Shown: positions 1 through 64,000 of the stretch, piece after piece
Numbering within the stretch: the stretch's first letter is position 1
Layout: every line of letters begins with the position of its first letter
Notes under the pieces: model-generated
What the model saw: the letters and a program-made list of their open reading frames with translations, nothing else
Database searches by the model: none
Told to the model about the DNA's origin: nothing
NCBI GenBank assembly: GCA_036406595.1
Contig: DASXAR010000061.1
Coordinates: 2,566 to 66,565, forward strand
Direction of reading: 5' to 3'
Source of the DNA: Solirubrobacterales bacterium
Lineage (GTDB): Bacteria; Actinomycetota; Thermoleophilia; Solirubrobacterales; 70-9
DNA length: 64,000 bases
Program-made: the position numbers and the translations under genes

Positions 1-494
1 TGGACCACAGCTCGGCGATCTCCGAGTTCCCCCAGTCCACCTTCGTGGTCAGCGAGGTCGAGTGGAGGGCGGCGACGGCCGGCCCCCGGCCGCTTCTAAA
101 TGGCTATCGCCGCGAGCACTACGACTTCGCCTTCGATTTCCGGACGGTCGACTTCGACCGCGGTGGGATCGACTCCTACGCCACCTTCGGCCGCACCTTC
201 GACCTCTTCGGGGACGGCTCGCTTCGCCTCGCCTTCACTCCTGGCCACAGCGCGGGCCACACCTCGGTGATCGCCCGGCTTCGGGAGCGGGACTTCGTGA
301 TCGGAGGCGACGCCACCTACACCCAGGGACAACTCGACGGCACCGCACCGACCGAGCCGCGCCCGTTCGACGCTCATAATCACCGCCGTTCGCTGCAGGA
401 GCTGAAGCTGTTCAAGCGGGAGTTCCCGCAGGCGATCGTCACCCCTGGCCACGACCCCGAGTTCTACGCCGGGCTCGAGTCCCGCTACGAGTAA
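1..494 (+). CDS. MBL-fold metallo-hydrolase (lactonase-like), C-terminal part; 5' end outside window
   Basis: Reading frame is open to base 1. TPGHSAGH and TPGHDP metal-ligand motifs of the beta-lactamase fold. Confidence 0.7.
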   Translation, partial: DHSSAISEFPQSTFVVSEVEWRAATAGPRPLLNGYRREHYDFAFDFRTVDFDRGGIDSYATFGRTFDLFGDGSLRLAFTPGHSAGHTSVIARLRERDFVIGGDATYTQGQLDGTAPTEPRPFDAHNHRRSLQELKLFKREFPQAIVTPGHDPEFYAGLESRYE

Positions 495-518
495 GCCTCA
501 GGCCGCTCCGCTTCCAGC

Positions 519-1223
519 TCAGCGCCGCGCCGTCTCCAGCGCCCCGTACATCTCGCGGACCTTCTCGAACACCTCTGTCGCAACCTCGAGCTGGCGCTCG
601 CGCGCCGCATCGGACTCGACCGGAAAGGTGATCGGCTCGCCGAACTGGACGGTGACCTTGGGGAAGCGGAATCGCTTCCAGCGCCGCACCGAGGCGGAGC
701 CGTGGACCGCCACAGGAACGACCGGAGCCCCCGATTCCAGCGCGATCCGGCCGATGCCGGGCTTGACCTCGCCGAGCTCGCCGCTGCGCGAGCGCCCACC
801 CTCGGCGTAGATCAGCAGCATCCCGCCCTGCTCGAGAATCACGTTCGCGGTCCGGAACGCCTCGTCGTCGCGGTGCCCGCGGCGGACGGGGAAGACGCCC
901 CCGTGGCTGTATATGTAGGTCAGCACCGGCGGGCCGAAGAGCTGCGATTTCGCCATGAAGCGGACCTTGCGCCGCAGGTAGAGGCCGATGAAGAAGTGGT
1001 CCATCTGGCTGAAGTGGTTGGGCGCCAGGATCAGCGGGCCGGACCTGGGAACGTTGCCGACGCCGATGCCGCGCACGCGGTAGATCAGCAGCGTCGGCAG
1101 CGTGACCAGGGCGCGGACGAAGGTGTAGGTCCAGCCGACTCCCTTTCGAGCCCGCGCGTGGAACTGGTCGAAGTACTCCGCGGGGCGCTCGTCCTTGTAG
1201 ACCTGTGGCTTGATGTCGGGCAT
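519..1223 (-). CDS. plsC: 1-acyl-sn-glycerol-3-phosphate (lysophospholipid) acyltransferase
   Basis: NHFSQMDH (HX4D) and YAEGGRSRSG acyltransferase motifs. Start moved from 1310 to ATG 1223 (MPDIKPQ), which removes an Arg/Pro-rich shadow extension. Confidence 0.8.
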   Translation of the reverse strand: MPDIKPQVYKDERPAEYFDQFHARARKGVGWTYTFVRALVTLPTLLIYRVRGIGVGNVPRSGPLILAPNHFSQMDHFFIGLYLRRKVRFMAKSQLFGPPVLTYIYSHGGVFPVRRGHRDDEAFRTANVILEQGGMLLIYAEGGRSRSGELGEVKPGIGRIALESGAPVVPVAVHGSASVRRWKRFRFPKVTVQFGEPITFPVESDAARERQLEVATEVFEKVREMYGALETARR

Positions 1224-1281
1224 GGCTGGGCGGGGCCGGGCTGGCGGCCTTCGCTCTGCGTACCCCCGGTCGCGACGGCGG

Positions 1282-2730
1282 TTACGCGGCCCAGTCGCGG
1301 GCCCGCTCAACCGCTCGGTGCCATCCTTGGAGCAGCGTCTCGCGCTGCTCCACGGACATCCGGGGCTCGTAGGTCGCCGCCTCCCTCCACATCTCCCCCA
1401 CGTCGTCCGGCGACCAGCGGCCGGAGGCGATGCCGGCGAGGTACGCGGCGCCGAGCGCCGTCGTCTCGGCGATCTCGGGAACGACGACGGCAGCGTCGAG
1501 GACGTCGGCCTGGAACTGCATCAGCCAGTGATTGGCAACCGCTCCGCCGTCGGCTTTGAGCGTCTCGAGCCGCTGTCCCGAGGCCGCCTCCTGCGCCCGC
1601 ACCGCGTCGAGCGCCTGGTAGGCGATCGCCTCGAGCGTGGCGCGGGCGAGGTGGGCACGGCCACTGCCCCTCGTCAGGCCGACGATCGTGCCGCGCGCGT
1701 AGGGATCCCAATGGGGCGAGCCCAGCCCGGTCAGCGCGGGCACGAAGTAGACGCCGTCGTTGCTCTCCAGGGAAGCGGCGAGCGGCTCGGTCTCGGCGGC
1801 GTCGGCGATCACGCCAAGCCCGTCGCGTAGCCACTGCACGGCGGCGCCGCTGACGAATATCGACGCCTCGAGCGCATAGGCGGCCTCGTCCCTGCCGCTG
1901 CAGGCGACGGTCGTCAGCAGGCCGTTGCAGGGAGGTGCGGCGCTCGGCCCGGTGTTCAGCAGGACGAAGCTGCCGGTCCCGTAAGTGTTCTTGGCGCTGC
2001 CGGGCTCCTGACACGCCTGGCCGAACAGGGCCGCCTGCTGGTCGCCGGCGATGCCCGCGACGGGCACCCTGCCGCCGAACTCGCCGGTCGTTCCGAAAAC
2101 GTGCGCGGACGGCAGGGGCTCAGGCAGCTGCGCCTGACCGACTCCGAACGTGTCGCAGAGCTCCTCGTCCCAGGTGAGGCGATGGATGTCGAAGAGGAGG
2201 GTGCGCGAAGCGTTCGTGTAATCGGTGGCATGGCGACCGGTCAGCTTGAAGACGAGCCAGGAGTCGATCGTCCCGAAGAGGGCTCCGGAGGCGCCCTCGA
2301 CGTTGCGCAGCATCCACTCGATCTTGGTCGCGCTGAAGTAGGGGTCGAGGACGAGCCCGGTCCGCTCGCGCACGGTCGACTCGAGCCCCTGCTCGCGGAG
2401 CTCATCGCAGCGGCCGGCGGTGCGCCGGTCCTGCCAGACGAGCGCCCGGTGGACCGGCTCGCCGGTTGCCGGGTCCCAGGCGACGACCGTCTCGCGCTGG
2501 TTGGTAATCCCGATCGCGTCGAGGTCTGCGCCCTCGATGCCGGCAGCGGCGATCGCCTCGGCGCCGACGCGGCGGGTCACCTGCCAGATTTCCTCCGCAT
2601 CGTGCTCGACCCATCCCGGGCGGGGATAGTGCTGCTCGAACTCCGAGTAGGCGCGCCCGGCGACCGCTCCAGAGTCGTCGAAGACGAGGCACGAGGTCCC
2701 GGTCGTTCCCTGATCGATGGCAAGGATCAC
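1282..2730 (-). CDS. glpK: glycerol kinase
   Basis: 482 aa, with full-length FGGY kinase pattern (ILAIDQGTTGTS, GDQQAALFGQ). GTG start overlaps the stop of the upstream glycosyltransferase (GTGA). Confidence 0.95.
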   Translation of the reverse strand: MILAIDQGTTGTSCLVFDDSGAVAGRAYSEFEQHYPRPGWVEHDAEEIWQVTRRVGAEAIAAAGIEGADLDAIGITNQRETVVAWDPATGEPVHRALVWQDRRTAGRCDELREQGLESTVRERTGLVLDPYFSATKIEWMLRNVEGASGALFGTIDSWLVFKLTGRHATDYTNASRTLLFDIHRLTWDEELCDTFGVGQAQLPEPLPSAHVFGTTGEFGGRVPVAGIAGDQQAALFGQACQEPGSAKNTYGTGSFVLLNTGPSAAPPCNGLLTTVACSGRDEAAYALEASIFVSGAAVQWLRDGLGVIADAAETEPLAASLESNDGVYFVPALTGLGSPHWDPYARGTIVGLTRGSGRAHLARATLEAIAYQALDAVRAQEAASGQRLETLKADGGAVANHWLMQFQADVLDAAVVVPEIAETTALGAAYLAGIASGRWSPDDVGEMWREAATYEPRMSVEQRETLLQGWHRAVERARDWAA

Positions 2731-3443
2731 TGGTCGCTGAACCTACTGCGGCGAGCCAGATAGACGCGGAGGAAGTCGAGGAGCTGGCGGCCGCGGTGGG
2801 CGAAGCCGCGCAGGTCACGGCCGGTGGCGCGGTGGCTGAGGTCGAGCTCATACTCGCGGAGGCGGTAGCCGGCGCGGACCGCGTCGATCGTCATCCCGAC
2901 CTCCAGCCCGTAGCCGTGCGCGAACGGCATCGCGGCGCGAAGCACCTCGGGTCGAGCTGCGCGCTGGCCCGAGATCGGCGCCTCGGTGACCAGCCCGCAG
3001 CGGCGCCTGATCGCCCAGCGGGCGAAGCCGAGGGCGATCCCGAAGCCGCCGCCGACCCGCCTGCCGAAGGAGGCCACAGCGAGATCGCAGTCGCCTCGCT
3101 CGACCGCGTCAACGAGGGGGCCGAGCCCGGCCGCGGAGGCGCCGAGATCCCCATCGCAGAGAAGGACGATGGCGGGCGGGACATCGTCGGAGAGGGCGGC
3201 CTCCAGCGCAGCGCCGACGTTCCCCCCCTTGCCGTGCGAGCGGCCGCGGCTGACGACGCGCGCGCCGGCGACCATCGCCGCGTCGGCGGTGCCGTCAGTG
3301 GAGGCATCGTCGGCCACCCAGAGGGAGGCTCCCGGGAAGGCGTCCCGCAGCGCGCCGATCGTCGCGCCGATCCGGTCCGCCTCGTTGCGCGCGGCGGCGA
3401 CGACGGCGAGATCGCGGTTTGGATCGGCATCCACGGGGCGCAT
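2727..3443 (-). CDS. GT-A fold glycosyltransferase (family 2 / GT81-like, resembles glucosyl-3-phosphoglycerate synthases)
   Basis: VADDASTDGT and CDGDL motifs. The C-terminal GYGLEVGMTIDA...DLSHR region is like GpgS-type enzymes as I remember them. Start set at ATG 3443, behind GGAAGG. Confidence 0.65.
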   Translation of the reverse strand: MRPVDADPNRDLAVVAAARNEADRIGATIGALRDAFPGASLWVADDASTDGTADAAMVAGARVVSRGRSHGKGGNVGAALEAALSDDVPPAIVLLCDGDLGASAAGLGPLVDAVERGDCDLAVASFGRRVGGGFGIALGFARWAIRRRCGLVTEAPISGQRAARPEVLRAAMPFAHGYGLEVGMTIDAVRAGYRLREYELDLSHRATGRDLRGFAHRGRQLLDFLRVYLARRSRFSDQ

Positions 3444-3562
3444 TCTGCCTTCCGCTGTTCCTTTCTCGCCCTGGAGACGCATAAGGAACAGCTGGAAGCG
3501 ACTGGCCGCCGAGCGGGACGGAAGCGCTCCGGCCACCGGGCCGGCGGATATTCTCCCGCCTC

Positions 3563-3775
3563 GTGGCGGAGATCGAGGCGCACATCACCGGCAACGTCTG
3601 GAAAATCGAGGTGGCCGTCGGCGACACGGTCGAGGACGGCGACACCGTCGTGATCCTCGAGTCGATGAAGATGGAGATCCCGGTGGAGGCTGAGGACGAC
3701 GGGATTGTCAAGGAGATCCGCTGCGAGGAGGGCCAGTCGGTCAGCGAAGGCGACGTCCTCGTAGTGCTGGAGTGA
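3563..3775 (+). CDS. stand-alone biotinyl/lipoyl carrier domain protein (BCCP-like)
   Basis: 70 aa containing the ESMKME biotinylation motif. GTG start. Confidence 0.85.
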   Translation: MAEIEAHITGNVWKIEVAVGDTVEDGDTVVILESMKMEIPVEAEDDGIVKEIRCEEGQSVSEGDVLVVLE

Positions 3776-4584
3776 GCGGCAGCGAGCAGCTCGCCGGCGG
3801 CAAGCTGATCCTCGACAGGCCCGCCGAGGCGGTCGCCCGCATGCGCATCTCGAACCCGGAGCGGCGCAACGCGCTCGACCACGAGATCCTCGACGGGATC
3901 GCGGCGCTTCTGCCCCGCCTCGACGACGGCATCGAGACCCGCTGCGTCGTGATCACCGGCGCGCCCCCGGCCTTCTCGGCGGGCTATGACCTCGCCTCGA
4001 TACCCGGCGACAGCTTCGAGCACAACGCCGAGGCGCTCGTCGCCCATCCGTTCCACGCCGCGCTGGAGGCACTCGAGGAGCATCCCTGGCCGACCCTCGC
4101 CGCGATCAACGGCCATTGCCTCGGCGGAGGGCTCGAGCTGGCGATCACCTGCGACCTGCGGATCTGCGCGGCCGGCGCGAAGCTCGGGATGCCGCCGGCG
4201 AAGCTCGGCCTCGTCTACGGACACACCGGCCTGCGCAAGTTCCTCGACATAACCGGCCTCGCCGGGACCAAGGAGCTGTTTCTGACCGGTCGCAACGTCG
4301 AGGCCGACCGCGCCGAGCAGATCGGCCTCGTCCACGAGGTCGTCACCGACGATGAGCTCGAGGAGGCGGCGCTCGAAAGAGCAGCCGCGATCGCCACGAA
4401 CGCGCCCCTCTCGATGCGCGGCAACAAGCAGGCGATCGAAATGCTGCGGCGGAACCCTGTCCTCACCGAGGAGCAGGAGGCGACCCTGATCGCCCTGCGC
4501 GAGTCCTGCTTCTCCTCCGAGGACCTGCGCGAGGGTATCGAAGCGTTCGCCGCGAAGCGCAAGCCGCGCTGGCGGGGCCGTTGA
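3772..4584 (+). CDS. enoyl-CoA hydratase/isomerase (crotonase) family protein
   Basis: Crotonase fold pattern (VVITGAPPAFSAGYDL, NGHCLGGGLELA). GTGA overlap with the BCCP-like gene. Confidence 0.85.
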   Translation: MSGSEQLAGGKLILDRPAEAVARMRISNPERRNALDHEILDGIAALLPRLDDGIETRCVVITGAPPAFSAGYDLASIPGDSFEHNAEALVAHPFHAALEALEEHPWPTLAAINGHCLGGGLELAITCDLRICAAGAKLGMPPAKLGLVYGHTGLRKFLDITGLAGTKELFLTGRNVEADRAEQIGLVHEVVTDDELEEAALERAAAIATNAPLSMRGNKQAIEMLRRNPVLTEEQEATLIALRESCFSSEDLREGIEAFAAKRKPRWRGR

Positions 4585-5216
4585 GCGCCGCCGGCCGCTC
4601 AGCGCTCGCCGCCGCCGACCCGACGATGGGGGCGCTGATCGAGCGGGTCGGCGAGATCGACATCGCGACCAGGCTGCGGCGGCGGAAAGAGGAGCGCCCC
4701 GCCGACGCCTACGGCGCCCTGCTGCGGGCCATCGTCGGCCAGCAGCTCTCGACCAAAGCGGCGCGGACGATCTATGGGCGGGTCTGCGAGCTGTTCGGCG
4801 GCAGCACCCCGACGCCCGAGCAGCTGCTGGAGGCGAGCGAGACGGACCTGCGCGGCGCCGGCCTCTCGGGGCGCAAGGTCGAATACATCCGCGACCTCGC
4901 CGCCCACGTCATCTCGGGGGAGCTGGAGCTGGACCGACTCGGCGACCTCTCCGACGAGGAGGTGATCGAGGAGATCGTCGCCGTCCGCGGCCTCGGCCAA
5001 TGGACCGCGGAGATGTTCCTCCTCTTCCATCTGGAGCGCCCCGACGTCCTCTCCGGCGGGGATCTCGGGATCCGCAAGGCGATCCAGATCGAGTACGGGC
5101 TCGACGAGATGCCCACCCCCCAGCGGGTGGTCGAGATCGGCGAGCCCTGGCGACCCCACCGCAGCCTCGCCTCCCTCTACCTCTGGGAGTCGCTCGCCGC
5201 GGTCCCGGGCGACTAG
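4581..5216 (+). CDS. DNA-3-methyladenine glycosylase II family (HhH-GPD, AlkA-like)
   Basis: HhH-GPD pattern (IVGQQLSTKAARTI, VRGLGQWTAEMFL, GDLGIRKA). TTG start is uncertain; an alternative ATG lies at 4626. Confidence 0.8.
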   Translation: MSAAGRSALAAADPTMGALIERVGEIDIATRLRRRKEERPADAYGALLRAIVGQQLSTKAARTIYGRVCELFGGSTPTPEQLLEASETDLRGAGLSGRKVEYIRDLAAHVISGELELDRLGDLSDEEVIEEIVAVRGLGQWTAEMFLLFHLERPDVLSGGDLGIRKAIQIEYGLDEMPTPQRVVEIGEPWRPHRSLASLYLWESLAAVPGD

Positions 5217-5328
5217 CGAGCGGACGAGGCGCGATCCGGATCAAAGTCGCTTCAGAGAGCGGCGGCAGGATTTGAGATACGTTCGAGCGAGCGGCGCTCC
5301 GCCGCATCGAGCTCGAGAAAGGGAAGCA

Positions 5329-5766
5329 ATGGAGAGCAACGCAACCACCGACGTCGAGATGGGCCCGATCGACTACCTGGTGGTCGAGTGGCCCGGCCGG
5401 CAGCCGACCGGAGAGGCAGCGCCATACCTGCTCGACCTCGTGGACCGGGGCCTGATCCGGATCCTGGACCTGGCATTCATCGCCAAGGACGAGGACGGCT
5501 CAGTTGCACGCTTGGAGATCGCCGACCTCGGTGATGAGTTCGCGGTCTTCGTCGGTGCCTCTTCCGGGCTTCTCTCAGATGAGGACACGGATGAGGCAGC
5601 CGCAGCTCTGGACCCGGGAGCTTCGGCCGCCCTGCTCGTCTACGAGAACACCTGGGCCGCTCCGTTCGCCACCGCAATGCGCCGCTCAGGCGCTCAGCTG
5701 GTTGCCAGCGGCCGTATCCCGATACAGGCTCTGCTCGCCTCACTCGATACCGCCGAGGCGGCCTAG
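5329..5766 (+). CDS. DUF6325 family protein
   Basis: MGPIDYLVVEWPG...IRILDLAFIAKDEDG...YENTWAAPFA pattern. ATG 5329 sits behind GAAAGGGAAG. Confidence 0.7.
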   Translation: MESNATTDVEMGPIDYLVVEWPGRQPTGEAAPYLLDLVDRGLIRILDLAFIAKDEDGSVARLEIADLGDEFAVFVGASSGLLSDEDTDEAAAALDPGASAALLVYENTWAAPFATAMRRSGAQLVASGRIPIQALLASLDTAEAA

Positions 5767-5787
5767 CCCCCCGAAAGGAGAAGCCGA

Positions 5788-6066
5788 ATGCCAGGACTAG
5801 TGCGAGGAGTCGCCAGAACAGCGGTTGCCGCAGGAACGGCGACCGCGGTTCGCAATCGAGTCACCAAACGCCAGGCAGAACGTTGGGCTGAACAGGAAGG
5901 CGCGGAACAGCCCGTTGGCCGGATTCCGGCGGAAGCGCCACCCCAGGCGGAGCCCACCCAGACCTCGACTATCGAGCAGCTGAAGGAGCTCGGGCAGCTC
6001 AAAGAGCAGGGCATCCTCACAGAGGAGGAGTTCGCGGAGCAAAAGGCGAAGATCCTGGCCTCCTAG
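5788..6066 (+). CDS. SHOCT domain-containing protein
   Basis: C-terminal IEQLKELGQLKEQGILTEEEFAEQKAKIL is a typical SHOCT motif. Confidence 0.75.
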   Translation: MPGLVRGVARTAVAAGTATAVRNRVTKRQAERWAEQEGAEQPVGRIPAEAPPQAEPTQTSTIEQLKELGQLKEQGILTEEEFAEQKAKILAS

Positions 6067-6096
6067 AGAACCGCATGGGCGCGATAACGTCGAGCG

Positions 6097-6483
6097 ATGG
6101 CCGATTTCACCAAGAAGAACCTGAACGAGATCGAGGACTCCGCCGTCAAGCACGGGTTCTCGGAGACGCAGATGGCCCGCTTCGCGGGCAAGGAGCTCGG
6201 CTGCGAGTCGATCGGGCTCGCTCTCGAGGGGGTCAAGCCCGGCCGCCGCCAGGCGTTCGGCCACAGGCACGATGAGGACGAGGAGGTCTACGTGGTCCTC
6301 CAGGGCAGCGGCCGCATGCGCCTCGGAGACGAGGAGATCGAGGTCGGGGAGCTGGATGCGATCCGCGTCGCCCCCGGCGTGATGAGGGCCTTCGAAGCCG
6401 GCGAGGAGGGTCTGCAGCTGCTCGCTTTCGGCACCCATCACGAGGGAGACGGGGAGATCGACCCGGGCTTCTGGCCTGAGTGA
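6097..6483 (+). CDS. cupin domain protein
   Basis: GHRHDEDEEVYVVLQGSG...IRVAPG cupin motifs. GATAAC -10 lies 8 nt upstream of the ATG. Confidence 0.75.
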   Translation: MADFTKKNLNEIEDSAVKHGFSETQMARFAGKELGCESIGLALEGVKPGRRQAFGHRHDEDEEVYVVLQGSGRMRLGDEEIEVGELDAIRVAPGVMRAFEAGEEGLQLLAFGTHHEGDGEIDPGFWPE

Positions 6484-6532
6484 CATGGCCCGGGTGAGGC
6501 GCAGCCCGCGCGTCGGCGTCGCCTGAGCCAGG

Positions 6533-7804
6533 GTGGCCGCCAGGCGGGTCGAGCTGGGGCTGCGCGCGAACCTCGCGCAGTTCTGCCTGCTGGTCGCCGT
6601 CAACGTCTTCGTCGGCGCGATGGTCGGCCTGGAGCGGTCGACCCTGCCCCTTGTCGGGCGCCAGGAGTTCGACCTCGGCTCCAGCGCCGCGGTTCTGTCC
6701 TTCCTCGTCGCCTTCGGGCTGGTCAAGGCGATCACCAATCTCGGTGCCGGGGCGCTGGCGGAGCGGGTGGGGCGGCGGCGTTTGCTGATCGCGGGCTGGG
6801 CCGCTGCGCTTCCCGTGCCCCTGCTGATCGCCGTCGCGCCGAGCTGGAGCTGGGTGGTCGCGGCAAACGGCCTGCTCGGCGTGAACCAGGGGCTCGCCTG
6901 GTCGATGACCGTGGTGATGAAGATCGACCTCGTCGGCCCGAGGCGCCGCGGCCTCGCCCTCGGGTTGAACGAGGCGGCAGGCTACGGCGGGGTTGCCCTC
7001 GCGGCGGGGCTGAGCGGTGTGCTCGCGGCAGAGTTCGCCGCCAGGGACGTGATCGTCGTCGCCGGTGCCGCAATCGCCGCCTCCGCGTTCCTGCTGTCGC
7101 TGCTCTTCGTCCGGGATACGGGCCCGCATGTCGCGCTCGAGCAGCAGCTGCATCATCCGGATGCCGACGAGACCCCGCCACGGCTTCGCGAAGCCTTCCC
7201 GGAGGCGACCTACCGGGCGCCGGCGCTGCGCTCCTGCTCGCAGGCCGGTCTCATCAACAACCTCAACGACGGTCTCTCCTGGGGGCTCGTGCCGCTGTTC
7301 CTGGCGGCGCATGGGGTCGGGGTCGCCGAGGTCGGGCTGGTCGCCGGCGTCTATCCGGGAGTCTGGAGCGTCGCGCAGGTAGGGACCGGCGCCTGGTCGG
7401 ACGCGGTCGGGCGCAAGCCCCTGATAGTCGCCGGGATGCTGCTACAGGCGGGCGCGCTCGTTCTGATGGCACTCAGCGGGGGCGCGGTCGCCGTCGCCGC
7501 CGCAGCCGCCGCCCTCCTCGGCCTCGGGACCGCGCTGGTCTACCCGACGCTGATCGCCGCGATCTCAGATGCCGTCTCGCCGATCGAGCGGGCACCGGTG
7601 GTCGGCGTCTATCGCTTCTGGCGCGACATGGGCTACGCGCTCGGAGCGCTGATCGCGGGCGGCGCTGCGGATGCGCTCGGGTACGGAGGGGCGATCGGGG
7701 TCGTCGCCGGCCTGACGGCGATCTCGGGCCTCTGGGTGCTGATCGACATGCCCGCCCGGGCCGATTCGGCTGGACAGCTGATGGCAGAGGCCACCCGCGA
7801 CTAA
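6533..7804 (+). CDS. MFS transporter
   Basis: 423 aa, about 12 hydrophobic helices, with a GRRRLL loop motif between TM2 and TM3. Confidence 0.8.
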   Translation: MAARRVELGLRANLAQFCLLVAVNVFVGAMVGLERSTLPLVGRQEFDLGSSAAVLSFLVAFGLVKAITNLGAGALAERVGRRRLLIAGWAAALPVPLLIAVAPSWSWVVAANGLLGVNQGLAWSMTVVMKIDLVGPRRRGLALGLNEAAGYGGVALAAGLSGVLAAEFAARDVIVVAGAAIAASAFLLSLLFVRDTGPHVALEQQLHHPDADETPPRLREAFPEATYRAPALRSCSQAGLINNLNDGLSWGLVPLFLAAHGVGVAEVGLVAGVYPGVWSVAQVGTGAWSDAVGRKPLIVAGMLLQAGALVLMALSGGAVAVAAAAAALLGLGTALVYPTLIAAISDAVSPIERAPVVGVYRFWRDMGYALGALIAGGAADALGYGGAIGVVAGLTAISGLWVLIDMPARADSAGQLMAEATRD

Positions 7805-7811
7805 TCGCATC

Positions 7812-9311
7812 GTGCCTGGCTACGACAATAGATACGTGCGTTTTCGATTCTTCCTGGGGCTCGCGGTCGTCGCGGCCATCGCGGTCGGCTGCGTCGTCGC
7901 GGCGCTGGTCGTCCGCGATCACGAAACGAACGCCTTCGAGGCACGCCAGAAGGACGAGGCGGTGCGCGCCGCCGGCCAGGCCGAAGCCTCCGCGGCGCTG
8001 TCGCTCGGACAGCTGGCGAGCGCCGCCGCCTTCTACCAGACGGTGGATCGCCTGACCGCTCACAAATTCCACGTCATGGCCGAGTCGCTGCTCAGCGCGG
8101 GCAACCTGCGGGGGACGGCCCTGATCCTTGCGGTGAGGAACCGGGACCGAGCACGCTTCGAACGGGGGCGCGGCCGTCCGATCGTCGACATCACGGCCGG
8201 CGGGTTTCCGAGGGCCGCTCGGAGACACATCTACTACCCCCTCGCCTTCGCCGACTCGCACAGCCTCCTGAAGCCTCCGCTCGGGTACGACCTCGGCGGC
8301 GATCCGCTCCGCGCGCCCTACCTGTTTCGCGCCCGCGATAGCGGCAGGCCGGTGGCGAGCCGCGTGATGCAGCTGCTCTCCGGCGGAGCGGGCATCTACG
8401 TCTTCCGCCCCGTCTACCGGGATGGCGCGACGACGGCAACCGTCACGCAACGACGCCACGCGCTGCGCGGCTTTGCGGTGGGCTCCTTCGACGTGCGAAA
8501 GCTCGCCGCCGCCGCGTCCTCGGCCGTCGAAGGGGATGTCGACGTGCAGCTCCGGGAGAACGGTCAATCGGTTGAGGGCCCGAGCCTTCCCCCCGGGGAA
8601 TCGGATTTCTCCAACCTGCGGATCGCAGATCGCACCTGGGTGCTCGCCCTACGCGACCCCGCGGCCCCCAAGGTGACGCTGCCGGCTCTGATCGCCGTCT
8701 TCGGGATCTCGATCGCGGTCCTGCTCGCCGCATTGGTCATGGTCTGGAGCCGCAAAGATCGGATGCAGGAGCTTCAGCGCCAGGCCAGCCAGGATGTCCT
8801 GACCGGCCTCAAGAACAGGCGGCGCTTCGAGGAGGACCTCCACCGAGAGCTGGCGCGAAGCCGTCGCGAGGGGACCGAAGGAGCGGTTCTGATGCTCGAC
8901 CTCGACCACTTCAAGCAGGTCAACGACACGTTGGGGCACCCGACCGGGGACCGGCTGATTGCCGGCATCGCCGACGTCCTTCGGAGCCGCATGCGGGAGA
9001 CGGACGTGGTGGCGCGCCTGGGCGGCGACGAGTTCGCGCTGGTGCTTCCCCGCTGCGACCAGGAGGAGGCGCTGACGGTCGCCGAGGAGATCGCGGCCGC
9101 GGTCCGCGACCATGGCTCGGATCGCGGTGATGTCCCGAACGTCACCGCCAGCATCGGGATCGCCATGTTCGGTCCGGGGCGGCAGGGCGATTTCGACCGG
9201 GCGCTGACAGAGGCGGACGCGGCGATGTACGAGGCGAAGCAGAGCGGCCGCGACACGGTGCGGCTAGCGAAGCCCGAGCCGGTGGCGGAGCCCAAGGACC
9301 CGGTCGGCTGA
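7812..9311 (+). CDS. membrane diguanylate cyclase (CHASE-like sensor + GGDEF)
   Basis: N-terminal TM helix, then a periplasmic YYPLAF...LGYDLGGDP CHASE-like region, a second TM helix, then the GGDEF motif (RLGGDEFALVL). Confidence 0.85.
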   Translation: MPGYDNRYVRFRFFLGLAVVAAIAVGCVVAALVVRDHETNAFEARQKDEAVRAAGQAEASAALSLGQLASAAAFYQTVDRLTAHKFHVMAESLLSAGNLRGTALILAVRNRDRARFERGRGRPIVDITAGGFPRAARRHIYYPLAFADSHSLLKPPLGYDLGGDPLRAPYLFRARDSGRPVASRVMQLLSGGAGIYVFRPVYRDGATTATVTQRRHALRGFAVGSFDVRKLAAAASSAVEGDVDVQLRENGQSVEGPSLPPGESDFSNLRIADRTWVLALRDPAAPKVTLPALIAVFGISIAVLLAALVMVWSRKDRMQELQRQASQDVLTGLKNRRRFEEDLHRELARSRREGTEGAVLMLDLDHFKQVNDTLGHPTGDRLIAGIADVLRSRMRETDVVARLGGDEFALVLPRCDQEEALTVAEEIAAAVRDHGSDRGDVPNVTASIGIAMFGPGRQGDFDRALTEADAAMYEAKQSGRDTVRLAKPEPVAEPKDPVG

Positions 9312-10388
9312 GGCTTCGAACGGTCCCCTCGGGAGCGCACCGCTCCGCAGGCGGGAGACCAGGGCCCGGTGGGCGCCGGCCGCCGGCCCGATGTCGGTGT
9401 AGAGCAGCAGATCGGTGCCCGCGCCGGCAGCGGCGGCGCCGGCCCTCGCCGCACCGCCGAACGCCCCGACGGCGACCGAGTCGAGCGCGTCGGTGATGGA
9501 GACGCCGCGGAATCCGAGGCGGTCGCGAAGCTCGCTCTCGGCCAGCGCGCGGCTGAAGGCCGCCGGCCTCGGCGAAAAGGCGGGGTAGATCGCCGTGCTG
9601 AGCATCACCAGGTCGCCACCGGCGGCGATGAAGCTCCGGTAGGGAGCCTCGTCGATGCCCCTCAGCCTCGCTCTGCCCGACCCGATCCGCTGCACGGCGA
9701 CATCCGTGTTGAGCGCCGCGGCTCCGAGCCCGGGAAAGTGCTTGGCGGTGGCCGCGACGCCGCCGGCCTGCAGCCCCTGGGCGAACGGGACCGCCCCGGC
9801 GGAGACCGCGGCCGCAGTCGCGCCGAAGCCGCGTTCCTCTTCGGCGATGACGCCACCCGCCCTGGCGACGTCGAGGACCGGTGCCAGGTCGACGTTGGCC
9901 CCGGCTTCGCGCAGGGTGGCCGCCGTGAGGCGTCCCTGGCGGCGGCTGAACGCCGCGCCGCGGAGCCCCATCTCCCGCGCCGAGGCGGCCGGCGCGCCCT
10001 CCAGGCGCTTCACCCGGCCGCCCTCCTGGTCGATCATCACGAGCAGCGGGTCGCGCAGCCCGGCCGGGCGGCGGATTCGCTGGAGCTCGGCGATCAGGCG
10101 CCGGCCCGCCTCCGGGGAACGCAGGTTGTCGGCGTAGAGGGCCACACCTGCGATGCGGCCGGCGCGGATCATCCGCCGCAGCGGCCGAGGCGGCGTCCGG
10201 CCCTCGAAGCCGGCGACGATCCGCTCGCCGGCGAGCTGTGAGACCGTGAGCCGCGCCGCGGCGCTTGGAGCCGCGCCGCTGCCGTCGCCGAGCGAGGCGC
10301 CACAGGCGAACCCGAACGCCGCCGCGGGGACCAGGACGAGCGCCGCCGCGGCCCGCCTGCGCCTGATCGCCGCCTCTGCCATCGGCAC
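9264..10388 (-). CDS. glycoside hydrolase family 3 N-terminal domain protein (NagZ-like beta-N-acetylhexosaminidase), probable lipoprotein
   Basis: MIDQEGGRVKRL and KHFPGLG GH3 motifs. Signal peptide carries a FACG lipobox-like site. The 3' end overlaps the GGDEF gene by 48 bp. Confidence 0.8.
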   Translation of the reverse strand: MPMAEAAIRRRRAAAALVLVPAAAFGFACGASLGDGSGAAPSAAARLTVSQLAGERIVAGFEGRTPPRPLRRMIRAGRIAGVALYADNLRSPEAGRRLIAELQRIRRPAGLRDPLLVMIDQEGGRVKRLEGAPAASAREMGLRGAAFSRRQGRLTAATLREAGANVDLAPVLDVARAGGVIAEEERGFGATAAAVSAGAVPFAQGLQAGGVAATAKHFPGLGAAALNTDVAVQRIGSGRARLRGIDEAPYRSFIAAGGDLVMLSTAIYPAFSPRPAAFSRALAESELRDRLGFRGVSITDALDSVAVGAFGGAARAGAAAAGAGTDLLLYTDIGPAAGAHRALVSRLRSGALPRGPFEASADRVLGLRHRLGLR

Positions 10389-10399
10389 CCACGATACGA

Positions 10400-10421
10400 G
10401 CCGCCCGAACGTCCGGGCGGC
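10400..10421. promoter_or_regulatory. hairpin/palindrome GCCGCCCG-AACGTC-CGGGCGGC in the GH3-bioB divergent spacer
   Basis: 8-bp perfect arms, 20 nt upstream of the bioB ATG. Confidence 0.3.
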
Positions 10422-10440
10422 TTCCTAGCCTTGCGGCCGA

Positions 10441-11574
10441 ATGCCCCCGCTCATCTCATTCGAGGAGGCGCTGGCGCTCGGCGAGCTGAGCGACCGCGAG
10501 CAGATCGGCGAGCTGCTCGAGCGCGCCTGGAAGGTCCGCAGGGAGAACTTCGGCGACTCGACCGACATGTGCTCGCTGGTCAACGCGAAGTCGGGAGGCT
10601 GCGCAGAGGATTGCGGCTTCTGCGCGCAGTCGCGCTACGCCGAGGCCGACACGCCGATGCACGCGATGATGGAGCCCGAGCAGATCCTCGAACACGCGAG
10701 GGCGGCCGAGGCGGCGGGCGCGCACCGCTTCTGCATGGTCACCCAGGGCCAGGGGCTCTCGAAGCGCGACTTCCAGAAAATCCTCGAGGGCGCCAGGCTG
10801 GTCGCCGCGGAGACAAACCTAAAGCGCTGCGCCTCGATCGGCCACATGTCGGTCGAGCGGGCGAAGCAGCTGCGGGAGGCGGGCATCCAGCGGGTCCACC
10901 ACAACGTCGAGTCGGCGCGCTCCTACTACCCGGAGGTCTCGACGACGGTCCGCTACGAGGGTCGCCTGAGGACGATCGACGCGGTCAAGGAGGCCGGCCT
11001 CGAGACCTGCGTCGGCGGCATCCTCAACCTCGGCGAGTCGCCGCGGCAACGAGTCGAGATGGCATTCGAGCTCTCGGAGCTGAACCCGACCTCCGTTCCG
11101 ATCAACCTCCTCAACCCGCGCAGCGGCACCAAGTTCGGCGAGCGGCCCCTGATGGATCCCTGGGAGGTCGTCAAGTGGGTGGCGATCTTCCGCCTGATCA
11201 TCCCCGGCGCGCTGTTCCGGCTCTGCGGCGGAAGGGTCGAGAACCTCGGCGACCTGCAGCCGCTCGCCGTCAAGGCCGGGCTGAACGGGGTGATGATGGG
11301 CAACTTCCTGACCACGCTCGGAGCCGAGCCCGAGGAGGACAGGGAGATGTTCGAGGAGCTCGGCCTGAACGTCGCGCGCCAGCCCGACAACGGCTCCAAC
11401 CCCCGCCCGGACAACCGCTCGGGCTGGCTCGATGGCTCGACGCCGCAGACGCCGATCGACGACCTGGTCGACCGCCAGGAGGAGGCGAACTTCTGGGACC
11501 CCTCGACCCAGCTGCGGGTGGTGAAGAAGGCGAGGAAGCCGCCGCCCTACCCGCCGCCGGCGGCAGCCGCATGA
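10441..11574 (+). CDS. bioB: biotin synthase (radical SAM) with about 45-aa C-terminal tail
   Basis: CAEDCGFCAQS radical-SAM cluster motif and full-length BioB pattern. Confidence 0.95.
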   Translation: MPPLISFEEALALGELSDREQIGELLERAWKVRRENFGDSTDMCSLVNAKSGGCAEDCGFCAQSRYAEADTPMHAMMEPEQILEHARAAEAAGAHRFCMVTQGQGLSKRDFQKILEGARLVAAETNLKRCASIGHMSVERAKQLREAGIQRVHHNVESARSYYPEVSTTVRYEGRLRTIDAVKEAGLETCVGGILNLGESPRQRVEMAFELSELNPTSVPINLLNPRSGTKFGERPLMDPWEVVKWVAIFRLIIPGALFRLCGGRVENLGDLQPLAVKAGLNGVMMGNFLTTLGAEPEEDREMFEELGLNVARQPDNGSNPRPDNRSGWLDGSTPQTPIDDLVDRQEEANFWDPSTQLRVVKKARKPPPYPPPAAAA

Positions 11575-12773
11575 GCGAGATCGCGGAGCGCCTCCACGCG
11601 CTGCGCGAGGAGGGGCTTCACCGCCGCCTTCGCACGGTGAGCGGGGCGCAGGGGCCGCGGGTGATGCTCGAGGGACGCTCGGTGCTGCTGCTCTGCTCGA
11701 ACAACTACCTGGGACTCGCCGAGCACCCGCGGGTGCGTACCGCCGCGGCCGAGGCGGCAATGCGGGAAGGCGCCGGCGCCGGCGCCTCCCGCCTGATCTC
11801 CGGGAACATGGAGCCCCATCGCAGACTCGAGGCGAGGCTCGCAGCCTTCACCGGCTACGAGGCGGCGCTGCTCTTCGGCTCCGGCTACCTCGCCAACACC
11901 GGGGTCATCGCCGCCCTCGCCCGCCGCGGCGAGGTCGTCTTCTCCGACGAGCTGAACCATGCGAGCATCGTCGACGGCTGCAGGCTCGCACAGGCCGAGA
12001 CATACGTCTATCGACACGGCGACCTCGAGCATCTCGCCTGGGGCCTGCACCGGGTCGGCGCCCGTACATCGCTGATCGTCACCGACGGCCTCTTCTCGAT
12101 GGACGGGGACGTGGCCCCGCTGGAGGGCCTGATCGAGCTGGCCCGAAGGCATGGCAGCCGCCTGATGGTCGACGAGGCGCACGCAACCGGCGCGCTGGGG
12201 CCGGGCGGCCGGGGCTCGGTGGCTGCAGCCGGCATGTCCGGAGAGGTCGATGTCGTCGTCGGGACACTCGGCAAGGCGCTCGGCTCCTACGGCGCCTATG
12301 CCTGCGCCGGATCGGAGGTCGTCGACTACCTGCTCAACACGGCGCGGCCCTTCATCTTCTCGACCGCGCCGCCGCCGCCGTCGATCGCAGCCGCCGCAAC
12401 GGCGCTGGAGCTGCTGGAAACGGGCCCCGAGCAGGTCGATCGCCTCCGTGACAACTCCCGGCTGCTCCGCGAGGCCCTCGCCGCGAACGGCCTGCGCACG
12501 CGGGGCTCGGACACCCAGATCGTCCCGATCGGGGTCGGCGAGGCGAGCGCAGCGATGCAGCTCTGCGAGCGACTGCTGGAGCGCGGGGTGTTCGCCCAGG
12601 GGATCCGCCCGCCGACCGTGCCGGAGGGGACCTCCCGCCTCCGCCTCTCGGTGATGGCGAGCCACCGGCGGGACGAGCTGCGCCACGCGGCCGGGCTGAT
12701 CGCCGCCGCCTCCAGGGAGCTCGGCGTCGCGGGCGTCGGCCCGGCGCCGCGATCCCTGCAGGCCGCGGCCTAG
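11571..12773 (+). CDS. bioF: 8-amino-7-oxononanoate synthase
   Basis: Starts at ATG 11571 (MSEIAERL), overlapping the bioB stop as ATGA. PLP-lysine region GTLGKALG. The track fuses it to a 5' shadow ORF (10431). Confidence 0.9.
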   Translation: MSEIAERLHALREEGLHRRLRTVSGAQGPRVMLEGRSVLLLCSNNYLGLAEHPRVRTAAAEAAMREGAGAGASRLISGNMEPHRRLEARLAAFTGYEAALLFGSGYLANTGVIAALARRGEVVFSDELNHASIVDGCRLAQAETYVYRHGDLEHLAWGLHRVGARTSLIVTDGLFSMDGDVAPLEGLIELARRHGSRLMVDEAHATGALGPGGRGSVAAAGMSGEVDVVVGTLGKALGSYGAYACAGSEVVDYLLNTARPFIFSTAPPPPSIAAAATALELLETGPEQVDRLRDNSRLLREALAANGLRTRGSDTQIVPIGVGEASAAMQLCERLLERGVFAQGIRPPTVPEGTSRLRLSVMASHRRDELRHAAGLIAAASRELGVAGVGPAPRSLQAAA

Positions 12774-13436
12774 GTGGACGGCCTCTTCGTCACCGGCACC
12801 GGCACCGGGGTCGGCAAGACGGTGGTTGCCGCGGCGGCCGCCCGCACCCTCCTCGCCGCGGGGCTCTCGGTCTCGGTCTTCAAGCCGGCGGTGACGGGGC
12901 TCGAGGAGGGCGGCGAGGCCGACCACGAACTGCTGCGCCGCGCCGCCGGGTCCGATCAGAGCGACGAGGAGATCGCCCCCTACCGCTATATGCCACCCGC
13001 CTCGCCGCATCTCGCTGCCGCCCTCGCCGGCGAGGAGGTCGACCCCGATCGCCTGCTCGGGGCCGCGCGCGCCGCCGCCGAGGGAGCCGAGCGGCTGATC
13101 GCGGAGGGAGTCGGCGGCCTGCTCGTTCCGCTCTCCCCCGGCTACCTGGTTCGGGACCTCGCCACCGACCTGGGCCTGCCGCTGCTGATTGCGTCGTCAC
13201 CGGGCCTCGGAACGATCAACCACACGCTGCTGACCCTGGAGGCGGCGCGTGCGGCCGGCCTCGGGGTCGCGAGGGTGGTCCTCACCCCCTGGCCCGCGCA
13301 GCCGGGCCCGATCGAGGAGTCGAACCGGGAAACGCTCGCCTCGCTGGGAGGGGTGGCGGTCGAGACCCTGCCGCCGCTCGACCTCGCCGACCCTAGCTCC
13401 TGGCCCCCGATCCCGTCCCAGGGACCGGGTGTCTAG
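12774..13436 (+). CDS. bioD: dethiobiotin synthase
   Basis: GTGTGVGKT P-loop. GTG start immediately follows the bioF stop. Confidence 0.9.
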   Translation: MDGLFVTGTGTGVGKTVVAAAAARTLLAAGLSVSVFKPAVTGLEEGGEADHELLRRAAGSDQSDEEIAPYRYMPPASPHLAAALAGEEVDPDRLLGAARAAAEGAERLIAEGVGGLLVPLSPGYLVRDLATDLGLPLLIASSPGLGTINHTLLTLEAARAAGLGVARVVLTPWPAQPGPIEESNRETLASLGGVAVETLPPLDLADPSSWPPIPSQGPGV

Positions 13437-14911
13437 CCCGCTTCGGAAGCAGCGAGCTCGCCGCCCGGCGAGACGCTCGCCTCCGCGACGGCGGCCGCCG
13501 GGCCCTCGTGCCGCCGCGACCTGATCGTCGTCGCCGCGATCACGGCTCCGAGCAGCGCCACCACCGCGGAGACCATCATCGCGTCGCTGAGCCCGTCGAC
13601 GAACTGCTGCGGGGCCGCCGTCTCGAAGCTGCTGCCCGCGACGCCCTGGAAGATCGCCCCGCTGACCGCCACCCCGAGGCTGCCGCCGACCATGCGGAAC
13701 ATCGAGAGGACGCCGGAGGCGATCCCGGCTTTCTCGACGGCGACGGCGTTCATCGCGGCGCTCGTCATCGGCGACATCGTCAGCGCGATGCCGATGCCGA
13801 GCAGCACGAAGCCCGGCAGCAGGTCGAGGTAGCCGGAGTCGACGGCGATCCCGCTGAAGGTGTAGAGGGAGGCGGCGGCGATCGTCAGCCCGGCCGCGAT
13901 CAGCCAGCGCGGACCGAAGCGATCCGCCATCCGACCCGCGATCGGCGCGACACCGACGATCATCAGCGTCGAGGGCAGGAACCGGACTCCCGCCTCGAGC
14001 GGCGAGTAGTGGAGGATGTCCTGCATGTAGAGGGCGAGGAAGAAGAAGACGCCCATCATCGCGAAGGTGACGATCAGGGCCACCACCACGGCTCCGAGGA
14101 AGTTGCGGTCGACGAAGAAGTGGAACTCGACCATCGGCGCCTTCACCCTCAGCTCGACCAGCACGAAGAGGACGAGAGCGAGGGCGGCGCCGCCCAGGAG
14201 GGCGAGGATCCGGGTCGATCCCCAGCCCCAGCTGTTGGCCTCGACCAGCGCCAGGACGAGCGCCGTGAGGCCTGCCGTCAGCGTCACCACGCCCAGGTAA
14301 TCGACGTCGCGGCCGACGGTCGTGTCGCGCGACTCCCGCACCGCAAAGAGCGTCGTCAGCACGGCGCCGACCGCGACCGGGATATTGAGGTAGAAGATCG
14401 CGCGCCAGGTGACGTGCTCGGTGAGGAGGCCGCCCAGCACAGGCCCCACCGCGAGGGCGAGGGCGGAGACGCCGGCCCAGGTGCCCATCGCCTTGCCACG
14501 CTCATGCGCGGGGAAGGCGTCGGTGATGATCGAAAGGGTGCCCGGCATCATCAGCGCCGCTCCGACTCCCTGAGCCACCCGGCTGACGACGAGCGACGTG
14601 TCGTCGGGCGCAAAGCCCGCGGTCGCCGAGGAGAGGGCGAAGATGACGACGCCGATCAGGAACATGCGGCGCCGCCCGAAGATGTCGCCCAGTCTGCCGC
14701 CGGTCGCGAGCAGCACGGCGAAGGAGAGCGTGTAGCCGTTGATCATCCACTCGAGGCCGGAGATCGAGGCGCCGAGGTCGCGCTGGATCGACGGCAGCGC
14801 GACGTTCACGACGGTGTTGTCGAGCATGATCATGAACAGCGCGAAGCACATCGCTCCGAGCGTCCACCACTTGCGGTTTTCGTCGGTGATCAGGTGGCGG
14901 TAACGGGTCAA
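13433..14911 (-). CDS. MFS transporter, DHA2 (EmrB/QacA-like, 14-TMS) efflux family
   Basis: 492 aa with about 14 helices and an LGDIFGRRRMF motif. Overlaps marR by 4 bp. Confidence 0.85.
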   Translation of the reverse strand: MTRYRHLITDENRKWWTLGAMCFALFMIMLDNTVVNVALPSIQRDLGASISGLEWMINGYTLSFAVLLATGGRLGDIFGRRRMFLIGVVIFALSSATAGFAPDDTSLVVSRVAQGVGAALMMPGTLSIITDAFPAHERGKAMGTWAGVSALALAVGPVLGGLLTEHVTWRAIFYLNIPVAVGAVLTTLFAVRESRDTTVGRDVDYLGVVTLTAGLTALVLALVEANSWGWGSTRILALLGGAALALVLFVLVELRVKAPMVEFHFFVDRNFLGAVVVALIVTFAMMGVFFFLALYMQDILHYSPLEAGVRFLPSTLMIVGVAPIAGRMADRFGPRWLIAAGLTIAAASLYTFSGIAVDSGYLDLLPGFVLLGIGIALTMSPMTSAAMNAVAVEKAGIASGVLSMFRMVGGSLGVAVSGAIFQGVAGSSFETAAPQQFVDGLSDAMMVSAVVALLGAVIAATTIRSRRHEGPAAAVAEASVSPGGELAASEAG

Positions 14912-15435
14912 GCTGGTCCAACTCCCTTCAGGTGCTCATACGTTTCGGCGATGTCCTCGCGGTCCATCAGCGCGTCGATCGCGGCATCGAGCTTGCGGCG
15001 CTGCGCCGCGCTCAGGCTGGCCGCGAACGCTTCCATGCCGGCCTGGCGGACGATCAGCAGCTTGTCGACCAGCTGCTTGCCCCTGGCGGTGATGGCGACG
15101 CGGCGCACCCGGCGGTCATCGGGGTCCTCGACCCTGCTGACGAGCCTCTTCTTGACGAGGCCGTCGACCGCACGGCTCATCGAGGGAACCGAGGTGCCGA
15201 AGGTCTCGGCCAGGTCGCTGACCTGGCGCGGAGCCGAGCTCTCGCCGAGGCCGCCGAGCTCGAGCAGCGCCTTGCACTGCGTCATCGAGAGCCCGGTCTC
15301 CTCGAGTACCCGGAGCTGGTTGCCCCGGTCGTAGAGAAAGACGTGTCGCAGCAGGGCGCTGAGCCGCGCCGCGGTCTCCTGTGCGGCCGGGTCACTCCTC
15401 TTCTTGGCGATCTCCGCGATCTCGCTCGCTTGCAT
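14908..15435 (-). CDS. MarR family transcriptional regulator
   Basis: Winged-helix pattern (LSMTQCKALLEL...VSRVEDPDDRRVRRVAITARG). Confidence 0.85.
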   Translation of the reverse strand: MQASEIAEIAKKRSDPAAQETAARLSALLRHVFLYDRGNQLRVLEETGLSMTQCKALLELGGLGESSAPRQVSDLAETFGTSVPSMSRAVDGLVKKRLVSRVEDPDDRRVRRVAITARGKQLVDKLLIVRQAGMEAFAASLSAAQRRKLDAAIDALMDREDIAETYEHLKGVGPA

Positions 15436-15441
15436 GCGGAT

Positions 15442-15486
15442 AATTGTTGCGCTCTAGCAACTATTTCTCAAGAGCAATAGTTGCTC
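15442..15486. promoter_or_regulatory. triple AAT(T/A)GTTGC operator-like repeat in the marR-bioA divergent region (candidate MarR sites)
   Basis: AATTGTTGC 15442-15450, GCAACTATT 15457-15465 and AATAGTTGC 15476-15484. GAGCAATAGTTGCTC is a palindrome at 15472-15486. Confidence 0.55.
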
Positions 15487-15487
15487 A

Positions 15488-15503
15488 TGTGATGCACATC
15501 ACA
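15488..15503. promoter_or_regulatory. perfect palindrome TGTGATG-CA-CATCACA upstream of bioA
   Basis: 7-bp arms, read directly from the sequence. Sits just upstream of a TACCCT -10-like hexamer (15527-15532), which is 6 nt before the bioA ATG. Confidence 0.45.
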
Positions 15504-15538
15504 CGAGTTCCCGCCGGGCCCGGATCTACCCTCGGGCC

Positions 15539-16858
15539 ATGGACCTGGCGGCCGATCACGCGCAGCTCGACCGCGACCACCTCTGGCACCCGTTCACCCA
15601 GCAGCAGGGCTGGCGCGAGGAGGAGCCGCTGATGATCGAGCGGGCGGACGGCTGCCAGCTGATCGACGGAGAGGGCAGGCGCTACATCGACGGCGTCTCC
15701 TCGCTCTGGTGCAACGTCCACGGGCACAGGCAGCCCGACATCGACCGCGCCATCCGCGACCAGCTCGGGCGCGTGGCGCACTCGACCATGCTCGGCCTCT
15801 CCCATCCCGGCGCCGCCGAGCTCGCAGCGCGCCTCGTCGACCTCGCCCCCCGGGGCCTCTCCCGGGTCTTCTACTCGGACTCGGGCTCGACCGCCACCGA
15901 GGTGGCCCTGAAGATGGCGTTCCAGTTCCAGCAGCAGCGCGGCGGCCAGCACCGACGGCGCACCTCGTTCGTCCACCTGCGCGACGCCTACCACGGGGAC
16001 ACGATCGGATCGGTCTCGGTCGGCGGCATCGATCTCTTCCACGCCACCTACCGCCCGCTGCTGTTCCGTGCCCACGCCGCCGCGCCCGGCGATGCCGCCG
16101 ACCTGGAGCGGGTCCTGGCCACCCACGAGGAGGAGATCGCCGCGCTGATCATCGAGCCGCTGGTGCAGGGAGCGGCGGGCATGATCGTCCATCCGCCGGG
16201 CTTCCTCCGCGCGGCCCGGGAGCTCTGCGACCGCTATGGCGTGCTGCTGATCTGCGACGAGGTCGCGACCGGCTTCGGCCGCACCGGGACGATGTTCGCC
16301 TGCGAGCAGGAGGAGGTCGCGCCGGACCTGCTCTGCATCGCCAAGGGGCTCAGCGGCGGCTATCTACCACTCGCCGCGACGCTCTCCACCGAGCGCATCT
16401 ACGCGGGGTTCCTCGGCGCGCCCGAGGAGCAGCGCACCTTTTTCCACGGCCATACCTATACCGGCAATCCCCTCGCCTGCGCCGCGGCGATCGCCAGCCT
16501 CGAGATCTTCGAGCGAGAGCGGACCATGGAGAAGCTGCAGGGCAAGATCGCCCTGCTTTCCGACCTGCTGGAAGACGTCGCCGCGATGCCCGGGGTACAG
16601 GAGGTTCGGAGCCGTGGCTTCATGGTCGGCATCGACCTCGGCGAGCATGACCCTTCCCTCCGAATGGGTCACCGGGTGGCGCTCGATGCACGCGCCCGTG
16701 GCGCCGTGATCCGCCCCCTCGGCGACGTCGTCGTCCTGATGCCGCCCCTGGCGATCTCCGAGCATGACCTGCGGCGCCTGGTGCGGATCGTCGCCGACTC
16801 GATCGAGGCGGTGTGCGAGATCGAGCTCCCCGGGGATCCGCTGTCCCGGGCCGCCTAG
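15539..16858 (+). CDS. bioA: adenosylmethionine-8-amino-7-oxononanoate aminotransferase
   Basis: Class-III aminotransferase with a BioA-like N-terminus (HLWHPFTQ) and the PLP lysine in CIAKGLSGGY. Confidence 0.9.
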   Translation: MDLAADHAQLDRDHLWHPFTQQQGWREEEPLMIERADGCQLIDGEGRRYIDGVSSLWCNVHGHRQPDIDRAIRDQLGRVAHSTMLGLSHPGAAELAARLVDLAPRGLSRVFYSDSGSTATEVALKMAFQFQQQRGGQHRRRTSFVHLRDAYHGDTIGSVSVGGIDLFHATYRPLLFRAHAAAPGDAADLERVLATHEEEIAALIIEPLVQGAAGMIVHPPGFLRAARELCDRYGVLLICDEVATGFGRTGTMFACEQEEVAPDLLCIAKGLSGGYLPLAATLSTERIYAGFLGAPEEQRTFFHGHTYTGNPLACAAAIASLEIFERERTMEKLQGKIALLSDLLEDVAAMPGVQEVRSRGFMVGIDLGEHDPSLRMGHRVALDARARGAVIRPLGDVVVLMPPLAISEHDLRRLVRIVADSIEAVCEIELPGDPLSRAA

Positions 16859-16874
16859 CGGCCGCCTGCTCGCC

Positions 16875-16910
16875 GGACCGACCCCGGCCCTGGCCTAGGG
16901 CCTGCGGTCC
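16875..16910 (+). terminator. nested GC-rich hairpin after bioA
   Basis: GGACCG...GGCCCT-ggcct-AGGGCC...CGGTCC. No T-tract. Confidence 0.45.
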
Positions 16911-16929
16911 CTTGAGCGACATCCTCCTT

Positions 16930-16955
16930 CATAGTGGTATCTTTTACCCACTATG
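16930..16955. promoter_or_regulatory. perfect inverted repeat CATAGTGG-N10-CCACTATG covering the start codon of ORF 16953
   Basis: Read directly from the sequence, in the AT-richest patch of the bioA-ORF spacer. Confidence 0.5.
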
Positions 16956-17432
16956 GCCTTCATCGTGCCGCGCAAGAACCGGGCCTGGGAGATACGAGAG
17001 TCGCAGTGGACACCCAGAGGGCCCCGGAGCAGGACGCTGGCGACTTTCCACGAGCTCGATGTCGAGGCGATCGAGCACGCCCGGGCGCGGGCCTCCGGAC
17101 CCCTCGACGAGGGTCAGCTGCGCCGCGCTGCGCTGCGCGCAGGTGCCCCCGTCGCGCATCCGCCGGCCGACCGCGCGGCGCAGGATCTGCTCCGCGAGCT
17201 GGCGGCCGGACGGAGACCGCGCCGGGCCCTGCGGCGGCTGCTCGCCGATTCGGTCGACGAGGGGGACGGGGGGCTCTCCGATGCGGCCCGCGCGGCGCGC
17301 CTCTGGATCGCGGCCTCGCCGAAGCAGCGTGGCGACGCCCTCAGAGACCTCCTCCTGCTCGCAGACCGGCTTCCCCAGCGCCGCCTGGCTAGCGCTCCCG
17401 GATTCCCCGGATTCGGCTCGGCCGCGCCGTGA
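16953..17432 (+). CDS. hypothetical Arg-rich protein (possible antitoxin-like partner)
   Basis: 159 aa with high GC3 and no recognisable family. GTGA overlap with the downstream NTase gene. Confidence 0.5.
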   Translation: MAFIVPRKNRAWEIRESQWTPRGPRSRTLATFHELDVEAIEHARARASGPLDEGQLRRAALRAGAPVAHPPADRAAQDLLRELAAGRRPRRALRRLLADSVDEGDGGLSDAARAARLWIAASPKQRGDALRDLLLLADRLPQRRLASAPGFPGFGSAAP

Positions 17433-17995
17433 CCGAGCCCTCGCTGCCCGAGAAGGTGGTTGCGATCGACCGGCGATTGAGCGAGGTGCGCATCCCCCAT
17501 GCGTTCGGCGGCGCCCTCGCCCTCGCCTATTACGCCGAGCCCCGCGCGACCGTCGACGTCGACGTCAACGTCTTCGTGTCGACCGCGCGCGTGGACGAGG
17601 TCAGCGACGCGCTTTCGCCGCTGGGTGTGTCCGCATTGCCGTCCGAGGACGAGCGAGCCGCGTTGGAGCGGGAAGGCCAGTGCCGGACGTGGTGGGGCAG
17701 GACGCCCGTCGACCTCTTCTTCTCCTACGGCGAGGTCCACGAGGCGATGCGGGAGGGGGTTCGCCGGGTGCCGTTCGGTGAGGATGAGCTGCAGATCCTC
17801 GGGCCGGAGCACCTGGTCGTGTGCAAGGCCTGCTTCGACCGGCCGAAGGACTGGCTCGACATAGAACAGGTCCTCGTCTCGACCGATCCCTTCGAGGCTC
17901 GGGAGGCACAGCGGTGGCTCCATCGCCTGCTCGGTGAGGGGGACCAAAGGAAGAGGCGATTCGACCGCCTCGTCGCCGAGCTCACGGATCGATGA
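17429..17995 (+). CDS. minimal nucleotidyltransferase-fold protein (MNT/AbiEii-like)
   Basis: AFGGALALAYYAEPRATVDVDVNV fits the hGG-x(n)-DxD pol-beta NTase signature. The C-terminal LVVCKACFDRPKDWLDIEQVL helix is typical of small NTases. Confidence 0.55.
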   Translation: MTEPSLPEKVVAIDRRLSEVRIPHAFGGALALAYYAEPRATVDVDVNVFVSTARVDEVSDALSPLGVSALPSEDERAALEREGQCRTWWGRTPVDLFFSYGEVHEAMREGVRRVPFGEDELQILGPEHLVVCKACFDRPKDWLDIEQVLVSTDPFEAREAQRWLHRLLGEGDQRKRRFDRLVAELTDR

Positions 17996-18016
17996 GTGCC
18001 GGGATAAGGTGAGCCG

Positions 18017-18658
18017 ATGAGCGGCCGACTGCGCGGGCCCGCGGAGGAGCCGAACCTGGGAGAGCCCGCGGTTCCGCGACCGGCGGCCTCGGTGGTGCTG
18101 CTGCGCCGGGGAGGGAAGCACGGAGATCGGGCGCTCGAGGTGCTGCTCCTGAAGAGAACCGAGAGCGCCAACTTCATGCCGGGCGTGTGGGTCTTCCCGG
18201 GTGGCGCGGTCGACCCCGACGACGGCGAGAGCCTCGCCGGCCACGAAGCCTGCGCGATACGGGAGCTGGAGGAGGAGGCCGGCATCCTCCTCCCGGACGG
18301 GGAGGAGCTGGTCCTCTTCTCGAGGTGGGTGACCCCAGAGGTCGTCTCGCGGCGCTTCGACGCCTGGTTCTTCCTCGCCCTCGCCCCGCCCCATGCGCCG
18401 CCGAAGGCCGACGGCGTCGAGACGGTGGACGCGAACTGGTTCGAGCCGGGCGCCGCGCTCGAGGCCCATGCGGACGGCGGCCTGCCGCTCGCCTTTCCGA
18501 CCGTCAGGCAGCTCGAGTCGCTGCTTCCCTTCGGCAGCTCCGAGGAAGCGATCGAGGCCCACCGCGGACGGGCCGTCGAGCCGATCCTGCCGAAGGTGAT
18601 CGGCACCCCGGACGAGCACCGGGTGGTGCTGCCGGGCGACCCTGACTACCCGGTCTGA
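18017..18658 (+). CDS. NUDIX hydrolase
   Basis: Nudix box GGAVDPDDGESLAGHEACAIRELEEEAGI. Confidence 0.85.
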   Translation: MSGRLRGPAEEPNLGEPAVPRPAASVVLLRRGGKHGDRALEVLLLKRTESANFMPGVWVFPGGAVDPDDGESLAGHEACAIRELEEEAGILLPDGEELVLFSRWVTPEVVSRRFDAWFFLALAPPHAPPKADGVETVDANWFEPGAALEAHADGGLPLAFPTVRQLESLLPFGSSEEAIEAHRGRAVEPILPKVIGTPDEHRVVLPGDPDYPV

Positions 18659-19326
18659 TCGACCGGAAATCGCTCCAGGCCTGCGTGCCAGGGGCCGGGA
18701 GAGTAGGTGTGCACGCCCGACTCCTCCATCTCGCCCTGCAGACGACGGAAGAGACGCCCGGCGTTCTTCAGCGCCTCCTTCAGCTCCTCGCCGCTGCGCT
18801 CGCGCAACCGCCAGAGAAACCAGAGCTGGCGGTCGTTGACACCGAAGTCGATCTCGCCGGTCATCGTCGTCGTCCACTCCAGGAAGCCGGGACTGAAGAG
18901 CTCGCGCAACGCGACCGGGTCGTACTCCCGGGGCACGGTGGCGATGAAGCGTCGGTTGAAGTCGATCGACTCGAACTCGACCTTGCGGGCGAAGCGCTGG
19001 GTGACGATCTCGTGCCCCTCGATCGACTCGACGTTGAAGGCCGGGACCACATCGGCCAGGTCGGGCATGTGGGCCTTGGCGAGGATCGACGTGGGCAGCA
19101 CCGCCTTCGAGAAGAAGCCTCCCTCCTCGCGTTCGTCGGCGTCGCAGCTGGCGCCCCAGAATCCTTCGGCCAGCTGACCCGTGAGGCGATTGACGCCGCC
19201 GACGCAGAGCGCGACCGGTCCGTCCTTGGGATTGATTCCCCCGATCGGCTCGTAGGCGAGCTCGTTCCGCTCCCCGTAGGCCCTCACGACGTCGGCCCAT
19301 TCCTGCGCTTCCTGCTTCGCGCCCAC
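18646..19326 (-). CDS. hypothetical protein, tentatively DUF3137-like
   Basis: 226 aa. VEFESIDFNRRFIATV...LFSPGFLEW recalls the DUF3137 core often found next to LemA (identified from memory only). GTG start. Confidence 0.5.
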   Translation of the reverse strand: MGAKQEAQEWADVVRAYGERNELAYEPIGGINPKDGPVALCVGGVNRLTGQLAEGFWGASCDADEREEGGFFSKAVLPTSILAKAHMPDLADVVPAFNVESIEGHEIVTQRFARKVEFESIDFNRRFIATVPREYDPVALRELFSPGFLEWTTTMTGEIDFGVNDRQLWFLWRLRERSGEELKEALKNAGRLFRRLQGEMEESGVHTYSPGPWHAGLERFPVDQTG

Positions 19327-19337
19327 GGGCCGATCCT

Positions 19338-19379
19338 AGAGGCTTGAATGCGAGCTACCTACGCTCACATCAAGCCTCT
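19338..19379. promoter_or_regulatory. 10-bp perfect inverted repeat AGAGGCTTGA-N22-TCAAGCCTCT between the divergent hypothetical gene and lemA
   Basis: Read directly from the sequence; it fills most of the 64-bp divergent spacer. Confidence 0.45.
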
Positions 19380-19390
19380 ATGGGGGTAGG

Positions 19391-19963
19391 ATGCGGCGCA
19401 TGGCCGTCGTCATCATCGTCATCGTCGCGATCGTCGTCATCGCGGTCCTCTACTACATCGGGAAGCGCAACTCGATCATCGCCTCGCGCAACCGGGTCGA
19501 CGAGTCCTGGAGCGGAATCGACGTTCAGCTGAAGCGGCGGCACGACCTCGTCCCCAACCTCGTCGAGACAGTCAAAGGCTATGCGGCGCACGAGAGCCAG
19601 GTGTTCGAGAAGACGACCAAAGCGCGCGCCGAGGCGATGTCCGCCCAGGGCGTCGGCGACACCGCGAAAGCCGAGCAGAAACTGACCGGAGCGCTGACCG
19701 ACCTGCGAGCCGTCGCCGAGAACTACCCACAGCTGCGGGCGACCGAAAACTTCCAGCAGCTGAGCCGCAACCTCTCCGAGCTGGAGGATGAAATCCAGGC
19801 CTCGCGCCGGATCTACAACTCCAACGTGCAGTCCTACAACACGTCGATCCAGCAGTTCCCGGGGTCGATCATCGCCAACCAGGGCGGCTTCACGCCGCGC
19901 GAGTACTTCGAGATCGAGGACGCGTCGGAGCGGGAACCGGTCTCGGTCAGCTTCGACAGCTGA
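19391..19963 (+). CDS. lemA: LemA family protein
   Basis: N-terminal TM helix plus [13 protein letters not shown]...[12 protein letters not shown] LemA motifs. Confidence 0.9.
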
Positions 19964-19982
19964 GTCCCCTAAGCTTGCTTCC

Positions 19983-20174
19983 ATGACGGTCACCAAGGAA
20001 GCGACGCTCTGGATCTGCGAAAGCTGCGGCTTCATCTACGACCCCGAGATCGGCGATCCGGACGGCGGAATCCCTCCGGGCACGCGTTTCGAGGACATCC
20101 CCAAGGACTGGTTCTGCCCGGTCTGCGGCGCCCGGACCAGCGACTTCCGCCCGTTGGAGCCAGGAGAGGCGTAG
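19983..20174 (+). CDS. rubredoxin
   Basis: [11 protein letters not shown]...WFCPVCG, two CxxC pairs. Internal ATG 19983 of the 128-aa track ORF. Confidence 0.85.
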
Positions 20175-20225
20175 GACTCTCGGCTCACCCGCCCGCGGCG
20201 GACGCGGGAGCGAGCGAGATCGCCG

Positions 20226-21914
20226 GTGATCATGAGCGCGAGCGAGCGGGAGCAGAGCACGCGGGCGGAATTTGATGTTGACTGGATCGTCGTTGGCTCG
20301 GGCTTCGGCGGGTCCGTCGCTGCGCTGAGGCTCGCGGAGAAGGGCTATTCGGTGACCGTGCTCGAGTGCGGCAGCCGCTTCCGCGACGAGGACTTCGCCG
20401 AGAACACGCTGCGCCAGCCGCGCCGCTATTTCTGGGCGCCGCGCCTGGGCATGAGGGGAGTCCTCCGCCTCACCTTCTTCAAGGACCTCTTCGTCGTCTC
20501 GGGCAGCGGCGTCGGCGGCGGCAGCCTCGGCTACGCGAACACCCTCTACCGGGCGCGGCCGAGCTTCTTCCGAGACCCCCAGTGGGCGGAGCTGGGCGAC
20601 TGGGAGAGCGAGTTGGCGCCGCACTATGAGACGGCCGAAAGGATGCTCGGCGTGGTCGAGTACCAGGGGATGGGGCCCGCCGACAGGCTGCTGAAGGAAT
20701 ACGGCGAGGAGATAGGCGTCGGCGACACCTTCACCAACACACGCGTCGGCGTCTTCTTCGGCGAGGCCGGCAAGGAGGTGCCCGACCCCTACTTCGAAGG
20801 CGAGGGGCCGGAACGCACCGGCTGCCTACGCTGCGGCAGCTGCATGGTGGGCTGCCGCCACGGCGCCAAGAACACTCTGGTCAAGAACTACCTCTGGTTC
20901 GCCGAGAGGCTCGGGGTCAGGATCGAGCCGGAAAGGCAGGTCACCGAGATCCGCCCGCTCGGCGCCGGCGACGGGTCCGGTGGCTATGAGGTGTGGAGCG
21001 AGCGCTCCGGCTCATGGCTCCGCAAGAGGCGGCGCCGGCTTACCGCGCGCGGGGTGGTGATCGCCGCCGGCGCGCTCGGGACCAACAACCTGCTCGCCAA
21101 CTGCCACCACAGCGGCGCCCTTCCCCGCCTCTCGAAGCGGATAGGCGACGTGATCAGGACCAACTCGGAGTCGATCCAGTCGGTGACGGCGCTCGACGAC
21201 GAGCGCGACTTCAGCCGCTCCGTCGCGATCACGTCGAGCATCTACCCGGACCCCGACACCCACATCGAGGTGGTCACCTACGGCGAGGCCGGCGATGCGA
21301 TGAGCGGCACCTTCACCGCGATGGCCGGCCCGGGAACGCGACTGACGCGTCCGCTCAAGTGGCTCGCCGCGATCCTGCGCCACCCGCTGCAGGCGCTCCG
21401 CATGCGGATTCCCTACCGCTGGTCGCGCCGAACCGTGATCCTGCTCGTGATGCAGACCGTCGACGCGGCCATGCACCTGCGGCCGAAGCGCAGGCTCCTC
21501 CGGCGCGGAGTGCGGCTTCAGACAGAGCAGGACCCCGAGCGGCCGAACCCGATCTACCTGCCGGCCGCCGCCCAGGCGGCGCACTGGTTCGCGCGGCGGA
21601 TCGGGGGGATCGCGCAGAGCGCCCTCACCGAGTCGATCCAGAACGTGCCCACCACTGCGCACATCCTCGGCGGTGCCGTGATCGGCGCCGGGCCGGAGAG
21701 CGGCGTCGTCGACTCGGCGAACCGGGTGTTCGGCTACGAGAACCTGTTGGTCACCGACGGCGCCTCGATCCCCGCCAACCCCGGCGTCAACCCGAGCCTG
21801 ACGATCACCGCCAAGGCCGAGCACGCGATGAGCCTCCTCCCGGCCAAGGAGGGAGCGGAGCCGCGCGACCTCCCCCCGGCCGCGCGACCCGCGAGGTCGG
21901 CGCAGGCCGCCTGA
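20226..21914 (+). CDS. GMC-family FAD oxidoreductase (ChoD/cholesterol-oxidase-like)
   Basis: VGSGFGGSVAALRLAEKGYSVTVLE Rossmann motif. Overall similarity to actinobacterial ChoD as I remember it. Confidence 0.8.
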   Translation: MIMSASEREQSTRAEFDVDWIVVGSGFGGSVAALRLAEKGYSVTVLECGSRFRDEDFAENTLRQPRRYFWAPRLGMRGVLRLTFFKDLFVVSGSGVGGGSLGYANTLYRARPSFFRDPQWAELGDWESELAPHYETAERMLGVVEYQGMGPADRLLKEYGEEIGVGDTFTNTRVGVFFGEAGKEVPDPYFEGEGPERTGCLRCGSCMVGCRHGAKNTLVKNYLWFAERLGVRIEPERQVTEIRPLGAGDGSGGYEVWSERSGSWLRKRRRRLTARGVVIAAGALGTNNLLANCHHSGALPRLSKRIGDVIRTNSESIQSVTALDDERDFSRSVAITSSIYPDPDTHIEVVTYGEAGDAMSGTFTAMAGPGTRLTRPLKWLAAILRHPLQALRMRIPYRWSRRTVILLVMQTVDAAMHLRPKRRLLRRGVRLQTEQDPERPNPIYLPAAAQAAHWFARRIGGIAQSALTESIQNVPTTAHILGGAVIGAGPESGVVDSANRVFGYENLLVTDGASIPANPGVNPSLTITAKAEHAMSLLPAKEGAEPRDLPPAARPARSAQAA

Positions 21915-21919
21915 ACCGC

Positions 21920-22519
21920 CTAGCCGGCGAAGCGCTCCGCGACGTAGTCCCAGTTGACCACGTTCCAGAAGGCGTCGATGTATTCGGGGCGCTTGTTCTG
22001 GTACTTGAGGTAATAGGCGTGCTCCCAGACGTCGCAGCCGAGCAGCGGCACCTGGCCGTCGCTTACCGGCGAGTCCTGGTTCGCCGTCGAGACCACGGCG
22101 AGGCCGGAGTCGTCCTTGACCAGCCAGGCCCAGCCGGAGCCGAAGCGGGCGATCCCGGCTTCTTTGAACTCCTCCTTGAAGGAGTCGAACGAACCGAATT
22201 TCTCGCCGATGGCGGAGGCGAGGTCGCCGCTCGGCTCACCGCCGCCGTCGGGGCTGAGCATCTGCCAGAAGAGTGTGTGGTTGTAGTGGCCGCCGCCGTT
22301 GTTGCGGACCGGCCCCTGCTTGTCGCCTGGCAGGCTGTCGAGATTCCGCAGCACGTCCTCGACGTCGCGGTCGGCCCACTCGGTCCCCTCGAGCGCCGCG
22401 TTGGCTTTGTCCACGTAGGCCTGGTGGTGCTTGTCATGGTGGACCCGCATCGTCGCCTCGTCGATGTGGGGCTCGAGCGCGTCGTAGGAGTAGGGAAGGT
22501 CGGGAACCGAGTAGGCCAT
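21920..22519 (-). CDS. sodA: Fe/Mn superoxide dismutase
   Basis: [13 protein letters not shown]...HHDKHH...DVWEHAYYL. Confidence 0.95.
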
Positions 22520-22572
22520 CTGATTGCTCCTTCGTTCGATTGGAAGTCCGGCGGGAGCCTATCCACTGGCCG

Positions 22573-22599
22573 CTACCCAGGAGAGGACCCGATTGAACC
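22573..22599 (-). promoter_or_regulatory. near-consensus GGTTC-N16-GGGTAG for sodA
   Basis: Plus strand shows CTACCC 22573-22578 and GAACC 22595-22599. About 48-nt leader with a GAAGGAG SD. Confidence 0.45.
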
Positions 22600-22616
22600 T
22601 CTCATCCGGAGGGTAG
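22590..22616 (+). promoter_or_regulatory. near-consensus CGATT-N16-GGGTAG for the MFS gene, interdigitated with the sodA promoter
   Basis: GGGTAG 22611-22616. ATG 22629 is 12 nt downstream. Confidence 0.35.
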
Positions 22617-22628
22617 AGACGCCCTGCC

Positions 22629-24506
22629 ATGAACGATCAAACCGCTCAGACCGCGACGATCGAGACGCGGATACCCGCCCGCCTCGATCGACTTCCCTGG
22701 TCGAAGTTCCACTGGCTCGTCGTGATCGGCCTGGGGACGGTATGGATCCTCGACGGGCTCGAGGTGACGATCGTCGGCAGCATCGGCGATCGCCTCACCG
22801 AAAACGGCAGCGGGATCACGCTCGACCCCAGCCAGATCGGCACCGCGGCGGCCTTCTACGTCGCCGGGGCCTGTGTCGGCGCCCTCTTCTTCGGCCAGCT
22901 CACCGACCGCTTCGGGCGCAAGAAGCTCTTCCTGGTCACGCTGGGCGTCTACATCGCCGCGACCGTCGCCACCGCCTTCTCCTTCGCCGCCTGGTACTTC
23001 TACGCTGCCCGCTTCTTCACCGGATCGGGGATCGGTGGCGAGTACGCGGCGATCAACTCGGCGATCGACGAGCTGATCCCGGCCCGGGTCAGGGGCCGCG
23101 TCGACCTGATGATCAACGGCAGCTACTGGCTCGGTGCCGCGGGTGGGGCGCTGGCCGCGGTGGCCTTCCTCGACACCGCCCTGTTCGCCGCCGACGTCGG
23201 CTGGCGCCTCGCCTTCGGGCTCGGGGCACTGCTCGGCCTCGGCATCCTCTTCGTGCGCCGCAGCGTCCCGGAGAGCCCCCGCTGGCTCTTCATCCACGGC
23301 CGTGAGGAGGAGGCCGAGGGGATAGTCGGCGACATCGAGCGGGGCGTGGAGCGGGACACCGGCGAGTCCCTCTCGGAGCCCGACGAGAGCATCGAAGTCG
23401 TACAGCGCAGGCGCATCCCGTTCCGCGAGATCGCCAAGACCGCCTTCTCGAGATATCCCCGGCGGACCGTCCTCGGCCTGGCCCTTTTCGTCGGCCAGGC
23501 ATTCATGTACAACGCGGTCACCTTCGACCTCGGGACGCTGCTCGGGGAATTCTTCGAAGTAGCCTCCGGGACGATCCCGATCTACATCGCGATCTTCGCG
23601 ATCTCGAATTTCCTCGGCCCCTTCACGCTGGGCAGGCTCTTCGACACCGTGGGCCGCAAGCCGATGATCGCCGGCACCTATCTCGTCTCTGCGGCCCTCA
23701 CCGTGGTGCTCGGATTCCTACTGCTCGGCAACAGCCTCGGAACCTGGGGCTTCATGGCGTTCGTGCTGGCGATCTTCTTCGTCGCCTCCGCGGGGGCGAG
23801 CTCCGCCTATCTGACGGTCAGCGAGATCTTCCCGATGGAGACGCGGGCGCTCTCGATCGCATTCTTCTATGCGGTCGGCACGGCGGCGGGGGGTATCACC
23901 GGGCCGCTTCTCTTCGGCCATCTGATCGCCAGCGGCAGCCAGGATCAGGTTGCGATCGGCTTCTTCGTCGGCGCCGGGGTGATGGCGATCGGCGGCATCG
24001 CCGAGATCCTCTTCGGCGTCCGTGCGGAGCAGGAGAGTCTGGAGGACGTAGCCAAACCGCTCACCGCGGAGGAGGCGGAGCGGGCAGAGGAGCCGGAAAG
24101 GGCCGAGGAGTCCGAGGAGGCGGTCGAGCTGCGCCGGCGCCGGCAGGGATGGCGCGAGGCGGCGGAGGCGCACCGCCGGCGGGAACGCACCGGGCTCAGG
24201 CGCTACCGCCCGGGGCCCGGCCGGTTCGCGTCTTCGCCTGGAATGCTTCTGACGACGCCCGACGAGCCCGGCCTGGATCACGAGATCGAGATCATCGAAC
24301 GGGCACTGGGGGAGCACGGCTCCGCCAGCCGCCGGGAGCTTTACCGCCGGGTCGGCGGCCGCTACTGGGGGCCCGGGCGCTTCGGGGCGGCGCTGCGCGA
24401 GGCCGTCGCGGAAGGGCGCGCTCGACGGCTCCGCCGCGATCAGTACGCCCCGGTCGGCGAGGGGCCGGGAGGTTCGGCCGACTCCGGTGACGGGGCCGCG
24501 GCCTAG
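22629..24506 (+). CDS. MFS transporter (metabolite/sugar porter type) with about 165-aa cytoplasmic C-terminal extension
   Basis: 12-TM core (GQLTDRFGRKKLF motif), followed by an acidic linker and an Arg-rich, winged-helix-like tail. Confidence 0.8.
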   Translation: MNDQTAQTATIETRIPARLDRLPWSKFHWLVVIGLGTVWILDGLEVTIVGSIGDRLTENGSGITLDPSQIGTAAAFYVAGACVGALFFGQLTDRFGRKKLFLVTLGVYIAATVATAFSFAAWYFYAARFFTGSGIGGEYAAINSAIDELIPARVRGRVDLMINGSYWLGAAGGALAAVAFLDTALFAADVGWRLAFGLGALLGLGILFVRRSVPESPRWLFIHGREEEAEGIVGDIERGVERDTGESLSEPDESIEVVQRRRIPFREIAKTAFSRYPRRTVLGLALFVGQAFMYNAVTFDLGTLLGEFFEVASGTIPIYIAIFAISNFLGPFTLGRLFDTVGRKPMIAGTYLVSAALTVVLGFLLLGNSLGTWGFMAFVLAIFFVASAGASSAYLTVSEIFPMETRALSIAFFYAVGTAAGGITGPLLFGHLIASGSQDQVAIGFFVGAGVMAIGGIAEILFGVRAEQESLEDVAKPLTAEEAERAEEPERAEESEEAVELRRRRQGWREAAEAHRRRERTGLRRYRPGPGRFASSPGMLLTTPDEPGLDHEIEIIERALGEHGSASRRELYRRVGGRYWGPGRFGAALREAVAEGRARRLRRDQYAPVGEGPGGSADSGDGAAA

Positions 24507-26332
24507 GGTTCGGCGACGGCCTTCCCGGCCAGCGCAACCGCAGCCTCTACATGCGACAGATGGGTGAGCGCGAGGGGGAAGTTGCCGAGCATGCGACCCT
24601 GATCCGGGTCGTACTCCTCCGAGAAGAGCCCAAGCGGGCTGGCGATCGCCTCGGCCGCGTCGAACGCGGCCCGCGCCTCCTCCTCCCTCCCCTGCCGGGC
24701 GAGGCAGGTCGCGAGCCAGAATGAGCAGGCGAGGAATGCGCCCTCCTCGGGCATCCCATCGTCAGCGTCGTAACGCCGCAGCAGCCCACCCAGCTCGAGT
24801 CCGTCGCGGATCGCCTCGGTGGTCCGCAGCATCCGCTCGTCGTCCCACTCCAGGAAGCCGACCACCGGCAGCCGCAACAGGGCGGCGTCCAGGTCCGTGT
24901 GGTCGAAGTCCATGACGAAGATTTCCCTCTCCTCGTCGTAGCCGCGCTTCTCGATCGCGGCTCGCACCTCCTCGCGAGCCCGGCGCCAGCGATCCGGTAT
25001 CTCCTTGCCGCAATCCTCGCCAAGCCGGATCCCCCTGTCCATCGCCGCCCAGGTGAGCGCCTTCGAGTGCACGAAGTGGCGCGGCTCGCCCCGCCACTCC
25101 CAGATGCCCCGGTCGCGCTCCTGCCAGTGCTCGATCGCGGCGTCGACCAGCTCGGCGACGAACAGCCAGTAATCGTGATCCGGTGAGTTGCCGCGGCGAT
25201 GCCAGCGCCAGCTCTGGTCGACGAGATGCCCGAAGGCATCGAGCTGAAGCTGGGTGGAGGCCTGGTTGCCGACGCGGATCGGCTTCGCCCCTCGCCAGCC
25301 CTCGAGCCCGTCGAGCTCCTGCTCGCCGAGGCGACGCTCCCCCCCGACGCCGAAGAGGATCTGCAGGTCCTTCGCGTTGCCCGCCGCGCTGCGCTCGATG
25401 AAACTGCGGAAGTCGTCGGCGTCGCGATCGCAGCCCAGCTCGGCGAGCGAGCGCACGGTGAGTGCCGAATCCCTGACCCAGCTGTAGCGGTAATCCCAGT
25501 TGCGCTCGCCGCTCAGGTTGCGCGCCTCGGGCAGCGAGGTGGTGGCGGCGGCTGCGATCGCGCCGGTGGGCTCATAGGAGAGGGCCTTCAGGGTGAGAGC
25601 CGAACGGCTGACGGCGGGAAATCCGTCCGTCACCTCCGCGTCGATGCAGGAGGCCCACTCCTGCCACCACTCGATCGCCGCATCGAGGTCCTCCTCGCAG
25701 GCGGCTCGATCGAGAGGCTCGAAGCCATCGAGCGAATCGAGCTCGACCGGCCGCCGGTACCCGATCTCGAGCACCGCCCGGTCGCCCTCCTTCAGCGCGG
25801 CCGAGCAGACGAGCCGGTGCCGCCCCTCGAACTCGAAATCCAGCCCGCTGCGGATCAGCAGGCCGTCGTCGCCGCCGATCGCGGCCCAGACACCGTCGCC
25901 CCCGCGCAGCCAGGGGGCCACGGACCCGTAGTCGAAGCGCGGGGCGACGCAGACGCGGGGCTCGATGCTCCCGCCGACGCAGTCGAGGATGCGCACGATC
26001 CTCGGCCCTTTCCCGCCGGGGCGGGTGAAGAAGTCGATCAGCCGCGCCTCCCCGTCGGACGACCGCAGGCGCGTCTCCAAGACCATGCTCCTGTCGAGAT
26101 ACCGCTGCTCCCCATCCTCCCCGAGCGCGATCGAGCAGTGACCACCGCACTCGCGATCGAGCAGCCGAGCGAACAGCGCACCGGAGTCGAAGCGGGGCAT
26201 ACAGCACCAGTCGATCGAGCCCCCCCGCGAGACGAGGGCGGCGCTGCGACGATCCCCAATCAGCCCATAGTCCTCCAGCGGGGAGTACGATTGTCCTGAA
26301 TCGCCGGGCTGATCACCCGCAGCGGATCCCAC
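24503..26332 (-). CDS. glycoside hydrolase family 15 (glucoamylase/trehalase-like)
   Basis: YSPLEDYGLIGDRRSAALVSRGGSIDWCCMPRFDS N-terminus and (alpha/alpha)6 catalytic-region motifs. GTG start lies 9 nt after GGGTAG. Confidence 0.85.
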   Translation of the reverse strand: MGSAAGDQPGDSGQSYSPLEDYGLIGDRRSAALVSRGGSIDWCCMPRFDSGALFARLLDRECGGHCSIALGEDGEQRYLDRSMVLETRLRSSDGEARLIDFFTRPGGKGPRIVRILDCVGGSIEPRVCVAPRFDYGSVAPWLRGGDGVWAAIGGDDGLLIRSGLDFEFEGRHRLVCSAALKEGDRAVLEIGYRRPVELDSLDGFEPLDRAACEEDLDAAIEWWQEWASCIDAEVTDGFPAVSRSALTLKALSYEPTGAIAAAATTSLPEARNLSGERNWDYRYSWVRDSALTVRSLAELGCDRDADDFRSFIERSAAGNAKDLQILFGVGGERRLGEQELDGLEGWRGAKPIRVGNQASTQLQLDAFGHLVDQSWRWHRRGNSPDHDYWLFVAELVDAAIEHWQERDRGIWEWRGEPRHFVHSKALTWAAMDRGIRLGEDCGKEIPDRWRRAREEVRAAIEKRGYDEEREIFVMDFDHTDLDAALLRLPVVGFLEWDDERMLRTTEAIRDGLELGGLLRRYDADDGMPEEGAFLACSFWLATCLARQGREEEARAAFDAAEAIASPLGLFSEEYDPDQGRMLGNFPLALTHLSHVEAAVALAGKAVAEP

Positions 26333-26341
26333 GGCCCGGCT

Positions 26342-26369
26342 CTACCCCGGCCCCGGCCGGCGGCAAACC
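26342..26369 (-). promoter_or_regulatory. SigB/F-type promoter GGTTT-N17-GGGTAG for GH15 (leaderless)
   Basis: Plus strand shows CTACCC 26342-26347 and AAACC 26365-26369. GTG 26332 is 9 nt after GGGTAG. Confidence 0.6.
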
Positions 26370-26370
26370 A

Positions 26371-26397
26371 GTTTTGCTCCCGGTCCGCGGTGGGTAG
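26371..26397 (+). promoter_or_regulatory. SigB/F-type promoter GTTT-N17-GGGTAG upstream of the sigma gene (autoregulatory candidate)
   Basis: GTTT 26371-26374 and GGGTAG 26392-26397. About 105-nt leader to ATG 26503. Confidence 0.6.
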
Positions 26398-26457
26398 CCA
26401 GACACTCAGCAAAGCGAGACTTACAAAATGCCGTACGGCCCGTTTAAGGCTCGAGGG

Positions 26458-26484
26458 CGGTACCGGATGTGGACCTCGGTACCG
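26458..26484 (+). promoter_or_regulatory. leader hairpin formed by two self-complementary CGGTACCG octamers in the sigma-gene 5' UTR
   Basis: Octamers at 26458-26465 and 26477-26484, separated by an 11-nt loop. Confidence 0.35.
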
Positions 26485-26502
26485 TCGCGGCGTTGAATCC
26501 AG

Positions 26503-27339
26503 ATGGCAGACGAGCGACTCAGCGAGGAGATGGATAGCTTGCCGGGCCCCGGTGCGGGAACGCAACTGGCGAGCGAACGGGAGCTCTGGCGTCGCTTCTC
26601 CCAGAGCCGTGACCCTGAGGTTCGCGAGGAGCTGGTGCGCCGCAACATGCCGTTCGCGAAGCGCCTCGCGCTCCGCTACCGGGGCGCCAGCGAGTCGTTC
26701 GACGACCTCCTGCAGGTCGCCAACCTGGGCTTGCTCAACGCGATCGATCGCTTCGATCCCGATCGCGGAATCCCCTTCACCGCCTTCGCCTCGCCGACCG
26801 TCCTGGGTGAGCTCAAACGGCACTTCCGCGACCGTGTCTGGACCGTTCGCGTGCCACGCGGCCTGCACGATCGCATGGCGGAAGTCGACAAAGCGATCAC
26901 CGAGCTGACCAAACAGCTACAGCGCTCCCCCTCGATCCCGGAGATCGCCGAGCGGCTCGAGCTCGAGCAGACCGACGTGCTCGAGGTGATGGAGGCAAAC
27001 CACAACCGGCGGCCCCTCTCGCTGGACCGTCCGGCGGGGCCCGAGGACCCCGACGAGTCGATGCCGGTCGAATGGGTCGGCCACGAGGACCAGGCCTACG
27101 AGCTGGTGGAGGGCAGGATCGCCCTCGACGCAGCCCTGCCTTTCCTCGACGAGCGGGAGCGGCTGGTGCTCAGGCTTCGCTTCGCGGAGGACATGACCCA
27201 GTCCCAGATCGCAGAGCGAATCGGCCACTCGCAGATGCACGTCTCGCGCATCCTGCGCCGAGCGCTGGCACGCATCCGCGACCGGATCGAGGAGGAACGC
27301 GGCGAGAGCGAGCGCCCCGCCGAGACCCCGGAGGACTAG
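26503..27339 (+). CDS. RNA polymerase sigma factor, SigB/SigF/SigG (group 3) type
   Basis: Regions 2-4 are recognisable (DDLLQVANLGLLNAIDRFDP, RVPRGLHD, SQIAERIGHSQMHVSRIL). Confidence 0.9.
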   Translation: MADERLSEEMDSLPGPGAGTQLASERELWRRFSQSRDPEVREELVRRNMPFAKRLALRYRGASESFDDLLQVANLGLLNAIDRFDPDRGIPFTAFASPTVLGELKRHFRDRVWTVRVPRGLHDRMAEVDKAITELTKQLQRSPSIPEIAERLELEQTDVLEVMEANHNRRPLSLDRPAGPEDPDESMPVEWVGHEDQAYELVEGRIALDAALPFLDERERLVLRLRFAEDMTQSQIAERIGHSQMHVSRILRRALARIRDRIEEERGESERPAETPED

Positions 27340-28181
27340 CGCGCGGCGACGAAGTGGACGACGAGATAATCGCCGTCGTCTGACCCCTCGATCGTCAGAT
27401 CATCCGCAAGAGCCTCGAGCGATCCGCCGACGGCCGGAACTTCGAGCTCCTCGACGATCTTCCCGGCGGCTCCCGGCTCCATCGGTCCGATCCGCAGGCC
27501 GATTCCATCCCCGGCCTCGTCGAGACCGAGCCGCACGCGCCCGTCCTCGAAGCGTGAGGGCACCGCGGCGGCAATTGCGTCGGTGACGAGGACCGCGTCG
27601 GAAACGCGATCGACCGAGAGCTCTCGACGCGCCGCGAGGGCGCCGACCACCCTGGCGAGGACCGGTCCGAGCAGCTCGGCTCGGTCGGTGACGAGCTCGG
27701 TCACGTCCTCTCCTTTCGGCACCTCCGTCGTCGGCTCGCCGTCGAGGCTTCCGGCTGCGCCGCCCGTGAGCGGCAGGCGCATCGAGACCTCCGTCCCCTG
27801 GTTGAGCCCGCCCGATATCGCGAAGCTGGTGGAGAGCGCCGCGATCAGCGAGAGACCGAGGCGGAGGCTGTCGCGTTCGGGGTCGGCCTGTGGCCGGATC
27901 CCCACCCCCTCGTCGCGTACCGTCACGGTGAGGCCGCTGTCGTCGGGCATCGCCTCCACGCTGAGCGGCCCGGGCCGGCCCTCGTAAGCATGGACGGCGA
28001 CGTTCATGCAGGCCTCGGTCACCACCGTCTTCAGATCCGCAAGGCCCGCTTCGTCCATGCCGATCTCCTCCGCGAGACCGGCCAGCGCGTGCCGAATCAC
28101 GGCGACGTTCTCCGCCCTGGCGGGAAGAATCATCTGGAGGCCGCTCGGCCTCTCGGTGGGGGTCGACGTGTATGGCATCAA
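27336..28181 (-). CDS. RsbW/UsfX-like anti-sigma serine kinase (HATPase_c) with a second, degenerate repeat of the fold
   Basis: N-box EACMNVAVHAY, G1 VRDEGVGI, G2 RLGLSLI. The C-terminal 140 aa repeat this pattern without the Asn or the DxGxG motif. Confidence 0.8.
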   Translation of the reverse strand: MMPYTSTPTERPSGLQMILPARAENVAVIRHALAGLAEEIGMDEAGLADLKTVVTEACMNVAVHAYEGRPGPLSVEAMPDDSGLTVTVRDEGVGIRPQADPERDSLRLGLSLIAALSTSFAISGGLNQGTEVSMRLPLTGGAAGSLDGEPTTEVPKGEDVTELVTDRAELLGPVLARVVGALAARRELSVDRVSDAVLVTDAIAAAVPSRFEDGRVRLGLDEAGDGIGLRIGPMEPGAAGKIVEELEVPAVGGSLEALADDLTIEGSDDGDYLVVHFVAAR

Positions 28182-28254
28182 CAGCGCTCTCGCCAGGGGA
28201 CGATGTTCCCGGCGCCCCCGAGCATAGGCCAGCGCTCGGCGGTCGATTCATTCG

Positions 28255-28281
28255 CTACCCCTGCTGGCCGGGCGTGAAACC
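28255..28281 (-). promoter_or_regulatory. SigB/F-type promoter GGTTT-N16-GGGTAG for the RsbW-like kinase
   Basis: Plus strand shows CTACCC 28255-28260 and AAACC 28277-28281. Confidence 0.6.
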
Positions 28282-28297
28282 ACGCTCTCCGAAGCGC

Positions 28298-28303
28298 TAG
28301 GAT
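28298..28303 (+). promoter_or_regulatory. housekeeping-type -10 TAGGAT, 7 nt before the STAS GTG (leaderless)
   Basis: Matches the TANNNT pattern. No SD. Confidence 0.4.
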
Positions 28304-28310
28304 CGCCCGC

Positions 28311-28682
28311 GTGAGTCCGTCGCCGTTCGACGCGCGATTCGAGGAGCTGGAGGGTGGGATCCGCACCTTCACGGTGTGCGGAGAGCTCGACATGAATACG
28401 GCCCCGGAGCTTGCGCAGCTGCTCGAGGAGAATGTCTCCGGGCCGGAGGGCGCCGTGATGCTGGACCTCACGCAGTGCGAGTTCATCGACTCGACCGGGA
28501 TCGCCCTGATCGTGCGCACCTGGCAGCAGGTCGACCGCGACGCGGGCGGCGAGGGCAGCGGCCGCATGGTGATCTGCTGCAGCAACCATCAGGTCCTGCG
28601 GCTGCTGAAGATCACCGGGGTCGACTCCTCGATCTCGCTCTACGACGGCCGCGAGGCCGCGCTCGCAGCGCTGCGCGACTGA
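28311..28682 (+). CDS. STAS-domain anti-sigma-factor antagonist (RsbV/SpoIIAA-like)
   Basis: CEFIDSTGIALIV carries the conserved phosphorylatable Ser. GTG start lies 7 nt after a TAGGAT -10. Confidence 0.85.
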   Translation: MSPSPFDARFEELEGGIRTFTVCGELDMNTAPELAQLLEENVSGPEGAVMLDLTQCEFIDSTGIALIVRTWQQVDRDAGGEGSGRMVICCSNHQVLRLLKITGVDSSISLYDGREAALAALRD

Positions 28683-28690
28683 GCCGGGCC

Positions 28691-28715
28691 GTTTCGGCAC
28701 CGAAACTCGGGGTAG
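28691..28715 (+). promoter_or_regulatory. GTTT-N15-GGGTAG upstream of ctaC; overlaps a GTTTCGG-CA-CCGAAAC palindrome (function ambiguous)
   Basis: GTTT 28691-28694 and GGGTAG 28710-28715. The palindrome at 28691-28706 lies just after the STAS stop. Confidence 0.4.
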
Positions 28716-28742
28716 CGATGGAGCGCCCCCGCCAGGAAACGA

Positions 28743-29696
28743 GTGGAGGCGGGGGCGAGGTATGTGTCCCCCCTAGACCCACACAGCCCCGCGGCACGCG
28801 ATATCGCCACGCTGTGGTGGTGGATGCTGGCGGCGGCGGCGATCGTCTTCGCAGGGGCGATCGCGCTGCTCTGGCTGGGCTGGCGGCGCCGGGGCGAGCC
28901 CGGGCTGCCGTGGATCGGCGAGAGCGAGCGCTTCAACACCGGGCTGGTGGTCGCGTTCGGGATGGTGATCCCCGCGGTCGTCCTCTCGGCGCTGTTCGTC
29001 GGCGCCAACCTGGTCGTGATGCGGGACACCGAACCGCCCAGCCGCAGCGCGACGGCGATGACCATCGTCGCGATCGGCCATCAGTGGTGGTGGGAGTTCC
29101 GGTATCCCGAAAGCGGAGTCGTCACCGCCAACGAACTCCACATCCCCGCCTCCACCTCCGTGAACCTGGAGGCCCGCTCGGCCGACGTCATCCACTCCTT
29201 TTGGGTGCCGGAGCTGAACCGCAAGATCGACATGGTCCCCGGCCAGCGCAACCGGATCGAGCTCTACGCCGAACATGCGGGGACGTACCGCGGGCAGTGC
29301 GCGGAGTTCTGCGGCCTCCAGCACGCCAACATGGCATTCAACGTCGTCGCCGAACCGCAGAGCGGCTTCCAGAGCTGGCTCCGGCAGGAGCAGGCCCCGG
29401 CGGAGCCGCCCCAGGGAGCCGAGGCGGTGGCCGGGATGAGGGCGTTCATGGAAGGCGCCTGCGCCAGCTGCCACACGATCAGCGGCACCGAGGCGCGGGG
29501 CACCGTGGGGCCCGACCTGACCCATGTGGCGAGTCGCGCCACGCTCGCCGCGCTGACCGGGCCCAACCGGCACGGATTCCTCGATCAGTGGATCAGTGAC
29601 CCGCAGAGCATCAAGCCCGGCAGCAAGATGCCCGGGCTCGAGTTGACGGAAGCCCAGTTCAGATCGCTGGTCGCCTACCTCTCGGGGCTGCGCTGA
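28743..29696 (+). CDS. ctaC: cytochrome c oxidase subunit II with fused C-terminal cytochrome c domain (caa3 type)
   Basis: CuA site CAEFCGLQHANM and heme c site CASCHTI. Two N-terminal TM helices. Confidence 0.9.
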   Translation: MEAGARYVSPLDPHSPAARDIATLWWWMLAAAAIVFAGAIALLWLGWRRRGEPGLPWIGESERFNTGLVVAFGMVIPAVVLSALFVGANLVVMRDTEPPSRSATAMTIVAIGHQWWWEFRYPESGVVTANELHIPASTSVNLEARSADVIHSFWVPELNRKIDMVPGQRNRIELYAEHAGTYRGQCAEFCGLQHANMAFNVVAEPQSGFQSWLRQEQAPAEPPQGAEAVAGMRAFMEGACASCHTISGTEARGTVGPDLTHVASRATLAALTGPNRHGFLDQWISDPQSIKPGSKMPGLELTEAQFRSLVAYLSGLR

Positions 29697-29709
29697 TGGG
29701 AGCCCCCTG

Positions 29710-31614
29710 ATGGCTATCGCGATTCCGCCCGAGGCACGCAGCAGGGTCGAACGGCTCGAGAGCATCTGGAAGGAGGGCTCGGGAATCGTCGGCTGGCTGA
29801 CGACGGTCGACCACAAGCGGATCGGCATCCTCTACTTCTTCACCTCGCTCGCCTTCTTCGCAGCGGGCGGCGTCGAGGCGCTGCTGATCCGCACCCAGCT
29901 GATCGGCCCGAACCAGGGCGTGGTCGGGCCTCAGACCTTCGATCAGCTGATGACCGTGCACGGCGTGACGATGATCTTCCTCTTCGTCGTCCCGATGTCC
30001 GTGGGGGCCTTCGGCAACTACCTGCTGCCGCTGATGATCGGCGCCCGGGACATGGCCTTCCCGCGGATGAACGCCGTCTCCTACTGGATCTATCTCTGCT
30101 CCGGCATCTTCATCTACGTCGGCCTCTTCACCGGAAACGGGCCGAGCGCCGGCTGGTTCAACTACGTGCCGCTGGCCTCCCGCGCCTACAGCCCCGGCCC
30201 CGGAATCGACTTCTACGCGCTGGGGCTGATGTTCACCGGGATCTCGACCACCGCGGCCGCGATCAACATCATCGTGACCATCTTCAAGCTGCGCGCCCCG
30301 GGGATGTCGATCAACCGGATGCCGCTCTTCTGCTTCGCCTTCCTCGCCGTCTCGTTCGCACTCGTCTTCGCCCTGCCGCCGCTCAACATCGCTCTCTTCC
30401 TGCTCGAGCTCGACCGGCTCCTCGGCTTCCACTTCTACGACGTCGGCCTGGGCGGCAACGCGATCCTCTGGCAGAACCTCTTCTGGATCTTCGGCCACCC
30501 CGAGGTCTACATCATCATCCTGCCCGCCTTCGGGATCGCGACCTCGATCATCCCGACCTTCACCCGTCGCAGGATGGTCGCCTTCCCGTTGGTCGCCCTC
30601 GCCGAGATCCTCGTCGCCTTCATCGGCTTCGGCGTCTGGGCACACCACATGTTCGCCGTCGGCCTCTCCTCGGTGACGACGATCTACTTCGCCGCCGCAA
30701 GCCTGGTGATCGTGATTCCCAGCGGCATTCAGCTGTTCGCCTGGATAACGACCATCGTCACCGGAACGCCTCGGTTCCAGACCCCTTTGCTGTGGATCAT
30801 CGGCTTCATCGTCCTCTTCATCCTCGGCGGGCTCTCCGGCGTGATGTTCGCGGCGATTCCCTTCGACCAGCAGCTCACCGACACCTACTTCGTCGTCGCC
30901 CACTTCCACTACGTGATCTTCGGCGCCGCGGTCTTCCCCCTGCTGGGCGGCATGTACTACTGGTTCCCGAAGGTGACCGGCCGCATGTACCACGAGGGCT
31001 GGGGGAAGACCAGCTTCTGGCTCACCTTCGCCGGCATGAACCTGACCTTCTTCCCGATGCACATCCTCGGCCTGGCGGGAATGCCGCGGCGCGACTACAC
31101 CTACGGGGGCGACCTCGGCTGGACCGCCCTGAACGCGATCGAGACGATCGGCGCCTACCTGCTCGCGGCCGGCCTCCTGACCGTCGCAGCCAACCTCGCC
31201 GTCAGCCTCTTCAGGGGCGCGCCTGCCGGCGCGGACCCCTGGCAGGGGGACACTCTCGAGTGGTCGACGAGCTCGCCGCCGCCGCCCTACAACTACGCGG
31301 TCATCCCCACCGTCACCAGCCCCTACGCGATGTGGGATCGCGAGGACCGCGATGCCGACGTCAGGAACCTCGCCGAAGGTGAGAAGACCCTCGAGCAGGG
31401 GCACGAGACCGCATCGACCAGCGTCGTCGACGCCGAATGGGACGAGATCCTCGAGATGCCGTCGAGGTCGTGGTGGCCACCGGTCGTCGCGGTTGCGCTC
31501 TCGGGGGTTTTCGCCTTCATCCTCCTGCAGCGCTGGCTGGCTGCCGGCATATTCCTGCTGCTCACCTTCGCTGCGATCGGCGGCTGGCACTGGAAGGAGC
31601 CCCAAGAAGCATGA
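29710..31614 (+). CDS. ctaD: cytochrome c oxidase subunit I (14-TM long form)
   Basis: Canonical heme-copper oxidase motifs (WFFGHPEVY-like LFWIFGHPEVYI, HHMF) plus two extra C-terminal helices. Confidence 0.95.
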   Translation: MAIAIPPEARSRVERLESIWKEGSGIVGWLTTVDHKRIGILYFFTSLAFFAAGGVEALLIRTQLIGPNQGVVGPQTFDQLMTVHGVTMIFLFVVPMSVGAFGNYLLPLMIGARDMAFPRMNAVSYWIYLCSGIFIYVGLFTGNGPSAGWFNYVPLASRAYSPGPGIDFYALGLMFTGISTTAAAINIIVTIFKLRAPGMSINRMPLFCFAFLAVSFALVFALPPLNIALFLLELDRLLGFHFYDVGLGGNAILWQNLFWIFGHPEVYIIILPAFGIATSIIPTFTRRRMVAFPLVALAEILVAFIGFGVWAHHMFAVGLSSVTTIYFAAASLVIVIPSGIQLFAWITTIVTGTPRFQTPLLWIIGFIVLFILGGLSGVMFAAIPFDQQLTDTYFVVAHFHYVIFGAAVFPLLGGMYYWFPKVTGRMYHEGWGKTSFWLTFAGMNLTFFPMHILGLAGMPRRDYTYGGDLGWTALNAIETIGAYLLAAGLLTVAANLAVSLFRGAPAGADPWQGDTLEWSTSSPPPPYNYAVIPTVTSPYAMWDREDRDADVRNLAEGEKTLEQGHETASTSVVDAEWDEILEMPSRSWWPPVVAVALSGVFAFILLQRWLAAGIFLLLTFAAIGGWHWKEPQEA

Positions 31615-32234
31615 GCGGCTCGGTCACCCGCAGCATGGAGGCGACGACCAACCGCGCCACCGCCGTCGTCGAAAGCAGCAGGCGCAGCATGCCGAGCGGC
31701 TGGATCGGGATGATCCTCCTGATCGCAACTGAGGCGACGCTGCTGGGCTGCCTGATCGCGACCTACTTCTACCTTCGCTTCAAGGTCGTGGATTGGCCGC
31801 CGCCGGGAATCGAGAAGCCGTCACTGACGCTGCCCCTCGTCTTCACGGGGATGCTGATCGCCTCCTGCGCGCCGTTCTTCGCTGGCGTGCAGGCGGCAAA
31901 GGCCGGCCTTGCCCGGGCCGCCTGGCTGCTGATCGCGAGCGCGACAGCAATCCAGGCCACCTATCTCGGCCTCCAGATCCACCTCTTCATCGATGACCTG
32001 AACAAGTTCGCCCCCGACGAAACGGCCTACGGCTCGGTCTATTTCGCCATGGTCGGAGCCCACCACGCCCACGTCGCCGTCGGACTCGCCTTCGACGCCT
32101 GGCTCCTCGCCAAGCTTCTCGGAGGCCTGACCAACTACAGGCTTCTGGGTGTGCGCGTCGTCGCCCTCTACTGGTACTTCGTCGCGGCGACGGCTATCCC
32201 CGTCGTCCTCACCCAGCTCTACCCGTCGCTATGA
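31611..32234 (+). CDS. ctaE: cytochrome c oxidase subunit III (5-TM form)
   Basis: ATGA overlap with ctaD. FYLRF...GAHHAHVAVG...LYWYFV motifs. Confidence 0.85.
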   Translation: MSGSVTRSMEATTNRATAVVESSRRSMPSGWIGMILLIATEATLLGCLIATYFYLRFKVVDWPPPGIEKPSLTLPLVFTGMLIASCAPFFAGVQAAKAGLARAAWLLIASATAIQATYLGLQIHLFIDDLNKFAPDETAYGSVYFAMVGAHHAHVAVGLAFDAWLLAKLLGGLTNYRLLGVRVVALYWYFVAATAIPVVLTQLYPSL

Positions 32235-32623
32235 GAGTGCTTCCGAGCTCGCCCGATTCACCGGTCTCGGCGCAGGTGTGGTTCGCGGTGCTGGGAGCCC
32301 CCGCCGCCTGGACCGCGCAATTCGCGATCGGCTATTGGACGACCGAACTGCACTGCAACCCCTACCAGGAACATTGGGACGTGGCGCTGGGAACGTGGAC
32401 GACGGTCGCCACCGCCGTCGCGGCCCTGGTCGCCCTCGGCGCGGGGCTCACGGCAATGTCGCTCTTCCGTCGCACGCGGGAGGTCGAGGAGAGCGACGCG
32501 CCGCCGCCCGGGCGCATCCATTTCCTGGCCACGGTCGGGCTTGCGGTGACTCCGCTCTTCCTCCTGCTGATCGCGATGACGGCGCTCGGCGTCCTGATCC
32601 ACATCCCCTGCGGGCAGTCATGA
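32231..32623 (+). CDS. small 3-TM membrane protein in the subunit IV (CtaF-like) position
   Basis: 130 aa with three hydrophobic helices. ATGA overlaps on both sides. No sequence family recognised. Confidence 0.55.
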   Translation: MRVLPSSPDSPVSAQVWFAVLGAPAAWTAQFAIGYWTTELHCNPYQEHWDVALGTWTTVATAVAALVALGAGLTAMSLFRRTREVEESDAPPPGRIHFLATVGLAVTPLFLLLIAMTALGVLIHIPCGQS

Positions 32624-33417
32624 GCCGGCATCGGGCCCGCACAGCGATCGGCGCCGGCGTCATCGCCGCCGCGCTGGTGGCGGTCGCCGCCCGAGCCCAG
32701 CCGCCGAGCGGCATCGTCCACGGCGGAGGCTCCTCGAAGCCGCTTCTCGAGGCGGGCTCCGAGCTCTATGCAGCCAACTGCGCGTCCTGCCACGGGATCG
32801 CAGGCCGCGGCGTGCCCTTCCCGGAGAAGCACGGCGTCGGCAACATCGAGGAGCAGGGGCCGCCGCTGATCGGAGTCGGCGCGCTGGCGCCCGACTTCTA
32901 TCTGCGCACCGGCCGCATGCCGCTGGCGCATGCCGGAGAAGAGCCCGAACGCCAGCGCCCCTTCTTCAGCGATCACGAGATCCGCGCCCTCGTCGCCTAC
33001 GTCGCCCGCCTCGGGCGGGGTCCGGCGATCCCGCACCCGCGGCCAGCGACCGGAAGGGTCCCGGAAGGCTATTCGCTGTTCAGCGAGCACTGCGCGGGCT
33101 GCCACCAGATCGTCGGCGAAGGCGGCTACGTGACCGGCGCCAAGGTTCCCGTCCTCGAGCACGCCACGCCGCGCCAGATCGCCGAGGCGGTGCGAATCGG
33201 GCCCTTCGTGATGCCGAGCTTCTCGAAGGCCCACATAAGCGACGACGAACTCGACAAGATCATCGCCTACGTCCTGGCCAGCAGGGACCCGGAAGACCGC
33301 GGGGGCCTGGGCATCGGGCACATCGGCCCGGTCCCCGAGGGCATCGTGGCCTGGCTGGTTGCGGCGGTGGTGCTGGTCGGCGTCTGCGCGCTGATCGGGG
33401 AGCGGGTGAGATCGTGA
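32620..33417 (+). CDS. qcrC: diheme cytochrome c subunit of the bc complex
   Basis: Two CxxCH motifs (CASCH, CAGCH), an N-terminal signal/anchor and a C-terminal TM helix. Internal ATG 32620 of the 422-aa track ORF. Confidence 0.85.
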   Translation: MSRHRARTAIGAGVIAAALVAVAARAQPPSGIVHGGGSSKPLLEAGSELYAANCASCHGIAGRGVPFPEKHGVGNIEEQGPPLIGVGALAPDFYLRTGRMPLAHAGEEPERQRPFFSDHEIRALVAYVARLGRGPAIPHPRPATGRVPEGYSLFSEHCAGCHQIVGEGGYVTGAKVPVLEHATPRQIAEAVRIGPFVMPSFSKAHISDDELDKIIAYVLASRDPEDRGGLGIGHIGPVPEGIVAWLVAAVVLVGVCALIGERVRS

Positions 33418-34397
33418 GGGGGAAGCTGCGAATGGCGGCGATCCTGGCGCTCGGCTTCCTCCACCGCGGGCGCCGCGACAGCCCGGAGCGACGGATCGTC
33501 GAGCCGGGCTCCAAGCAGCCCGGAGCCGAGCTTGCGGTCATCCTGCTGCTGCTGGCGGCCGCCGCCTGTGCGGTCGCGTTCGTGGTCATCTACGCGATCG
33601 ACTCGTGGGGCAACCGGACGCAGTGGTTCGGGCTCTCGCTGGGAGTTTCCCTCGGGTTTATCGCAGCTGCGTTGATCGTCGCCAGCAAGACCCTCGTCGT
33701 CAGCGAGGAGCTGGAGGAGGACTACCCGGCCGTCGATCCGGAGGAGGAGGAGCGGGTCGCCGGGATCCTCGAGCAGAGCGGCAGCCGAATCACCCGCAAG
33801 CGACTGCTCTCCGGCGCCGCTGCGGCGGCTGGTGCGGCCCTGGGCGCGGCGCTGATCGTCCCGGCTGCCTCGTTCGGGCCAGCGCTCGACACGGCCTCTC
33901 TCTACTCATCGCCCTGGAGGCGCAACAGGCGCCTGGTCGACGAGTACGGGCAGCCCTACCGGGCCGACCAGATCGAGGAGGAGACCTTCTACACCGCCTA
34001 CCCCGAGGCGGCCGACCGCGACGAGCTGGCTGCGCCGGTGGTCGTCGTGAGGCTGAAATCGAACGAACTGGAAATGCCCTCCGATCGGCGCGGCTGGGCG
34101 CCCCAGGGAATCGTCGCCTACTCGAAGATCTGCACTCATGCGGGCTGCGCCGTCGCCCTCTACCGGACTCCAAAGTTCCCCGAGGCCGAGCCCGGGCCGG
34201 CGCTGGTCTGTCCCTGCCACTACTCGACCTTCAACCCCGCCGACGGCGGCAGCGTCGAGTTCGGCCCGGCCGGGCGAGGGCTGCCGCAGCTGCCCCTGCT
34301 GATCGACTCCGCCGGCGAGCTGCGCGCAGCCGGCAACTTCTCCGCTCCGGTCGGCCCTTCGTTCTGGGGCGTCAGGACGAGGAGGCCGTCGGCGTGA
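33414..34397 (+). CDS. qcrA: Rieske [2Fe-2S] subunit of the bc complex
   Basis: CTHAGC...CPCHYS Rieske motifs. GTGA overlap with qcrC. Confidence 0.9.
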   Translation: MRGKLRMAAILALGFLHRGRRDSPERRIVEPGSKQPGAELAVILLLLAAAACAVAFVVIYAIDSWGNRTQWFGLSLGVSLGFIAAALIVASKTLVVSEELEEDYPAVDPEEEERVAGILEQSGSRITRKRLLSGAAAAAGAALGAALIVPAASFGPALDTASLYSSPWRRNRRLVDEYGQPYRADQIEEETFYTAYPEAADRDELAAPVVVVRLKSNELEMPSDRRGWAPQGIVAYSKICTHAGCAVALYRTPKFPEAEPGPALVCPCHYSTFNPADGGSVEFGPAGRGLPQLPLLIDSAGELRAAGNFSAPVGPSFWGVRTRRPSA

Positions 34398-35743
34398 TCC
34401 GGCGGGCGTTGCGGGTCGCGGACGAGCGAAGCGGCTCGGTGCCGTTCGTCCGCAAGGCGCTGCGCTACGCCTTCCCCGACCATTGGTCCTTCCTCCTGGG
34501 GGAGGTGGCGCTATACGCGTTCATCGTCCTGGTTGCGACCGGCGTCTACCTGACCTTCTTCTTCGAGCCGAGCACCGACAGGATCGTCTACCACGGCAGC
34601 TACGGCCCTCTGGATGGGCTCGAGATGAGCAAGGCCTACGCCTCGGCGCTGCGCATCTCATTCGACGTCAAGGCCGGGCTGCTGATCCGCCAGACGCACC
34701 ACTGGGCGGCGAACGTCTTCATCGTCGCGATCGTCCTGCACCTGATCCGGATCTTCTTCACCGGCGCCTACCGCAAACCGCGCGAGCTGACCTACGTCAT
34801 CGGCGTGCTGATGCTCTTCACGGCGCTGCTCGAGGGCTACCTCGGCTACTCGCTGGTCGACGACCTGCTCTCCGGAATGGGCCTCGCGATCGGCTACGCG
34901 GTCGCCCTCTCCATCCCCTTCGTGGGAGCCAACCTGGCATTGCTGATCTGGGGCGCCCCCCTACCCGGCGACCCCGACTTCTGGTCGAGGATGTACATCG
35001 CCCACGTCCTGATCCTGCCGATCCTGATCGGCACGCTGCTCGCGGCACACCTCGCCCTCGTCGCATCGCGCCACCACACCCAGTTCAAGCACAAGCCCCG
35101 CCAGAGCGAGCGCCGGCTGCTGGGAATTCCCAGCTTCCCGGGCCAGGCGCCCCGCTCTCTCGGCCTCCTGTTCGCCGTCGCCTCGGTGCTGGTCCTGCTC
35201 GGCGGGCTCGTCCAGATCAACCCGATCTGGCTCTGGGGGCCCTACGAAGTCTCGCAGGGGACGAACGGCGCGCAGCCCGACTGGTACCTGGGCTGGCTGA
35301 TCGGCGCCCTGCGGCTCGTCCCCCATTTCGACGTCGTCGTCTTCGACCGCACCCTGGTGCCGAATCCCTTCTGGGGCGGCGTCCTGTTCCCGATGGTCGT
35401 GATGGGGGCGCTGCTCCTCTGGCCGTGGCTGGAGCGCCGGGTGACCGGCGACTACCGCACGCACAACCTTCTCGACCGGCCCCGCGACGCGCCCTGGCGC
35501 ACCGCGATCGGAGCGGGCTTCCTCACCTGGGTGGTGATGATCTTCATGTTCGGCTCGGCCGACCGCGTCACGGTCTTCCTCGGCATCAGCTACGTCGCCC
35601 AGCTGTGGGCCTTCCGGATCGGCGTCTGGGTCGTGCCGATCGTCGTGCTGCTCGTCACCCGACGGGTCTGCCTGGAGCTTCAGGAGGAGGAGCAGATCGA
35701 GAGGGAGCAGGCGCGCGCCGTCCGTAGCGCGCCGTCCTCATAG
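34394..35743 (+). CDS. qcrB: cytochrome b subunit of the bc complex
   Basis: GTG 34394 (VIRRALRVADERSG...). Heme-ligand helices (RQTHHWAANVF, IAHVLILP). The 5' part of the 712-aa track ORF is shadow. Confidence 0.9.
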   Translation: MIRRALRVADERSGSVPFVRKALRYAFPDHWSFLLGEVALYAFIVLVATGVYLTFFFEPSTDRIVYHGSYGPLDGLEMSKAYASALRISFDVKAGLLIRQTHHWAANVFIVAIVLHLIRIFFTGAYRKPRELTYVIGVLMLFTALLEGYLGYSLVDDLLSGMGLAIGYAVALSIPFVGANLALLIWGAPLPGDPDFWSRMYIAHVLILPILIGTLLAAHLALVASRHHTQFKHKPRQSERRLLGIPSFPGQAPRSLGLLFAVASVLVLLGGLVQINPIWLWGPYEVSQGTNGAQPDWYLGWLIGALRLVPHFDVVVFDRTLVPNPFWGGVLFPMVVMGALLLWPWLERRVTGDYRTHNLLDRPRDAPWRTAIGAGFLTWVVMIFMFGSADRVTVFLGISYVAQLWAFRIGVWVVPIVVLLVTRRVCLELQEEEQIEREQARAVRSAPSS

Positions 35744-36557
35744 CAACACGGGGATCCACCCCGGAGTCGAGCAGCGACTGCCGCTGCTCCGCCTCCCGCT
35801 CCCAGCGGAGAAAGAGCCAGGCGAAGACGATTAGCGTCACCGTCGCGCCCTCGACGAACATGATCGCGCCGCCGATCTGCTGGTCGGCCAACGGGGAGAT
35901 GCCCCAGATCCTCTCGCCCCCCCGGTATACGGGATAGAGCGGCTCCCCGGCCCAGATGAAGACGCTGGCGAGGACCGCCGCGAAGGTGCGCACGAGCAGG
36001 ACGTAGGCGGCCTTGGCGCCCGCCCCGAACCAGGCGGGCCCGGGTACCGGCTCGATCACCGCCGCCCACATCAGCATCCCGGCGGTGAAGAAGCTGACGT
36101 GCTCGAGCCCGTGCACGAAGCCGTTATCGAGGGCCGCTTCGTACATCGGCGGCACGTGCCAGCCGTAGAAGACCAGCACCCAGATCGGCAAAGCGACGAA
36201 CGGGCTGGCGAGGACGCGGAGCCGGGCGAAGGGGGCCACGGCCAGCACCGGTCTAAGGATCGGCCCGCTGAGCCCCAGCAGGATGAGCAAAGGAGCGAGA
36301 TCGCCGATCAAAAGGTGCTGGACCATGTGCACCCAAAAGAGGCGGCTCTCTCCGATCGTGTCGACGGGCGAGAGCAGCGCCACCAGCAGCAGGGCGATCC
36401 CCACGTAGAAGCATCCCTGCCGCCAGCCGGGCACCGGCCGGCCGCGGCGGGAGAGGGACCTGGCGCGAAACCCGTACGCGAGGACGACGGCGGCGGCCTC
36501 GAGGAGCAGCGGAGGGCTCAGATTCCAGCCAGGGGAAGCCGTGGCGAGCACCGCCAT
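35655..36557 (-). CDS. ctaG: cytochrome c oxidase assembly factor CtaG (Caa3_CtaG family)
   Basis: Polytopic membrane protein with the WVHMVQHLLIGDLAPLLILLG motif. The 3' end overlaps qcrB by 89 bp. Confidence 0.8.
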   Translation of the reverse strand: MAVLATASPGWNLSPPLLLEAAAVVLAYGFRARSLSRRGRPVPGWRQGCFYVGIALLLVALLSPVDTIGESRLFWVHMVQHLLIGDLAPLLILLGLSGPILRPVLAVAPFARLRVLASPFVALPIWVLVFYGWHVPPMYEAALDNGFVHGLEHVSFFTAGMLMWAAVIEPVPGPAWFGAGAKAAYVLLVRTFAAVLASVFIWAGEPLYPVYRGGERIWGISPLADQQIGGAIMFVEGATVTLIVFAWLFLRWEREAEQRQSLLDSGVDPRVAMRTARYGRRAPAPSRSAPPPEAPGRPVG

Positions 36558-36584
36558 GGCTCGACCGGTACCCGGCGGTCAGCG

Positions 36585-36612
36585 CCATGACACATCGACT
36601 CCATGACACATC
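36585..36612 (+). promoter_or_regulatory. direct repeat CCATGACACATC x2 (16-bp period) abutting the -35 of the PoxB-like operon promoter
   Basis: Copies at 36585-36596 and 36601-36612, both identical. Confidence 0.45.
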
Positions 36613-36613
36613 C

Positions 36614-36638
36614 GTTTTCCGCACTCGCATGCGGGTAG
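36614..36638 (+). promoter_or_regulatory. SigB/F-type promoter GTTT-N15-GGGTAG for the PoxB-like operon
   Basis: GTTT 36614-36617 and GGGTAG 36633-36638. 41-nt leader with an SD. Confidence 0.6.
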
Positions 36639-36679
36639 CTGCGCTGAGAAAGAGACCAGAGCCCGGGGAAAGGAACGAC

Positions 36680-38464
36680 ATGTCGGAAACGGTGGGGGCA
36701 TTCGCACTCAAACGGCTACACGAGCACGGGGTGAAGAGGATCTACGGCTACCCAGGCGACGGGATCAACGGCATCCTCGGTGGCTTCCATGAGCACGGCG
36801 ACAAGGTCGAGTTCGTCCAGACCCGGCACGAGGAGATCGCCGCCTTCGCGGCCTGCGCCCACGCCAAGCTCACAGATGAGGTCGGCGTCTGCATGGCGAC
36901 CTCGGGCCCCGGCGCCATCCACCTCCTCAACGGGCTGTACGACGCCAAGCTCGACCACCAGCCGGTGGTGGCGATCATCGGCCAGCAGAAGACGATCTCG
37001 CTCGGCTCCAATTACCAGCAGGAGGTCGACCTCAACACGCTCTTCAAGGACGTCGCCTCCGAGTTCGTGCAGACCTGCATGTCGCCACCCCAGGCGAGGC
37101 ACCTGATCGACCGCGCCGTCCAGGTGGCGCTGGCGTCGCGCTCGGTGACCGCGGTGATCTTCCCCGAGGACGTGCAGGAGTCCGAGTACGAAGACCCCCC
37201 GATGGAGCACGGCGCCGTCTTCACCACCCCGCAGCGCGAGCTGCGCTCGCGGGTGGTCCCGCCTGGCGACGAGATCCGGCGCGCCGCCGAGGTCCTCAAC
37301 GGCGGCGAGAAGGTCGCGATCCTGATCGGCGCCGGCGCGCGCGACGCCGCCGAGGAGGTGGAGCAGGTCGCCGACCTGCTCGGGGCGGGGGTGGCCAAGG
37401 CGCTCAATGGCCGCGACGTCCTTCCGGACGACCTTCCGTTCGTGACCGGGCCGATCGGGCTGCTCGGCTCGAAGCCGAGCTACGAGATGGTCGACGGCTG
37501 CGACACCTTCCTGATGATCGGCTCGAGCTTCCCCTATGCGGAGTGGCTCCCCGAACCGGGCAAGGCGCGCGGCGTGCAGATCGACATCGACGGCCGCCTG
37601 GTGGGCATCCGCTATCCGATGGAGGTGGGGCTGGTCGGGGACTCCCGCGACACGCTGCGCGAGCTGATCCCGCAGCTCGAGCGCAAGGATGACCGCTCCT
37701 GGCGCGAGGAGATCGAAGCCGAAGTGAGTCGCTGGGGCGAGATCCTCTCCGAGCGGGCGATGATCGAGGCCACCCCGCTGAACCCCCTGCGGGTGTTCCA
37801 CGAGCTCAGCCCCCGGCTCCCGGCCGACTGCGTCCTCACGGCGGACTCCGGCTCGGCGACGAATTGGTGGGCGCGCCACCTCAAACTGCGCCGTGGGATG
37901 CGGGCGGCGCTATCTGGCACCCTGGCGACGATGTGCCCCGGCGTGCCGTACGCGTTCGCCGCCAAGATGGCGTATCCGGACCGCCCGGTGATCGCGGCCC
38001 TCGGCGACGGCGCGATGCAGATGCTGGGCCTCAATGCGCTGATCGACATCGCCAGCCGCTACGAGGAATGGTCAAACAAGCAGCTCGTCGTCCTCGTCCT
38101 GCACAACGACGACCTCAACCAGGTCACATGGGAGCAGCGCGTCCTCGCCGGCGACCCGAAATTGGAGGCATCGCAGTCGATCCCCTCCTTCGACTACGCA
38201 GGCTACGCGGAGCTGCTCGGCCTCAGGGGCATCAGGGTCGACGACCCCGACCAGGTCGGCTCCGCCTGGGACGAGGCGCTGGGCGCAGGCCGGCCGGTGG
38301 TGCTCGAGGCGATCACGGATCCGGAGGTGCCGCCGCTGCCGCCGCACATCAAGGTCGAACAGGCGACCTCGATGGCGCAGGCGCTTATGAAGGGCGACCC
38401 CAACGCGGCCAGGATCGTCAAGCAGTCGCTGCGAGGGAAGATCGCCGAGTTCGTGAACCGCTGA
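36680..38464 (+). CDS. thiamine-diphosphate enzyme, pyruvate oxidase / pyruvate dehydrogenase (quinone) PoxB-like
   Basis: N-terminus aligns by eye with E. coli PoxB (GVKRIYGYPGDGINGI, TRHEEIAAFAA, SGPGAIHLLNGLYDA). TPP motif GDGAMQM...NN. ATG 36680 sits behind GGAAAGGAA. Confidence 0.8.
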   Translation: MSETVGAFALKRLHEHGVKRIYGYPGDGINGILGGFHEHGDKVEFVQTRHEEIAAFAACAHAKLTDEVGVCMATSGPGAIHLLNGLYDAKLDHQPVVAIIGQQKTISLGSNYQQEVDLNTLFKDVASEFVQTCMSPPQARHLIDRAVQVALASRSVTAVIFPEDVQESEYEDPPMEHGAVFTTPQRELRSRVVPPGDEIRRAAEVLNGGEKVAILIGAGARDAAEEVEQVADLLGAGVAKALNGRDVLPDDLPFVTGPIGLLGSKPSYEMVDGCDTFLMIGSSFPYAEWLPEPGKARGVQIDIDGRLVGIRYPMEVGLVGDSRDTLRELIPQLERKDDRSWREEIEAEVSRWGEILSERAMIEATPLNPLRVFHELSPRLPADCVLTADSGSATNWWARHLKLRRGMRAALSGTLATMCPGVPYAFAAKMAYPDRPVIAALGDGAMQMLGLNALIDIASRYEEWSNKQLVVLVLHNDDLNQVTWEQRVLAGDPKLEASQSIPSFDYAGYAELLGLRGIRVDDPDQVGSAWDEALGAGRPVVLEAITDPEVPPLPPHIKVEQATSMAQALMKGDPNAARIVKQSLRGKIAEFVNR

Positions 38465-39576
38465 TGGCGGTAACGGCGAGGCGAGCCGGCGCGGTCGAGG
38501 CGCCGATCGGTGGGCTCGAGGTCTCGGCATTCACCATTCCGACCGACGAGCCCGAGTCAGACGGCACTCTCGAATGGGACTCGACGACGATGGTCGTCGT
38601 CGAGATCGAGGGTGGCGGTGACGTGGGCCTCGGATACACCTACGGCGACGCCTCGGTCGGGACCTTCGTCGAGTCGCTGCTCGCCGAGGAGATCGAGGGC
38701 CGCGACGCGCTCTCGCCCCCGGCTGCCTGGGCGGCGATGCAGGAGCGGATCCGCAACGCGGGCCGGGTCGGGGTCGGCGCGATGGCGGTCTCGGCGGTGG
38801 ACATCGCCCTCTGGGACCTGCGGGCAAAGCTGCTCGGCGTGTGCCTGGCGGACGCATTACCCCGCTTTCACTCCGGTGTGCCCGTCTACGGCAGCGGCGG
38901 CTTCACCTCCTACACCCGGGATCGCCTCTCCGAACAGCTCGAGGCCTGGGTGGACGCGGGGCTGCCGCGCGTCAAGGTCAAGGTCGGTCGCGAGCCCGGC
39001 GAGGATCCCTCCCGGCTGGAGCTCTGCCGTGAGGTGATCGGCGACGCGGTCGAGCTGATGGTCGATGCCAACGGCGCATTCCAGCCGAAGGAGGCATTGC
39101 TGCGGGCGCGTCAGTACGAGGAGTTCGGCGTCCGCTACCTGGAGGAGCCGGTCAGCAGCGAGGACCGGGAGGGGCTGCGCTTCGTGCGCGAGCATGGACC
39201 CGCCGGGATGGCCGTCGCCGCCGGTGAGTACGAGTGGGACCTCGCCCGGCTCGGCGATCTGGCCCCCTGCGTCGACATCGTCCAGGCCGACGTGACCCGG
39301 GTGGGCGGCATCACGAGCATGCTGCGGGCGGACGGCATCTGCAAGGCGCGCCGGCGCCGTTTCTCCGCGCACTGCGCGCCTGCGGTCTCCGCACACGCCT
39401 GCTGCGCCGTGGAGACGCTGGAGCATCTCGAGTACTTCCACGACCACGTCCGGATCGAGCGGATGCTCTTCGATGGGACGCTCGACCCCGGGGGCGGCTT
39501 CCTGACGCCCGATCGCGGCAGGCCCGGCCTCGGACTGGAGCTGAAGCGGGCGGACGCCGAGAGGTTCGCGTCATGA
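38464..39576 (+). CDS. enolase-superfamily enzyme (mandelate racemase/muconate lactonizing family)
   Basis: MR/MLE pattern (KVKVGR, MVDANGAF, YLEEP, DIVQADVTRVGGIT). ATG overlaps the upstream stop (TGATG). Confidence 0.8.
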   Translation: MAVTARRAGAVEAPIGGLEVSAFTIPTDEPESDGTLEWDSTTMVVVEIEGGGDVGLGYTYGDASVGTFVESLLAEEIEGRDALSPPAAWAAMQERIRNAGRVGVGAMAVSAVDIALWDLRAKLLGVCLADALPRFHSGVPVYGSGGFTSYTRDRLSEQLEAWVDAGLPRVKVKVGREPGEDPSRLELCREVIGDAVELMVDANGAFQPKEALLRARQYEEFGVRYLEEPVSSEDREGLRFVREHGPAGMAVAAGEYEWDLARLGDLAPCVDIVQADVTRVGGITSMLRADGICKARRRRFSAHCAPAVSAHACCAVETLEHLEYFHDHVRIERMLFDGTLDPGGGFLTPDRGRPGLGLELKRADAERFAS

Positions 39577-42500
39577 GCAGGACGGGCGAGGGCATCGGCC
39601 ACGGCACACTCGCCCCGGAGAGAATCGAGGAGATCGACCGCCGCGCGCTCGAGCGCGACCTCTCCGAGGCCGTCGGCGGCGAGGTCCGCTTCGACGCCGG
39701 AACGCGGGCGATCTACTCCCACGACAGCTCCAACTACAGGCAGCCGCCGATCGGCGTGGTGATACCCCGGAGCACCGACGACATCGTCGCAGCCGTGCGC
39801 GTCTGCCGCGAGCACGACGCGCCGGTGATGCCGCGCGGGTGCGCCACCAGCCTCTCCGGCGAGACGACCAACGTCGCGGTGATCATCGACGCGTCCAAGT
39901 ACCTGCGTCAGATCGTCGAGGTGGACCCGGAGCGCCGGGTCGCGCGCGTGCAGCCCGGGGTGGTCCGCGACCAGCTTGCGGAACTGACCGAGCAAAAGCA
40001 CAACCTCACCTTCGCCCCGGACACCTCCACCCACGAATACGCCACCTTCGGAGGGATGATCGGCAACAACTCCTGCGGCGTGCACTCGGTGATGGCCGGC
40101 CGCACGGCCGACAACGTCGAGGAGCTCGAGATCGTCACCTACGACGGGCTGCGGATGAGAGTCGGCCGGACCAGCGCAGAGGAGCTGGAGAGGATCATCT
40201 CGGAGGGAGGCCGCCGCGGTGAGATCTACGCCTCCTTGCGAGATCTGCGCGACCGCTATGCGGAGCTCGTCCGCGAGCGCTATCCGGACATTCCCCGCCG
40301 CGTGTCCGGCTACAACCTCGACGAGCTGCTGCCGGAGAAGGGGTTCAACGTCGCCCGCGCGCTGGTCGGCTCCGAGGGAACGCTCGCAACCGTGCTCGAG
40401 GCGACAGTGCGCCTGGTCCACTCCCCCCCGGCTCGCTCCCTGCTCGTCCTTGGCTATCCGAACGTCTACGAAGCGGCCGACCACGTCCCCGAGGTCCTCC
40501 AGCACGAGCCGACCGGCCTCGAGGGAATCGACCGCGAGCTGATCCGGGACATGGTCGAGAAACGCAAGCACGTCGAGGACCTGACGCTTCTTCCCGATGG
40601 CGACGGCTGGCTGCTGGTCGAGTTCGGCGCCGACTCCCGCGAGCAGAGCCACGAAATGGCCGAAGCGTGCATGAAGCGGCTGCGGAAGGACAGCTCCACT
40701 CCCGAGATGAAGCTGTTCGACGACATCGCCGAGGAGGAACGGCTCTGGGAGATACGCGAGGCCGGCCTCGGCGCGACCGCCTACGTGCCGATGGTCCGCG
40801 ACGCCTGGCCGGGCTGGGAGGACGCGGCGGTTCCCCCGCAGCGCCTGGGGGACTATCTGCGCCGCTTCCAGAAGCTGATGGACGAGCATGGCTATCGCGC
40901 CGCGCTCTACGGACACTTCGGCGACGGCTGCGTCCACTGCCGCCTCAACTACGACCTGCGCAGCGCCGGCGGGCTGCGCAATTGGCGGCGCTTCCTCGAC
41001 GAGGCCGCAGATCTCGTGGTCGAGTTCGGAGGCTCGCTCTCGGGAGAGCACGGCGATGGCCAGCAGCGCGCCGAGCTGCTGCCGAAGATGTATGGCGAGG
41101 AGCTCGTCGAGGCCTTCCGCGAGATGAAGCGGATATGGGACCCGGGCAACCGCATGAACCCCCACAAGGTCGTCGACCCCTATCCGATCCTCTCCAACAT
41201 GAAGCTCGGCTCCGACTACAGCCCCGCCGAGCCGAAAACCCACTTCTCCTATCCGGAGGACGGCGGCAGCTTCGCCCACGCCGCTCTGCGCTGCGTCGGC
41301 GCCGGCAAGTGCCGCAAAGCGGACACGGGAACGATGTGCCCGAGCTACATGGTGACCAGCGAGGAGAAGCACACCACCCGCGGCCGCGCCCGAATCCTGT
41401 ACGAGATGCTCGAGGGCACGACGATCACCGACGGCTTCCGCTCGGAGGAGGTCCATGACGCGCTCGACCTCTGCCTCTCCTGCAAGGGCTGCAAGGGCGA
41501 TTGCCCGGTGAGCGTCGACATGGCCACCTATAAGGCGGAGTTCCTCTCGGGCTACTACAAGCGTCGCCTGCGGCCGCCGCAGGCCTACACGATGGGGCTG
41601 ATCATGGTCCACGCCCGCCTCGCGCAGCACGTGCCGCGGCTGGCGAACCTCCTCACCCACGCGCCGGGGCTGAGCCGCCTGGTGAAGCGCGCCGGGGGGA
41701 TCAGCCCGCGGCGCGAGATGCCTCGCTTCGCGCACCAGACCTTCAAGTCCTGGTGGAAGCGGCGCGGCACGGTGAATCCACAGGGGGAGCCGGTCGTGCT
41801 CTTCCCCGACACCTTCAACAACTTCCTTCACCCCGAGACGATGAAGGCGGCGGTGACGGCCCTGGAGGACGCAGGCTTTCGCGTCGAGGTGCCGGAGCCG
41901 GCGCTCTGCTGCGGCAGGCCGCTCTATGACTACGGCATGCTCGACACCGCGAAGCTCTTCTGGCGGCGCACGCTGGACGCGCTCGCTCCGCAGATTCGGC
42001 TCGGGGTGCCGGTGGTGGGGGTCGAGCCGAGCTGCGTGGCGGCATTCAGGGACGAGCTGCCGAACCTGATGCCCCACGACGAGGACGCCAAGCGGCTCTC
42101 GCTGCAGGCGCTGACGCTGGCCGAGTTCCTCCAGCGGCACGCCCCGGACTGGGACGCGCCCCGCCTCGAGCGCAAGGCGATCGTCCACGGCCATTGCCAT
42201 CAGAAGGCGACGATGGGCATGAGCGCGGAGGAAAGCCTCTACAAGCGCCTGGGGCTCGACTTCGAAGTCCTCGACTCCGGCTGCTGCGGACTGGCGGGGT
42301 CCTTCGGTTTCGAGCGTGACCATGACGAGATCTCTCGCCAGATCGGGGAGCGGCGGCTGATGCCCGCCGTGCGCGAGGCCGGCGAGGGGACGATCGTGAT
42401 CGCCGACGGGTTCTCCTGCAAGACGCAGATCGAGCAGATGACCGAGCGCCGCGCACTGCACACCGCGCAGGTGATCGAGATGGCCCTCGAACGCGGCCCG

Positions 42501-42647
42501 AGCGGGGTCGTCGGGCAGCCCCCGGAGGAGCCCTATCCCGACCTGCAGATGGACGGCGACGGACGGGTCCGCGAGGTGGCCCTGATCGGCGGCGTCGTGG
42601 CCGCGGGGGCGGCGGCGGGCGCTGCCGCGCTGCTGCGGCATCGGTGA
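39573..42647 (+). CDS. FAD-binding oxidase fused to Fe-S (CCG) domains, YdiJ / D-2-hydroxyacid dehydrogenase-like, with C-terminal hydrophobic tail
   Basis: About 1024 aa. FAD PCMH domain (PRGCATSLSGE), two Cys clusters (CLSCKGCKGDCP) and CCG repeats. ATGA overlap with the upstream gene. Confidence 0.8.
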   Translation: MSRTGEGIGHGTLAPERIEEIDRRALERDLSEAVGGEVRFDAGTRAIYSHDSSNYRQPPIGVVIPRSTDDIVAAVRVCREHDAPVMPRGCATSLSGETTNVAVIIDASKYLRQIVEVDPERRVARVQPGVVRDQLAELTEQKHNLTFAPDTSTHEYATFGGMIGNNSCGVHSVMAGRTADNVEELEIVTYDGLRMRVGRTSAEELERIISEGGRRGEIYASLRDLRDRYAELVRERYPDIPRRVSGYNLDELLPEKGFNVARALVGSEGTLATVLEATVRLVHSPPARSLLVLGYPNVYEAADHVPEVLQHEPTGLEGIDRELIRDMVEKRKHVEDLTLLPDGDGWLLVEFGADSREQSHEMAEACMKRLRKDSSTPEMKLFDDIAEEERLWEIREAGLGATAYVPMVRDAWPGWEDAAVPPQRLGDYLRRFQKLMDEHGYRAALYGHFGDGCVHCRLNYDLRSAGGLRNWRRFLDEAADLVVEFGGSLSGEHGDGQQRAELLPKMYGEELVEAFREMKRIWDPGNRMNPHKVVDPYPILSNMKLGSDYSPAEPKTHFSYPEDGGSFAHAALRCVGAGKCRKADTGTMCPSYMVTSEEKHTTRGRARILYEMLEGTTITDGFRSEEVHDALDLCLSCKGCKGDCPVSVDMATYKAEFLSGYYKRRLRPPQAYTMGLIMVHARLAQHVPRLANLLTHAPGLSRLVKRAGGISPRREMPRFAHQTFKSWWKRRGTVNPQGEPVVLFPDTFNNFLHPETMKAAVTALEDAGFRVEVPEPALCCGRPLYDYGMLDTAKLFWRRTLDALAPQIRLGVPVVGVEPSCVAAFRDELPNLMPHDEDAKRLSLQALTLAEFLQRHAPDWDAPRLERKAIVHGHCHQKATMGMSAEESLYKRLGLDFEVLDSGCCGLAGSFGFERDHDEISRQIGERRLMPAVREAGEGTIVIADGFSCKTQIEQMTERRALHTAQVIEMALERGPSGVVGQPPEEPYPDLQMDGDGRVREVALIGGVVAAGAAAGAAALLRHR

Positions 42648-42686
42648 ATCCGCTCGCCTGTCCCGTCAGCGGGCCCGACCCCTGGC

Positions 42687-43691
42687 TCAGCGCCGGAGCG
42701 CGAAGCCGCCCGCGGCGCCGAGGGCGGTGGCGGTCGCAAGCACGCCGAGCGCCGCCCGGTGCCGGCTGATCCACCACTGGAGGCTGCGGCCGTGGGCGAG
42801 CTCGTCGAATGACCCGTGGGCACCCGGGTCCTCCGGAGGCGGCTGCATCAGGTTGCCGCGCGCGTTCCTATCCGTCGGCGGTGCTTCGGTCTGCTGTTCG
42901 CCCACCGCCGTCCTCGCCAGGTAGCGCTCCGCCAGCCAGGGCGCCAGTTTGCTGCCGAGCACGGTGTAGACGGTCGGGATCCCGACATAGACCTGGCGAC
43001 GCCGGTGGCGGGCCGCCCAGTGAACGGCGTCCGCCGCCACCTCGGGCTGGTAGACGGGCGGCACCGGCTTCGGATGGCGCGGCATCTTGGAGCGACAGTG
43101 CTCGAACTGGGGTGTGTTCACGCCGGGCAGCTGCACCATCGTCACGTGGACGCTCGAGCCCTGGTGGCGCAGCTCCGTGCGGACCGAGTCGAAGAAGCCC
43201 TTGATCGCGTGCTTCGCGCCGCAGTAGGGCGCCTGCAGGGGAATTCCCTGATAGGCCATCGCCGAGCCGACCTGGACGATCGCTCCGGCGTCGCGGGGGA
43301 CCATTCGCTTCAGCGCCGCTCGCGTGCCCCAGACCGTGCCGTGGTAGGTGACGTCGGTGGCCCGCTCGTACTCCTCCGGCTCGATGTCCTCGAAGAAGGA
43401 GAAGACGGTCGTCATCGCATCGTTGACCCAGACATCGATCGGGCCCATCTCGGTCTCGGTCCGCTCGGCGGCGGCGTCGACCGCCGCCGCGTCGGCGACA
43501 TCGGTGGGCACGATCAGCGCCGAGCCCCCGGCAGCCTCCACCTCGGCCCGGGCTCCGTCGAGCGCCTCGCCGCCGCGGGCGAGCAGGGCGACGTGCGCCC
43601 CATCTCGAGCAAAGCGGCGCGCGACGGCTCGACCGATGCCGGAGCCGGCGCCGGTCACCACGACCACCTTCCCGCCGTAATCCGCTGCCAC
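42687..43691 (-). CDS. SDR family oxidoreductase with C-terminal hydrophobic tail
   Basis: VTGAGSGIGRA Rossmann motif and YCGAKHA catalytic motif. GTG start lies 9 nt after GGGTAG. Confidence 0.85.
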   Translation of the reverse strand: MAADYGGKVVVVTGAGSGIGRAVARRFARDGAHVALLARGGEALDGARAEVEAAGGSALIVPTDVADAAAVDAAAERTETEMGPIDVWVNDAMTTVFSFFEDIEPEEYERATDVTYHGTVWGTRAALKRMVPRDAGAIVQVGSAMAYQGIPLQAPYCGAKHAIKGFFDSVRTELRHQGSSVHVTMVQLPGVNTPQFEHCRSKMPRHPKPVPPVYQPEVAADAVHWAARHRRRQVYVGIPTVYTVLGSKLAPWLAERYLARTAVGEQQTEAPPTDRNARGNLMQPPPEDPGAHGSFDELAHGRSLQWWISRHRAALGVLATATALGAAGGFALRR

Positions 43692-43700
43692 ATTTGACGA

Positions 43701-43706
43701 CTACCC
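43701..43706 (-). promoter_or_regulatory. GGGTAG -10 element, 9 nt upstream of the SDR GTG start; no good -35
   Basis: Plus strand shows CTACCC 43701-43706. GTG at 43691. Confidence 0.3.
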
Positions 43707-43739
43707 GCCTCTGGGGCGCCCACACTGCGGCAGGCCTCC

Positions 43740-43765
43740 GTTAGCCTGGTCCGCCGGGCGGGTAG
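43740..43765 (+). promoter_or_regulatory. near-consensus GTTA-N16-GGGTAG for mscS (leaderless)
   Basis: GGGTAG 43760-43765. ATG 43775 is 9 nt downstream. Confidence 0.45.
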
Positions 43766-43774
43766 CTTCAGCCG

Positions 43775-44692
43775 ATGCCAGCTCCGCGCCGGAGGATTCC
43801 ACGAGAGCTCTTCGAGACCCGCAGCCATTCCTGGCATGCCGTGGGACTCGGCGAGGAGCTCGAGCCTGCCGGGCCCAGGCGCCCTCTCCTGTGGCTCCTT
43901 CTCGCCCTTGTGGCGATCGCGGCGACACTGGTCCTCTACGGCCACAGGCACGAGCTCTTCCCCGGCTACGGAGCGTGGGTCCGAGCGGCGACCGTGGCAA
44001 TCCTGATCATCGTCGGCTCTGCCGCGGCACACTGGCTGGTGCGCTGGCTCACCCCGCGGCTCTTCCGCCGCCTCGACCCGGCGACCGCCGGAACCATCGG
44101 CTTCCTGCTCCGGCTGGTGTCGATGGCGGGTGTGGTCGTCGTCGCGCTGCGGATCGCGGGGGTGACGGCGGCCACGCTCGCGGTCGGTGGCGCCTTCACC
44201 GCCATCGTCCTCGGACTGGCGGCCCAGCAGACGCTCGGAAGCCTCTTCGCCGGAATCGTCCTGCAGAGCACCCGCCCGTTTCGAGTCGGTGAACGCGTCC
44301 GCCTGGTCGGCGGGCTCCTGGCCGGCTCGATCGAGGGCACCGTCAGCTCGCTCGGTCTCTTCTACACGACGCTCGCCCAGGGAGCCGACCGGCTCCAGGT
44401 CCCCAACAGCGTGCTGATCAACCTCGTCGTCGTGCCGCTGCGGGAGCCCGACAGAGTCGACGTTCGCGCCCGCTTCGACCCCGACGCGAGCCCGAAGCAA
44501 GTCGAAGATCGCCTCACCTCCTCGATCGGCGTGCCCACGCGCTATCCCCCCAACGTGAGCCTCGAGGAAGTCGACGAGGATGGCGTCGTGCTACGGATCC
44601 GCGCGACGCCGCTGCAACCCGGCGACGGCTCGCAGCTGGCCGAGGAAGTCCTCGAGGCGCTGCGCCGAACCCCGTCCGCCGCCGCCGGTTGA
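43775..44692 (+). CDS. mscS: mechanosensitive ion channel (MscS family)
   Basis: GLAAQQTLGSLFAGIVLQSTRPFRVGERV pore-helix/beta-domain motif. Confidence 0.85.
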   Translation: MPAPRRRIPRELFETRSHSWHAVGLGEELEPAGPRRPLLWLLLALVAIAATLVLYGHRHELFPGYGAWVRAATVAILIIVGSAAAHWLVRWLTPRLFRRLDPATAGTIGFLLRLVSMAGVVVVALRIAGVTAATLAVGGAFTAIVLGLAAQQTLGSLFAGIVLQSTRPFRVGERVRLVGGLLAGSIEGTVSSLGLFYTTLAQGADRLQVPNSVLINLVVVPLREPDRVDVRARFDPDASPKQVEDRLTSSIGVPTRYPPNVSLEEVDEDGVVLRIRATPLQPGDGSQLAEEVLEALRRTPSAAAG

Positions 44693-44731
44693 GGTGGTCA
44701 CCCAGCGCCGCCGGTTGAGGTCGTCACCTAG
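44680..44731. repeat. 26-bp tandem duplication (24/26 identical) spanning the mscS stop codon
   Basis: CGCCGCCGGTTGAGGTGGTCACCCAG / CGCCGCCGGTTGAGGTCGTCACCTAG. Confidence 0.9.
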
Positions 44732-44885
44732 ACTATCTTTCGACCCCGGGCTAGAGTTCGGCCTGGGCCGGTTGGAGTCCCGTGCGGGAATTCAAACGGC
44801 ACATGCGGGAAGAGCAAGGACTCGAATTCGCCTCTGAAGAGGGGTTCTCCGGGGCCTCGAAAACCACCGACCTGGTTCTTCAAAC

Positions 44886-45269
44886 ATGGATGCAAGCAAC
44901 CGCGACGTGACGAATGGAACGTTGAGCGTCCGGGTGATCGCGAATGACGCGACGCCGACGCTGGCCCTCTCTGGCGAGCTGGACCTGGCCAATGCCGAGA
45001 CCTTTGCCGCAGAGCTGGAGCGGGTGGAGAGCGATGCCCCCACCATGATCACGGTGGACATGCAGGAGCTGGAGTTCATCGATTCGACAGGGATCGCCGT
45101 GCTCGTCGCGGCACATCGGCGGCTCAACGACGGCGGGCTGCGGATCCGCCTCGTGCGCAGCCGGGCGAGCGCCGTGCGGCGGGTTCTCGACGTGACCGGC
45201 CTCGACGCGGAGCTGCCCTTCGTCGACCCGGGCGAGATTTCCGGCACCGAACCCGGTCTGGCGCAGTAG
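44886..45269 (+). CDS. STAS-domain anti-sigma-factor antagonist, second copy
   Basis: LEFIDSTGIAVLV carries the conserved Ser. 127 aa. Confidence 0.85.
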   Translation: MDASNRDVTNGTLSVRVIANDATPTLALSGELDLANAETFAAELERVESDAPTMITVDMQELEFIDSTGIAVLVAAHRRLNDGGLRIRLVRSRASAVRRVLDVTGLDAELPFVDPGEISGTEPGLAQ

Positions 45270-45312
45270 GCTTTGCCCTCGGGGATCGAAGCCCCGGGAT
45301 TGGAGTCCGCAT

Positions 45313-45678
45313 TTGGCCGAAGGAGAGTCCACCAAGATCGGCCACGTCCTGGCCGAGGTCTCCAACGCGATGGTCGCGCTGCACCGTGAGCACTTCGGCC
45401 GGGGAGCGGGCGCAGCGAAGACCCTGGTCACCGACGACATGGTCGTCTGCGTCCTGCACGACATCTACACCTCGGTCGAGAGGACGTTGATCCGCGCCGG
45501 GCAGAGCGAGCACGTCCGCCGCACCCGTGCCCTGCATCAGGAAGCCCTGAAGCACGAGTACCGCTCCCGCATCGAACCGATCGTCGGCCGCCCCGTGAAG
45601 GCCTTCCTCAGCGTCGTCAACATCGACCCCGACGTCGCGGTGGAGATCTTCCTGCTCAGCCCCGATTCGGATGGCTAG
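45313..45678 (+). CDS. DUF2294 (MpsC-like) family protein, paralog 1
   Basis: HREHFGRGAGAAKT...VCVLHDIYTSVERTLI...VKAFLSVVNIDPDVAVEIFLL pattern. Confidence 0.7.
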   Translation: MAEGESTKIGHVLAEVSNAMVALHREHFGRGAGAAKTLVTDDMVVCVLHDIYTSVERTLIRAGQSEHVRRTRALHQEALKHEYRSRIEPIVGRPVKAFLSVVNIDPDVAVEIFLLSPDSDG

Positions 45679-46067
45679 AGCGAGGAGTCGTCGGCGAGCG
45701 AGGAGTGGTCGGCGAGCCTGAAGGCTTCGATCGACCAGGAGCCACCCGTTCCGACGATCGTCCGACTCGCGAAGCCGATTACGCGCCTGCCGACGGCCCT
45801 CTCCACGATCGCCGTGAACGTCGGCTCGATGGCTTCCTGGAAGGCCTCGCGGGTGGCCTTGACGGAATCGCCGTTGCCCCGCTCGATCAGTGTCCTCTCG
45901 GCCTGTGTCAGGTCGAGGTCGAGAACGACCGCGATGAAGTCGTCGTGGAGGGCCACCTGGACCTTCCGAGCGCTCGTGCCGTAGGACTCCTGGTGGACCT
46001 TGACGATCTCGCGAGCGATCTCTTCCTTGGCGACCTCGCCGTCCTGAATCGGCCCCCCCATCTCCAT
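45675..46067 (-). CDS. DUF2294 (MpsC-like) family protein, paralog 2
   Basis: Same pattern as paralog 1 (VHQESYGTSARKV...AVVLDLDLTQAERTLI...). Its stop overlaps paralog 1 in a CTAG tetranucleotide. Confidence 0.7.
   Translation of the reverse strand: MEMGGPIQDGEVAKEEIAREIVKVHQESYGTSARKVQVALHDDFIAVVLDLDLTQAERTLIERGNGDSVKATREAFQEAIEPTFTAIVERAVGRRVIGFASRTIVGTGGSWSIEAFRLADHSSLADDSSL
45680..45715. repeat. 18-bp tandem duplication (17/18 identical) at the 3' end of DUF2294 paralog 2
   Basis: GCGAGGAGTCGTCGGCGA / GCGAGGAGTGGTCGGCGA. Encodes LADHSS-LADDSS. Confidence 0.9.
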
Positions 46068-46068
46068 C

Positions 46069-46683
46069 TCAACGCAGAGCTCCCTCCTCTTCCACGGCCG
46101 TCGGCTCGAACAGGAAAGCCTCCAACGCGAGGTTGGCGTCGGGATCGACCTGGCTGAGGAAGACGCGGACCTTGCGACCGGTGATCCGCTCGACGATTTC
46201 GACGAACTCGTCGCGAACCGCCTCCTGGAACTTCTTCCTCGTGTCGCTGACGTGATCGGCGGCTCCGGCCGAAATCAGCGTGCGCTCCGCGGTGGTGAAT
46301 ATTTCCTCGAGGATGCAGAGCGCGAAGTCGTTCTGCAGGTAGCTCCTGGCCTTGGTCGGACCGCGGCCGTAGAGGCGCGCGTGCAGTTGGACGATCTCGC
46401 GGGAGAGCTGCGAGACAAGGGCACCTCTCGCTGGACTCTCGGGTAATTCGGAACTGGACAAGAACACGGCTCCCGGATTCGCGCTTCGATGCGAGTGGTA
46501 CGCGAAGCTCTCGCGCCCGCTTTCCGCGACGGAGCCGTTTGCCCTGGCTTCGAAAACCTCCGCAGACCCTGCGCGCGAAACTGAGGTGTCACACGCCTGG
46601 CATTCGCTCGACGCCGCCAGAGCACTCGAGCCCTCCAAGCATATCGCTTCGCCTCTCGGCTGCCTCCGGATGCGCCACCCCAC
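46069..46683 (-). CDS. DUF2294 (MpsC-like) family protein, paralog 3, with about 75-aa Cys-containing N-terminal extension
   Basis: C-terminal 125 aa match the DUF2294 pattern. The long GTG 46683 start is supported by GGGTAG-N9 promoter geometry. Alternative GTG at 46467. Confidence 0.6.
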   Translation of the reverse strand: MGWRIRRQPRGEAICLEGSSALAASSECQACDTSVSRAGSAEVFEARANGSVAESGRESFAYHSHRSANPGAVFLSSSELPESPARGALVSQLSREIVQLHARLYGRGPTKARSYLQNDFALCILEEIFTTAERTLISAGAADHVSDTRKKFQEAVRDEFVEIVERITGRKVRVFLSQVDPDANLALEAFLFEPTAVEEEGALR

Positions 46684-46692
46684 GGAGGTGGG

Positions 46693-46718
46693 CTACCCAC
46701 CGGTCGAGACGGTCAAAC
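46693..46718 (-). promoter_or_regulatory. SigB/F-type promoter GTTT-N16-GGGTAG for the DUF2294 pair (leaderless)
   Basis: Plus strand shows CTACCC 46693-46698 and AAAC 46715-46718, which overlaps the SnoaL stop. GTG 46683 is 9 nt after GGGTAG. Confidence 0.6.
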
Positions 46719-47120
46719 GGCGATGGCGCCGAAGCGGGCGACGGCCTCCTCGGGATCGGGATAGACCTCACCGCGAATGAAGAGCCCGTCACGAACCTCC
46801 CAGATCCAGGCGACGGGGAGGTCGCGGATCCCGAGCTCGCGGCTGCGCGCGTAGACCCGGCCGCGGACGAGCACCGTCGATCCTCTCCACTCCTGTGTGC
46901 CCGGCACGATCTGAAGCTCTTCCCAGATCTCCTCGATGTCGTCCATGTAGTCGCGAAGGCCGGCCGGGCCGACGTATGGGCCGACGCGGCCCACCGCCTC
47001 CGCCGTGACGATCGGATAGAAAGCCATCTCGTCGTCGCAGACCGCTCGGATGCATTCCTCGTCGCGCCGATTGAAGCAATCGAAGAGGCGCTCTACCAGC
47101 TCGGGCCCGGACCCCTCCAT
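46713..47120 (-). CDS. SnoaL/NTF2-like fold protein
   Basis: 135 aa. LVERLFDCFNRRDEE...WIWEVRDGLF, typical of the SnoaL-like/ketosteroid-isomerase-like fold. Confidence 0.65.
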   Translation of the reverse strand: MEGSGPELVERLFDCFNRRDEECIRAVCDDEMAFYPIVTAEAVGRVGPYVGPAGLRDYMDDIEEIWEELQIVPGTQEWRGSTVLVRGRVYARSRELGIRDLPVAWIWEVRDGLFIRGEVYPDPEEAVARFGAIAV

Positions 47121-48526
47121 TACCGTTTTCCCAGGACTTCGTACGGAGGCGCCTCCGCCGACGTCGCCGCCCCGGGGGCGGCGGGCTCCGCCTCATCCCG
47201 CGCGCGCGCCATCGCCAGGATCGCGATGTCGTCGTCGATCTCTCCCTCGGTAAAGCCATGCAGGGCAGCCTCGAGCCGCTCGAGCGCGAGTGCCGGATTG
47301 GTGGCGCCGCGCAGCACCTCGCCGACGCGCTCCTCGCCGAAACGGCCCTCCGCCCCCTGCGCCTCGGAGACCCCGTCGGTGGCGATCACGAGCTGCTGTC
47401 CAAATCGGACCTCGCTGCGGACCAGGGTCCAGCGCGCGTCGGGAAACGCGCCGAGCACAGGATCAGCCTCCGCCGCCTCGGTCACCCGCTCGCCGTCGAC
47501 GAGGAGGGGCGGAGGGTGGCCGGCAACCGCGAGCCGCACGGGCTCGAGCGGGTCTTCGCTGAGCACGACCGCGACCAGGCTGCAGAGGGACTCGTCGCCC
47601 CGCGCCAGCAGGGCGCGATTGAGGGTTGCGAGGGCGACAAGCGGGTCATTGCTCAGCAGCGCCGCGGTTCGCAGCGTGTAGCGGGCGACCGCGGTGATAG
47701 AGGCGGCCTGGGCGCCGCGGCCAGTGACGTCGCCGATCGCAAGCATCCAGCCGCCGGGGACCCGGTAGACGTCGTAGAAGTCGCCGCCGACCTCGTTCTG
47801 CGCTCCGGCCGGCCGGTACATCGCCGCCACCGACCAGCCCGGGATGTTGGGGAGGGGCGGCGGGAGAAGGCCGCGCTGCAGGGTCTCGGCGATCTCGGTG
47901 CGCTCGCGCTCGGCGCGCTCGAGGTCGTCGAAGAGGCCGGCGTTGTCGAGGGCGAGCGCGACGCGGCCGGAGAGGATCCAGGCGAAGTTGGCGTCGTCGC
48001 GGTGGTATCGGCGCTTCGACCAGGCGACTCCCACCGTGAGCGTTCCGGTCACTTTGCCGCGCGCGTTGAGGGCGACGGTGATCGCGGAGCGCGGCGCGAT
48101 CCTGCGCATCAGCTCCAGGTCCTCCGGGTCGTCGGCCAGCTCCCTGAGCACCGAGTCGGGCATCCGCTCGAAGAAGCGGGGCTTGAGGGCTGCGCTGCCG
48201 TTGCCGGCGAGCATGTGCTCGGGTGTGGACGGCCGCCTTTCGGCGAGTTGCCGCCCGATCCCCTCCTCCGCCCCGGGCGCGACCCGCACCGCGGCCCGGG
48301 TGACCTCGCCCTCGCTGATCAGGTCGATCATGCAGAAGTCGGCAAGGTCCGGGACTAGGATGTCGCAGATCGACTCGAAGGTGTGCTCCAGGGATCCGCC
48401 CGAGTCGGAGACCACCGCGACATCCGCGAGCATGCGGAAGCGCCGTCGCGCCTTGCGCTCACGCACGAACAGCACGGCCATCGCAATCGCGATCGCCCCG
48501 ATCAACATCGCCACCACTGCGGTCAC
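47120..48526 (-). CDS. membrane-anchored GAF + PP2C (SpoIIE/RsbU-type) serine phosphatase
   Basis: N-terminal TM helix, a GAF-like middle region and the PP2C motif GGDFYDV...IGDVTGRGAQAA. Confidence 0.85.
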   Translation of the reverse strand: MTAVVAMLIGAIAIAMAVLFVRERKARRRFRMLADVAVVSDSGGSLEHTFESICDILVPDLADFCMIDLISEGEVTRAAVRVAPGAEEGIGRQLAERRPSTPEHMLAGNGSAALKPRFFERMPDSVLRELADDPEDLELMRRIAPRSAITVALNARGKVTGTLTVGVAWSKRRYHRDDANFAWILSGRVALALDNAGLFDDLERAERERTEIAETLQRGLLPPPLPNIPGWSVAAMYRPAGAQNEVGGDFYDVYRVPGGWMLAIGDVTGRGAQAASITAVARYTLRTAALLSNDPLVALATLNRALLARGDESLCSLVAVVLSEDPLEPVRLAVAGHPPPLLVDGERVTEAAEADPVLGAFPDARWTLVRSEVRFGQQLVIATDGVSEAQGAEGRFGEERVGEVLRGATNPALALERLEAALHGFTEGEIDDDIAILAMARARDEAEPAAPGAATSAEAPPYEVLGKR

Positions 48527-48715
48527 GGCTCACTCGCTCCCCTCAAGGTACCTCTACTAAAAAGAGAGTACTGGCGATCTGCCGCTATGTCCATGCACGC
48601 GCAGCTAATTCATCGGCCCCGGCACTCCCGTGCGGCGCGCGCGAGCGAGGGGACGGTCCGCCGCTTCGGCAGGAGCCGCGCCGCGGGGACCTCCTCGCTC
48701 ATCCCAACCCGCGAT

Positions 48716-49612
48716 TCAGGCCGCAACCACGGGCGGCACCACGGGGTCGTAGCCGAACTCCGCGAGCGCCCCGCCGATCTCGGCGTGCATCGCCTGCTGC
48801 TCGTTCTCGGTCAGATTCCGCCGCCAGGCTCCGGGGCTCGCGGCGCGCTCGCGGAGGTGGGGCCCGCGGCTCCCGGGCGGCAGTCGCTCGAAGCTGTGGC
48901 GGGCCGCGACCGCAGCAGCCTCTCGGCGGTCCAGGCCGAGCAGGTCACAGAGGCGCTCGAGAGAGCGCGTGGCCTCGCCGAGCAGGTCCTCGTAGCGCAG
49001 CATGAGGCGGTTCTCCGGCCGGGTCGCCTCATATGCGTCGCGCACCGCGCGGCTGCGGTATGCCCAGACCGCGGAAAGCCAGCGGATCAGCGGGATGCGC
49101 CCCTGCTCGGACACCGGGAAGGCGCCGCCTGGTATCGCCCATGCACCCTCCCGGTACGCGGCCAGCCATGAGTCGACCACATCCCGGCCATCCCGCAGCA
49201 GGAATATCAGCCGCCCCGCGGGAAAGAGCGCGGTGAGGAGGGGAGCGACATGGGAGCCGGGCTCCTTCACCACCAGCAGGGCCCTCCCGTCCTCGGAACC
49301 GTGTTCGGCGACCTGCGAGTCGAACCGAGCGGCGATCAGCTGCCGCAGCGGCTCCCACCAGCTTTCCCGGTGGCGCTCCGAGAAGAAGTAGCAGGGCTCC
49401 TCCGCCTTCAGGTCGAGGAGCGTCGTCAGGTCAGGCGGCTCACCGTCGGCGACTGCCCAGGCGAGCGGGATCGGACGCCAGACGCCGAGATGATGACCGA
49501 GGTGGGGATCGTCGATCGGCACCACTCCGTCGAACTCCGAGAGCATCTTCAGGAGCCAGGTGCTGCCACTGCGTGACGAGCCGAAGATCCAGATCAGGCG
49601 CCGTTCGTCCAT
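48716..49612 (-). CDS. sulfotransferase family protein
   Basis: PAPS 5'-phosphosulfate-binding loop IFGSSRSGSTWL and the LLRDGRD region. Confidence 0.75.
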   Translation of the reverse strand: MDERRLIWIFGSSRSGSTWLLKMLSEFDGVVPIDDPHLGHHLGVWRPIPLAWAVADGEPPDLTTLLDLKAEEPCYFFSERHRESWWEPLRQLIAARFDSQVAEHGSEDGRALLVVKEPGSHVAPLLTALFPAGRLIFLLRDGRDVVDSWLAAYREGAWAIPGGAFPVSEQGRIPLIRWLSAVWAYRSRAVRDAYEATRPENRLMLRYEDLLGEATRSLERLCDLLGLDRREAAAVAARHSFERLPPGSRGPHLRERAASPGAWRRNLTENEQQAMHAEIGGALAEFGYDPVVPPVVAA

Positions 49613-49641
49613 GTCGGAGGAGTGAGCTCGTCGAGTTCAGA

Positions 49642-49845
49642 TCAGAGCCGCTCTGAGCGCGCACCGCCCGAGCATCGGGGCGACGACGGCAACCGCCTTC
49701 TCGCCCATGTGCCGCCCGCGGCGGCCCCGCCGAACAGCCCGGCGCCGTGCTTTGCGCCGATCGCGTCTGCGAGTGCCCTGTGCCGCGCCGCCATCTCGTG
49801 GGGGCAGGTCGCTCCCCGATGTCGAGCATTTGCGCTTGATGCCAT
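49642..49845 (-). CDS. candidate leaderless small ORF (67 aa), or simply the 5' leader of the sulfotransferase mRNA
   Basis: ATG 49845 lies 10 nt after the GGGTAG of an exact GTTT-N15-GGGTAG promoter. GC3 is only about 75% and no family was recognised. Confidence 0.25.
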   Translation of the reverse strand: MASSANARHRGATCPHEMAARHRALADAIGAKHGAGLFGGAAAGGTWARRRLPSSPRCSGGARSERL

Positions 49846-49855
49846 CCCGATTCGG

Positions 49856-49881
49856 CTACCCAGAGGGGTGGACGAGAAACC
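49856..49881 (-). promoter_or_regulatory. SigB/F-type promoter GGTTT-N15-GGGTAG upstream of the sulfotransferase
   Basis: Plus strand shows CTACCC 49856-49861 and AAACC 49877-49881. Confidence 0.55.
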
Positions 49882-49889
49882 TCAAGCGG

Positions 49890-50981
49890 TCAGTAGCGGA
49901 GCAGCGCCGCCGAGCCGTCCACGCTCGAAAGCAGCTCGGCCGCCTTTCCCGTCACCGCGACGACGTTGGCTCCGCCGTCGAGAGCCCGGCGGACCAGTTG
50001 CTCGCACCTTGCCGCAAACCCGGCATCGAGAACCAGGGTGTCCACCCTCGCTTCCGCGAGCGCCGCCTCGGTCTCCTGGGTTCCCGCGGCGCCGCGCATC
50101 CCGCCCCGGGCCGATTCGAGGGTGCGCTCGACCAACTCACGGTCCCGCTCGGCGTCGAGGGCTTTCGCGGCATCGGCCAAGGCGACCTCGAGCTTTCCCG
50201 CGGGCTCGGAGATCAAATCCGCGTCACCGCCCGGCCCGATTGCGACCCCGGGCAGGTTGAGGCCGCGCCGGAACTCCCGGACGTGGTCGGCGGCGCCGAA
50301 GATGATCAACTGGCTCCAACGGCGCGCCTCCGCCGGCCCGGCCACGAGACGGCCGCACTCTCCGAGAAAGCGGTGGCGGTTCTCCTCGAGCCGCTCCTCG
50401 AATTGGTCGCGGCCGGACGCGCTCACGGCCTGCGATCGGGCCGGGTCGGAGGGACGTTGCGCCTTCCGCTCCCTCCAGTCGTCGCTGAAGACGCTCATCT
50501 CCCAGCTCTCCAGCTCCTCGACGTGGCCGGGAGCCCACTCGAGCAGGCGAACCCGCTCAGCCGAGATCAGGGCCACCCCACGCGACGCACCGCGTTCGAG
50601 CATGCAGACGAGGGGCGCGACGAGCGGCTGCTCGTCGAAGAAGGCCGCCGGTGACGACTCGGCCGAGACATGCCCCGCCCACCACGACTCCGAGCCCGCC
50701 TTCGCGGCCACCTCGACGAAGCCGACTTCGGCTCGCGGCAGGCTGCGCTCGTGATCGGCGAATCGCTCGCCGAGCCGCTCGCAGGTCGCGCGAAGCGCGG
50801 TGGCGGCCTCGTGGCCGAGCCCGTCCTTCCGCTCGAGAACCGAGGACAGCCCATTGCTGAGCTCGGTGCGCCAGCGACCACCACGGTCGCCGGGGTCGAG
50901 CCGCAGGTAGATCGAGATGACGCCGAGCGGCGGCTTCCAGCGCGCAAGTCGCCGCACGTCGTCGAGGGTCGGCCAGGGCAT
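49890..50981 (-). CDS. bacterial archaeo-eukaryotic release-factor-like (baeRF / Vms1-VLRF1-like) protein
   Basis: 363 aa. The N-terminal ISIYLRLDP...RW and C-terminal ...GSAALLRY resemble the actinobacterial aeRF1-like family as I remember it. Confidence 0.55.
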   Translation of the reverse strand: MPWPTLDDVRRLARWKPPLGVISIYLRLDPGDRGGRWRTELSNGLSSVLERKDGLGHEAATALRATCERLGERFADHERSLPRAEVGFVEVAAKAGSESWWAGHVSAESSPAAFFDEQPLVAPLVCMLERGASRGVALISAERVRLLEWAPGHVEELESWEMSVFSDDWRERKAQRPSDPARSQAVSASGRDQFEERLEENRHRFLGECGRLVAGPAEARRWSQLIIFGAADHVREFRRGLNLPGVAIGPGGDADLISEPAGKLEVALADAAKALDAERDRELVERTLESARGGMRGAAGTQETEAALAEARVDTLVLDAGFAARCEQLVRRALDGGANVVAVTGKAAELLSSVDGSAALLRY

Positions 50982-50993
50982 CTGCTTCGCACC

Positions 50994-51019
50994 GTACCCG
51001 CCGCAACGGGCTCGAATCT
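50994..51019 (-). promoter_or_regulatory. near-consensus GATT-N15-GGGTAC for the baeRF gene
   Basis: Plus strand shows GTACCC 50994-50999 and AATC 51015-51018. ATG 50981 is 12 nt downstream. Confidence 0.35.
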
Positions 51020-51027
51020 TGCCCGCC

Positions 51028-51033
51028 GGGTAT
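51028..51033 (+). promoter_or_regulatory. GGGTAT -10 element, 9 nt upstream of the DUF72 GTG; no -35 match
   Basis: GGGTAT 51028-51033. GTG at 51043. Confidence 0.3.
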
Positions 51034-51042
51034 TGGTGGCTC

Positions 51043-51768
51043 GTGGAAGAGGTGCGAATCGGCTGCTCGGGCTGGAGCTACCGCGACTGGCGCGGCGCCC
51101 TCTACCCGCCCGGGACGCCGACCTCCCGCTGGTTGGCTCACTACGCATCGATATTCGACACGGTCGAGGTGAACGCCACCTTCTACCGGCTGCCGAAGCG
51201 CGACACGGTCCGTGGCTGGGTGGAGCAGGTCCCCGCCGGCTTTCTCTTCGCGGTCAAGGCAAGTCGCTACCTGACCCACATGAAGCGACTGCGCGATGTC
51301 GGCAGCGGGCTGGCAAGGTTCTGGGAGCGGATCGAGCCGCTGCGTGAGTCGGAAAAGCTGGGGCCGGTGCTCTGGCAGCTGCCGGAGCGCTTCGAGCGCG
51401 ACGACGAGACGCTGGCCGGCGCCCTGGGCGCCATGCCCGCGGCGGGGCATTGCTTCGAGTTTCGCCACCCGAGCTGGTTCGCGCCGGACGTGATGGAGCT
51501 TCTGGAAGAGCACGGCGCCTCATTGGCAATCGGCGACGATCCGCGCCGACCGCTGCCCGACCGCTCACCGCACGGACCGCTCGCCTACCTCCGCCTCCAC
51601 TACGGGACGAGGGGCCGCGCCGGCAACTACTCGGACCGAGAGCTGGCGGTCTGGCGTCGGAGGATCGCGTCGTGGCGCTCGAAACGCCCGGTCTTCGCGT
51701 ATCTGAACAACGACTGGCAGGGCTTCGCGCCGCGCAACGCAAGGACGCTGCGCCGCGGATTGCACTAG
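51043..51768 (+). CDS. DUF72 (YecE-like TIM-barrel) protein
   Basis: RIGCSGWSYRDW...FDTVEVNATFYRLP motif. GTG 51043 chosen because it lies 9 nt after GGGTAT. Confidence 0.8.
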   Translation: MEEVRIGCSGWSYRDWRGALYPPGTPTSRWLAHYASIFDTVEVNATFYRLPKRDTVRGWVEQVPAGFLFAVKASRYLTHMKRLRDVGSGLARFWERIEPLRESEKLGPVLWQLPERFERDDETLAGALGAMPAAGHCFEFRHPSWFAPDVMELLEEHGASLAIGDDPRRPLPDRSPHGPLAYLRLHYGTRGRAGNYSDRELAVWRRRIASWRSKRPVFAYLNNDWQGFAPRNARTLRRGLH

Positions 51769-51777
51769 AGATCCTTC

Positions 51778-51802
51778 GTTTCCCCCACCCCGATCCGGGT
51801 AG
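51778..51802 (+). promoter_or_regulatory. SigB/F-type promoter GTTT-N15-GGGTAG for the 74-aa ORF (leaderless)
   Basis: GTTT 51778-51781 and GGGTAG 51797-51802. ATG 51812 is 9 nt downstream. Confidence 0.6.
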
Positions 51803-51811
51803 CGGCTGCAC

Positions 51812-52036
51812 ATGCTCGACACGGTCTCACTTCCGCGACCGGGACAGAGGTGGCTCAGCTGCCCGCCCTACGTTCTGATCGCCCACGTGGTCCAGCTCGA
51901 CCAGAGCGTCGAGCCCCCGGTGGTGAGCTACGAGCTGCAGGACGACGAGGGGTGCCTGCTCGAGAGTGTTGAGCACGCGGTGGTCGACGAGGGCTGGTGG
52001 AAGACGTTCCAGCCGATGGTCGTCCGGCGAGGCTAG
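51812..52036 (+). CDS. hypothetical 74-aa protein (candidate leaderless gene)
   Basis: GC3 about 89%. ATG lies exactly 9 nt after the GGGTAG of an exact GTTT-N15-GGGTAG promoter. Confidence 0.5.
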   Translation: MLDTVSLPRPGQRWLSCPPYVLIAHVVQLDQSVEPPVVSYELQDDEGCLLESVEHAVVDEGWWKTFQPMVVRRG

Positions 52037-52073
52037 TCAGCACCCGCCGCCGCGGTCAGCACCCGCCGCCGCG
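52036..52073. repeat. perfect 19-bp tandem duplication starting at the stop codon of the 74-aa ORF
   Basis: GTCAGCACCCGCCGCCGCG x2. Confidence 0.9.
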
Positions 52074-52089
52074 CCAAAGCACGGCTCGA

Positions 52090-52308
52090 TCATCGCGGCT
52101 CACCCCAGAGTCCCTTATGGCTGTCGTCCTCGTACTTGCCCGCGTGCCCGGTCGGCGGCTCCATCCGCTCGTCGGCGCGGGGCCGGCCGCTGACATAGAC
52201 GAGGAAGGCGACGAACAAGGGCACGGCGATGATCAACGCGAAGAGCGGCGACCAGGCGACCGCGATCACCGCGAGGATGACGAGGGCGATCAGTGGGATC
52301 ACGTACAC
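52090..52308 (-). CDS. small 2-TM membrane protein
   Basis: 72 aa with two hydrophobic helices and a charged tail. Last gene of the DJ-1 operon. Confidence 0.5.
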   Translation of the reverse strand: MYVIPLIALVILAVIAVAWSPLFALIIAVPLFVAFLVYVSGRPRADERMEPPTGHAGKYEDDSHKGLWGEPR

Positions 52309-52323
52309 GACTCTTACCTGCTC

Positions 52324-52584
52324 TCAGTAACGCGGCGGAACTTCCCGCGGCGGGACTTCCCGCGGCGGCACCTCTTCGCGCCGCTCGGCCGCCGCCACTT
52401 CGCGCCGGCGGCTGCGCTCGGTCCAGATCGCCTCCTGGAAGAAGGCGAGAATGAGGCCGGCGGCGCCGGCTCCCATCAGGATCCAACCGACGACGTCGAG
52501 GTTGACCCCCTGGACATGGAGGTTGGTCGCGAAGGTGAGAATCGCTCCGACGACGATAAGGAGGAGCGCGCCGGCGATGGTCAT
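52324..52584 (-). CDS. DUF6458 family small membrane protein
   Basis: MTIAGALLLIVVGAILTFA...VVGWILMGAGAAGLILAF pattern. ATG 52584 overlaps the DJ-1 stop. C-terminal (E)VPPR x3. Confidence 0.65.
   Translation of the reverse strand: MTIAGALLLIVVGAILTFATNLHVQGVNLDVVGWILMGAGAAGLILAFFQEAIWTERSRRREVAAAERREEVPPREVPPREVPPRY
52331..52375. repeat. 15-bp x3 tandem repeat at the 3' end of the DUF6458 gene
   Basis: CGCGGCGG(A/G/C)AC(T/C)TC(C/T) x3. Encodes (E)VPPR x3. Confidence 0.85.
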
Positions 52585-53159
52585 CGTGCCACCGCCTCGC
52601 GCTGCTCCTCGTGAACTCCCTCGGCGAACTCCTCGACGATCTTCGCGGTGAAGGCAGGCAGGTCGTCTGGTTTGCGACTGCTCACCAACCCCCGGTCCAC
52701 GTGGACCTCCTCGTCGACCCATTCCGCGCCGGCGTTGCGAAGGTCGGACTGAAGGCTCGGCCACGAGGTCAGCGTGCGGCCGCGGGCCAGTCCCGCATCA
52801 ATCAGAGTCCATGGCCCGTGACAGATGACGCCGACGGGCTTGCCGGCCTCGAATATGGCGCGAGCGAAATCCAGCGCCTCCTGGTCGGTGCGCAGCTGGT
52901 CGGGATTGGCGACGCCCCCGGGCAGGACCAGGCCGTCGAATTCGGCCGGGTCGGCATCGCCGACCGCCTCGGCCGCGAAGACGTCGCCCTTGTCGAGATG
53001 ATTGAAGGCCTGGACCTCGCCCGATTCGGGGGCGAGGATCACCGTCTCGGCGCCGGCATCGCGCACGCTCTGAAGCGGCTCGGTCAGCTCGACCTGCTCG
53101 ACGCCCTCGTTCGCGGTCAGAAACGCGATCCGCTTTCCCCTCAGCTCGTCAGACATCAC
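52581..53159 (-). CDS. DJ-1/PfpI family protein (type 1 glutamine amidotransferase-like, general stress protein 18-like)
   Basis: Nucleophile elbow VICHGPW. 192 aa. Confidence 0.85.
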   Translation of the reverse strand: MMSDELRGKRIAFLTANEGVEQVELTEPLQSVRDAGAETVILAPESGEVQAFNHLDKGDVFAAEAVGDADPAEFDGLVLPGGVANPDQLRTDQEALDFARAIFEAGKPVGVICHGPWTLIDAGLARGRTLTSWPSLQSDLRNAGAEWVDEEVHVDRGLVSSRKPDDLPAFTAKIVEEFAEGVHEEQREAVAR

Positions 53160-53192
53160 GGTTCCTCTCTTCTCTTTTCATCCCCTCTGTAG

Positions 53193-53216
53193 TCCCCGCG
53201 AGCGCCGCACCCAAAC
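53193..53216 (-). promoter_or_regulatory. weak GTTT-N15-GGGGAC match upstream of the DJ-1/PfpI operon
   Basis: Plus strand shows AAAC 53213-53216. The -10 deviates from consensus (GGGGA). Confidence 0.2.
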
Positions 53217-53326
53217 ATGGGGGGAGAGCTCTCCGGCCCGAACGCCTCTCCGCCTGAGGCGGTTGGTCTTCTCACCCGAGCGGGAACCGTGGTGACGGTG
53301 AAAGCCGCTGGGGTCCGGGCCGCGAG

Positions 53327-53602
53327 CTATGTCGCCTCCGCGCCTTCCTCGCCCGGCCAACTGCCGGTGAGGCGATGGAAGCTACGCCTGCTGCCGTGGT
53401 CGACCACCCCTTTGACCAGCCGGAAGACGGCACCTTCCAGAAGGAGCGCCGGGACCAGCCTCGCAAAGCTCGCCTCACGCTGGTCGGGCTCCGGGGCCTC
53501 CTCCTCGTCGAAGGCCAGCCAGATGCGCCTCACGCCCCAGCGCGCCACCGCCCCGGCGAGGAGACTGGTGAGGACGCCGAACGGTATGAACAGGACCTTC
53601 AT
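53327..53602 (-). CDS. DUF4235 domain protein
   Basis: 91 aa. Membrane-proximal helix plus the LLEGAVFRLVKGVVD pattern. Confidence 0.6.
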   Translation of the reverse strand: MKVLFIPFGVLTSLLAGAVARWGVRRIWLAFDEEEAPEPDQREASFARLVPALLLEGAVFRLVKGVVDHGSRRSFHRLTGSWPGEEGAEAT

Positions 53603-54135
53603 CGCGCCCCCGGACGCTCAGGCGATCCCTCGAGCTCGTACTCGCGCAGGAAGCCCTCGAAGAGCCGCCGGTGCGACTGCTCGTCGTGGAGGATCTCGAT
53701 CGTCATGTCCTGCGTCACCGGGTCGACCTGGTCGGTCTCCTCGACGATCCGCGTGTAGTGCTCGATCGCGCCGGTCTCGGCCTTGATAACGCCGCGGATC
53801 ACGTGCACGGTGTCGGTCTGCTCCTCGGGAGGCTGGAGGTAGCTCTGTTCCGGCGCGAATTCCTCCGAGCCCGGCACGACTCCGTAGAGCTCCTTGATCC
53901 GCTCGGCGAAGCGTTTGGCGTGCCCGAGCTCCTCGTCGACGTCCTCGGCGAGCGACTCCTTGATCTCCTGCGCGCGGACACCATCGAGATTGACCGAGGC
54001 CGAGATGTAGCTCATCACCGTCTCGATCTCCATCCAGTAGGCCGTGCAGAGGAGGTCGACCACCTGCTGGCGCTTCTCCAGGTTGTCGCTGTCCAGAATG
54101 CCCTTTCCGGGCGATGTCGATGCCTCCATGAACAT
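53599..54135 (-). CDS. ferritin-like (Dps/bacterioferritin-like four-helix bundle) protein
   Basis: AYWMEIETV...EELGHAKRFAERI...E..H di-iron-type ligand spacing. Confidence 0.65.
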   Translation of the reverse strand: MFMEASTSPGKGILDSDNLEKRQQVVDLLCTAYWMEIETVMSYISASVNLDGVRAQEIKESLAEDVDEELGHAKRFAERIKELYGVVPGSEEFAPEQSYLQPPEEQTDTVHVIRGVIKAETGAIEHYTRIVEETDQVDPVTQDMTIEILHDEQSHRRLFEGFLREYELEGSPERPGAR

Positions 54136-54166
54136 CCCTCCATTCCTCGCGGGCGGCGAGGTAGAG

Positions 54167-54193
54167 CTACCCGAACCGCGCGGAAGTCAATCC
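54167..54193 (-). promoter_or_regulatory. near-consensus GGATT-N16-GGGTAG for the ferritin-like/DUF4235 operon
   Basis: Plus strand shows CTACCC 54167-54172 and AATCC 54189-54193. Confidence 0.45.
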
Positions 54194-55275
54194 CCCGGGC
54201 CGAAGGAGGCGCGGGGGACCGTATCCGGGTCCCCGCCGGTCCAGGCGTTGAAGCGGTACCAGGACGGCTTCGCTTCGCGCTTGGCGGTCAGGAGGCCCGC
54301 CGAGTCGCAGAACTGGCAGTAGGGCGAGTCGACCCAGGAGAACCACCAGACCCCTCCGATCCGCCAGGCGCTGCGGTGGCCGGCGAGCATCGAGAAGGCC
54401 TCGTTGAGCTCGCGCGCCTGGCCGTAGAGGCCACGCTCCCAGCGCGACTCGAAGCTGTCGGAGCCCCAGCCGAGCTCGGTCACATAGAGCGGGGTGCTCG
54501 CGTCGTGGTGGACGCGCATGACGCGCCGCAGGTTGATGATCTGGGCTCGCATCGCATGGGCGTCGGCGACGTAGGGATGCAGGGCGACGCCATCGAAATA
54601 GCGCTTCACGTGGCGCGCCCGGTAGATGCGCGACAGGTAGTCGCCCGAGGCGACGTTGGGGGGAATCTGCAGAGGCCGCCCGAAGAGGCCGCCGAGGATC
54701 ACCCGCGCTTCCGGGTCGGCGCCGTGCAGGACCGAGCCGCTGACCCGCAGCAACGCGGCGTACCGCCGTGGATCCGGGCGGCGGGAGAAGGTGACGATGT
54801 TCTCCTCGTTCCAGATCTCCCAGTCGCGGATCGGCAGGTACGGCAGATCGGGATTCGCCCTCCAGAAGGAGCCTTCGGACCCGTAGCGGCGGGCGGCGGC
54901 ACGCAGGAACGAGCCCCAGGCCCGGCGCGCGTGGCGGTTGGCCGGCTCGTCCCGCGGCACCGGCGCGATCCAGGCCGGAGAGCTGGTGACGAATGCGAAG
55001 GCGCGGATCCCCTGGTCGGCGGCAAGCGCCACCTCGCGATCGAAGCCCGACCAGTCCGGTTCGACCAGGAACGGGCTGAAGCGCTCGATCTGACTCCAGA
55101 GCAGGGGAAGCCTGACGCTGCGCACCCCCGCATCGCGCATCAGTTCGAAGTCCTCCTTTTCGAGCCCCCCCTGCGGCGACATCCCGAAGAAGTCGTGGGG
55201 GACGCGCGCGGAGGCGCCGCCAGGCAGGACGAGCATGGCGACGAGCACGACGATCGGTGCGAGCTTTCGTATCAC
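54187..55275 (-). CDS. secreted clan GH-A glycoside hydrolase (GH5/GH39-like)
   Basis: Signal peptide, acid/base WEIWNEEN and nucleophile YVTELGW. GTG 55275 (behind AGGTGA) chosen because the longer ORF would overlap tRNA-Pro. Confidence 0.7.
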   Translation of the reverse strand: MIRKLAPIVVLVAMLVLPGGASARVPHDFFGMSPQGGLEKEDFELMRDAGVRSVRLPLLWSQIERFSPFLVEPDWSGFDREVALAADQGIRAFAFVTSSPAWIAPVPRDEPANRHARRAWGSFLRAAARRYGSEGSFWRANPDLPYLPIRDWEIWNEENIVTFSRRPDPRRYAALLRVSGSVLHGADPEARVILGGLFGRPLQIPPNVASGDYLSRIYRARHVKRYFDGVALHPYVADAHAMRAQIINLRRVMRVHHDASTPLYVTELGWGSDSFESRWERGLYGQARELNEAFSMLAGHRSAWRIGGVWWFSWVDSPYCQFCDSAGLLTAKREAKPSWYRFNAWTGGDPDTVPRASFGPGD

Positions 55276-55345
55276 GCCATCACCTGGACCCCTGGCGCAG
55301 GCCAAAGTAGCGCACGAGGGGCGCGGGCATCCCGCTGCGTCCCTC

Positions 55346-55354
55346 TGAGATAAT
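55346..55354 (+). promoter_or_regulatory. extended -10 TGAGATAAT upstream of tRNA-Pro
   Basis: 9 nt before the tRNA 5' end. An identical 9-mer occurs upstream of the patatin gene. Confidence 0.5.
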
Positions 55355-55363
55355 CGCCCCTCT

Positions 55364-55437
55364 CGGGGCGTGGCGCAGCCTGGTAGCGCGCACCGTTCGG
55401 GTCGGTGAGGTCCCCGGTTCAAATCCGGGCGCCCCGA
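55364..55437 (+). tRNA. tRNA-Pro (anticodon CGG)
   Basis: 74-nt cloverleaf. Acceptor CGGGGCG/CGCCCCG, D arm GCGC-AGCCTGGTA-GCGC, anticodon arm CACCG-TTCGGGT-CGGTG, T arm CCCGG-TTCAAAT-CCGGG. CCA is not encoded. Confidence 0.9.
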
Positions 55438-55448
55438 TTAGCCGTGAG

Positions 55449-55488
55449 CTGGGCGGCTCATGGGTAGTTCCCCCCATCAGCCGCCCAG
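55449..55488. terminator. bidirectional hairpin between tRNA-Pro and dsbA
   Basis: CTGGGCGGCT (55449-55458) pairs with AGCCGCCCAG (55479-55488). The right arm spans the dsbA stop codon. Confidence 0.5.
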
Positions 55489-56205
55489 TTCTTCGATCGC
55501 GCCCTCCGCTTCTCGCAGGCCCGGTCCGTCCTGGAGGGTCCGGGTGCCCTTCGGGCCGGTGACGATCATCGCAGGGCGGGTGCGGATGCCCAGCTCCGTT
55601 CCCAGCTGCTCGTAGGCTTCGAGCTTCGTGGTGATCGCCCCGCCGCTGCCGCTCTCGCTGTCCAGGTATTCCCGCCACTCCCCCACGTCGAGCTCGCCGA
55701 TCGACCCGGCGAGCGATTCCTGGAACTCGTCGTCGATCCCGAACCGCGCGGCCTCCTCCTGATTGCGGAAGAAGAGATACGTGTACTGCCAGCCGTAGCC
55801 CTGCTGGGCCGCCGCCTCGGCGCCGAAGAAGCCGACCTCGAGGGGATTCTCGGCGACCGAGTAGTGGCGCAGCAGGAGTTTCGCGTCGCCCGGGCGGGCA
55901 AAGTCTTCGACCAGCCCGGGAATCACCTTGAGGAAGTCTTCACGGCAGTCTCCGCACTGCAGGTCGGCGAAGACCTGGACCGAGACCGGCGCGTCGGAGG
56001 AACCGAGGCGGTCGCCTTCCTCAGGAACGCCTCCGAACGTCTCCTGCATCGTCGAGATCCCCTCCACGTCGACCGATTTGGGGCCCGGCGGCCGGGTCGA
56101 GATCTCGACGATCGCGTAACCGAGCACGCCGAGGGCGATCGCGAGAGCGAGGATCACCCAGAGCCTGCCGCGCCGCGGGATCGTCGTTGCCGCCATCTCG
56201 GCCAT
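55477..56205 (-). CDS. DsbA-family thiol:disulfide oxidoreductase, membrane-anchored
   Basis: CGDC active site and an N-terminal TM helix. ATG 56205 chosen because it is 6 nt after a GATAAT -10 (leaderless); the track start is 56232. Confidence 0.75.
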   Translation of the reverse strand: MAEMAATTIPRRGRLWVILALAIALGVLGYAIVEISTRPPGPKSVDVEGISTMQETFGGVPEEGDRLGSSDAPVSVQVFADLQCGDCREDFLKVIPGLVEDFARPGDAKLLLRHYSVAENPLEVGFFGAEAAAQQGYGWQYTYLFFRNQEEAARFGIDDEFQESLAGSIGELDVGEWREYLDSESGSGGAITTKLEAYEQLGTELGIRTRPAMIVTGPKGTRTLQDGPGLREAEGAIEELGG

Positions 56206-56211
56206 CCGAGC

Positions 56212-56217
56212 ATTATC
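56212..56217 (-). promoter_or_regulatory. -10 GATAAT, 6 nt before the dsbA ATG 56205 (leaderless)
   Basis: Plus strand reads ATTATC. Confidence 0.45.
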
Positions 56218-56261
56218 CCGGGCGGCGATCACGGCCGAATTCCCGCAATCTGCGAGTAATC

Positions 56262-56288
56262 GTTTGACACGTCCGTCGCCGGGGGTAA
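56262..56288 (+). promoter_or_regulatory. SigB/F-type promoter GTTT-N17-GGGTAA for the small HTH gene / fadD
   Basis: GTTT 56262-56265 and GGGTAA 56283-56288, within an AT-rich patch. Confidence 0.5.
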
Positions 56289-56328
56289 AAATTTCCCTAC
56301 TTGATTTTCAGCTATCTGGGAGGTCGCA

Positions 56329-56511
56329 GTGGCCAATCACCTGACCCCGTCTGAGCTTGCCGACGAGCTTCACATGAAGCGGCAGGAGGTGATCGGCAAA
56401 TGCGTAGAGCTGCATGTGCCGATCTTCCATGGCCGCATCGACAGATTCCTCTTCGAGTCATCCCTCCGGCAGGCGGCGCAGCAGAAGGGTCAGCCGGCCC
56501 GGGCTCTCTAG
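56329..56511 (+). CDS. small excisionase/MerR-like helix-turn-helix protein (60 aa)
   Basis: LTPSELADELHMKRQEVIGKCVELHVPIFHGRI fits the HTH_17 pattern. GTG start behind GGGAGG. Confidence 0.5.
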   Translation: MANHLTPSELADELHMKRQEVIGKCVELHVPIFHGRIDRFLFESSLRQAAQQKGQPARAL

Positions 56512-56533
56512 CCGTCATCTAGACTCCCCCGCG

Positions 56534-58315
56534 ATGCAGCGGGGAACCAAATCGTCCACGCTCGCGGACCTGCTCCCGCGCGCCGCGGAGCTCTATGGCT
56601 CCGCTCCGGCGATCCGCTTCAAGGAGGGGGACGAATGGGTCTCCCGCAGCTTCGTCGAGGTCGCAGAGACGGTGAGGTCGCTCGCCTTCGGGCTGCTCGA
56701 CCTGGGCATCGGGAGGGGCGACAAGGTCTCGATCCTCGGCAACACCAGGGCGGAGTGGACCTACTTCGACTTCGCCGCGCTCTCTATCGGGGCCGTCGTC
56801 GTGCCGATCTACCAGACCAACTCCCCCGAGGAGTGCCATTACGTGCTCGAGAACTCCGACGCGAAGGTCGTCGTGGTCGAGGACGAGGAGCAGCTGGCGA
56901 AGATCCGTGAGGTTCGCGATCGACTGCCGCTGTTGCAGCACGTCGTGCGGATGACCGGCACCAGCGACGACGCGATTGCGATGGCCGACGTCATCGGCAG
57001 GGGCGAGGGCCACGGCGAGGCCGACTGGGAGGAGCGCTGGCGGGCGGTCACGAAGGACGACATCTGCACCTTCATCTACACGTCTGGCACGACCGGGCCC
57101 CCGAAGGGATGCGTGATCACCCACGGCAACTACCGGGCGATGCTCGACATGGTCAACGAGACCAGCGTCATCGAAGGCGAAGACGTCACCTACCTCTACC
57201 TGCCGCTGGCCCACTCCTTCGCCCTGCTGATCCAGCTGGGCAGCTTCGACCTCGGCGCCACCCTCGCCTACTGGGAGCGAGACCCGCTGAAGATCATGTC
57301 GAACCTCGGGGAACTGAGCCCCACCTACTTCCCCTCCGTGCCGCGCATCTTCGAGAAGATCTACACCGCGGCCACCAGCGGCATGGAGAAGGCAGGCGGC
57401 CTCAAGAAGGCGATCTTCAACTGGTCGATCCGGGTCGGCGAAAGGATGCGCGAGACCGAGCGCTCCGGCCGCGAGCCCAACTTCCTGCTGCGCAAGAAAT
57501 ACGAGTTCGCCGACCGGCAGGTGCTGTCGAAAATCCGCGCCCTCTTTGGCGGCAAGCTGCGCCTCGCGGTCTCCGGCGCGGCGCCGATCAACCCCGACAT
57601 CCTGCGCTTCTTCGACGCCGCCGGGGTCCTCGTGCTGGAGGGGTGGGGCATGACGGAGACCTCCACGGCTGCGACGATCTCGTCGCCCGACGATTTCAAG
57701 ATCGGCACGATCGGCAAACCGTTCCCGGGGTGCGAGGTGAGGATTGCCGAGGACGGCGAGATCCTCGTCAGGGGACCCAACGTCTTCCAGGGCTACTACA
57801 AGAACGACGAGGCCACGCGGGAGACGATCGTCGACGGGTGGCTGCACACCGGCGATCTGGGCGAGATCGACCCCGAGGGCTTCATCAAGATCACCGGCCG
57901 GAAAAAGGACATCATCATCACCGCGGGCGGCAAGAACATCACCCCCGCGAACCTCGAGAACGAGATCAAGCAGCACCCGCTCGCCTCCCAGTGCGTGGTG
58001 GTCGGCGACCGGCGTCCCTACCTGGTGGCGCTGGTGACGCTTGACCCCGAAGAGGCGGTGGCCTACGCGAAGGAGCACAACCTGCCCGACGATCCGGCCG
58101 AGCTCGCCGCCGACCCGCAGATCCGCAAGGCCCTCGAGGATCACGTCGCCAGGGTCAACGAGAAGTTTGCCCGCGTCGAGCAGGTGAAGAAGATCGCGAT
58201 CCTCCCCCAGGACCTCTCGCAGGAGAGCGGCGAGCTGACCCCGACGATGAAGGTGAAGCGCGCGGTCGTCGCCCAGAAGCATGAGGGCGAGATCGAGGAG
58301 CTCTACGCGGGCTGA
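56534..58315 (+). CDS. fadD: long-chain fatty acid-CoA ligase (AMP-dependent synthetase)
   Basis: YTSGTTGPPKG AMP-binding motif, GWLHTGDLG and TPTMKVKR. ATG 56534. Confidence 0.9.
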   Translation: MQRGTKSSTLADLLPRAAELYGSAPAIRFKEGDEWVSRSFVEVAETVRSLAFGLLDLGIGRGDKVSILGNTRAEWTYFDFAALSIGAVVVPIYQTNSPEECHYVLENSDAKVVVVEDEEQLAKIREVRDRLPLLQHVVRMTGTSDDAIAMADVIGRGEGHGEADWEERWRAVTKDDICTFIYTSGTTGPPKGCVITHGNYRAMLDMVNETSVIEGEDVTYLYLPLAHSFALLIQLGSFDLGATLAYWERDPLKIMSNLGELSPTYFPSVPRIFEKIYTAATSGMEKAGGLKKAIFNWSIRVGERMRETERSGREPNFLLRKKYEFADRQVLSKIRALFGGKLRLAVSGAAPINPDILRFFDAAGVLVLEGWGMTETSTAATISSPDDFKIGTIGKPFPGCEVRIAEDGEILVRGPNVFQGYYKNDEATRETIVDGWLHTGDLGEIDPEGFIKITGRKKDIIITAGGKNITPANLENEIKQHPLASQCVVVGDRRPYLVALVTLDPEEAVAYAKEHNLPDDPAELAADPQIRKALEDHVARVNEKFARVEQVKKIAILPQDLSQESGELTPTMKVKRAVVAQKHEGEIEELYAG

Positions 58316-58324
58316 GCCGCTGGT

Positions 58325-58353
58325 CAGCTGGACGTGACGGTTGTGCCCAGCTG
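58325..58353 (+). terminator. hairpin CAGCTGG-N15-CCAGCTG just after the fadD stop
   Basis: 7-bp stem starting 10 nt after the stop codon. Confidence 0.4.
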
Positions 58354-58504
58354 GAATTGAGTGCGCTCATCCCTGCGGGCTTCGCGCCGAAGACGCTGCG
58401 GCTCCGCCGCAGCGGCGAAGCCGCGCTCGAAATTCGTCGCTAAGGCTGCAGGCCGTGCGACCTCAATTCGCCGGTTAGGGCAACCGGTCTTCCTCACGCT
58501 TGGA

Positions 58505-59755
58505 CTAAGAAGCCTCGCCGGACTGGCGGAGGAGTGCTGAGGTGGTCTGCTCGAGCACCCGCCGCCAGGCCGAGGTCTGCTCCGGCTCTTCTTCCGATGC
58601 GCGCTCGACGACGCGCCGCACCCGGCGCTCGGAGATCTCCAGGCCGTGCTTCTGGGCGATCTCGTGATAGCGGTCGTAGTCCTGGGCGAGCGTAGCCGTC
58701 ACCGACTCGAACCCGTGCCTGGCGATCGTCAGGCGCCGCGAGTAGTCCATGATCGGGGTCCCGAACATCAGCTCGTCGTCTGTCTCCGGCTCGATCAGGA
58801 CGATGTCGACGCCGGGATAGCGCTCCTGCCACATCTCCACGGCCTGGTGCAGCCGAGCGTGGGCGAGCATGCGGAAGGACTGATTGGCGATCGCCGGCAG
58901 GCCCATGTCCGAGACGCGGCGCACCCGGGTCCCGAAGACGGTCGGGATCGTCGTCTCGAAGTCGTTGATGAAGGGAACGAGCGGATTGACGACGAGGATG
59001 AATTTCGCGCCTTTGCGGACGGCGATGTCGACGTTGGTCGTGCTGCGAACGCCGCCGTCGACCAACTGCCTTCCCTTCAGGTCCACCGGCTTGTACACGA
59101 GGGGCAGGGCGGTCGAGCACTCGACCGCCTTGGAGATCGGCACGTCCTCCCACTCCTCCTCCCCGAAGACGATCCGCTCGCAGGTGTCGAGGTCGGTGGC
59201 CGTCACGTAGAGCTCCGGTTCGACGGTGCGGAAGTCGTTCGAGCGGCCCCGTTCGGAGAGCGCCTCCTCGACGTACTCGTTGATCCCCTCGCCGGAGTAG
59301 AAGCCGGTGGGCAGCGCCTCGGCAAGCCCGACCCCGATGTCGATCGCCGAGAAGTCGCCCATCTGGACCAGCCTGCGCAGCAGCTCGGCCGAGCGCAGCG
59401 GCAGCATCGCCGCCTTCTGGAGGAAGCCGAGATAGTTCGGCTTCAGCACCCTGTCCAGGTCGAGGTCCTCGAGCTGGGAGGGGACCCGCCGGTTGATCAC
59501 CTGCATCATCTCGTCGGGGGTCACCCCGTTGGCGACCATCGCGGCGACGAAGGAGCCGGCGCTGGTGCCGACGTAGACGTCGAAGTCGTTGATCGTGCTG
59601 TTGACCGCGAGCAGGTCGAGGGCGCGAAGGGCGCCGATCTCGTAGACCCCGCCCGTGAAGCCGCCGCCACCCAGCACGAGGGCTGTCTTCGAGGGCCGCT
59701 TGCGCTTGGTCCGCTTGCGGCGCGAGGGGGTGTCGATGTCGACGACCTTGCCCAT
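58505..59755 (-). CDS. patatin-like phospholipase
   Basis: GGGGFTG oxyanion hole, GTSAG nucleophile elbow and DGG. ATG 59755 is preferred (8 nt after the TGAGATAAT extended -10). Confidence 0.85.
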   Translation of the reverse strand: MGKVVDIDTPSRRKRTKRKRPSKTALVLGGGGFTGGVYEIGALRALDLLAVNSTINDFDVYVGTSAGSFVAAMVANGVTPDEMMQVINRRVPSQLEDLDLDRVLKPNYLGFLQKAAMLPLRSAELLRRLVQMGDFSAIDIGVGLAEALPTGFYSGEGINEYVEEALSERGRSNDFRTVEPELYVTATDLDTCERIVFGEEEWEDVPISKAVECSTALPLVYKPVDLKGRQLVDGGVRSTTNVDIAVRKGAKFILVVNPLVPFINDFETTIPTVFGTRVRRVSDMGLPAIANQSFRMLAHARLHQAVEMWQERYPGVDIVLIEPETDDELMFGTPIMDYSRRLTIARHGFESVTATLAQDYDRYHEIAQKHGLEISERRVRRVVERASEEEPEQTSAWRRVLEQTTSALLRQSGEAS

Positions 59756-59763
59756 AAACACGC

Positions 59764-59772
59764 ATTATCTCA
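59764..59772 (-). promoter_or_regulatory. extended -10 TGAGATAAT upstream of the patatin gene
   Basis: Plus strand reads ATTATCTCA. ATG 59755 is 8 nt downstream. Confidence 0.5.
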
Positions 59773-59838
59773 GGGCACTCGGGCGGCGGGGCGGCGCGAA
59801 CACCGCTATTTTGGACGATTCTCGTGTTTGTAGGCCCG

Positions 59839-63898
<4,060 letters not shown>

Positions 63899-64000
63899 GC
63901 GACCGATTTTAGGTGTCGCGTCCGCGGCCCACCGCGCGGCTCGCCCGCAGGTTTGCCTTTAGCTTTCCCCCGGTGCCGACGGTCAGGCTCGAGATCGAAT

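Follow-up and report, generated by a model that had tools for sequence, protein, structure and literature searches.

In Bacillus subtilis, sigma-B is encoded in an autoregulated operon, rsbV-rsbW-sigB-rsbX, receives its inputs through the PP2C phosphatases RsbU and RsbP and has a general stress output. The sigma-B consensus is GTTT at −35 and GGG(T/A)A at −10 (PMC8346170). Nine SigB homologues of Streptomyces coelicolor read GTTT...GGGTAG/C promoters; the Streptomyces family has roles in osmotic and oxidative stress and uses partner switching of the RsbA/RsbV type (PMC8346170). For mycobacterial SigF the consensus was given as GTTT-N(14-19)-GGGTA or GGWWT-N16-17-GGGTAY (PMC4694148, PMC7693655); its GGGTA −10 element was established by TSS mapping, many sites are located 8–11 nt from start codons, and in M. 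smegmatis the regulon contains an RsbW paralog and Dps (PMC4694148, PMC7693655, PMC6448022). Next to sigF of M. smegmatis, the genes MSMEG_1766-1804 form a long SigF-dependent stretch (PMC4694148), and the mycobacterial regulon has been tied to respiration and hypoxia (PMC7693655, PMC6448022).

The window considered here is the whole 64,000-nt stretch of Solirubrobacterales DNA introduced above, ∼88% of it coding; the organism is an uncultured actinobacterium from soil. An earlier note had listed nine exact copies of a SigB/SigF-type promoter motif in it, each intergenic and aimed at the neighbouring gene, with less than one copy expected per 64 kb. Searching for GTTT-N15-17-GGGTA we recovered the same nine sites, versus 0.08 expected (100 dinucleotide shuffles, maximum 1), which confirms the enrichment over shuffled sequence within the window; all nine were intergenic and pointed toward the adjacent gene. 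The coordinates given earlier differ by 1 nt because flanking G bases had been counted in. With intergenic-only shuffles, 8 exact and 7 one-mismatch sites in intergenic DNA compared with 0.007 and 0.91 expected; coding DNA (57 kb) contained no exact and three one-mismatch matches. Previous counts of the GGGTAG hexamer were reproduced as well: there were 30 copies (11.5 expected), 13 of them intergenic and gene-facing, the other 17 not promoter-like. This hexamer is over-represented inside coding DNA, too. The commonest −10 form was GGGTAGC (11 versus 4.1 expected). Flanks and spacers of the sites showed no mutual similarity and the spacer between the boxes carried zero sequence information; thus, only the two boxes are under selection.

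The window encodes a sigma factor as well as genes of a putative partner switch, with predicted promoters:

26503..27339, + strand: SigB/SigF/SigG-family sigma factor gene, 278 aa, Pfam r2/r3/r4
26371..26397 (GTTT-GGGTA 26371-26396), + strand: predicted promoter of the sigma gene, GTTT-N17-GGGTAG, leader of ∼106 nt
27336..28181, − strand: RsbW/SpoIIAB-like HATPase_c_2 kinase, putative anti-sigma, 281 aa
28255..28280 (GTTT-GGGTA 28256-28280), − strand: predicted promoter of the RsbW-like gene, GTTT-N16-GGGTAG
28311..28682, + strand: STAS anti-sigma antagonist 1, DSTG phospho-motif
44922..45269, + strand: STAS anti-sigma antagonist 2, DSTG motif; an MpsC/DUF2294 gene comes next
47120..48517, − strand: GAF-SpoIIE (PP2C) phosphatase, putative partner-switch input
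48538..48563, − strand: weak candidate site (GTTTTTAGTA...GGGGAG) ahead of the GAF-SpoIIE gene, absent from the earlier list

The claim that a SigB/SigF-type sigma factor is encoded in the window was correct: the protein scores 260.5 bits against TIGR02980 (SigB/SigF/SigG), above the curated cutoff of 234.35, and its best PDB matches are sigma-B (8x6g_H) and SigF (1l0o_C). The region-4.2 recognition helix, SQMHVSR, is the same as in solved SigF and S. aureus sigma-B and differs from that of WhiG. With TIGR02941 (Sigma_B) the score of 204 bits is below the cutoff of 315, hence the protein is not a Sigma_B equivalog. The sigma and RsbW-like genes are convergent, their stops overlapping by 4 nt. 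The kinase is twice the usual length, its C-terminal half is unannotated and its scores are far under the RsbW/SpoIIAB equivalog cutoffs.

For comparison we used the best 80 related Solirubrobacterales loci; the related genomes are small, about 2.5–2.9 Mb, and 155 exact sites were found across 980 kb of related DNA. The N-terminus of the sigma factor is kept from residue 1 in relatives. The best conserved site is the one of the RsbW-like gene, exact in 76/76 orthologous loci while its spacer is not conserved. An equivalent of the sigma-gene site was seen in only ∼31 of 80 relatives, and ∼45 of 80 had no recognisable site ahead of the sigma gene; autoregulation is therefore not a conserved property. 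The GAF-SpoIIE gene shows synteny with the sigma gene in 64/80 relatives, and elements similar to its weak, uncertain site occur at three related loci.

Outside the regulator genes, the following promoters are predicted:

22573..22599, − strand: sodA (21920-22519), GGTTC-N-GGGTAGC
22591..22616, + strand: possible promoter of an MFS transporter gene (22629-24506), its −35 overlapping the sodA −35 palindrome; ATG 13 nt past the −10
26342..26368 (GTTT-GGGTA 26343-26368), − strand: GH15/trehalase-like gene (24503-26332), diverging from the promoter of the sigma gene; predicted leaderless, with a GTG start 10 nt past GGGTA
28691..28715 (GTTT-GGGTA 28691-28714), + strand: ctaC-ctaD-ctaE-orf80-qcrC-qcrA-qcrB (28743-35743)
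36614..36638 (GTTT-GGGTA 36614-36637), + strand: operon of TPP enzyme, MR_MLE enolase and FAD-oxidase-FeS (about 36680-42647); ATG 42 nt downstream of the site, preceded by GGAAAGGAA
43701..43725, − strand: candidate promoter of an SDR gene (42687-43691), GTGT-N15-GGGTAG, absent from the earlier list; GTG start 10 nt past the −10
43740..43765, + strand: mscS (43775-44692), GTTA-N16-GGGTAGC; ATG 10 nt past the −10, predicted leaderless
46693..46718 (GTTT-GGGTA 46694-46718), − strand: MpsC/DUF2294 pair (46069-46683, 45675-46067); GTG 10 nt past the −10
49856..49880 (GTTT-GGGTA 49857-49880), − strand: sulfotransferase gene (48716-49612), 244-nt non-coding leader
50995..51018, − strand: possible promoter of baeRF (49890-50981), GATT-N15-GGGTAC; ATG 13 nt past the −10
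51778..51802 (GTTT-GGGTA 51778-51801), + strand: conserved 74-aa ORF (51812-52036); ATG 10 nt past the −10, predicted leaderless
53193..53216, − strand: candidate promoter of DJ-1/PfpI (52581-53159), GTTT-N15-GGGGA, absent from the earlier list
54167..54192, − strand: ferritin/Dps-like gene (53599-54135) and DUF4235 (53327-53602), GATTGA-N-GGGTAGC
56262..56288 (GTTT-GGGTA 56262-56287), + strand: 60-aa HTH-like ORF (56329-56511) and fadD (56534-58315), GTTT-N17-GGGTAA

The gene labels proposed earlier hold, including those of the 74-aa ORF, the small HTH-like ORF ahead of fadD and DUF4235 behind the ferritin-like gene; 'PoxB-like' is approximate, since the product is accepted by NF006129, a TPP-protein model, and not by the pyruvate-oxidase models. 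An ortholog of the HTH-like ORF scored 24.5 bits against IF2_N, slightly under the 25.3 cutoff.

Orthologs of the window targets carry the motif in relatives with a different gene order and diverged surrounding sequence, which supports the earlier reading of a local SigB/SigF stress regulon; no element of that reading open to checking failed. Exact sites were found upstream of orthologs of the GH15 gene (three loci), ctaC (nine loci; present in every stress-island context), FadD (four loci) and the 74-aa ORF (8 exact and 1 near among 9); the HTH-like ORF/fadD promoter is near-identical at two loci, and sulfotransferase orthologs have the site in 2/2 cases. Transcription from the sulfotransferase promoter possibly continues into the GAF-SpoIIE and SnoaL genes. 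DJ-1 orthologs (3/3) have GTTTG-N-GGG(G)CA at 33–43 nt. The site is absent from more distant ctaC homologs and from ctaG orthologs (0/4). Syntenic non-targets are essentially without the motif: LemA 0/66, GMC 1/68, unk353 0/30, Trx4 0/10 and STAS antagonist 1, which has no motif of its own here, 1/42.

Five near sites had been proposed in addition, and all were found in place. Three of them are backed by ortholog sites: mscS in 14/21 orthologs (8 exact and 6 one-mismatch, mostly at 10–11 nt), the ferritin-like gene in 23/23 (the same GATTGA variant, 28–45 nt from the start) and sodA in 23/71 (GGTTG-N-GGGTAC/G at a fixed 60–64 nt). None of 10 MFS orthologs has the site, which makes the MFS promoter doubtful. 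Chance alone would produce about one near-match among the intergenic sites of the window.

Across all sites the gap to the start codon peaks at 10–11 nt. At 5 of 17 window sites the start codon is exactly 10 nt past GGGTA (0.27 expected, P about 5e-6), implying leaderless mRNAs; conservation of the 74-aa ORF begins at the Met 10 nt past the −10.

As had been claimed, the motif is that of mycobacterial SigF in its published form (PMC4694148, PMC7693655); it resembles the consensus of Streptomyces and Bacillus SigB (PMC8346170). Judging from sequence, we put at roughly 0.8 the probability that the sites are SigB/SigF-type promoters read by the sigma factor of 26503-27339 or a close paralog. One could suspect chance, a compositional artefact or a dispersed repeat (REP/MITE-like), as oligomer frequencies are skewed in high-GC genomes and GGGTAG is enriched in coding DNA (17 of the 30 copies in the window are not promoter-like). 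Yet 0 of 100 shuffles reached two matches, sites share no flank or spacer similarity, and in other genomes orthologous targets keep the motif amid diverged surroundings; by the shuffles, the uninformative spacer, the intergenic enrichment and the ortholog conservation, such an origin is effectively refuted. A reading in which the boxes are bound by a transcriptional regulator and form no promoter is also very improbable. A dimeric regulator would leave a conserved bipartite upstream motif as well; however, the boxes form neither a direct nor an inverted repeat, their spacing has a 2-bp flexibility, the orientation is always toward the gene, and the motif is identical to a sigma consensus that experiments placed at −35/−10. 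The fixed 10 nt to start codons fits a promoter rather than a regulator site and leaves no space for a separate promoter.

A different question is which sigma factor reads the promoters. They could be read mainly by a paralog encoded elsewhere, the local sigma being one of several cross-recognising factors, as are the nine S. coelicolor SigB homologues (PMC8346170). Two paralogous sigmas (L066 and L079) occur in at least one related MAG, which leaves it unproven that the sites belong to the local sigma; besides, the two −35 flavours, GTTT and the conserved GATTGA/GGTTG of the ferritin-like gene and sodA, could mean two sigmas. We consider it unlikely, though, that a paralog encoded elsewhere is the main reader: the motif stands before the sigma gene in this window and, in 76/76 relatives, before the neighbouring RsbW-like gene, regulon genes cluster round the local sigma locus, genomes are small and most MAGs account for just one of the best 80 loci.

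Under the preferred reading, with SigB/SigF-type promoters served by the local sigma or a close paralog, RNA polymerase with this group-3 factor would bind GTTT at −35 and GGGTA(G/C) at −10, 15–17 bp apart, and transcription would begin ∼10 nt downstream. For about one-third of the targets the transcription start would coincide with the start codon, yielding leaderless mRNAs; the other mRNAs would carry leaders that include ribosome-binding sites. Sigma activity is probably controlled by the partner switch encoded in the same neighbourhood, in which the RsbW-like kinase may act as anti-sigma, together with the two DSTG STAS antagonists and the GAF-PP2C phosphatase, through which the inducing signal would enter. 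The sigma may drive its own gene in this genome and the anti-sigma-like gene in all relatives, a likely conserved negative feedback. The predicted output is a general stress/starvation set (SOD, Dps/ferritin-like, DJ-1, MscS, GH15/trehalase-like and DUF2294 proteins), along with small proteins of unknown function and the complete bc1-caa3 respiratory operon.

We find it convincing that in this 34-kb neighbourhood most transcription units open with a SigB/SigF-type promoter and that the sigma is encoded locally. Modestly notable are the clustering of regulon genes near their sigma gene, the entire ctaCDE-qcrCAB operon behind such a promoter, and a feedback onto the anti-sigma-like gene that appears universal while sigma autoregulation is variable.

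SigF of M. smegmatis and M. tuberculosis, with its RsbW(UsfX)-RsfA/RsfB switch, shares with this locus the consensus GTTT-N15-17-GGGTA, the sigma family (the region 4.2 helices are identical), many leaderless targets with the motif 8–11 nt from the start codon, a tie to respiration, and a regulon with an RsbW paralog, STAS antagonists, Dps, trehalose enzymes, dehydrogenases and small conserved hypotheticals. Unlike the mycobacterial rsbW-sigF operon, the sigma and RsbW-like genes here converge and have separate promoters; the 281-aa kinase has an extra unannotated domain, the base 3′ of GGGTA is G or C, not Y, and the lineage is an uncultured one of the Thermoleophilia. The complete ctaCDE-qcrCAB operon is a target here, whereas in M. 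smegmatis loss of the aa3 oxidase induces the regulon. The S. coelicolor SigB family is likewise made of high-GC actinobacterial group-3 sigmas with GTTT/GNNT...GGGTA(C/T/G) promoters, GGGTAG examples included (PMC8346170); Streptomyces, however, has many cross-talking paralogs with developmental roles, in contrast to the small genome, the apparently 1–2 paralogs and the tightly clustered targets here. B. subtilis sigma-B has the same logic of STAS antagonist, anti-sigma kinase and PP2C phosphatase, but in Bacillus the spacer between hexamers is 12–14, regulator genes are co-transcribed, targets are scattered and leaderless targets absent; protein identity to sigma-B is only moderate (TIGR02941, 204 bits versus 315). 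As M. smegmatis SigF has the same consensus and a dense target cluster beside sigF, this is a known kind of system, and the neighbourhood is convincingly an ordinary extension of the regulon design known from mycobacteria, Streptomyces and Bacillus.

The pattern GTTT-N15-17-GGGTA, GTTT being the −35 box and GGGTA the −10 box, matched the 64-kb window exactly nine times, versus 0.08 matches expected from dinucleotide-preserving shuffles (maximum 1). These were the same nine places that an earlier note had picked out, and its rough expectation of below 1 per 64 kb proved sound. The hexamer GGGTAG, put there at about 30 copies, was counted 30 times (11.5 expected), and the extended GGGTAGC 11 times (4.1 expected). 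All nine exact sites were intergenic and pointed at the neighbouring gene; near sites, those with one mismatch, were likewise upstream of genes and facing them. Genes were called by codon-position GC (real genes have GC1 > GC2 and GC3 of about 0.9), with a coding share of ∼88% of the window; the DUF6325 and SHOCT-domain genes, 5272-5766 (+) and 5788-6066 (+), escaped the GC3 filter. When only intergenic DNA was shuffled, 0.007 exact and 0.91 one-mismatch sites were expected versus 8 and 7 observed, while the 57 kb of coding DNA contained no exact and three one-mismatch sites. The nine exact sites shared no sequence beyond the two boxes and were confined to 26.3-56.3 kb of the window, with none in the remaining 30 kb. 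A scan for E. coli-type sigma-70 promoters and terminators was uninformative in this GC-rich DNA; the sole Rfam match was a tRNA gene at 55364-55437 (+).

Regulators and targets were identified with Pfam and NCBIfam, which confirmed the gene labels of the earlier note, except that 'PoxB-like' turned out to be merely approximate. The genes referred to most often are as follows.

26503-27339 (+), sigma gene of the SigB/SigF/SigG family
27336-28181 (-), RsbW-like kinase, putative anti-sigma
28311-28682 (+), STAS1
28743-35743 (+), ctaC, ctaD, ctaE, an 80-aa ORF, qcrC, qcrA and qcrB in one cluster, with ctaG divergent
44922-45269 (+), STAS2
47120-48517 (-), PP2C phosphatase with GAF and SpoIIE domains
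51812-52036 (+), 74-aa protein
52090-52308, orf72, a 72-aa membrane ORF

Other targets are a GH15 protein with trehalase-like N-domain; a TPP enzyme with an enolase-superfamily protein and a 1024-aa FAD-oxidase/Fe-S protein; an SDR, MscS and three MpsC/DUF2294 proteins; a sulfotransferase, baeRF and DJ-1/PfpI; a Dps/ferritin-like protein with DUF4235; and fadD with a 60-aa HTH-like ORF ahead of it. The list also includes SodA and an MFS transporter.

The sigma protein (278 aa) contains Pfam domains Sigma70_r2, r3 and r4 with region 1.1 absent, the layout and size expected for the family (about 250-280 aa). As the earlier note had proposed, it is of SigB/SigF type: it passed the family cutoff of TIGR02980 (260.5 bits versus 234.35), and its region 4.2 recognition helix, SQMHVSR, is identical in SigF (8jzt fragment) and S. 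aureus sigma-B (8x6g) and differs from that of WhiG, as expected for a factor that reads a GTTT −35 box. Scores against narrower equivalog and subfamily models were below cutoff (SigF NF005514, 239 versus 372; Sigma_B TIGR02941, 204 versus 315); thus, we consider it a family member and not an ortholog of any named protein.

For comparison we took 80 loci with the best sigma matches (980 kb; sigma identity 75-88%) from uncultured Solirubrobacterales MAGs (Thermoleophilia, Actinomycetota), where complete related chromosomes are about 2.5-2.9 Mb. These loci contained 155 exact sites versus about one by chance, with spacer frequencies in the order N16 > N15 > N17. The genes behind the sites were orthologs of the targets proposed in the window: RsbW-like (77), sigma (27), MscS (11), small ORF (7), FadD (4), GH15 (3), ctaC (2), and sulfotransferase, orf72 and DUF72 (1 each). 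The converse count, how many orthologs had a site no more than 350 nt upstream, was 76/76 for the RsbW-like gene (all exact), 8/9 exact and 1/9 with one mismatch for the 74-aa ORF, 14/21 for MscS, 3/3 each for DJ-1 and orf72, and 2/2 for the sulfotransferase. The ferritin-like gene had a one-mismatch site in 23/23 orthologs, a constant GATTGA...GGGTAG variant with the start codon 28-45 nt away; SodA had one in 23/71, GGTTG...GGGTAC/G, mostly at 60-64 nt. Hence three near sites of the earlier note (mscS, ferritin-like and sodA) recur among orthologs; a further one, at the MFS gene, is a candidate in the window with 0/10 orthologs having a site. For non-targets the counts were 0/66 (LemA, syntenic), 1/68 (GMC oxidoreductase), 0/66 (g18646), 0/30 (unk353), 0/10 (Trx4), 1/42 (STAS1) and 1/65 (SnoaL). 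Accordingly, a candidate site at LemA (19363-19388), which also has a poor −35 box, was rejected; another at ctaG (36569-36593) was unsupported, with 0/4 orthologs.

Could such recurrence simply reflect recent common descent, or a fixed position in the locus? When sites were aligned on the −10 box, information was present only in the two boxes, with weak preferences flanking them (G before GTTT; G/C then C after GGGTA); the spacer columns carried ∼0 bits, which argues that selection, and not recent common descent, maintains the boxes. Gene order varies among the relatives, e.g. in many of them MscS comes immediately after the kinase gene, and the targets still have the motif; thus, the motif follows the gene and not its place in the locus. 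Nor does the motif flood the genome: upstream of sigma the related loci were almost devoid of it, with about 2 exact sites over some 400 kb, so that the clustering of targets, described earlier as a dense local regulon, is real.

Spacing to the start codon speaks for promoters. An in-frame start codon was found exactly 10 nt after GGGTA at five sites in the window (GH15, MpsC, 74-aa ORF, MscS and SDR), versus 0.27 expected for this exact position (P = 5e-6), and 11-13 nt after it at three further sites; when the window's exact sites and those of the relatives were pooled, the gap peaked at 10-11 nt. Judged from sequence, the 10-nt spacing is the signature of leaderless mRNAs, in which transcription would start at the start codon, and transcription would accordingly begin some 10 nt beyond the −10 box. 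Purine-rich ribosome-binding sequences are present in the leaders of the remaining targets.

Given the enrichment, the ortholog sites and the start-codon spacing, we agree with the earlier interpretation: the sites are probably SigB/SigF-type promoters forming a regulon (a probability of roughly 0.8). That the neighbouring sigma is their sole reader is somewhat less probable, since Streptomyces SigB-type paralogs cross-recognise such promoters (PMC8346170) and one related MAG (MFD01721.bin.1.228) holds two sigma paralogs, at loci L066 and L079. The L079 paralog locus had no exact motif site. As for the sigma upstream regions, a global MAFFT alignment was misleading, intergenic lengths being different among relatives, and a fuzzy search matched mostly antisense sodA coding sequence. 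A patch in the sigma 5′UTR, 26430-26465 (+), GCCGTACGGCC...GGCTCGAGGGCGG, was common only to related loci L011, L012, L014, L023, L033 and L037; its conservation is partly a misalignment artefact of the MAFFT alignment.

A partner-switch module encoded nearby would control the sigma. Both STAS proteins pass TIGR00377 and contain FIDSTGIA, with the DS(S/T)G phosphorylation motif. The kinase (281 aa) has a HATPase_c_2 domain of the RsbW/SpoIIAB type, though with scores well under the RsbW/SpoIIAB equivalog cutoffs (61 versus 135; 53 versus 145); its C-terminal half (residues about 145-281, 27336-27760 (-), ∼140 aa extra) matched no Pfam family and may be an extension for sensing or for binding sigma. 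Synteny with sigma was seen in 77 of 80 relatives for the kinase gene and in 64 of 80 for the PP2C gene. Domain type and conserved adjacency are the basis on which the kinase is presumed to be an anti-sigma. Co-transcription of sigma with its anti-sigma is typical of sigB and usfX-sigF operons, if not strictly defining. Sigma and kinase genes in the window are not co-transcribed: they are convergent, with stop codons overlapping by 4 nt (27336-27339) and separate candidate promoters. With each gene having its own sigma-type promoter, transcription would collide or give antisense RNA.

The motif precedes the RsbW-like gene in every relative, while a recognisable site before the sigma gene was seen in only about 31 of 80. 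The conserved core would then be sigma driving its presumed anti-sigma, a negative feedback maintained across the clade; positive autoregulation of sigma would operate in this genome and be optional within the clade. Transcription from the sulfotransferase promoter may extend to the PP2C gene, which is also preceded by a weak candidate site.

The relatives share a backbone of LemA, GMC, SodA, sigma, RsbW-like, (STAS1/MscS), SnoaL, GAF-SpoIIE, (ferritin), unk353 and Trx4. Between STAS1 and SnoaL the window has about 18 kb of extra genes (cta/qcr, TPP operon, SDR, MscS, STAS2 and MpsC), most with their own motif. A cytochrome c domain is fused to the C-terminus of CtaC (caa3 type), and QcrC is dihaem. 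In a metagenome scan, an exact site was present before every close ctaC ortholog located among stress-island genes (loci L081-L085, L092 and L094, with GH15, sigma, RsbW-like, STAS1, DJ-1 and DUF72 as neighbours); ctaC homologs at 56-63% identity, on higher-GC contigs, and at <50% identity were without the site. One could speculate that the SigF-like sigma directly drives a complete, possibly the only, bc1-caa3 chain, and that regulon genes were progressively recruited beside the sigma gene; we regard this as rather unlikely. If true, aerobic respiration would be under partner-switch control, and an expandable 'stress island' would have the conserved sigma, anti-sigma and PP2C genes at its core.

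Several individual loci had features of their own. A perfect hairpin a few bases past the STAS1 stop, GTTTCGG-CA-CCGAAAC (28691-28706), includes the ctaC −35 box and might terminate or attenuate STAS1 read-through. The candidate promoters of sodA and MFS are divergent (22573-22616), their −35 boxes overlapping on the palindrome GGTTCAATC / GATTGAACC; the sodA side alone is backed by relatives. STAS2 is beside three paralogous MpsC/DUF2294 genes (44922-46683), a single + strand gene without the motif and a minus-strand pair that has it. At orf72 a sigma-type site was located 10 nt before the start in 3/3 relatives; the window copy had no recognisable site upstream (52309-52340 (-)). The sulfotransferase leader, 49613-49856 (-), is 244 nt long, non-coding and without homologs; it had no Rfam match and folded no better than shuffles (z = −0.6), and orthologs have just 13-26 nt in its place. 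The leader gave no coding signal, and a 129-aa ORF overlapping it was rejected. Nine relatives have the 74-aa protein at 60-74% identity, MIDTKSIPRPGERWLS...EGWWK.FQP, with conservation beginning at Met1, whose ATG is 10 nt past the −10 box; the protein matched neither a Pfam nor an NCBIfam family. A family of ∼230-250 aa (MEDRKR..RGCPEGRSQL...HSPDGAF), absent from the window and with no Pfam match, follows an exact motif in at least seven relatives with the start 11-14 nt away; its members are in loci L024 (about 10243-11020 (+)), L002, L005, L007, L019, L025 and L030.

Solirubrobacterales are abundant in soil and almost all uncultured, and we know of no experimentally characterised gene regulation in them. 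The results provide a usable promoter model, GTTT-N15-17-GGGTA(G/C) with the start predicted 10 nt downstream, and a first sketch of a regulon, including conserved uncharacterised proteins (74-aa ORF, ∼240-aa family, DUF2294 and DUF4235). In Solirubrobacterales MAGs the motif spacing can also be used to set the start codons of leaderless genes. There is no mechanistic novelty in this system; of moderate interest are the universal feedback onto an anti-sigma-like gene, the convergent sigma and kinase genes, and a preference for G or C as the base following GGGTA. Also of moderate interest is that the respiratory operon would be a direct target; in M. smegmatis, too, SigF is linked to respiration (PMC7693655).

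It is the M. smegmatis SigF system that the window resembles. The SigF consensus there is GTTT-N(14-19)-GGGTA, with the start codon 8-11 nt away in many cases (PMC4694148, Table 1), a spacing like that of the window's sites, and GGGTA is found at the −10 position of experimentally mapped hypoxia-induced starts (PMC6448022). The clustering has a precedent as well: a long run of SigF-dependent genes, MSMEG_1766-MSMEG_1804, adjoins sigF (PMC4694148), as targets in the window lie beside the sigma gene. Thus, the mycobacterial SigF design, including clustering beside the sigma gene and putatively leaderless targets, would reach the deep-branching Thermoleophilia.

Follow-up and report, generated by a model that had tools for sequence, protein, structure and literature searches.

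A predicted SigB/SigF-type partner-switching module with separately promoted core genes in an uncultured Solirubrobacterales bacterium

Partner-switching modules are a model for the on/off control of stress sigma factors, and their dynamics are usually attributed to co-transcription of the components. In the rsbV-rsbW-sigB-rsbX locus of Bacillus subtilis, one sigma-B-dependent promoter co-induces the antagonist, the anti-sigma factor and the sigma factor in fixed proportion. How, then, would such a switch work if its three core genes were transcribed separately? This question is raised by a locus in the small metagenome-assembled genome of an uncultured Solirubrobacterales bacterium, of which we analysed one stretch of 64,000 nucleotides (the window; an Rfam search of it returned one tRNA as the sole match). 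The sigma gene (26503-27339, 278 aa) lies on the forward strand and converges with the kinase gene (27336-28181, reverse strand, 280 aa, with a TTG start at 28181 and an ATG at 28178), from which the STAS antagonist gene (STAS1; 28311-28682, forward strand, GTG start, 123 aa) diverges. These reading frames and the convergent layout are exactly those given in a preliminary description of the locus, and the textbook arrangement, a single operon that encodes all three components on the same strand, is not found. With a probability of about 0.68, we consider the locus to be the genome's single SigB/SigF-type partner-switching module, with its three core genes separately promoted and working in the manner proposed below.

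The sigma protein scores 260.5 bits on the SigB/F/G model TIGR02980 (cut-off 234.35), exceeds the Pfam cut-offs for sigma-70 regions 2, 3 and 4, and is the sole SigB/SigF/SigG group-3 member above cut-off in a search of the genome. The genome also encodes a single strong RsbW-like protein, and its two STAS genes are located within the window. STAS1 reaches 67.5 bits on TIGR00377 (cut-off 53.45) and also matches Pfam STAS; its motif EFIDSTG carries Ser61, a residue predicted to be phosphorylatable, which is found in 52 of 54 STAS1 sequences and also in STAS2. Two cysteines of STAS1, C56 and C89, are conserved in the clade as well.

A comparison of synteny had been suggested in the preliminary description. 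Convergence of the sigma and kinase genes turned out to be kept in 80 of 80 loci of related genomes, and in 19 further relatives' loci from a separate genome search, with STAS in a window-like position in about 53 of the 80. Several further genera of the family share the convergence; in other families of the class, sigma is followed by kinase on the same strand. Linkage of the two genes is kept in at least four families with varying orientation, and the orientation seen here is a lineage-specific rearrangement. No account of such an arrangement was met in the literature that we searched on convergent sigma/anti-sigma genes and on Solirubrobacterales stress sigma factors. The locus had also been put forward as a departure from the co-transcribed textbook module. 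Co-transcription is indeed absent here; dispersed partner-switching genes as such, however, are already known from mycobacteria (PMC7693655).

The separation into three units, each with a promoter of its own, is backed by conservation in the relatives. The sigma-type promoter motif, GTTT-N15-17-GGGTA, has 9 matches in the window, as opposed to 0.08 ± 0.27 in shuffled sequences, a more than 100-fold enrichment; genome-wide there are 17 matches in 2.2 Mb, 9 of them on the window's contig. Its form equals that of the published mycobacterial SigF promoter, GTTT-N17-GGGTAA or GGWWT-N16-17-GGGTAY (PMC7693655). One match (GTTT-N17-GGGTA, 26343-26368, reverse strand) faces a GH15/trehalase-like gene (24503-26332, divergent from sigma, assigned by Pfam) and stands back to back with the match ahead of the sigma gene. 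Another (GTTT-N15-GGGTAG, 28691-28715, forward strand) begins 9 nt past the STAS stop codon and has as its predicted target a gene for cytochrome oxidase subunit II (28743-29696, Pfam COX2).

Since its upstream neighbour is divergent, the sigma gene in the window requires its own promoter. The only candidate that we recognised is the sigma-type element at 26371-26397 on the forward strand (GTTT at 26371-26374, N17, GGGTAG at 26392-26397), a predicted autoregulatory SigB/SigF-type promoter; no housekeeping promoter could be recognised for this gene in the window. The positive loop on sigma that the preliminary description deduced from this element is consistent with the window, but it does not extend to the group as a conserved feature. 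Thus, an exact sigma-type promoter precedes sigma in only 34 of 80 related loci, and at least 24 of the remaining loci have in its place an extended -10 element, TGnTAGnnT, with the same conserved leader downstream. This leader, of about 100 nt, contains a conserved block (GCCGTACGG...GGCTCGAGGGCGG; 26430-26460, forward strand), which by a strict pattern is present in 41 of 81 sequences, behind either kind of promoter. Autoregulation of sigma is therefore not conserved among the relatives.

The kinase gene presents a different picture. Its sigma-type promoter (28255-28280, reverse strand; GTTT at 28280-28277, N16, GGGTAG at 28260-28255) has an exact counterpart in every one of the 80 related loci, where the spacer mostly measures 16 nt (60 loci) and otherwise 15 nt (12) or 17 nt (8). 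In other genera and families, too, the motif stands before the kinase gene or before a gene pair of STAS and kinase. The proposal that the kinase is under a sigma-type promoter thus stands, yet control by sigma alone is unlikely, because a second box, TATGCT (28222-28227, reverse strand), lies further downstream; its general form TANNNT is kept in 78 of 80 related loci (TATGCT in 70), 22-27 nt downstream of GGGTA and 32-46 nt ahead of the start codon. As a control, the pattern TA[GT][GCT][AC]T, which covers this box and that of the STAS gene, was found in only 1 of the 80 stretches of 260 nt ahead of the sigma genes. Given this conservation, TATGCT is probably the -10 element of a second, housekeeping-type promoter that would provide basal expression of the kinase. 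Could the block instead belong to a sigma-dependent leader, as an RNA element or a site to which a protein binds, such that the kinase is made only when sigma is active? We regard this as possible but doubtful. The block does fall within the predicted leader, its distance from the upstream -10 varies little, the CG that follows the hexamer is conserved too, which a plain -10 box would not need, and a GGGG...CCCC hairpin lies downstream of it in most relatives. Nevertheless, the hairpin is a short one of 4 bp with weak covariation (covariation term -0.39), and for this reason we rejected the idea that the kinase leader has a conserved RNA structure. The block, moreover, is an exact fit to TANNNT and similar to TAG[G/C]ATCG, the box ahead of the STAS gene, whose transcript is predicted to be leaderless, and an anti-sigma factor requires basal expression if it is to hold sigma before induction. 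The rsbW-sigF locus of Mycobacterium smegmatis, too, has both SigF-independent and SigF-dependent promoters (PMC7693655). We therefore retain the basal promoter in the proposal.

For the STAS gene, a housekeeping-type -10 and a leaderless transcript had been suggested, and both points are supported by the comparison. The box TAGGAT (28298-28303, forward strand) lies 7 nt before the GTG, and TAG[G/C]AT is found 6-8 nt ahead of the conserved GTG in 52 of 53 STAS loci (TAGGAT 40, TAGCAT 13), a position that fits a leaderless, housekeeping-type mRNA. The STAS and kinase promoters are 17 nt apart in the window. We considered a design in which they share a -35 region, and rejected it as a conserved feature because the spacing of the elements ranges from 6 to 69 nt in the relatives.

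Is the kinase the anti-sigma factor of the sigma that it faces? Its N-terminal half (residues 1-140, 27759-28178, reverse strand) is assigned by Pfam and Foldseek as a Ser kinase/anti-sigma domain of the RsbW/SpoIIAB type. Residues 19-135 match HATPase_c_2 (PF13581; E 8.5e-20), the N-box Asn and the G1 motif DxGxG of a GHKL domain are present, and E55, N59, H63, D89, G91, G93 and G108 are invariant among 27 aligned sequences. Foldseek matches this half to SpoIIAB, RsbW and UsfX with TM scores of 0.76-0.91, normalised to target length. The whole protein, however, is no single-domain RsbW of about 140-160 aa, and its scores fall short of the equivalog cut-offs of both SpoIIAB and RsbW. Its C-terminal half (residues 157-280, 27339-27710, reverse strand) appears to be a second, degenerate RsbW/SpoIIAB-fold domain that in the alignment lacks both the N-box Asn and DxGxG. 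The AF2 model of this half has a pLDDT of 84, and its top 19 PDB fold matches are all SpoIIAB, UsfX or RsbW. Pfam and PDB sequence searches with it returned no matches. A sequence-level proof that it duplicates the N-terminal half failed, with nothing significant in BLASTP and a weak hhalign result (probability 2%, E 0.023); the assignment as an RsbW-fold domain is based on predicted fold, not on sequence. Proteins that combine an active with a degenerate RsbW domain in this way are almost confined to Thermoleophilia, and in sister families two RsbW-fold domains are encoded by two adjacent genes.

The stoichiometry of this atypical kinase with sigma and STAS may therefore differ from that of RsbW, a protein half its length. 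This length, together with the occurrence in one family of the order of a STAS-kinase pair with no sigma gene within 5 kb, might be taken to mean that the tandem protein is a STAS kinase only, or acts on some other target, and that its place beside sigma is historical. We find this very improbable. The adjacency has survived changes of orientation in at least four families, the kinase gene carries a sigma-type promoter in 80 of 80 loci, and the genome holds just one SigB/F/G sigma and one strong RsbW-like protein. The best structural matches of both halves, furthermore, are anti-sigma factors, including those in the SpoIIAB-sigmaF and UsfX-SigF complexes. We thus keep the kinase as the predicted anti-sigma factor of the neighbouring sigma.

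The two genes not only converge but overlap, and the preliminary description drew attention to the CTAG shared by both stop codons (27336-27339; the sigma TAG at 27337-27339, the kinase TAG as the complement of 27336-27338). The shared CTAG is real, yet generic for this genome, where 73 of 214 convergent pairs overlap, by 4 nt in 39 cases and through CTAG in 33, according to crude GC3-based gene calls. Within the window, 6-8 of 13 convergent pairs do so. As a device special to the sigma/kinase pair the overlap is therefore rejected; it reflects tight genome packing, and the coupling through 3' antisense overlap that had been suggested is not specially indicated. Some observations do bear in favour of a regulatory role, in which colliding polymerases and 3' antisense pairing would couple, and mutually limit, the expression of sigma and anti-sigma. 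Convergence is kept in all 80 related loci and recurs in several further genera of the same family, and the reading frames overlap in 71 of the 80 (by 4 nt in 19, and in 32 by a conserved, dual-coding 26 nt). The junction has no terminator-like site and no unusual structure (fold z-scores of 0.06 and -0.30, weak inverted repeats only), from which it may be argued that transcripts must run into the opposite gene. But sister families function with sigma and kinase on one strand, and in at least 24 relatives the sigma gene has no sigma-dependent promoter, so that a symmetric coupling is not conserved. With the overlap so common elsewhere in the genome, we hold the regulatory reading to be unlikely. 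A more elaborate circuit can be imagined, in which the tandem kinase is a covalent, asymmetric 'dimer' that binds sigma 1:1, and in which the converging sigma-dependent promoters, with no terminator between them, let interference or antisense RNA rather than operon stoichiometry set the sigma to anti-sigma ratio and make the response self-limiting. This we consider a distinctly unlikely speculation.

Having weighed these alternatives, we propose that the separately promoted switch would work as follows. The STAS antagonist would be made constitutively from its leaderless mRNA, and the kinase at a basal level from the probable TATGCT promoter. At rest, sigma would be held by the kinase, which would also phosphorylate STAS on Ser61. 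Under stress, PP2C phosphatases would dephosphorylate STAS, a candidate being the GAF-PP2C protein encoded at 47120-48526, and the unphosphorylated STAS would draw the kinase off sigma. Free sigma would then act on a mostly local regulon comprising its own gene, the kinase gene, the GH15 gene, the oxidase operon and others. In the window's species, its action on its own promoter would constitute positive feedback, while the sigma-dependent promoter just upstream of the kinase's basal promoter would boost the kinase and provide negative feedback. Because the kinase, but not STAS1, would be induced, the kinase to antagonist ratio should rise and switch the response off.

If so, the locus is a natural counter-example to the co-transcription account, kept across at least 80 species-level genomes from soil Actinomycetota that are abundant and uncultured. 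It is so in three respects: the antagonist is predicted not to belong to the regulon, a predicted sigma-dependent promoter of its own stands ahead of the anti-sigma gene in every case, and the type of the sigma promoter varies from species to species. These features suggest a circuit that cannot do without negative feedback by the anti-sigma factor and in which positive autoregulation is optional. The known mechanism is not overturned by this; the catalogue of its wirings is extended.

Comparison with the sigma-B system of B. subtilis shows the same set of parts: a STAS antagonist, a Ser kinase/anti-sigma, a group-3 sigma, a predicted PP2C phosphatase input and a promoter of the autoregulated GTTT...GGGTA type. 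The fold of the kinase N-terminal domain matches that of RsbW (6M36/6M37) with TM scores of 0.82-0.91, normalised to target length. Unlike in B. subtilis, the antagonist here is predicted to escape the regulon, and sigma and anti-sigma are encoded in opposite directions, each with a promoter of its own. The neighbourhood of the module showed no stressosome genes.

Both halves of the kinase find their best structural match in SpoIIAB, from the SpoIIAA-SpoIIAB-sigmaF system (PDB 1L0O, 1TH8, 1TID). SpoIIAB acts as a dimer, to which one sigma binds. Whereas spoIIAA-AB-AC forms one operon and SpoIIAB is a homodimer of 146-aa subunits, the present locus is not one operon, and its kinase appears to fuse two RsbW-fold domains, with the ATP-binding motifs kept in the first but not in the second. 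SpoIIAB is known to form an asymmetric 2:1 anti-sigma:sigma complex, for which a protein that joins an active to a degenerate RsbW domain offers a natural test.

The mycobacterial SigF system (PMC7693655, PMC10950880) has a sigma of the same family and the same promoter form, GTTT-N16/17-GGGTA. It comprises usfX/rsbW1-sigF, the antagonists RsfA and RsfB and a paralog, RsbW3; an RsbW-type anti-sigma, two STAS antagonists and the encoding of some components apart from sigma are common to both systems. The anti-sigma gene of M. smegmatis has a SigF-dependent and a SigF-independent promoter, as does the kinase gene here if the TATGCT promoter is correctly predicted. The differences are that usfX and sigF are co-transcribed, whereas the sigma and kinase genes here converge, overlap and have their own promoters, that the antagonist gene is here a divergent neighbour with a predicted constitutive promoter and leaderless mRNA, and that the kinase appears to join two RsbW-fold domains covalently, an active one followed by a degenerate one. 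This last feature has a parallel of its own, since RsbW3, which belongs to the SigF regulon, has been proposed to heterodimerise with RsbW1 (PMC7693655, PMC10950880). Finally, SigF is tied to the aa3 oxidase and respiration in mycobacteria (PMC7693655, PMC10950880), and a link to an oxidase is likewise predicted here from the sigma-type promoter ahead of the subunit II gene.

All three genes proposed in the preliminary description, for the sigma factor, its anti-sigma kinase and a STAS antagonist, are present as ORFs with gene-like GC3 in this window of ~70% G+C. The sigma gene (26503–27339, + strand) encodes sigma-70 regions 2, 3 and 4, and its score exceeds the curated SigB/SigF/SigG cut-off (260.5 vs 234.35 bits). 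The kinase gene (27336–28181, − strand; probable ATG at 28178) has an HATPase_c_2 match at residues 19–135, and the named proteins it resembles most are SpoIIAB and RsbW, although the scores fall below their equivalog cut-offs. The STAS gene (28311–28682, + strand) passes the cut-off for anti-sigma-factor antagonists. As originally described, the convergent sigma and kinase stop codons are joined through a shared CTAG (27336–27339). The genome (92% complete) contains one SigBFG-type sigma, one strong RsbW-like protein and two STAS genes, both inside the window; therefore, this locus is the organism's only such module. Three PP2C genes are also present. The only Rfam match of the window at the gathering threshold is a tRNA gene (55364–55437, + strand).

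Synteny in related genomes supports the arrangement. We compared 80 loci from different genomes, each encoding a kinase relative at 60–79% identity; the closest are all from uncultured Solirubrobacterales MAGs (Thermoleophilia, Actinomycetota) with genomes of 2–3 Mb. Sigma and kinase converge in every locus, as they do in 19 loci added from a genome search (the twentieth, L081, being the window itself), and STAS adjoins and diverges from the kinase in ~53 of the 80. Convergence of sigma and kinase extends to other genera of the family, in which STAS often precedes the kinase on its strand. Elsewhere in the class, families show the order sigma-kinase (both on one strand) or kinase-sigma, or a STAS-kinase pair without a nearby sigma. 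Convergence is thus a rearrangement at the level of the family, and the split into three units one at the level of the genus.

In 71 of the 80 loci, the ORFs overlap; the overlap measures 26 nt in 32 loci, 4 nt in 19 and 62 nt in 7. We rejected the stop overlap as a trait specific to this pair. By our own GC3-based gene calls, 73 of the genome's 214 convergent pairs (about one third) overlap, by exactly 4 nt in 39 and through CTAG in 33; within the window, 6–8 of 13 do. TAG-TAG stop sharing via the CTAG palindrome is thus a habit of a streamlined, high-GC genome. No terminator-like site or unusually stable structure was found at the sigma/kinase junction, and each transcript must therefore enter the opposite gene. 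Antisense coupling is feasible, but not specially indicated, because the overlap is not specific to the pair. In the 32 relatives with the 26-nt overlap (L002–L036 and similar loci), it is a conserved dual-coding sequence that encodes the end of the kinase, ...IRFAAAP, on one strand and that of sigma, ...IREQRQSE, on the other.

The separate sigma-type promoter proposed for the kinase (28255–28280, − strand) is retained exactly, mostly with a 16-nt spacer, in 80/80 loci. In other families and genera, the motif directly precedes the kinase or a STAS-kinase pair in many loci, even where sigma sits immediately upstream on the same strand; the class-wide constant is thus a sigma-dependent promoter dedicated to the anti-sigma gene. 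Comparison with relatives added a second conserved kinase element, TATGCT (28227 to 28222, − strand), which lies 22–27 nt past GGGTA and 32–46 nt ahead of the start codon and matches TANNNT in 78/80 loci. It is probably a housekeeping-type −10 box from which the anti-sigma factor would be made at a basal level; in M. smegmatis, too, rsbW-sigF has one SigF-independent and one SigF-dependent promoter (PMC7693655). Alternatively, TATGCT would be an RNA or operator element of the kinase leader rather than a second promoter. A short GGGG...CCCC hairpin occurs 3′ of TATGCT in most relatives (28179–28221, − strand); its covariation is weak (4 pairs, compensatory changes in 3).

The positive loop proposed for sigma would operate in the window, where a sigma-type promoter precedes the gene (26371–26397, + strand), but such a promoter is exact in only 34/80 relatives and absent from all 27 loci without an adjacent STAS. 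Sigma autoregulation is thus a non-conserved feature. The leader block downstream of the window's sigma-type promoter recurs behind such a promoter in 12 other loci. In at least 24 loci, the same block is instead preceded, at 11–15 nt, by an extended −10, TGnTAGnnT. The promoter type at sigma has therefore been exchanged in the course of evolution, in contrast to the unchanging promoter of the kinase. At least 41 of the 81 genomes share this conserved block (26430–26460; GCYGYACGG-N-GGCTCSAGGGCGG), under either promoter type; it may be an RNA hairpin or operator.

For STAS, conservation supports the suggested leaderless transcription: TAGGAT or TAGCAT stands 6–8 nt ahead of the conserved GTG in 52/53 loci, the hallmark of leaderless mRNAs made from a housekeeping-type −10 element. 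The control pattern TA[GT][GCT][AC]T, which covers both the STAS and kinase boxes, occurs in only 1/80 regions upstream of sigma. The close apposition of STAS −10 and kinase −35 in the window was rejected as a conserved design, the gap varying from 6 to 69 nt among relatives.

The kinase protein is twice the size of RsbW. Its N-half has invariant N-box and G1 residues and, in the AlphaFold model (pLDDT 74, pTM 0.70), matches SpoIIAB, RsbW and UsfX (TM 0.76–0.91, normalised to target length). The C-half lacks the N-box Asn and the DxGxG motif; its sequence has no match in Pfam or PDB and no significant similarity to the N-half. Its secondary-structure elements nevertheless follow the same order, and when it is folded by itself (pLDDT 84), every one of its best 19 PDB matches is a SpoIIAB, UsfX or RsbW chain. 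The C-domain occurs in 75/201 sampled Thermoleophilia genomes (E ≤ 0.001) and 12/301 sampled Actinomycetota genomes (E ≤ 1e-6), just two of the 12 lying outside the families from the class search. In several Thermoleophilia families (including loci L108–L112 and L122–L128), the halves are adjacent genes in different reading frames; this fusion/split relationship argues that both parts work together, as a heteromeric anti-sigma factor of active and degenerate RsbW halves.

The locus most likely works as a partner switch, with protein interactions and dynamics reasoned from homology. Negative feedback via the kinase would form the conserved core, joined in the window species by positive feedback on sigma; with the antagonist not co-induced, the response should be self-limiting. 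The parts and mechanism of partner switches are already known, as are dispersed partner-switching genes in mycobacteria (PMC7693655). Our literature search found no description of a conserved convergent, overlapping sigma/anti-sigma pair, a leaderless constitutive antagonist, a dual kinase promoter, promoter exchange at sigma or a tandem active/degenerate RsbW.

The conserved cysteines of STAS1 (28311–28682), C56 right ahead of the phospho-Ser loop (52/54) and C89 (53/54), are both lacking in STAS2 (44886–45269). The pair recalls the mycobacterial redox-controlled RsfA and phospho-controlled RsfB, although the cysteine-bearing STAS1 retains its Ser.

The sigma-type motif, GTTT-N15–17-GGGTA, is the published form of mycobacterial SigF promoters (PMC7693655) and has 9 copies in the window, where 0.08 would be expected. 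Since 9 of the genome's 17 exact sites (scrambled control patterns: 1–12 matches each) lie on the single 70-kb contig carrying the window, the presumed regulon is largely a local island round the sigma gene itself. It comprises the GH15 gene, the oxidase operon, a PoxB-like operon, DUF72 and acyl-CoA synthetase-like genes, and others. Four copies fall within or border the sigma/kinase/STAS region: besides those facing sigma and kinase, one faces the GH15 gene (26343–26368, − strand), and one, 9 nt past the STAS stop (28691–28715, + strand), points into a caa3-type cytochrome oxidase/bc1 gene run from 28743 onward. Loss of the aa3 oxidase or inhibition of respiration induces the SigF regulon in M. 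smegmatis (PMC7693655, PMC10950880); here, the oxidase operon itself is an apparent target.
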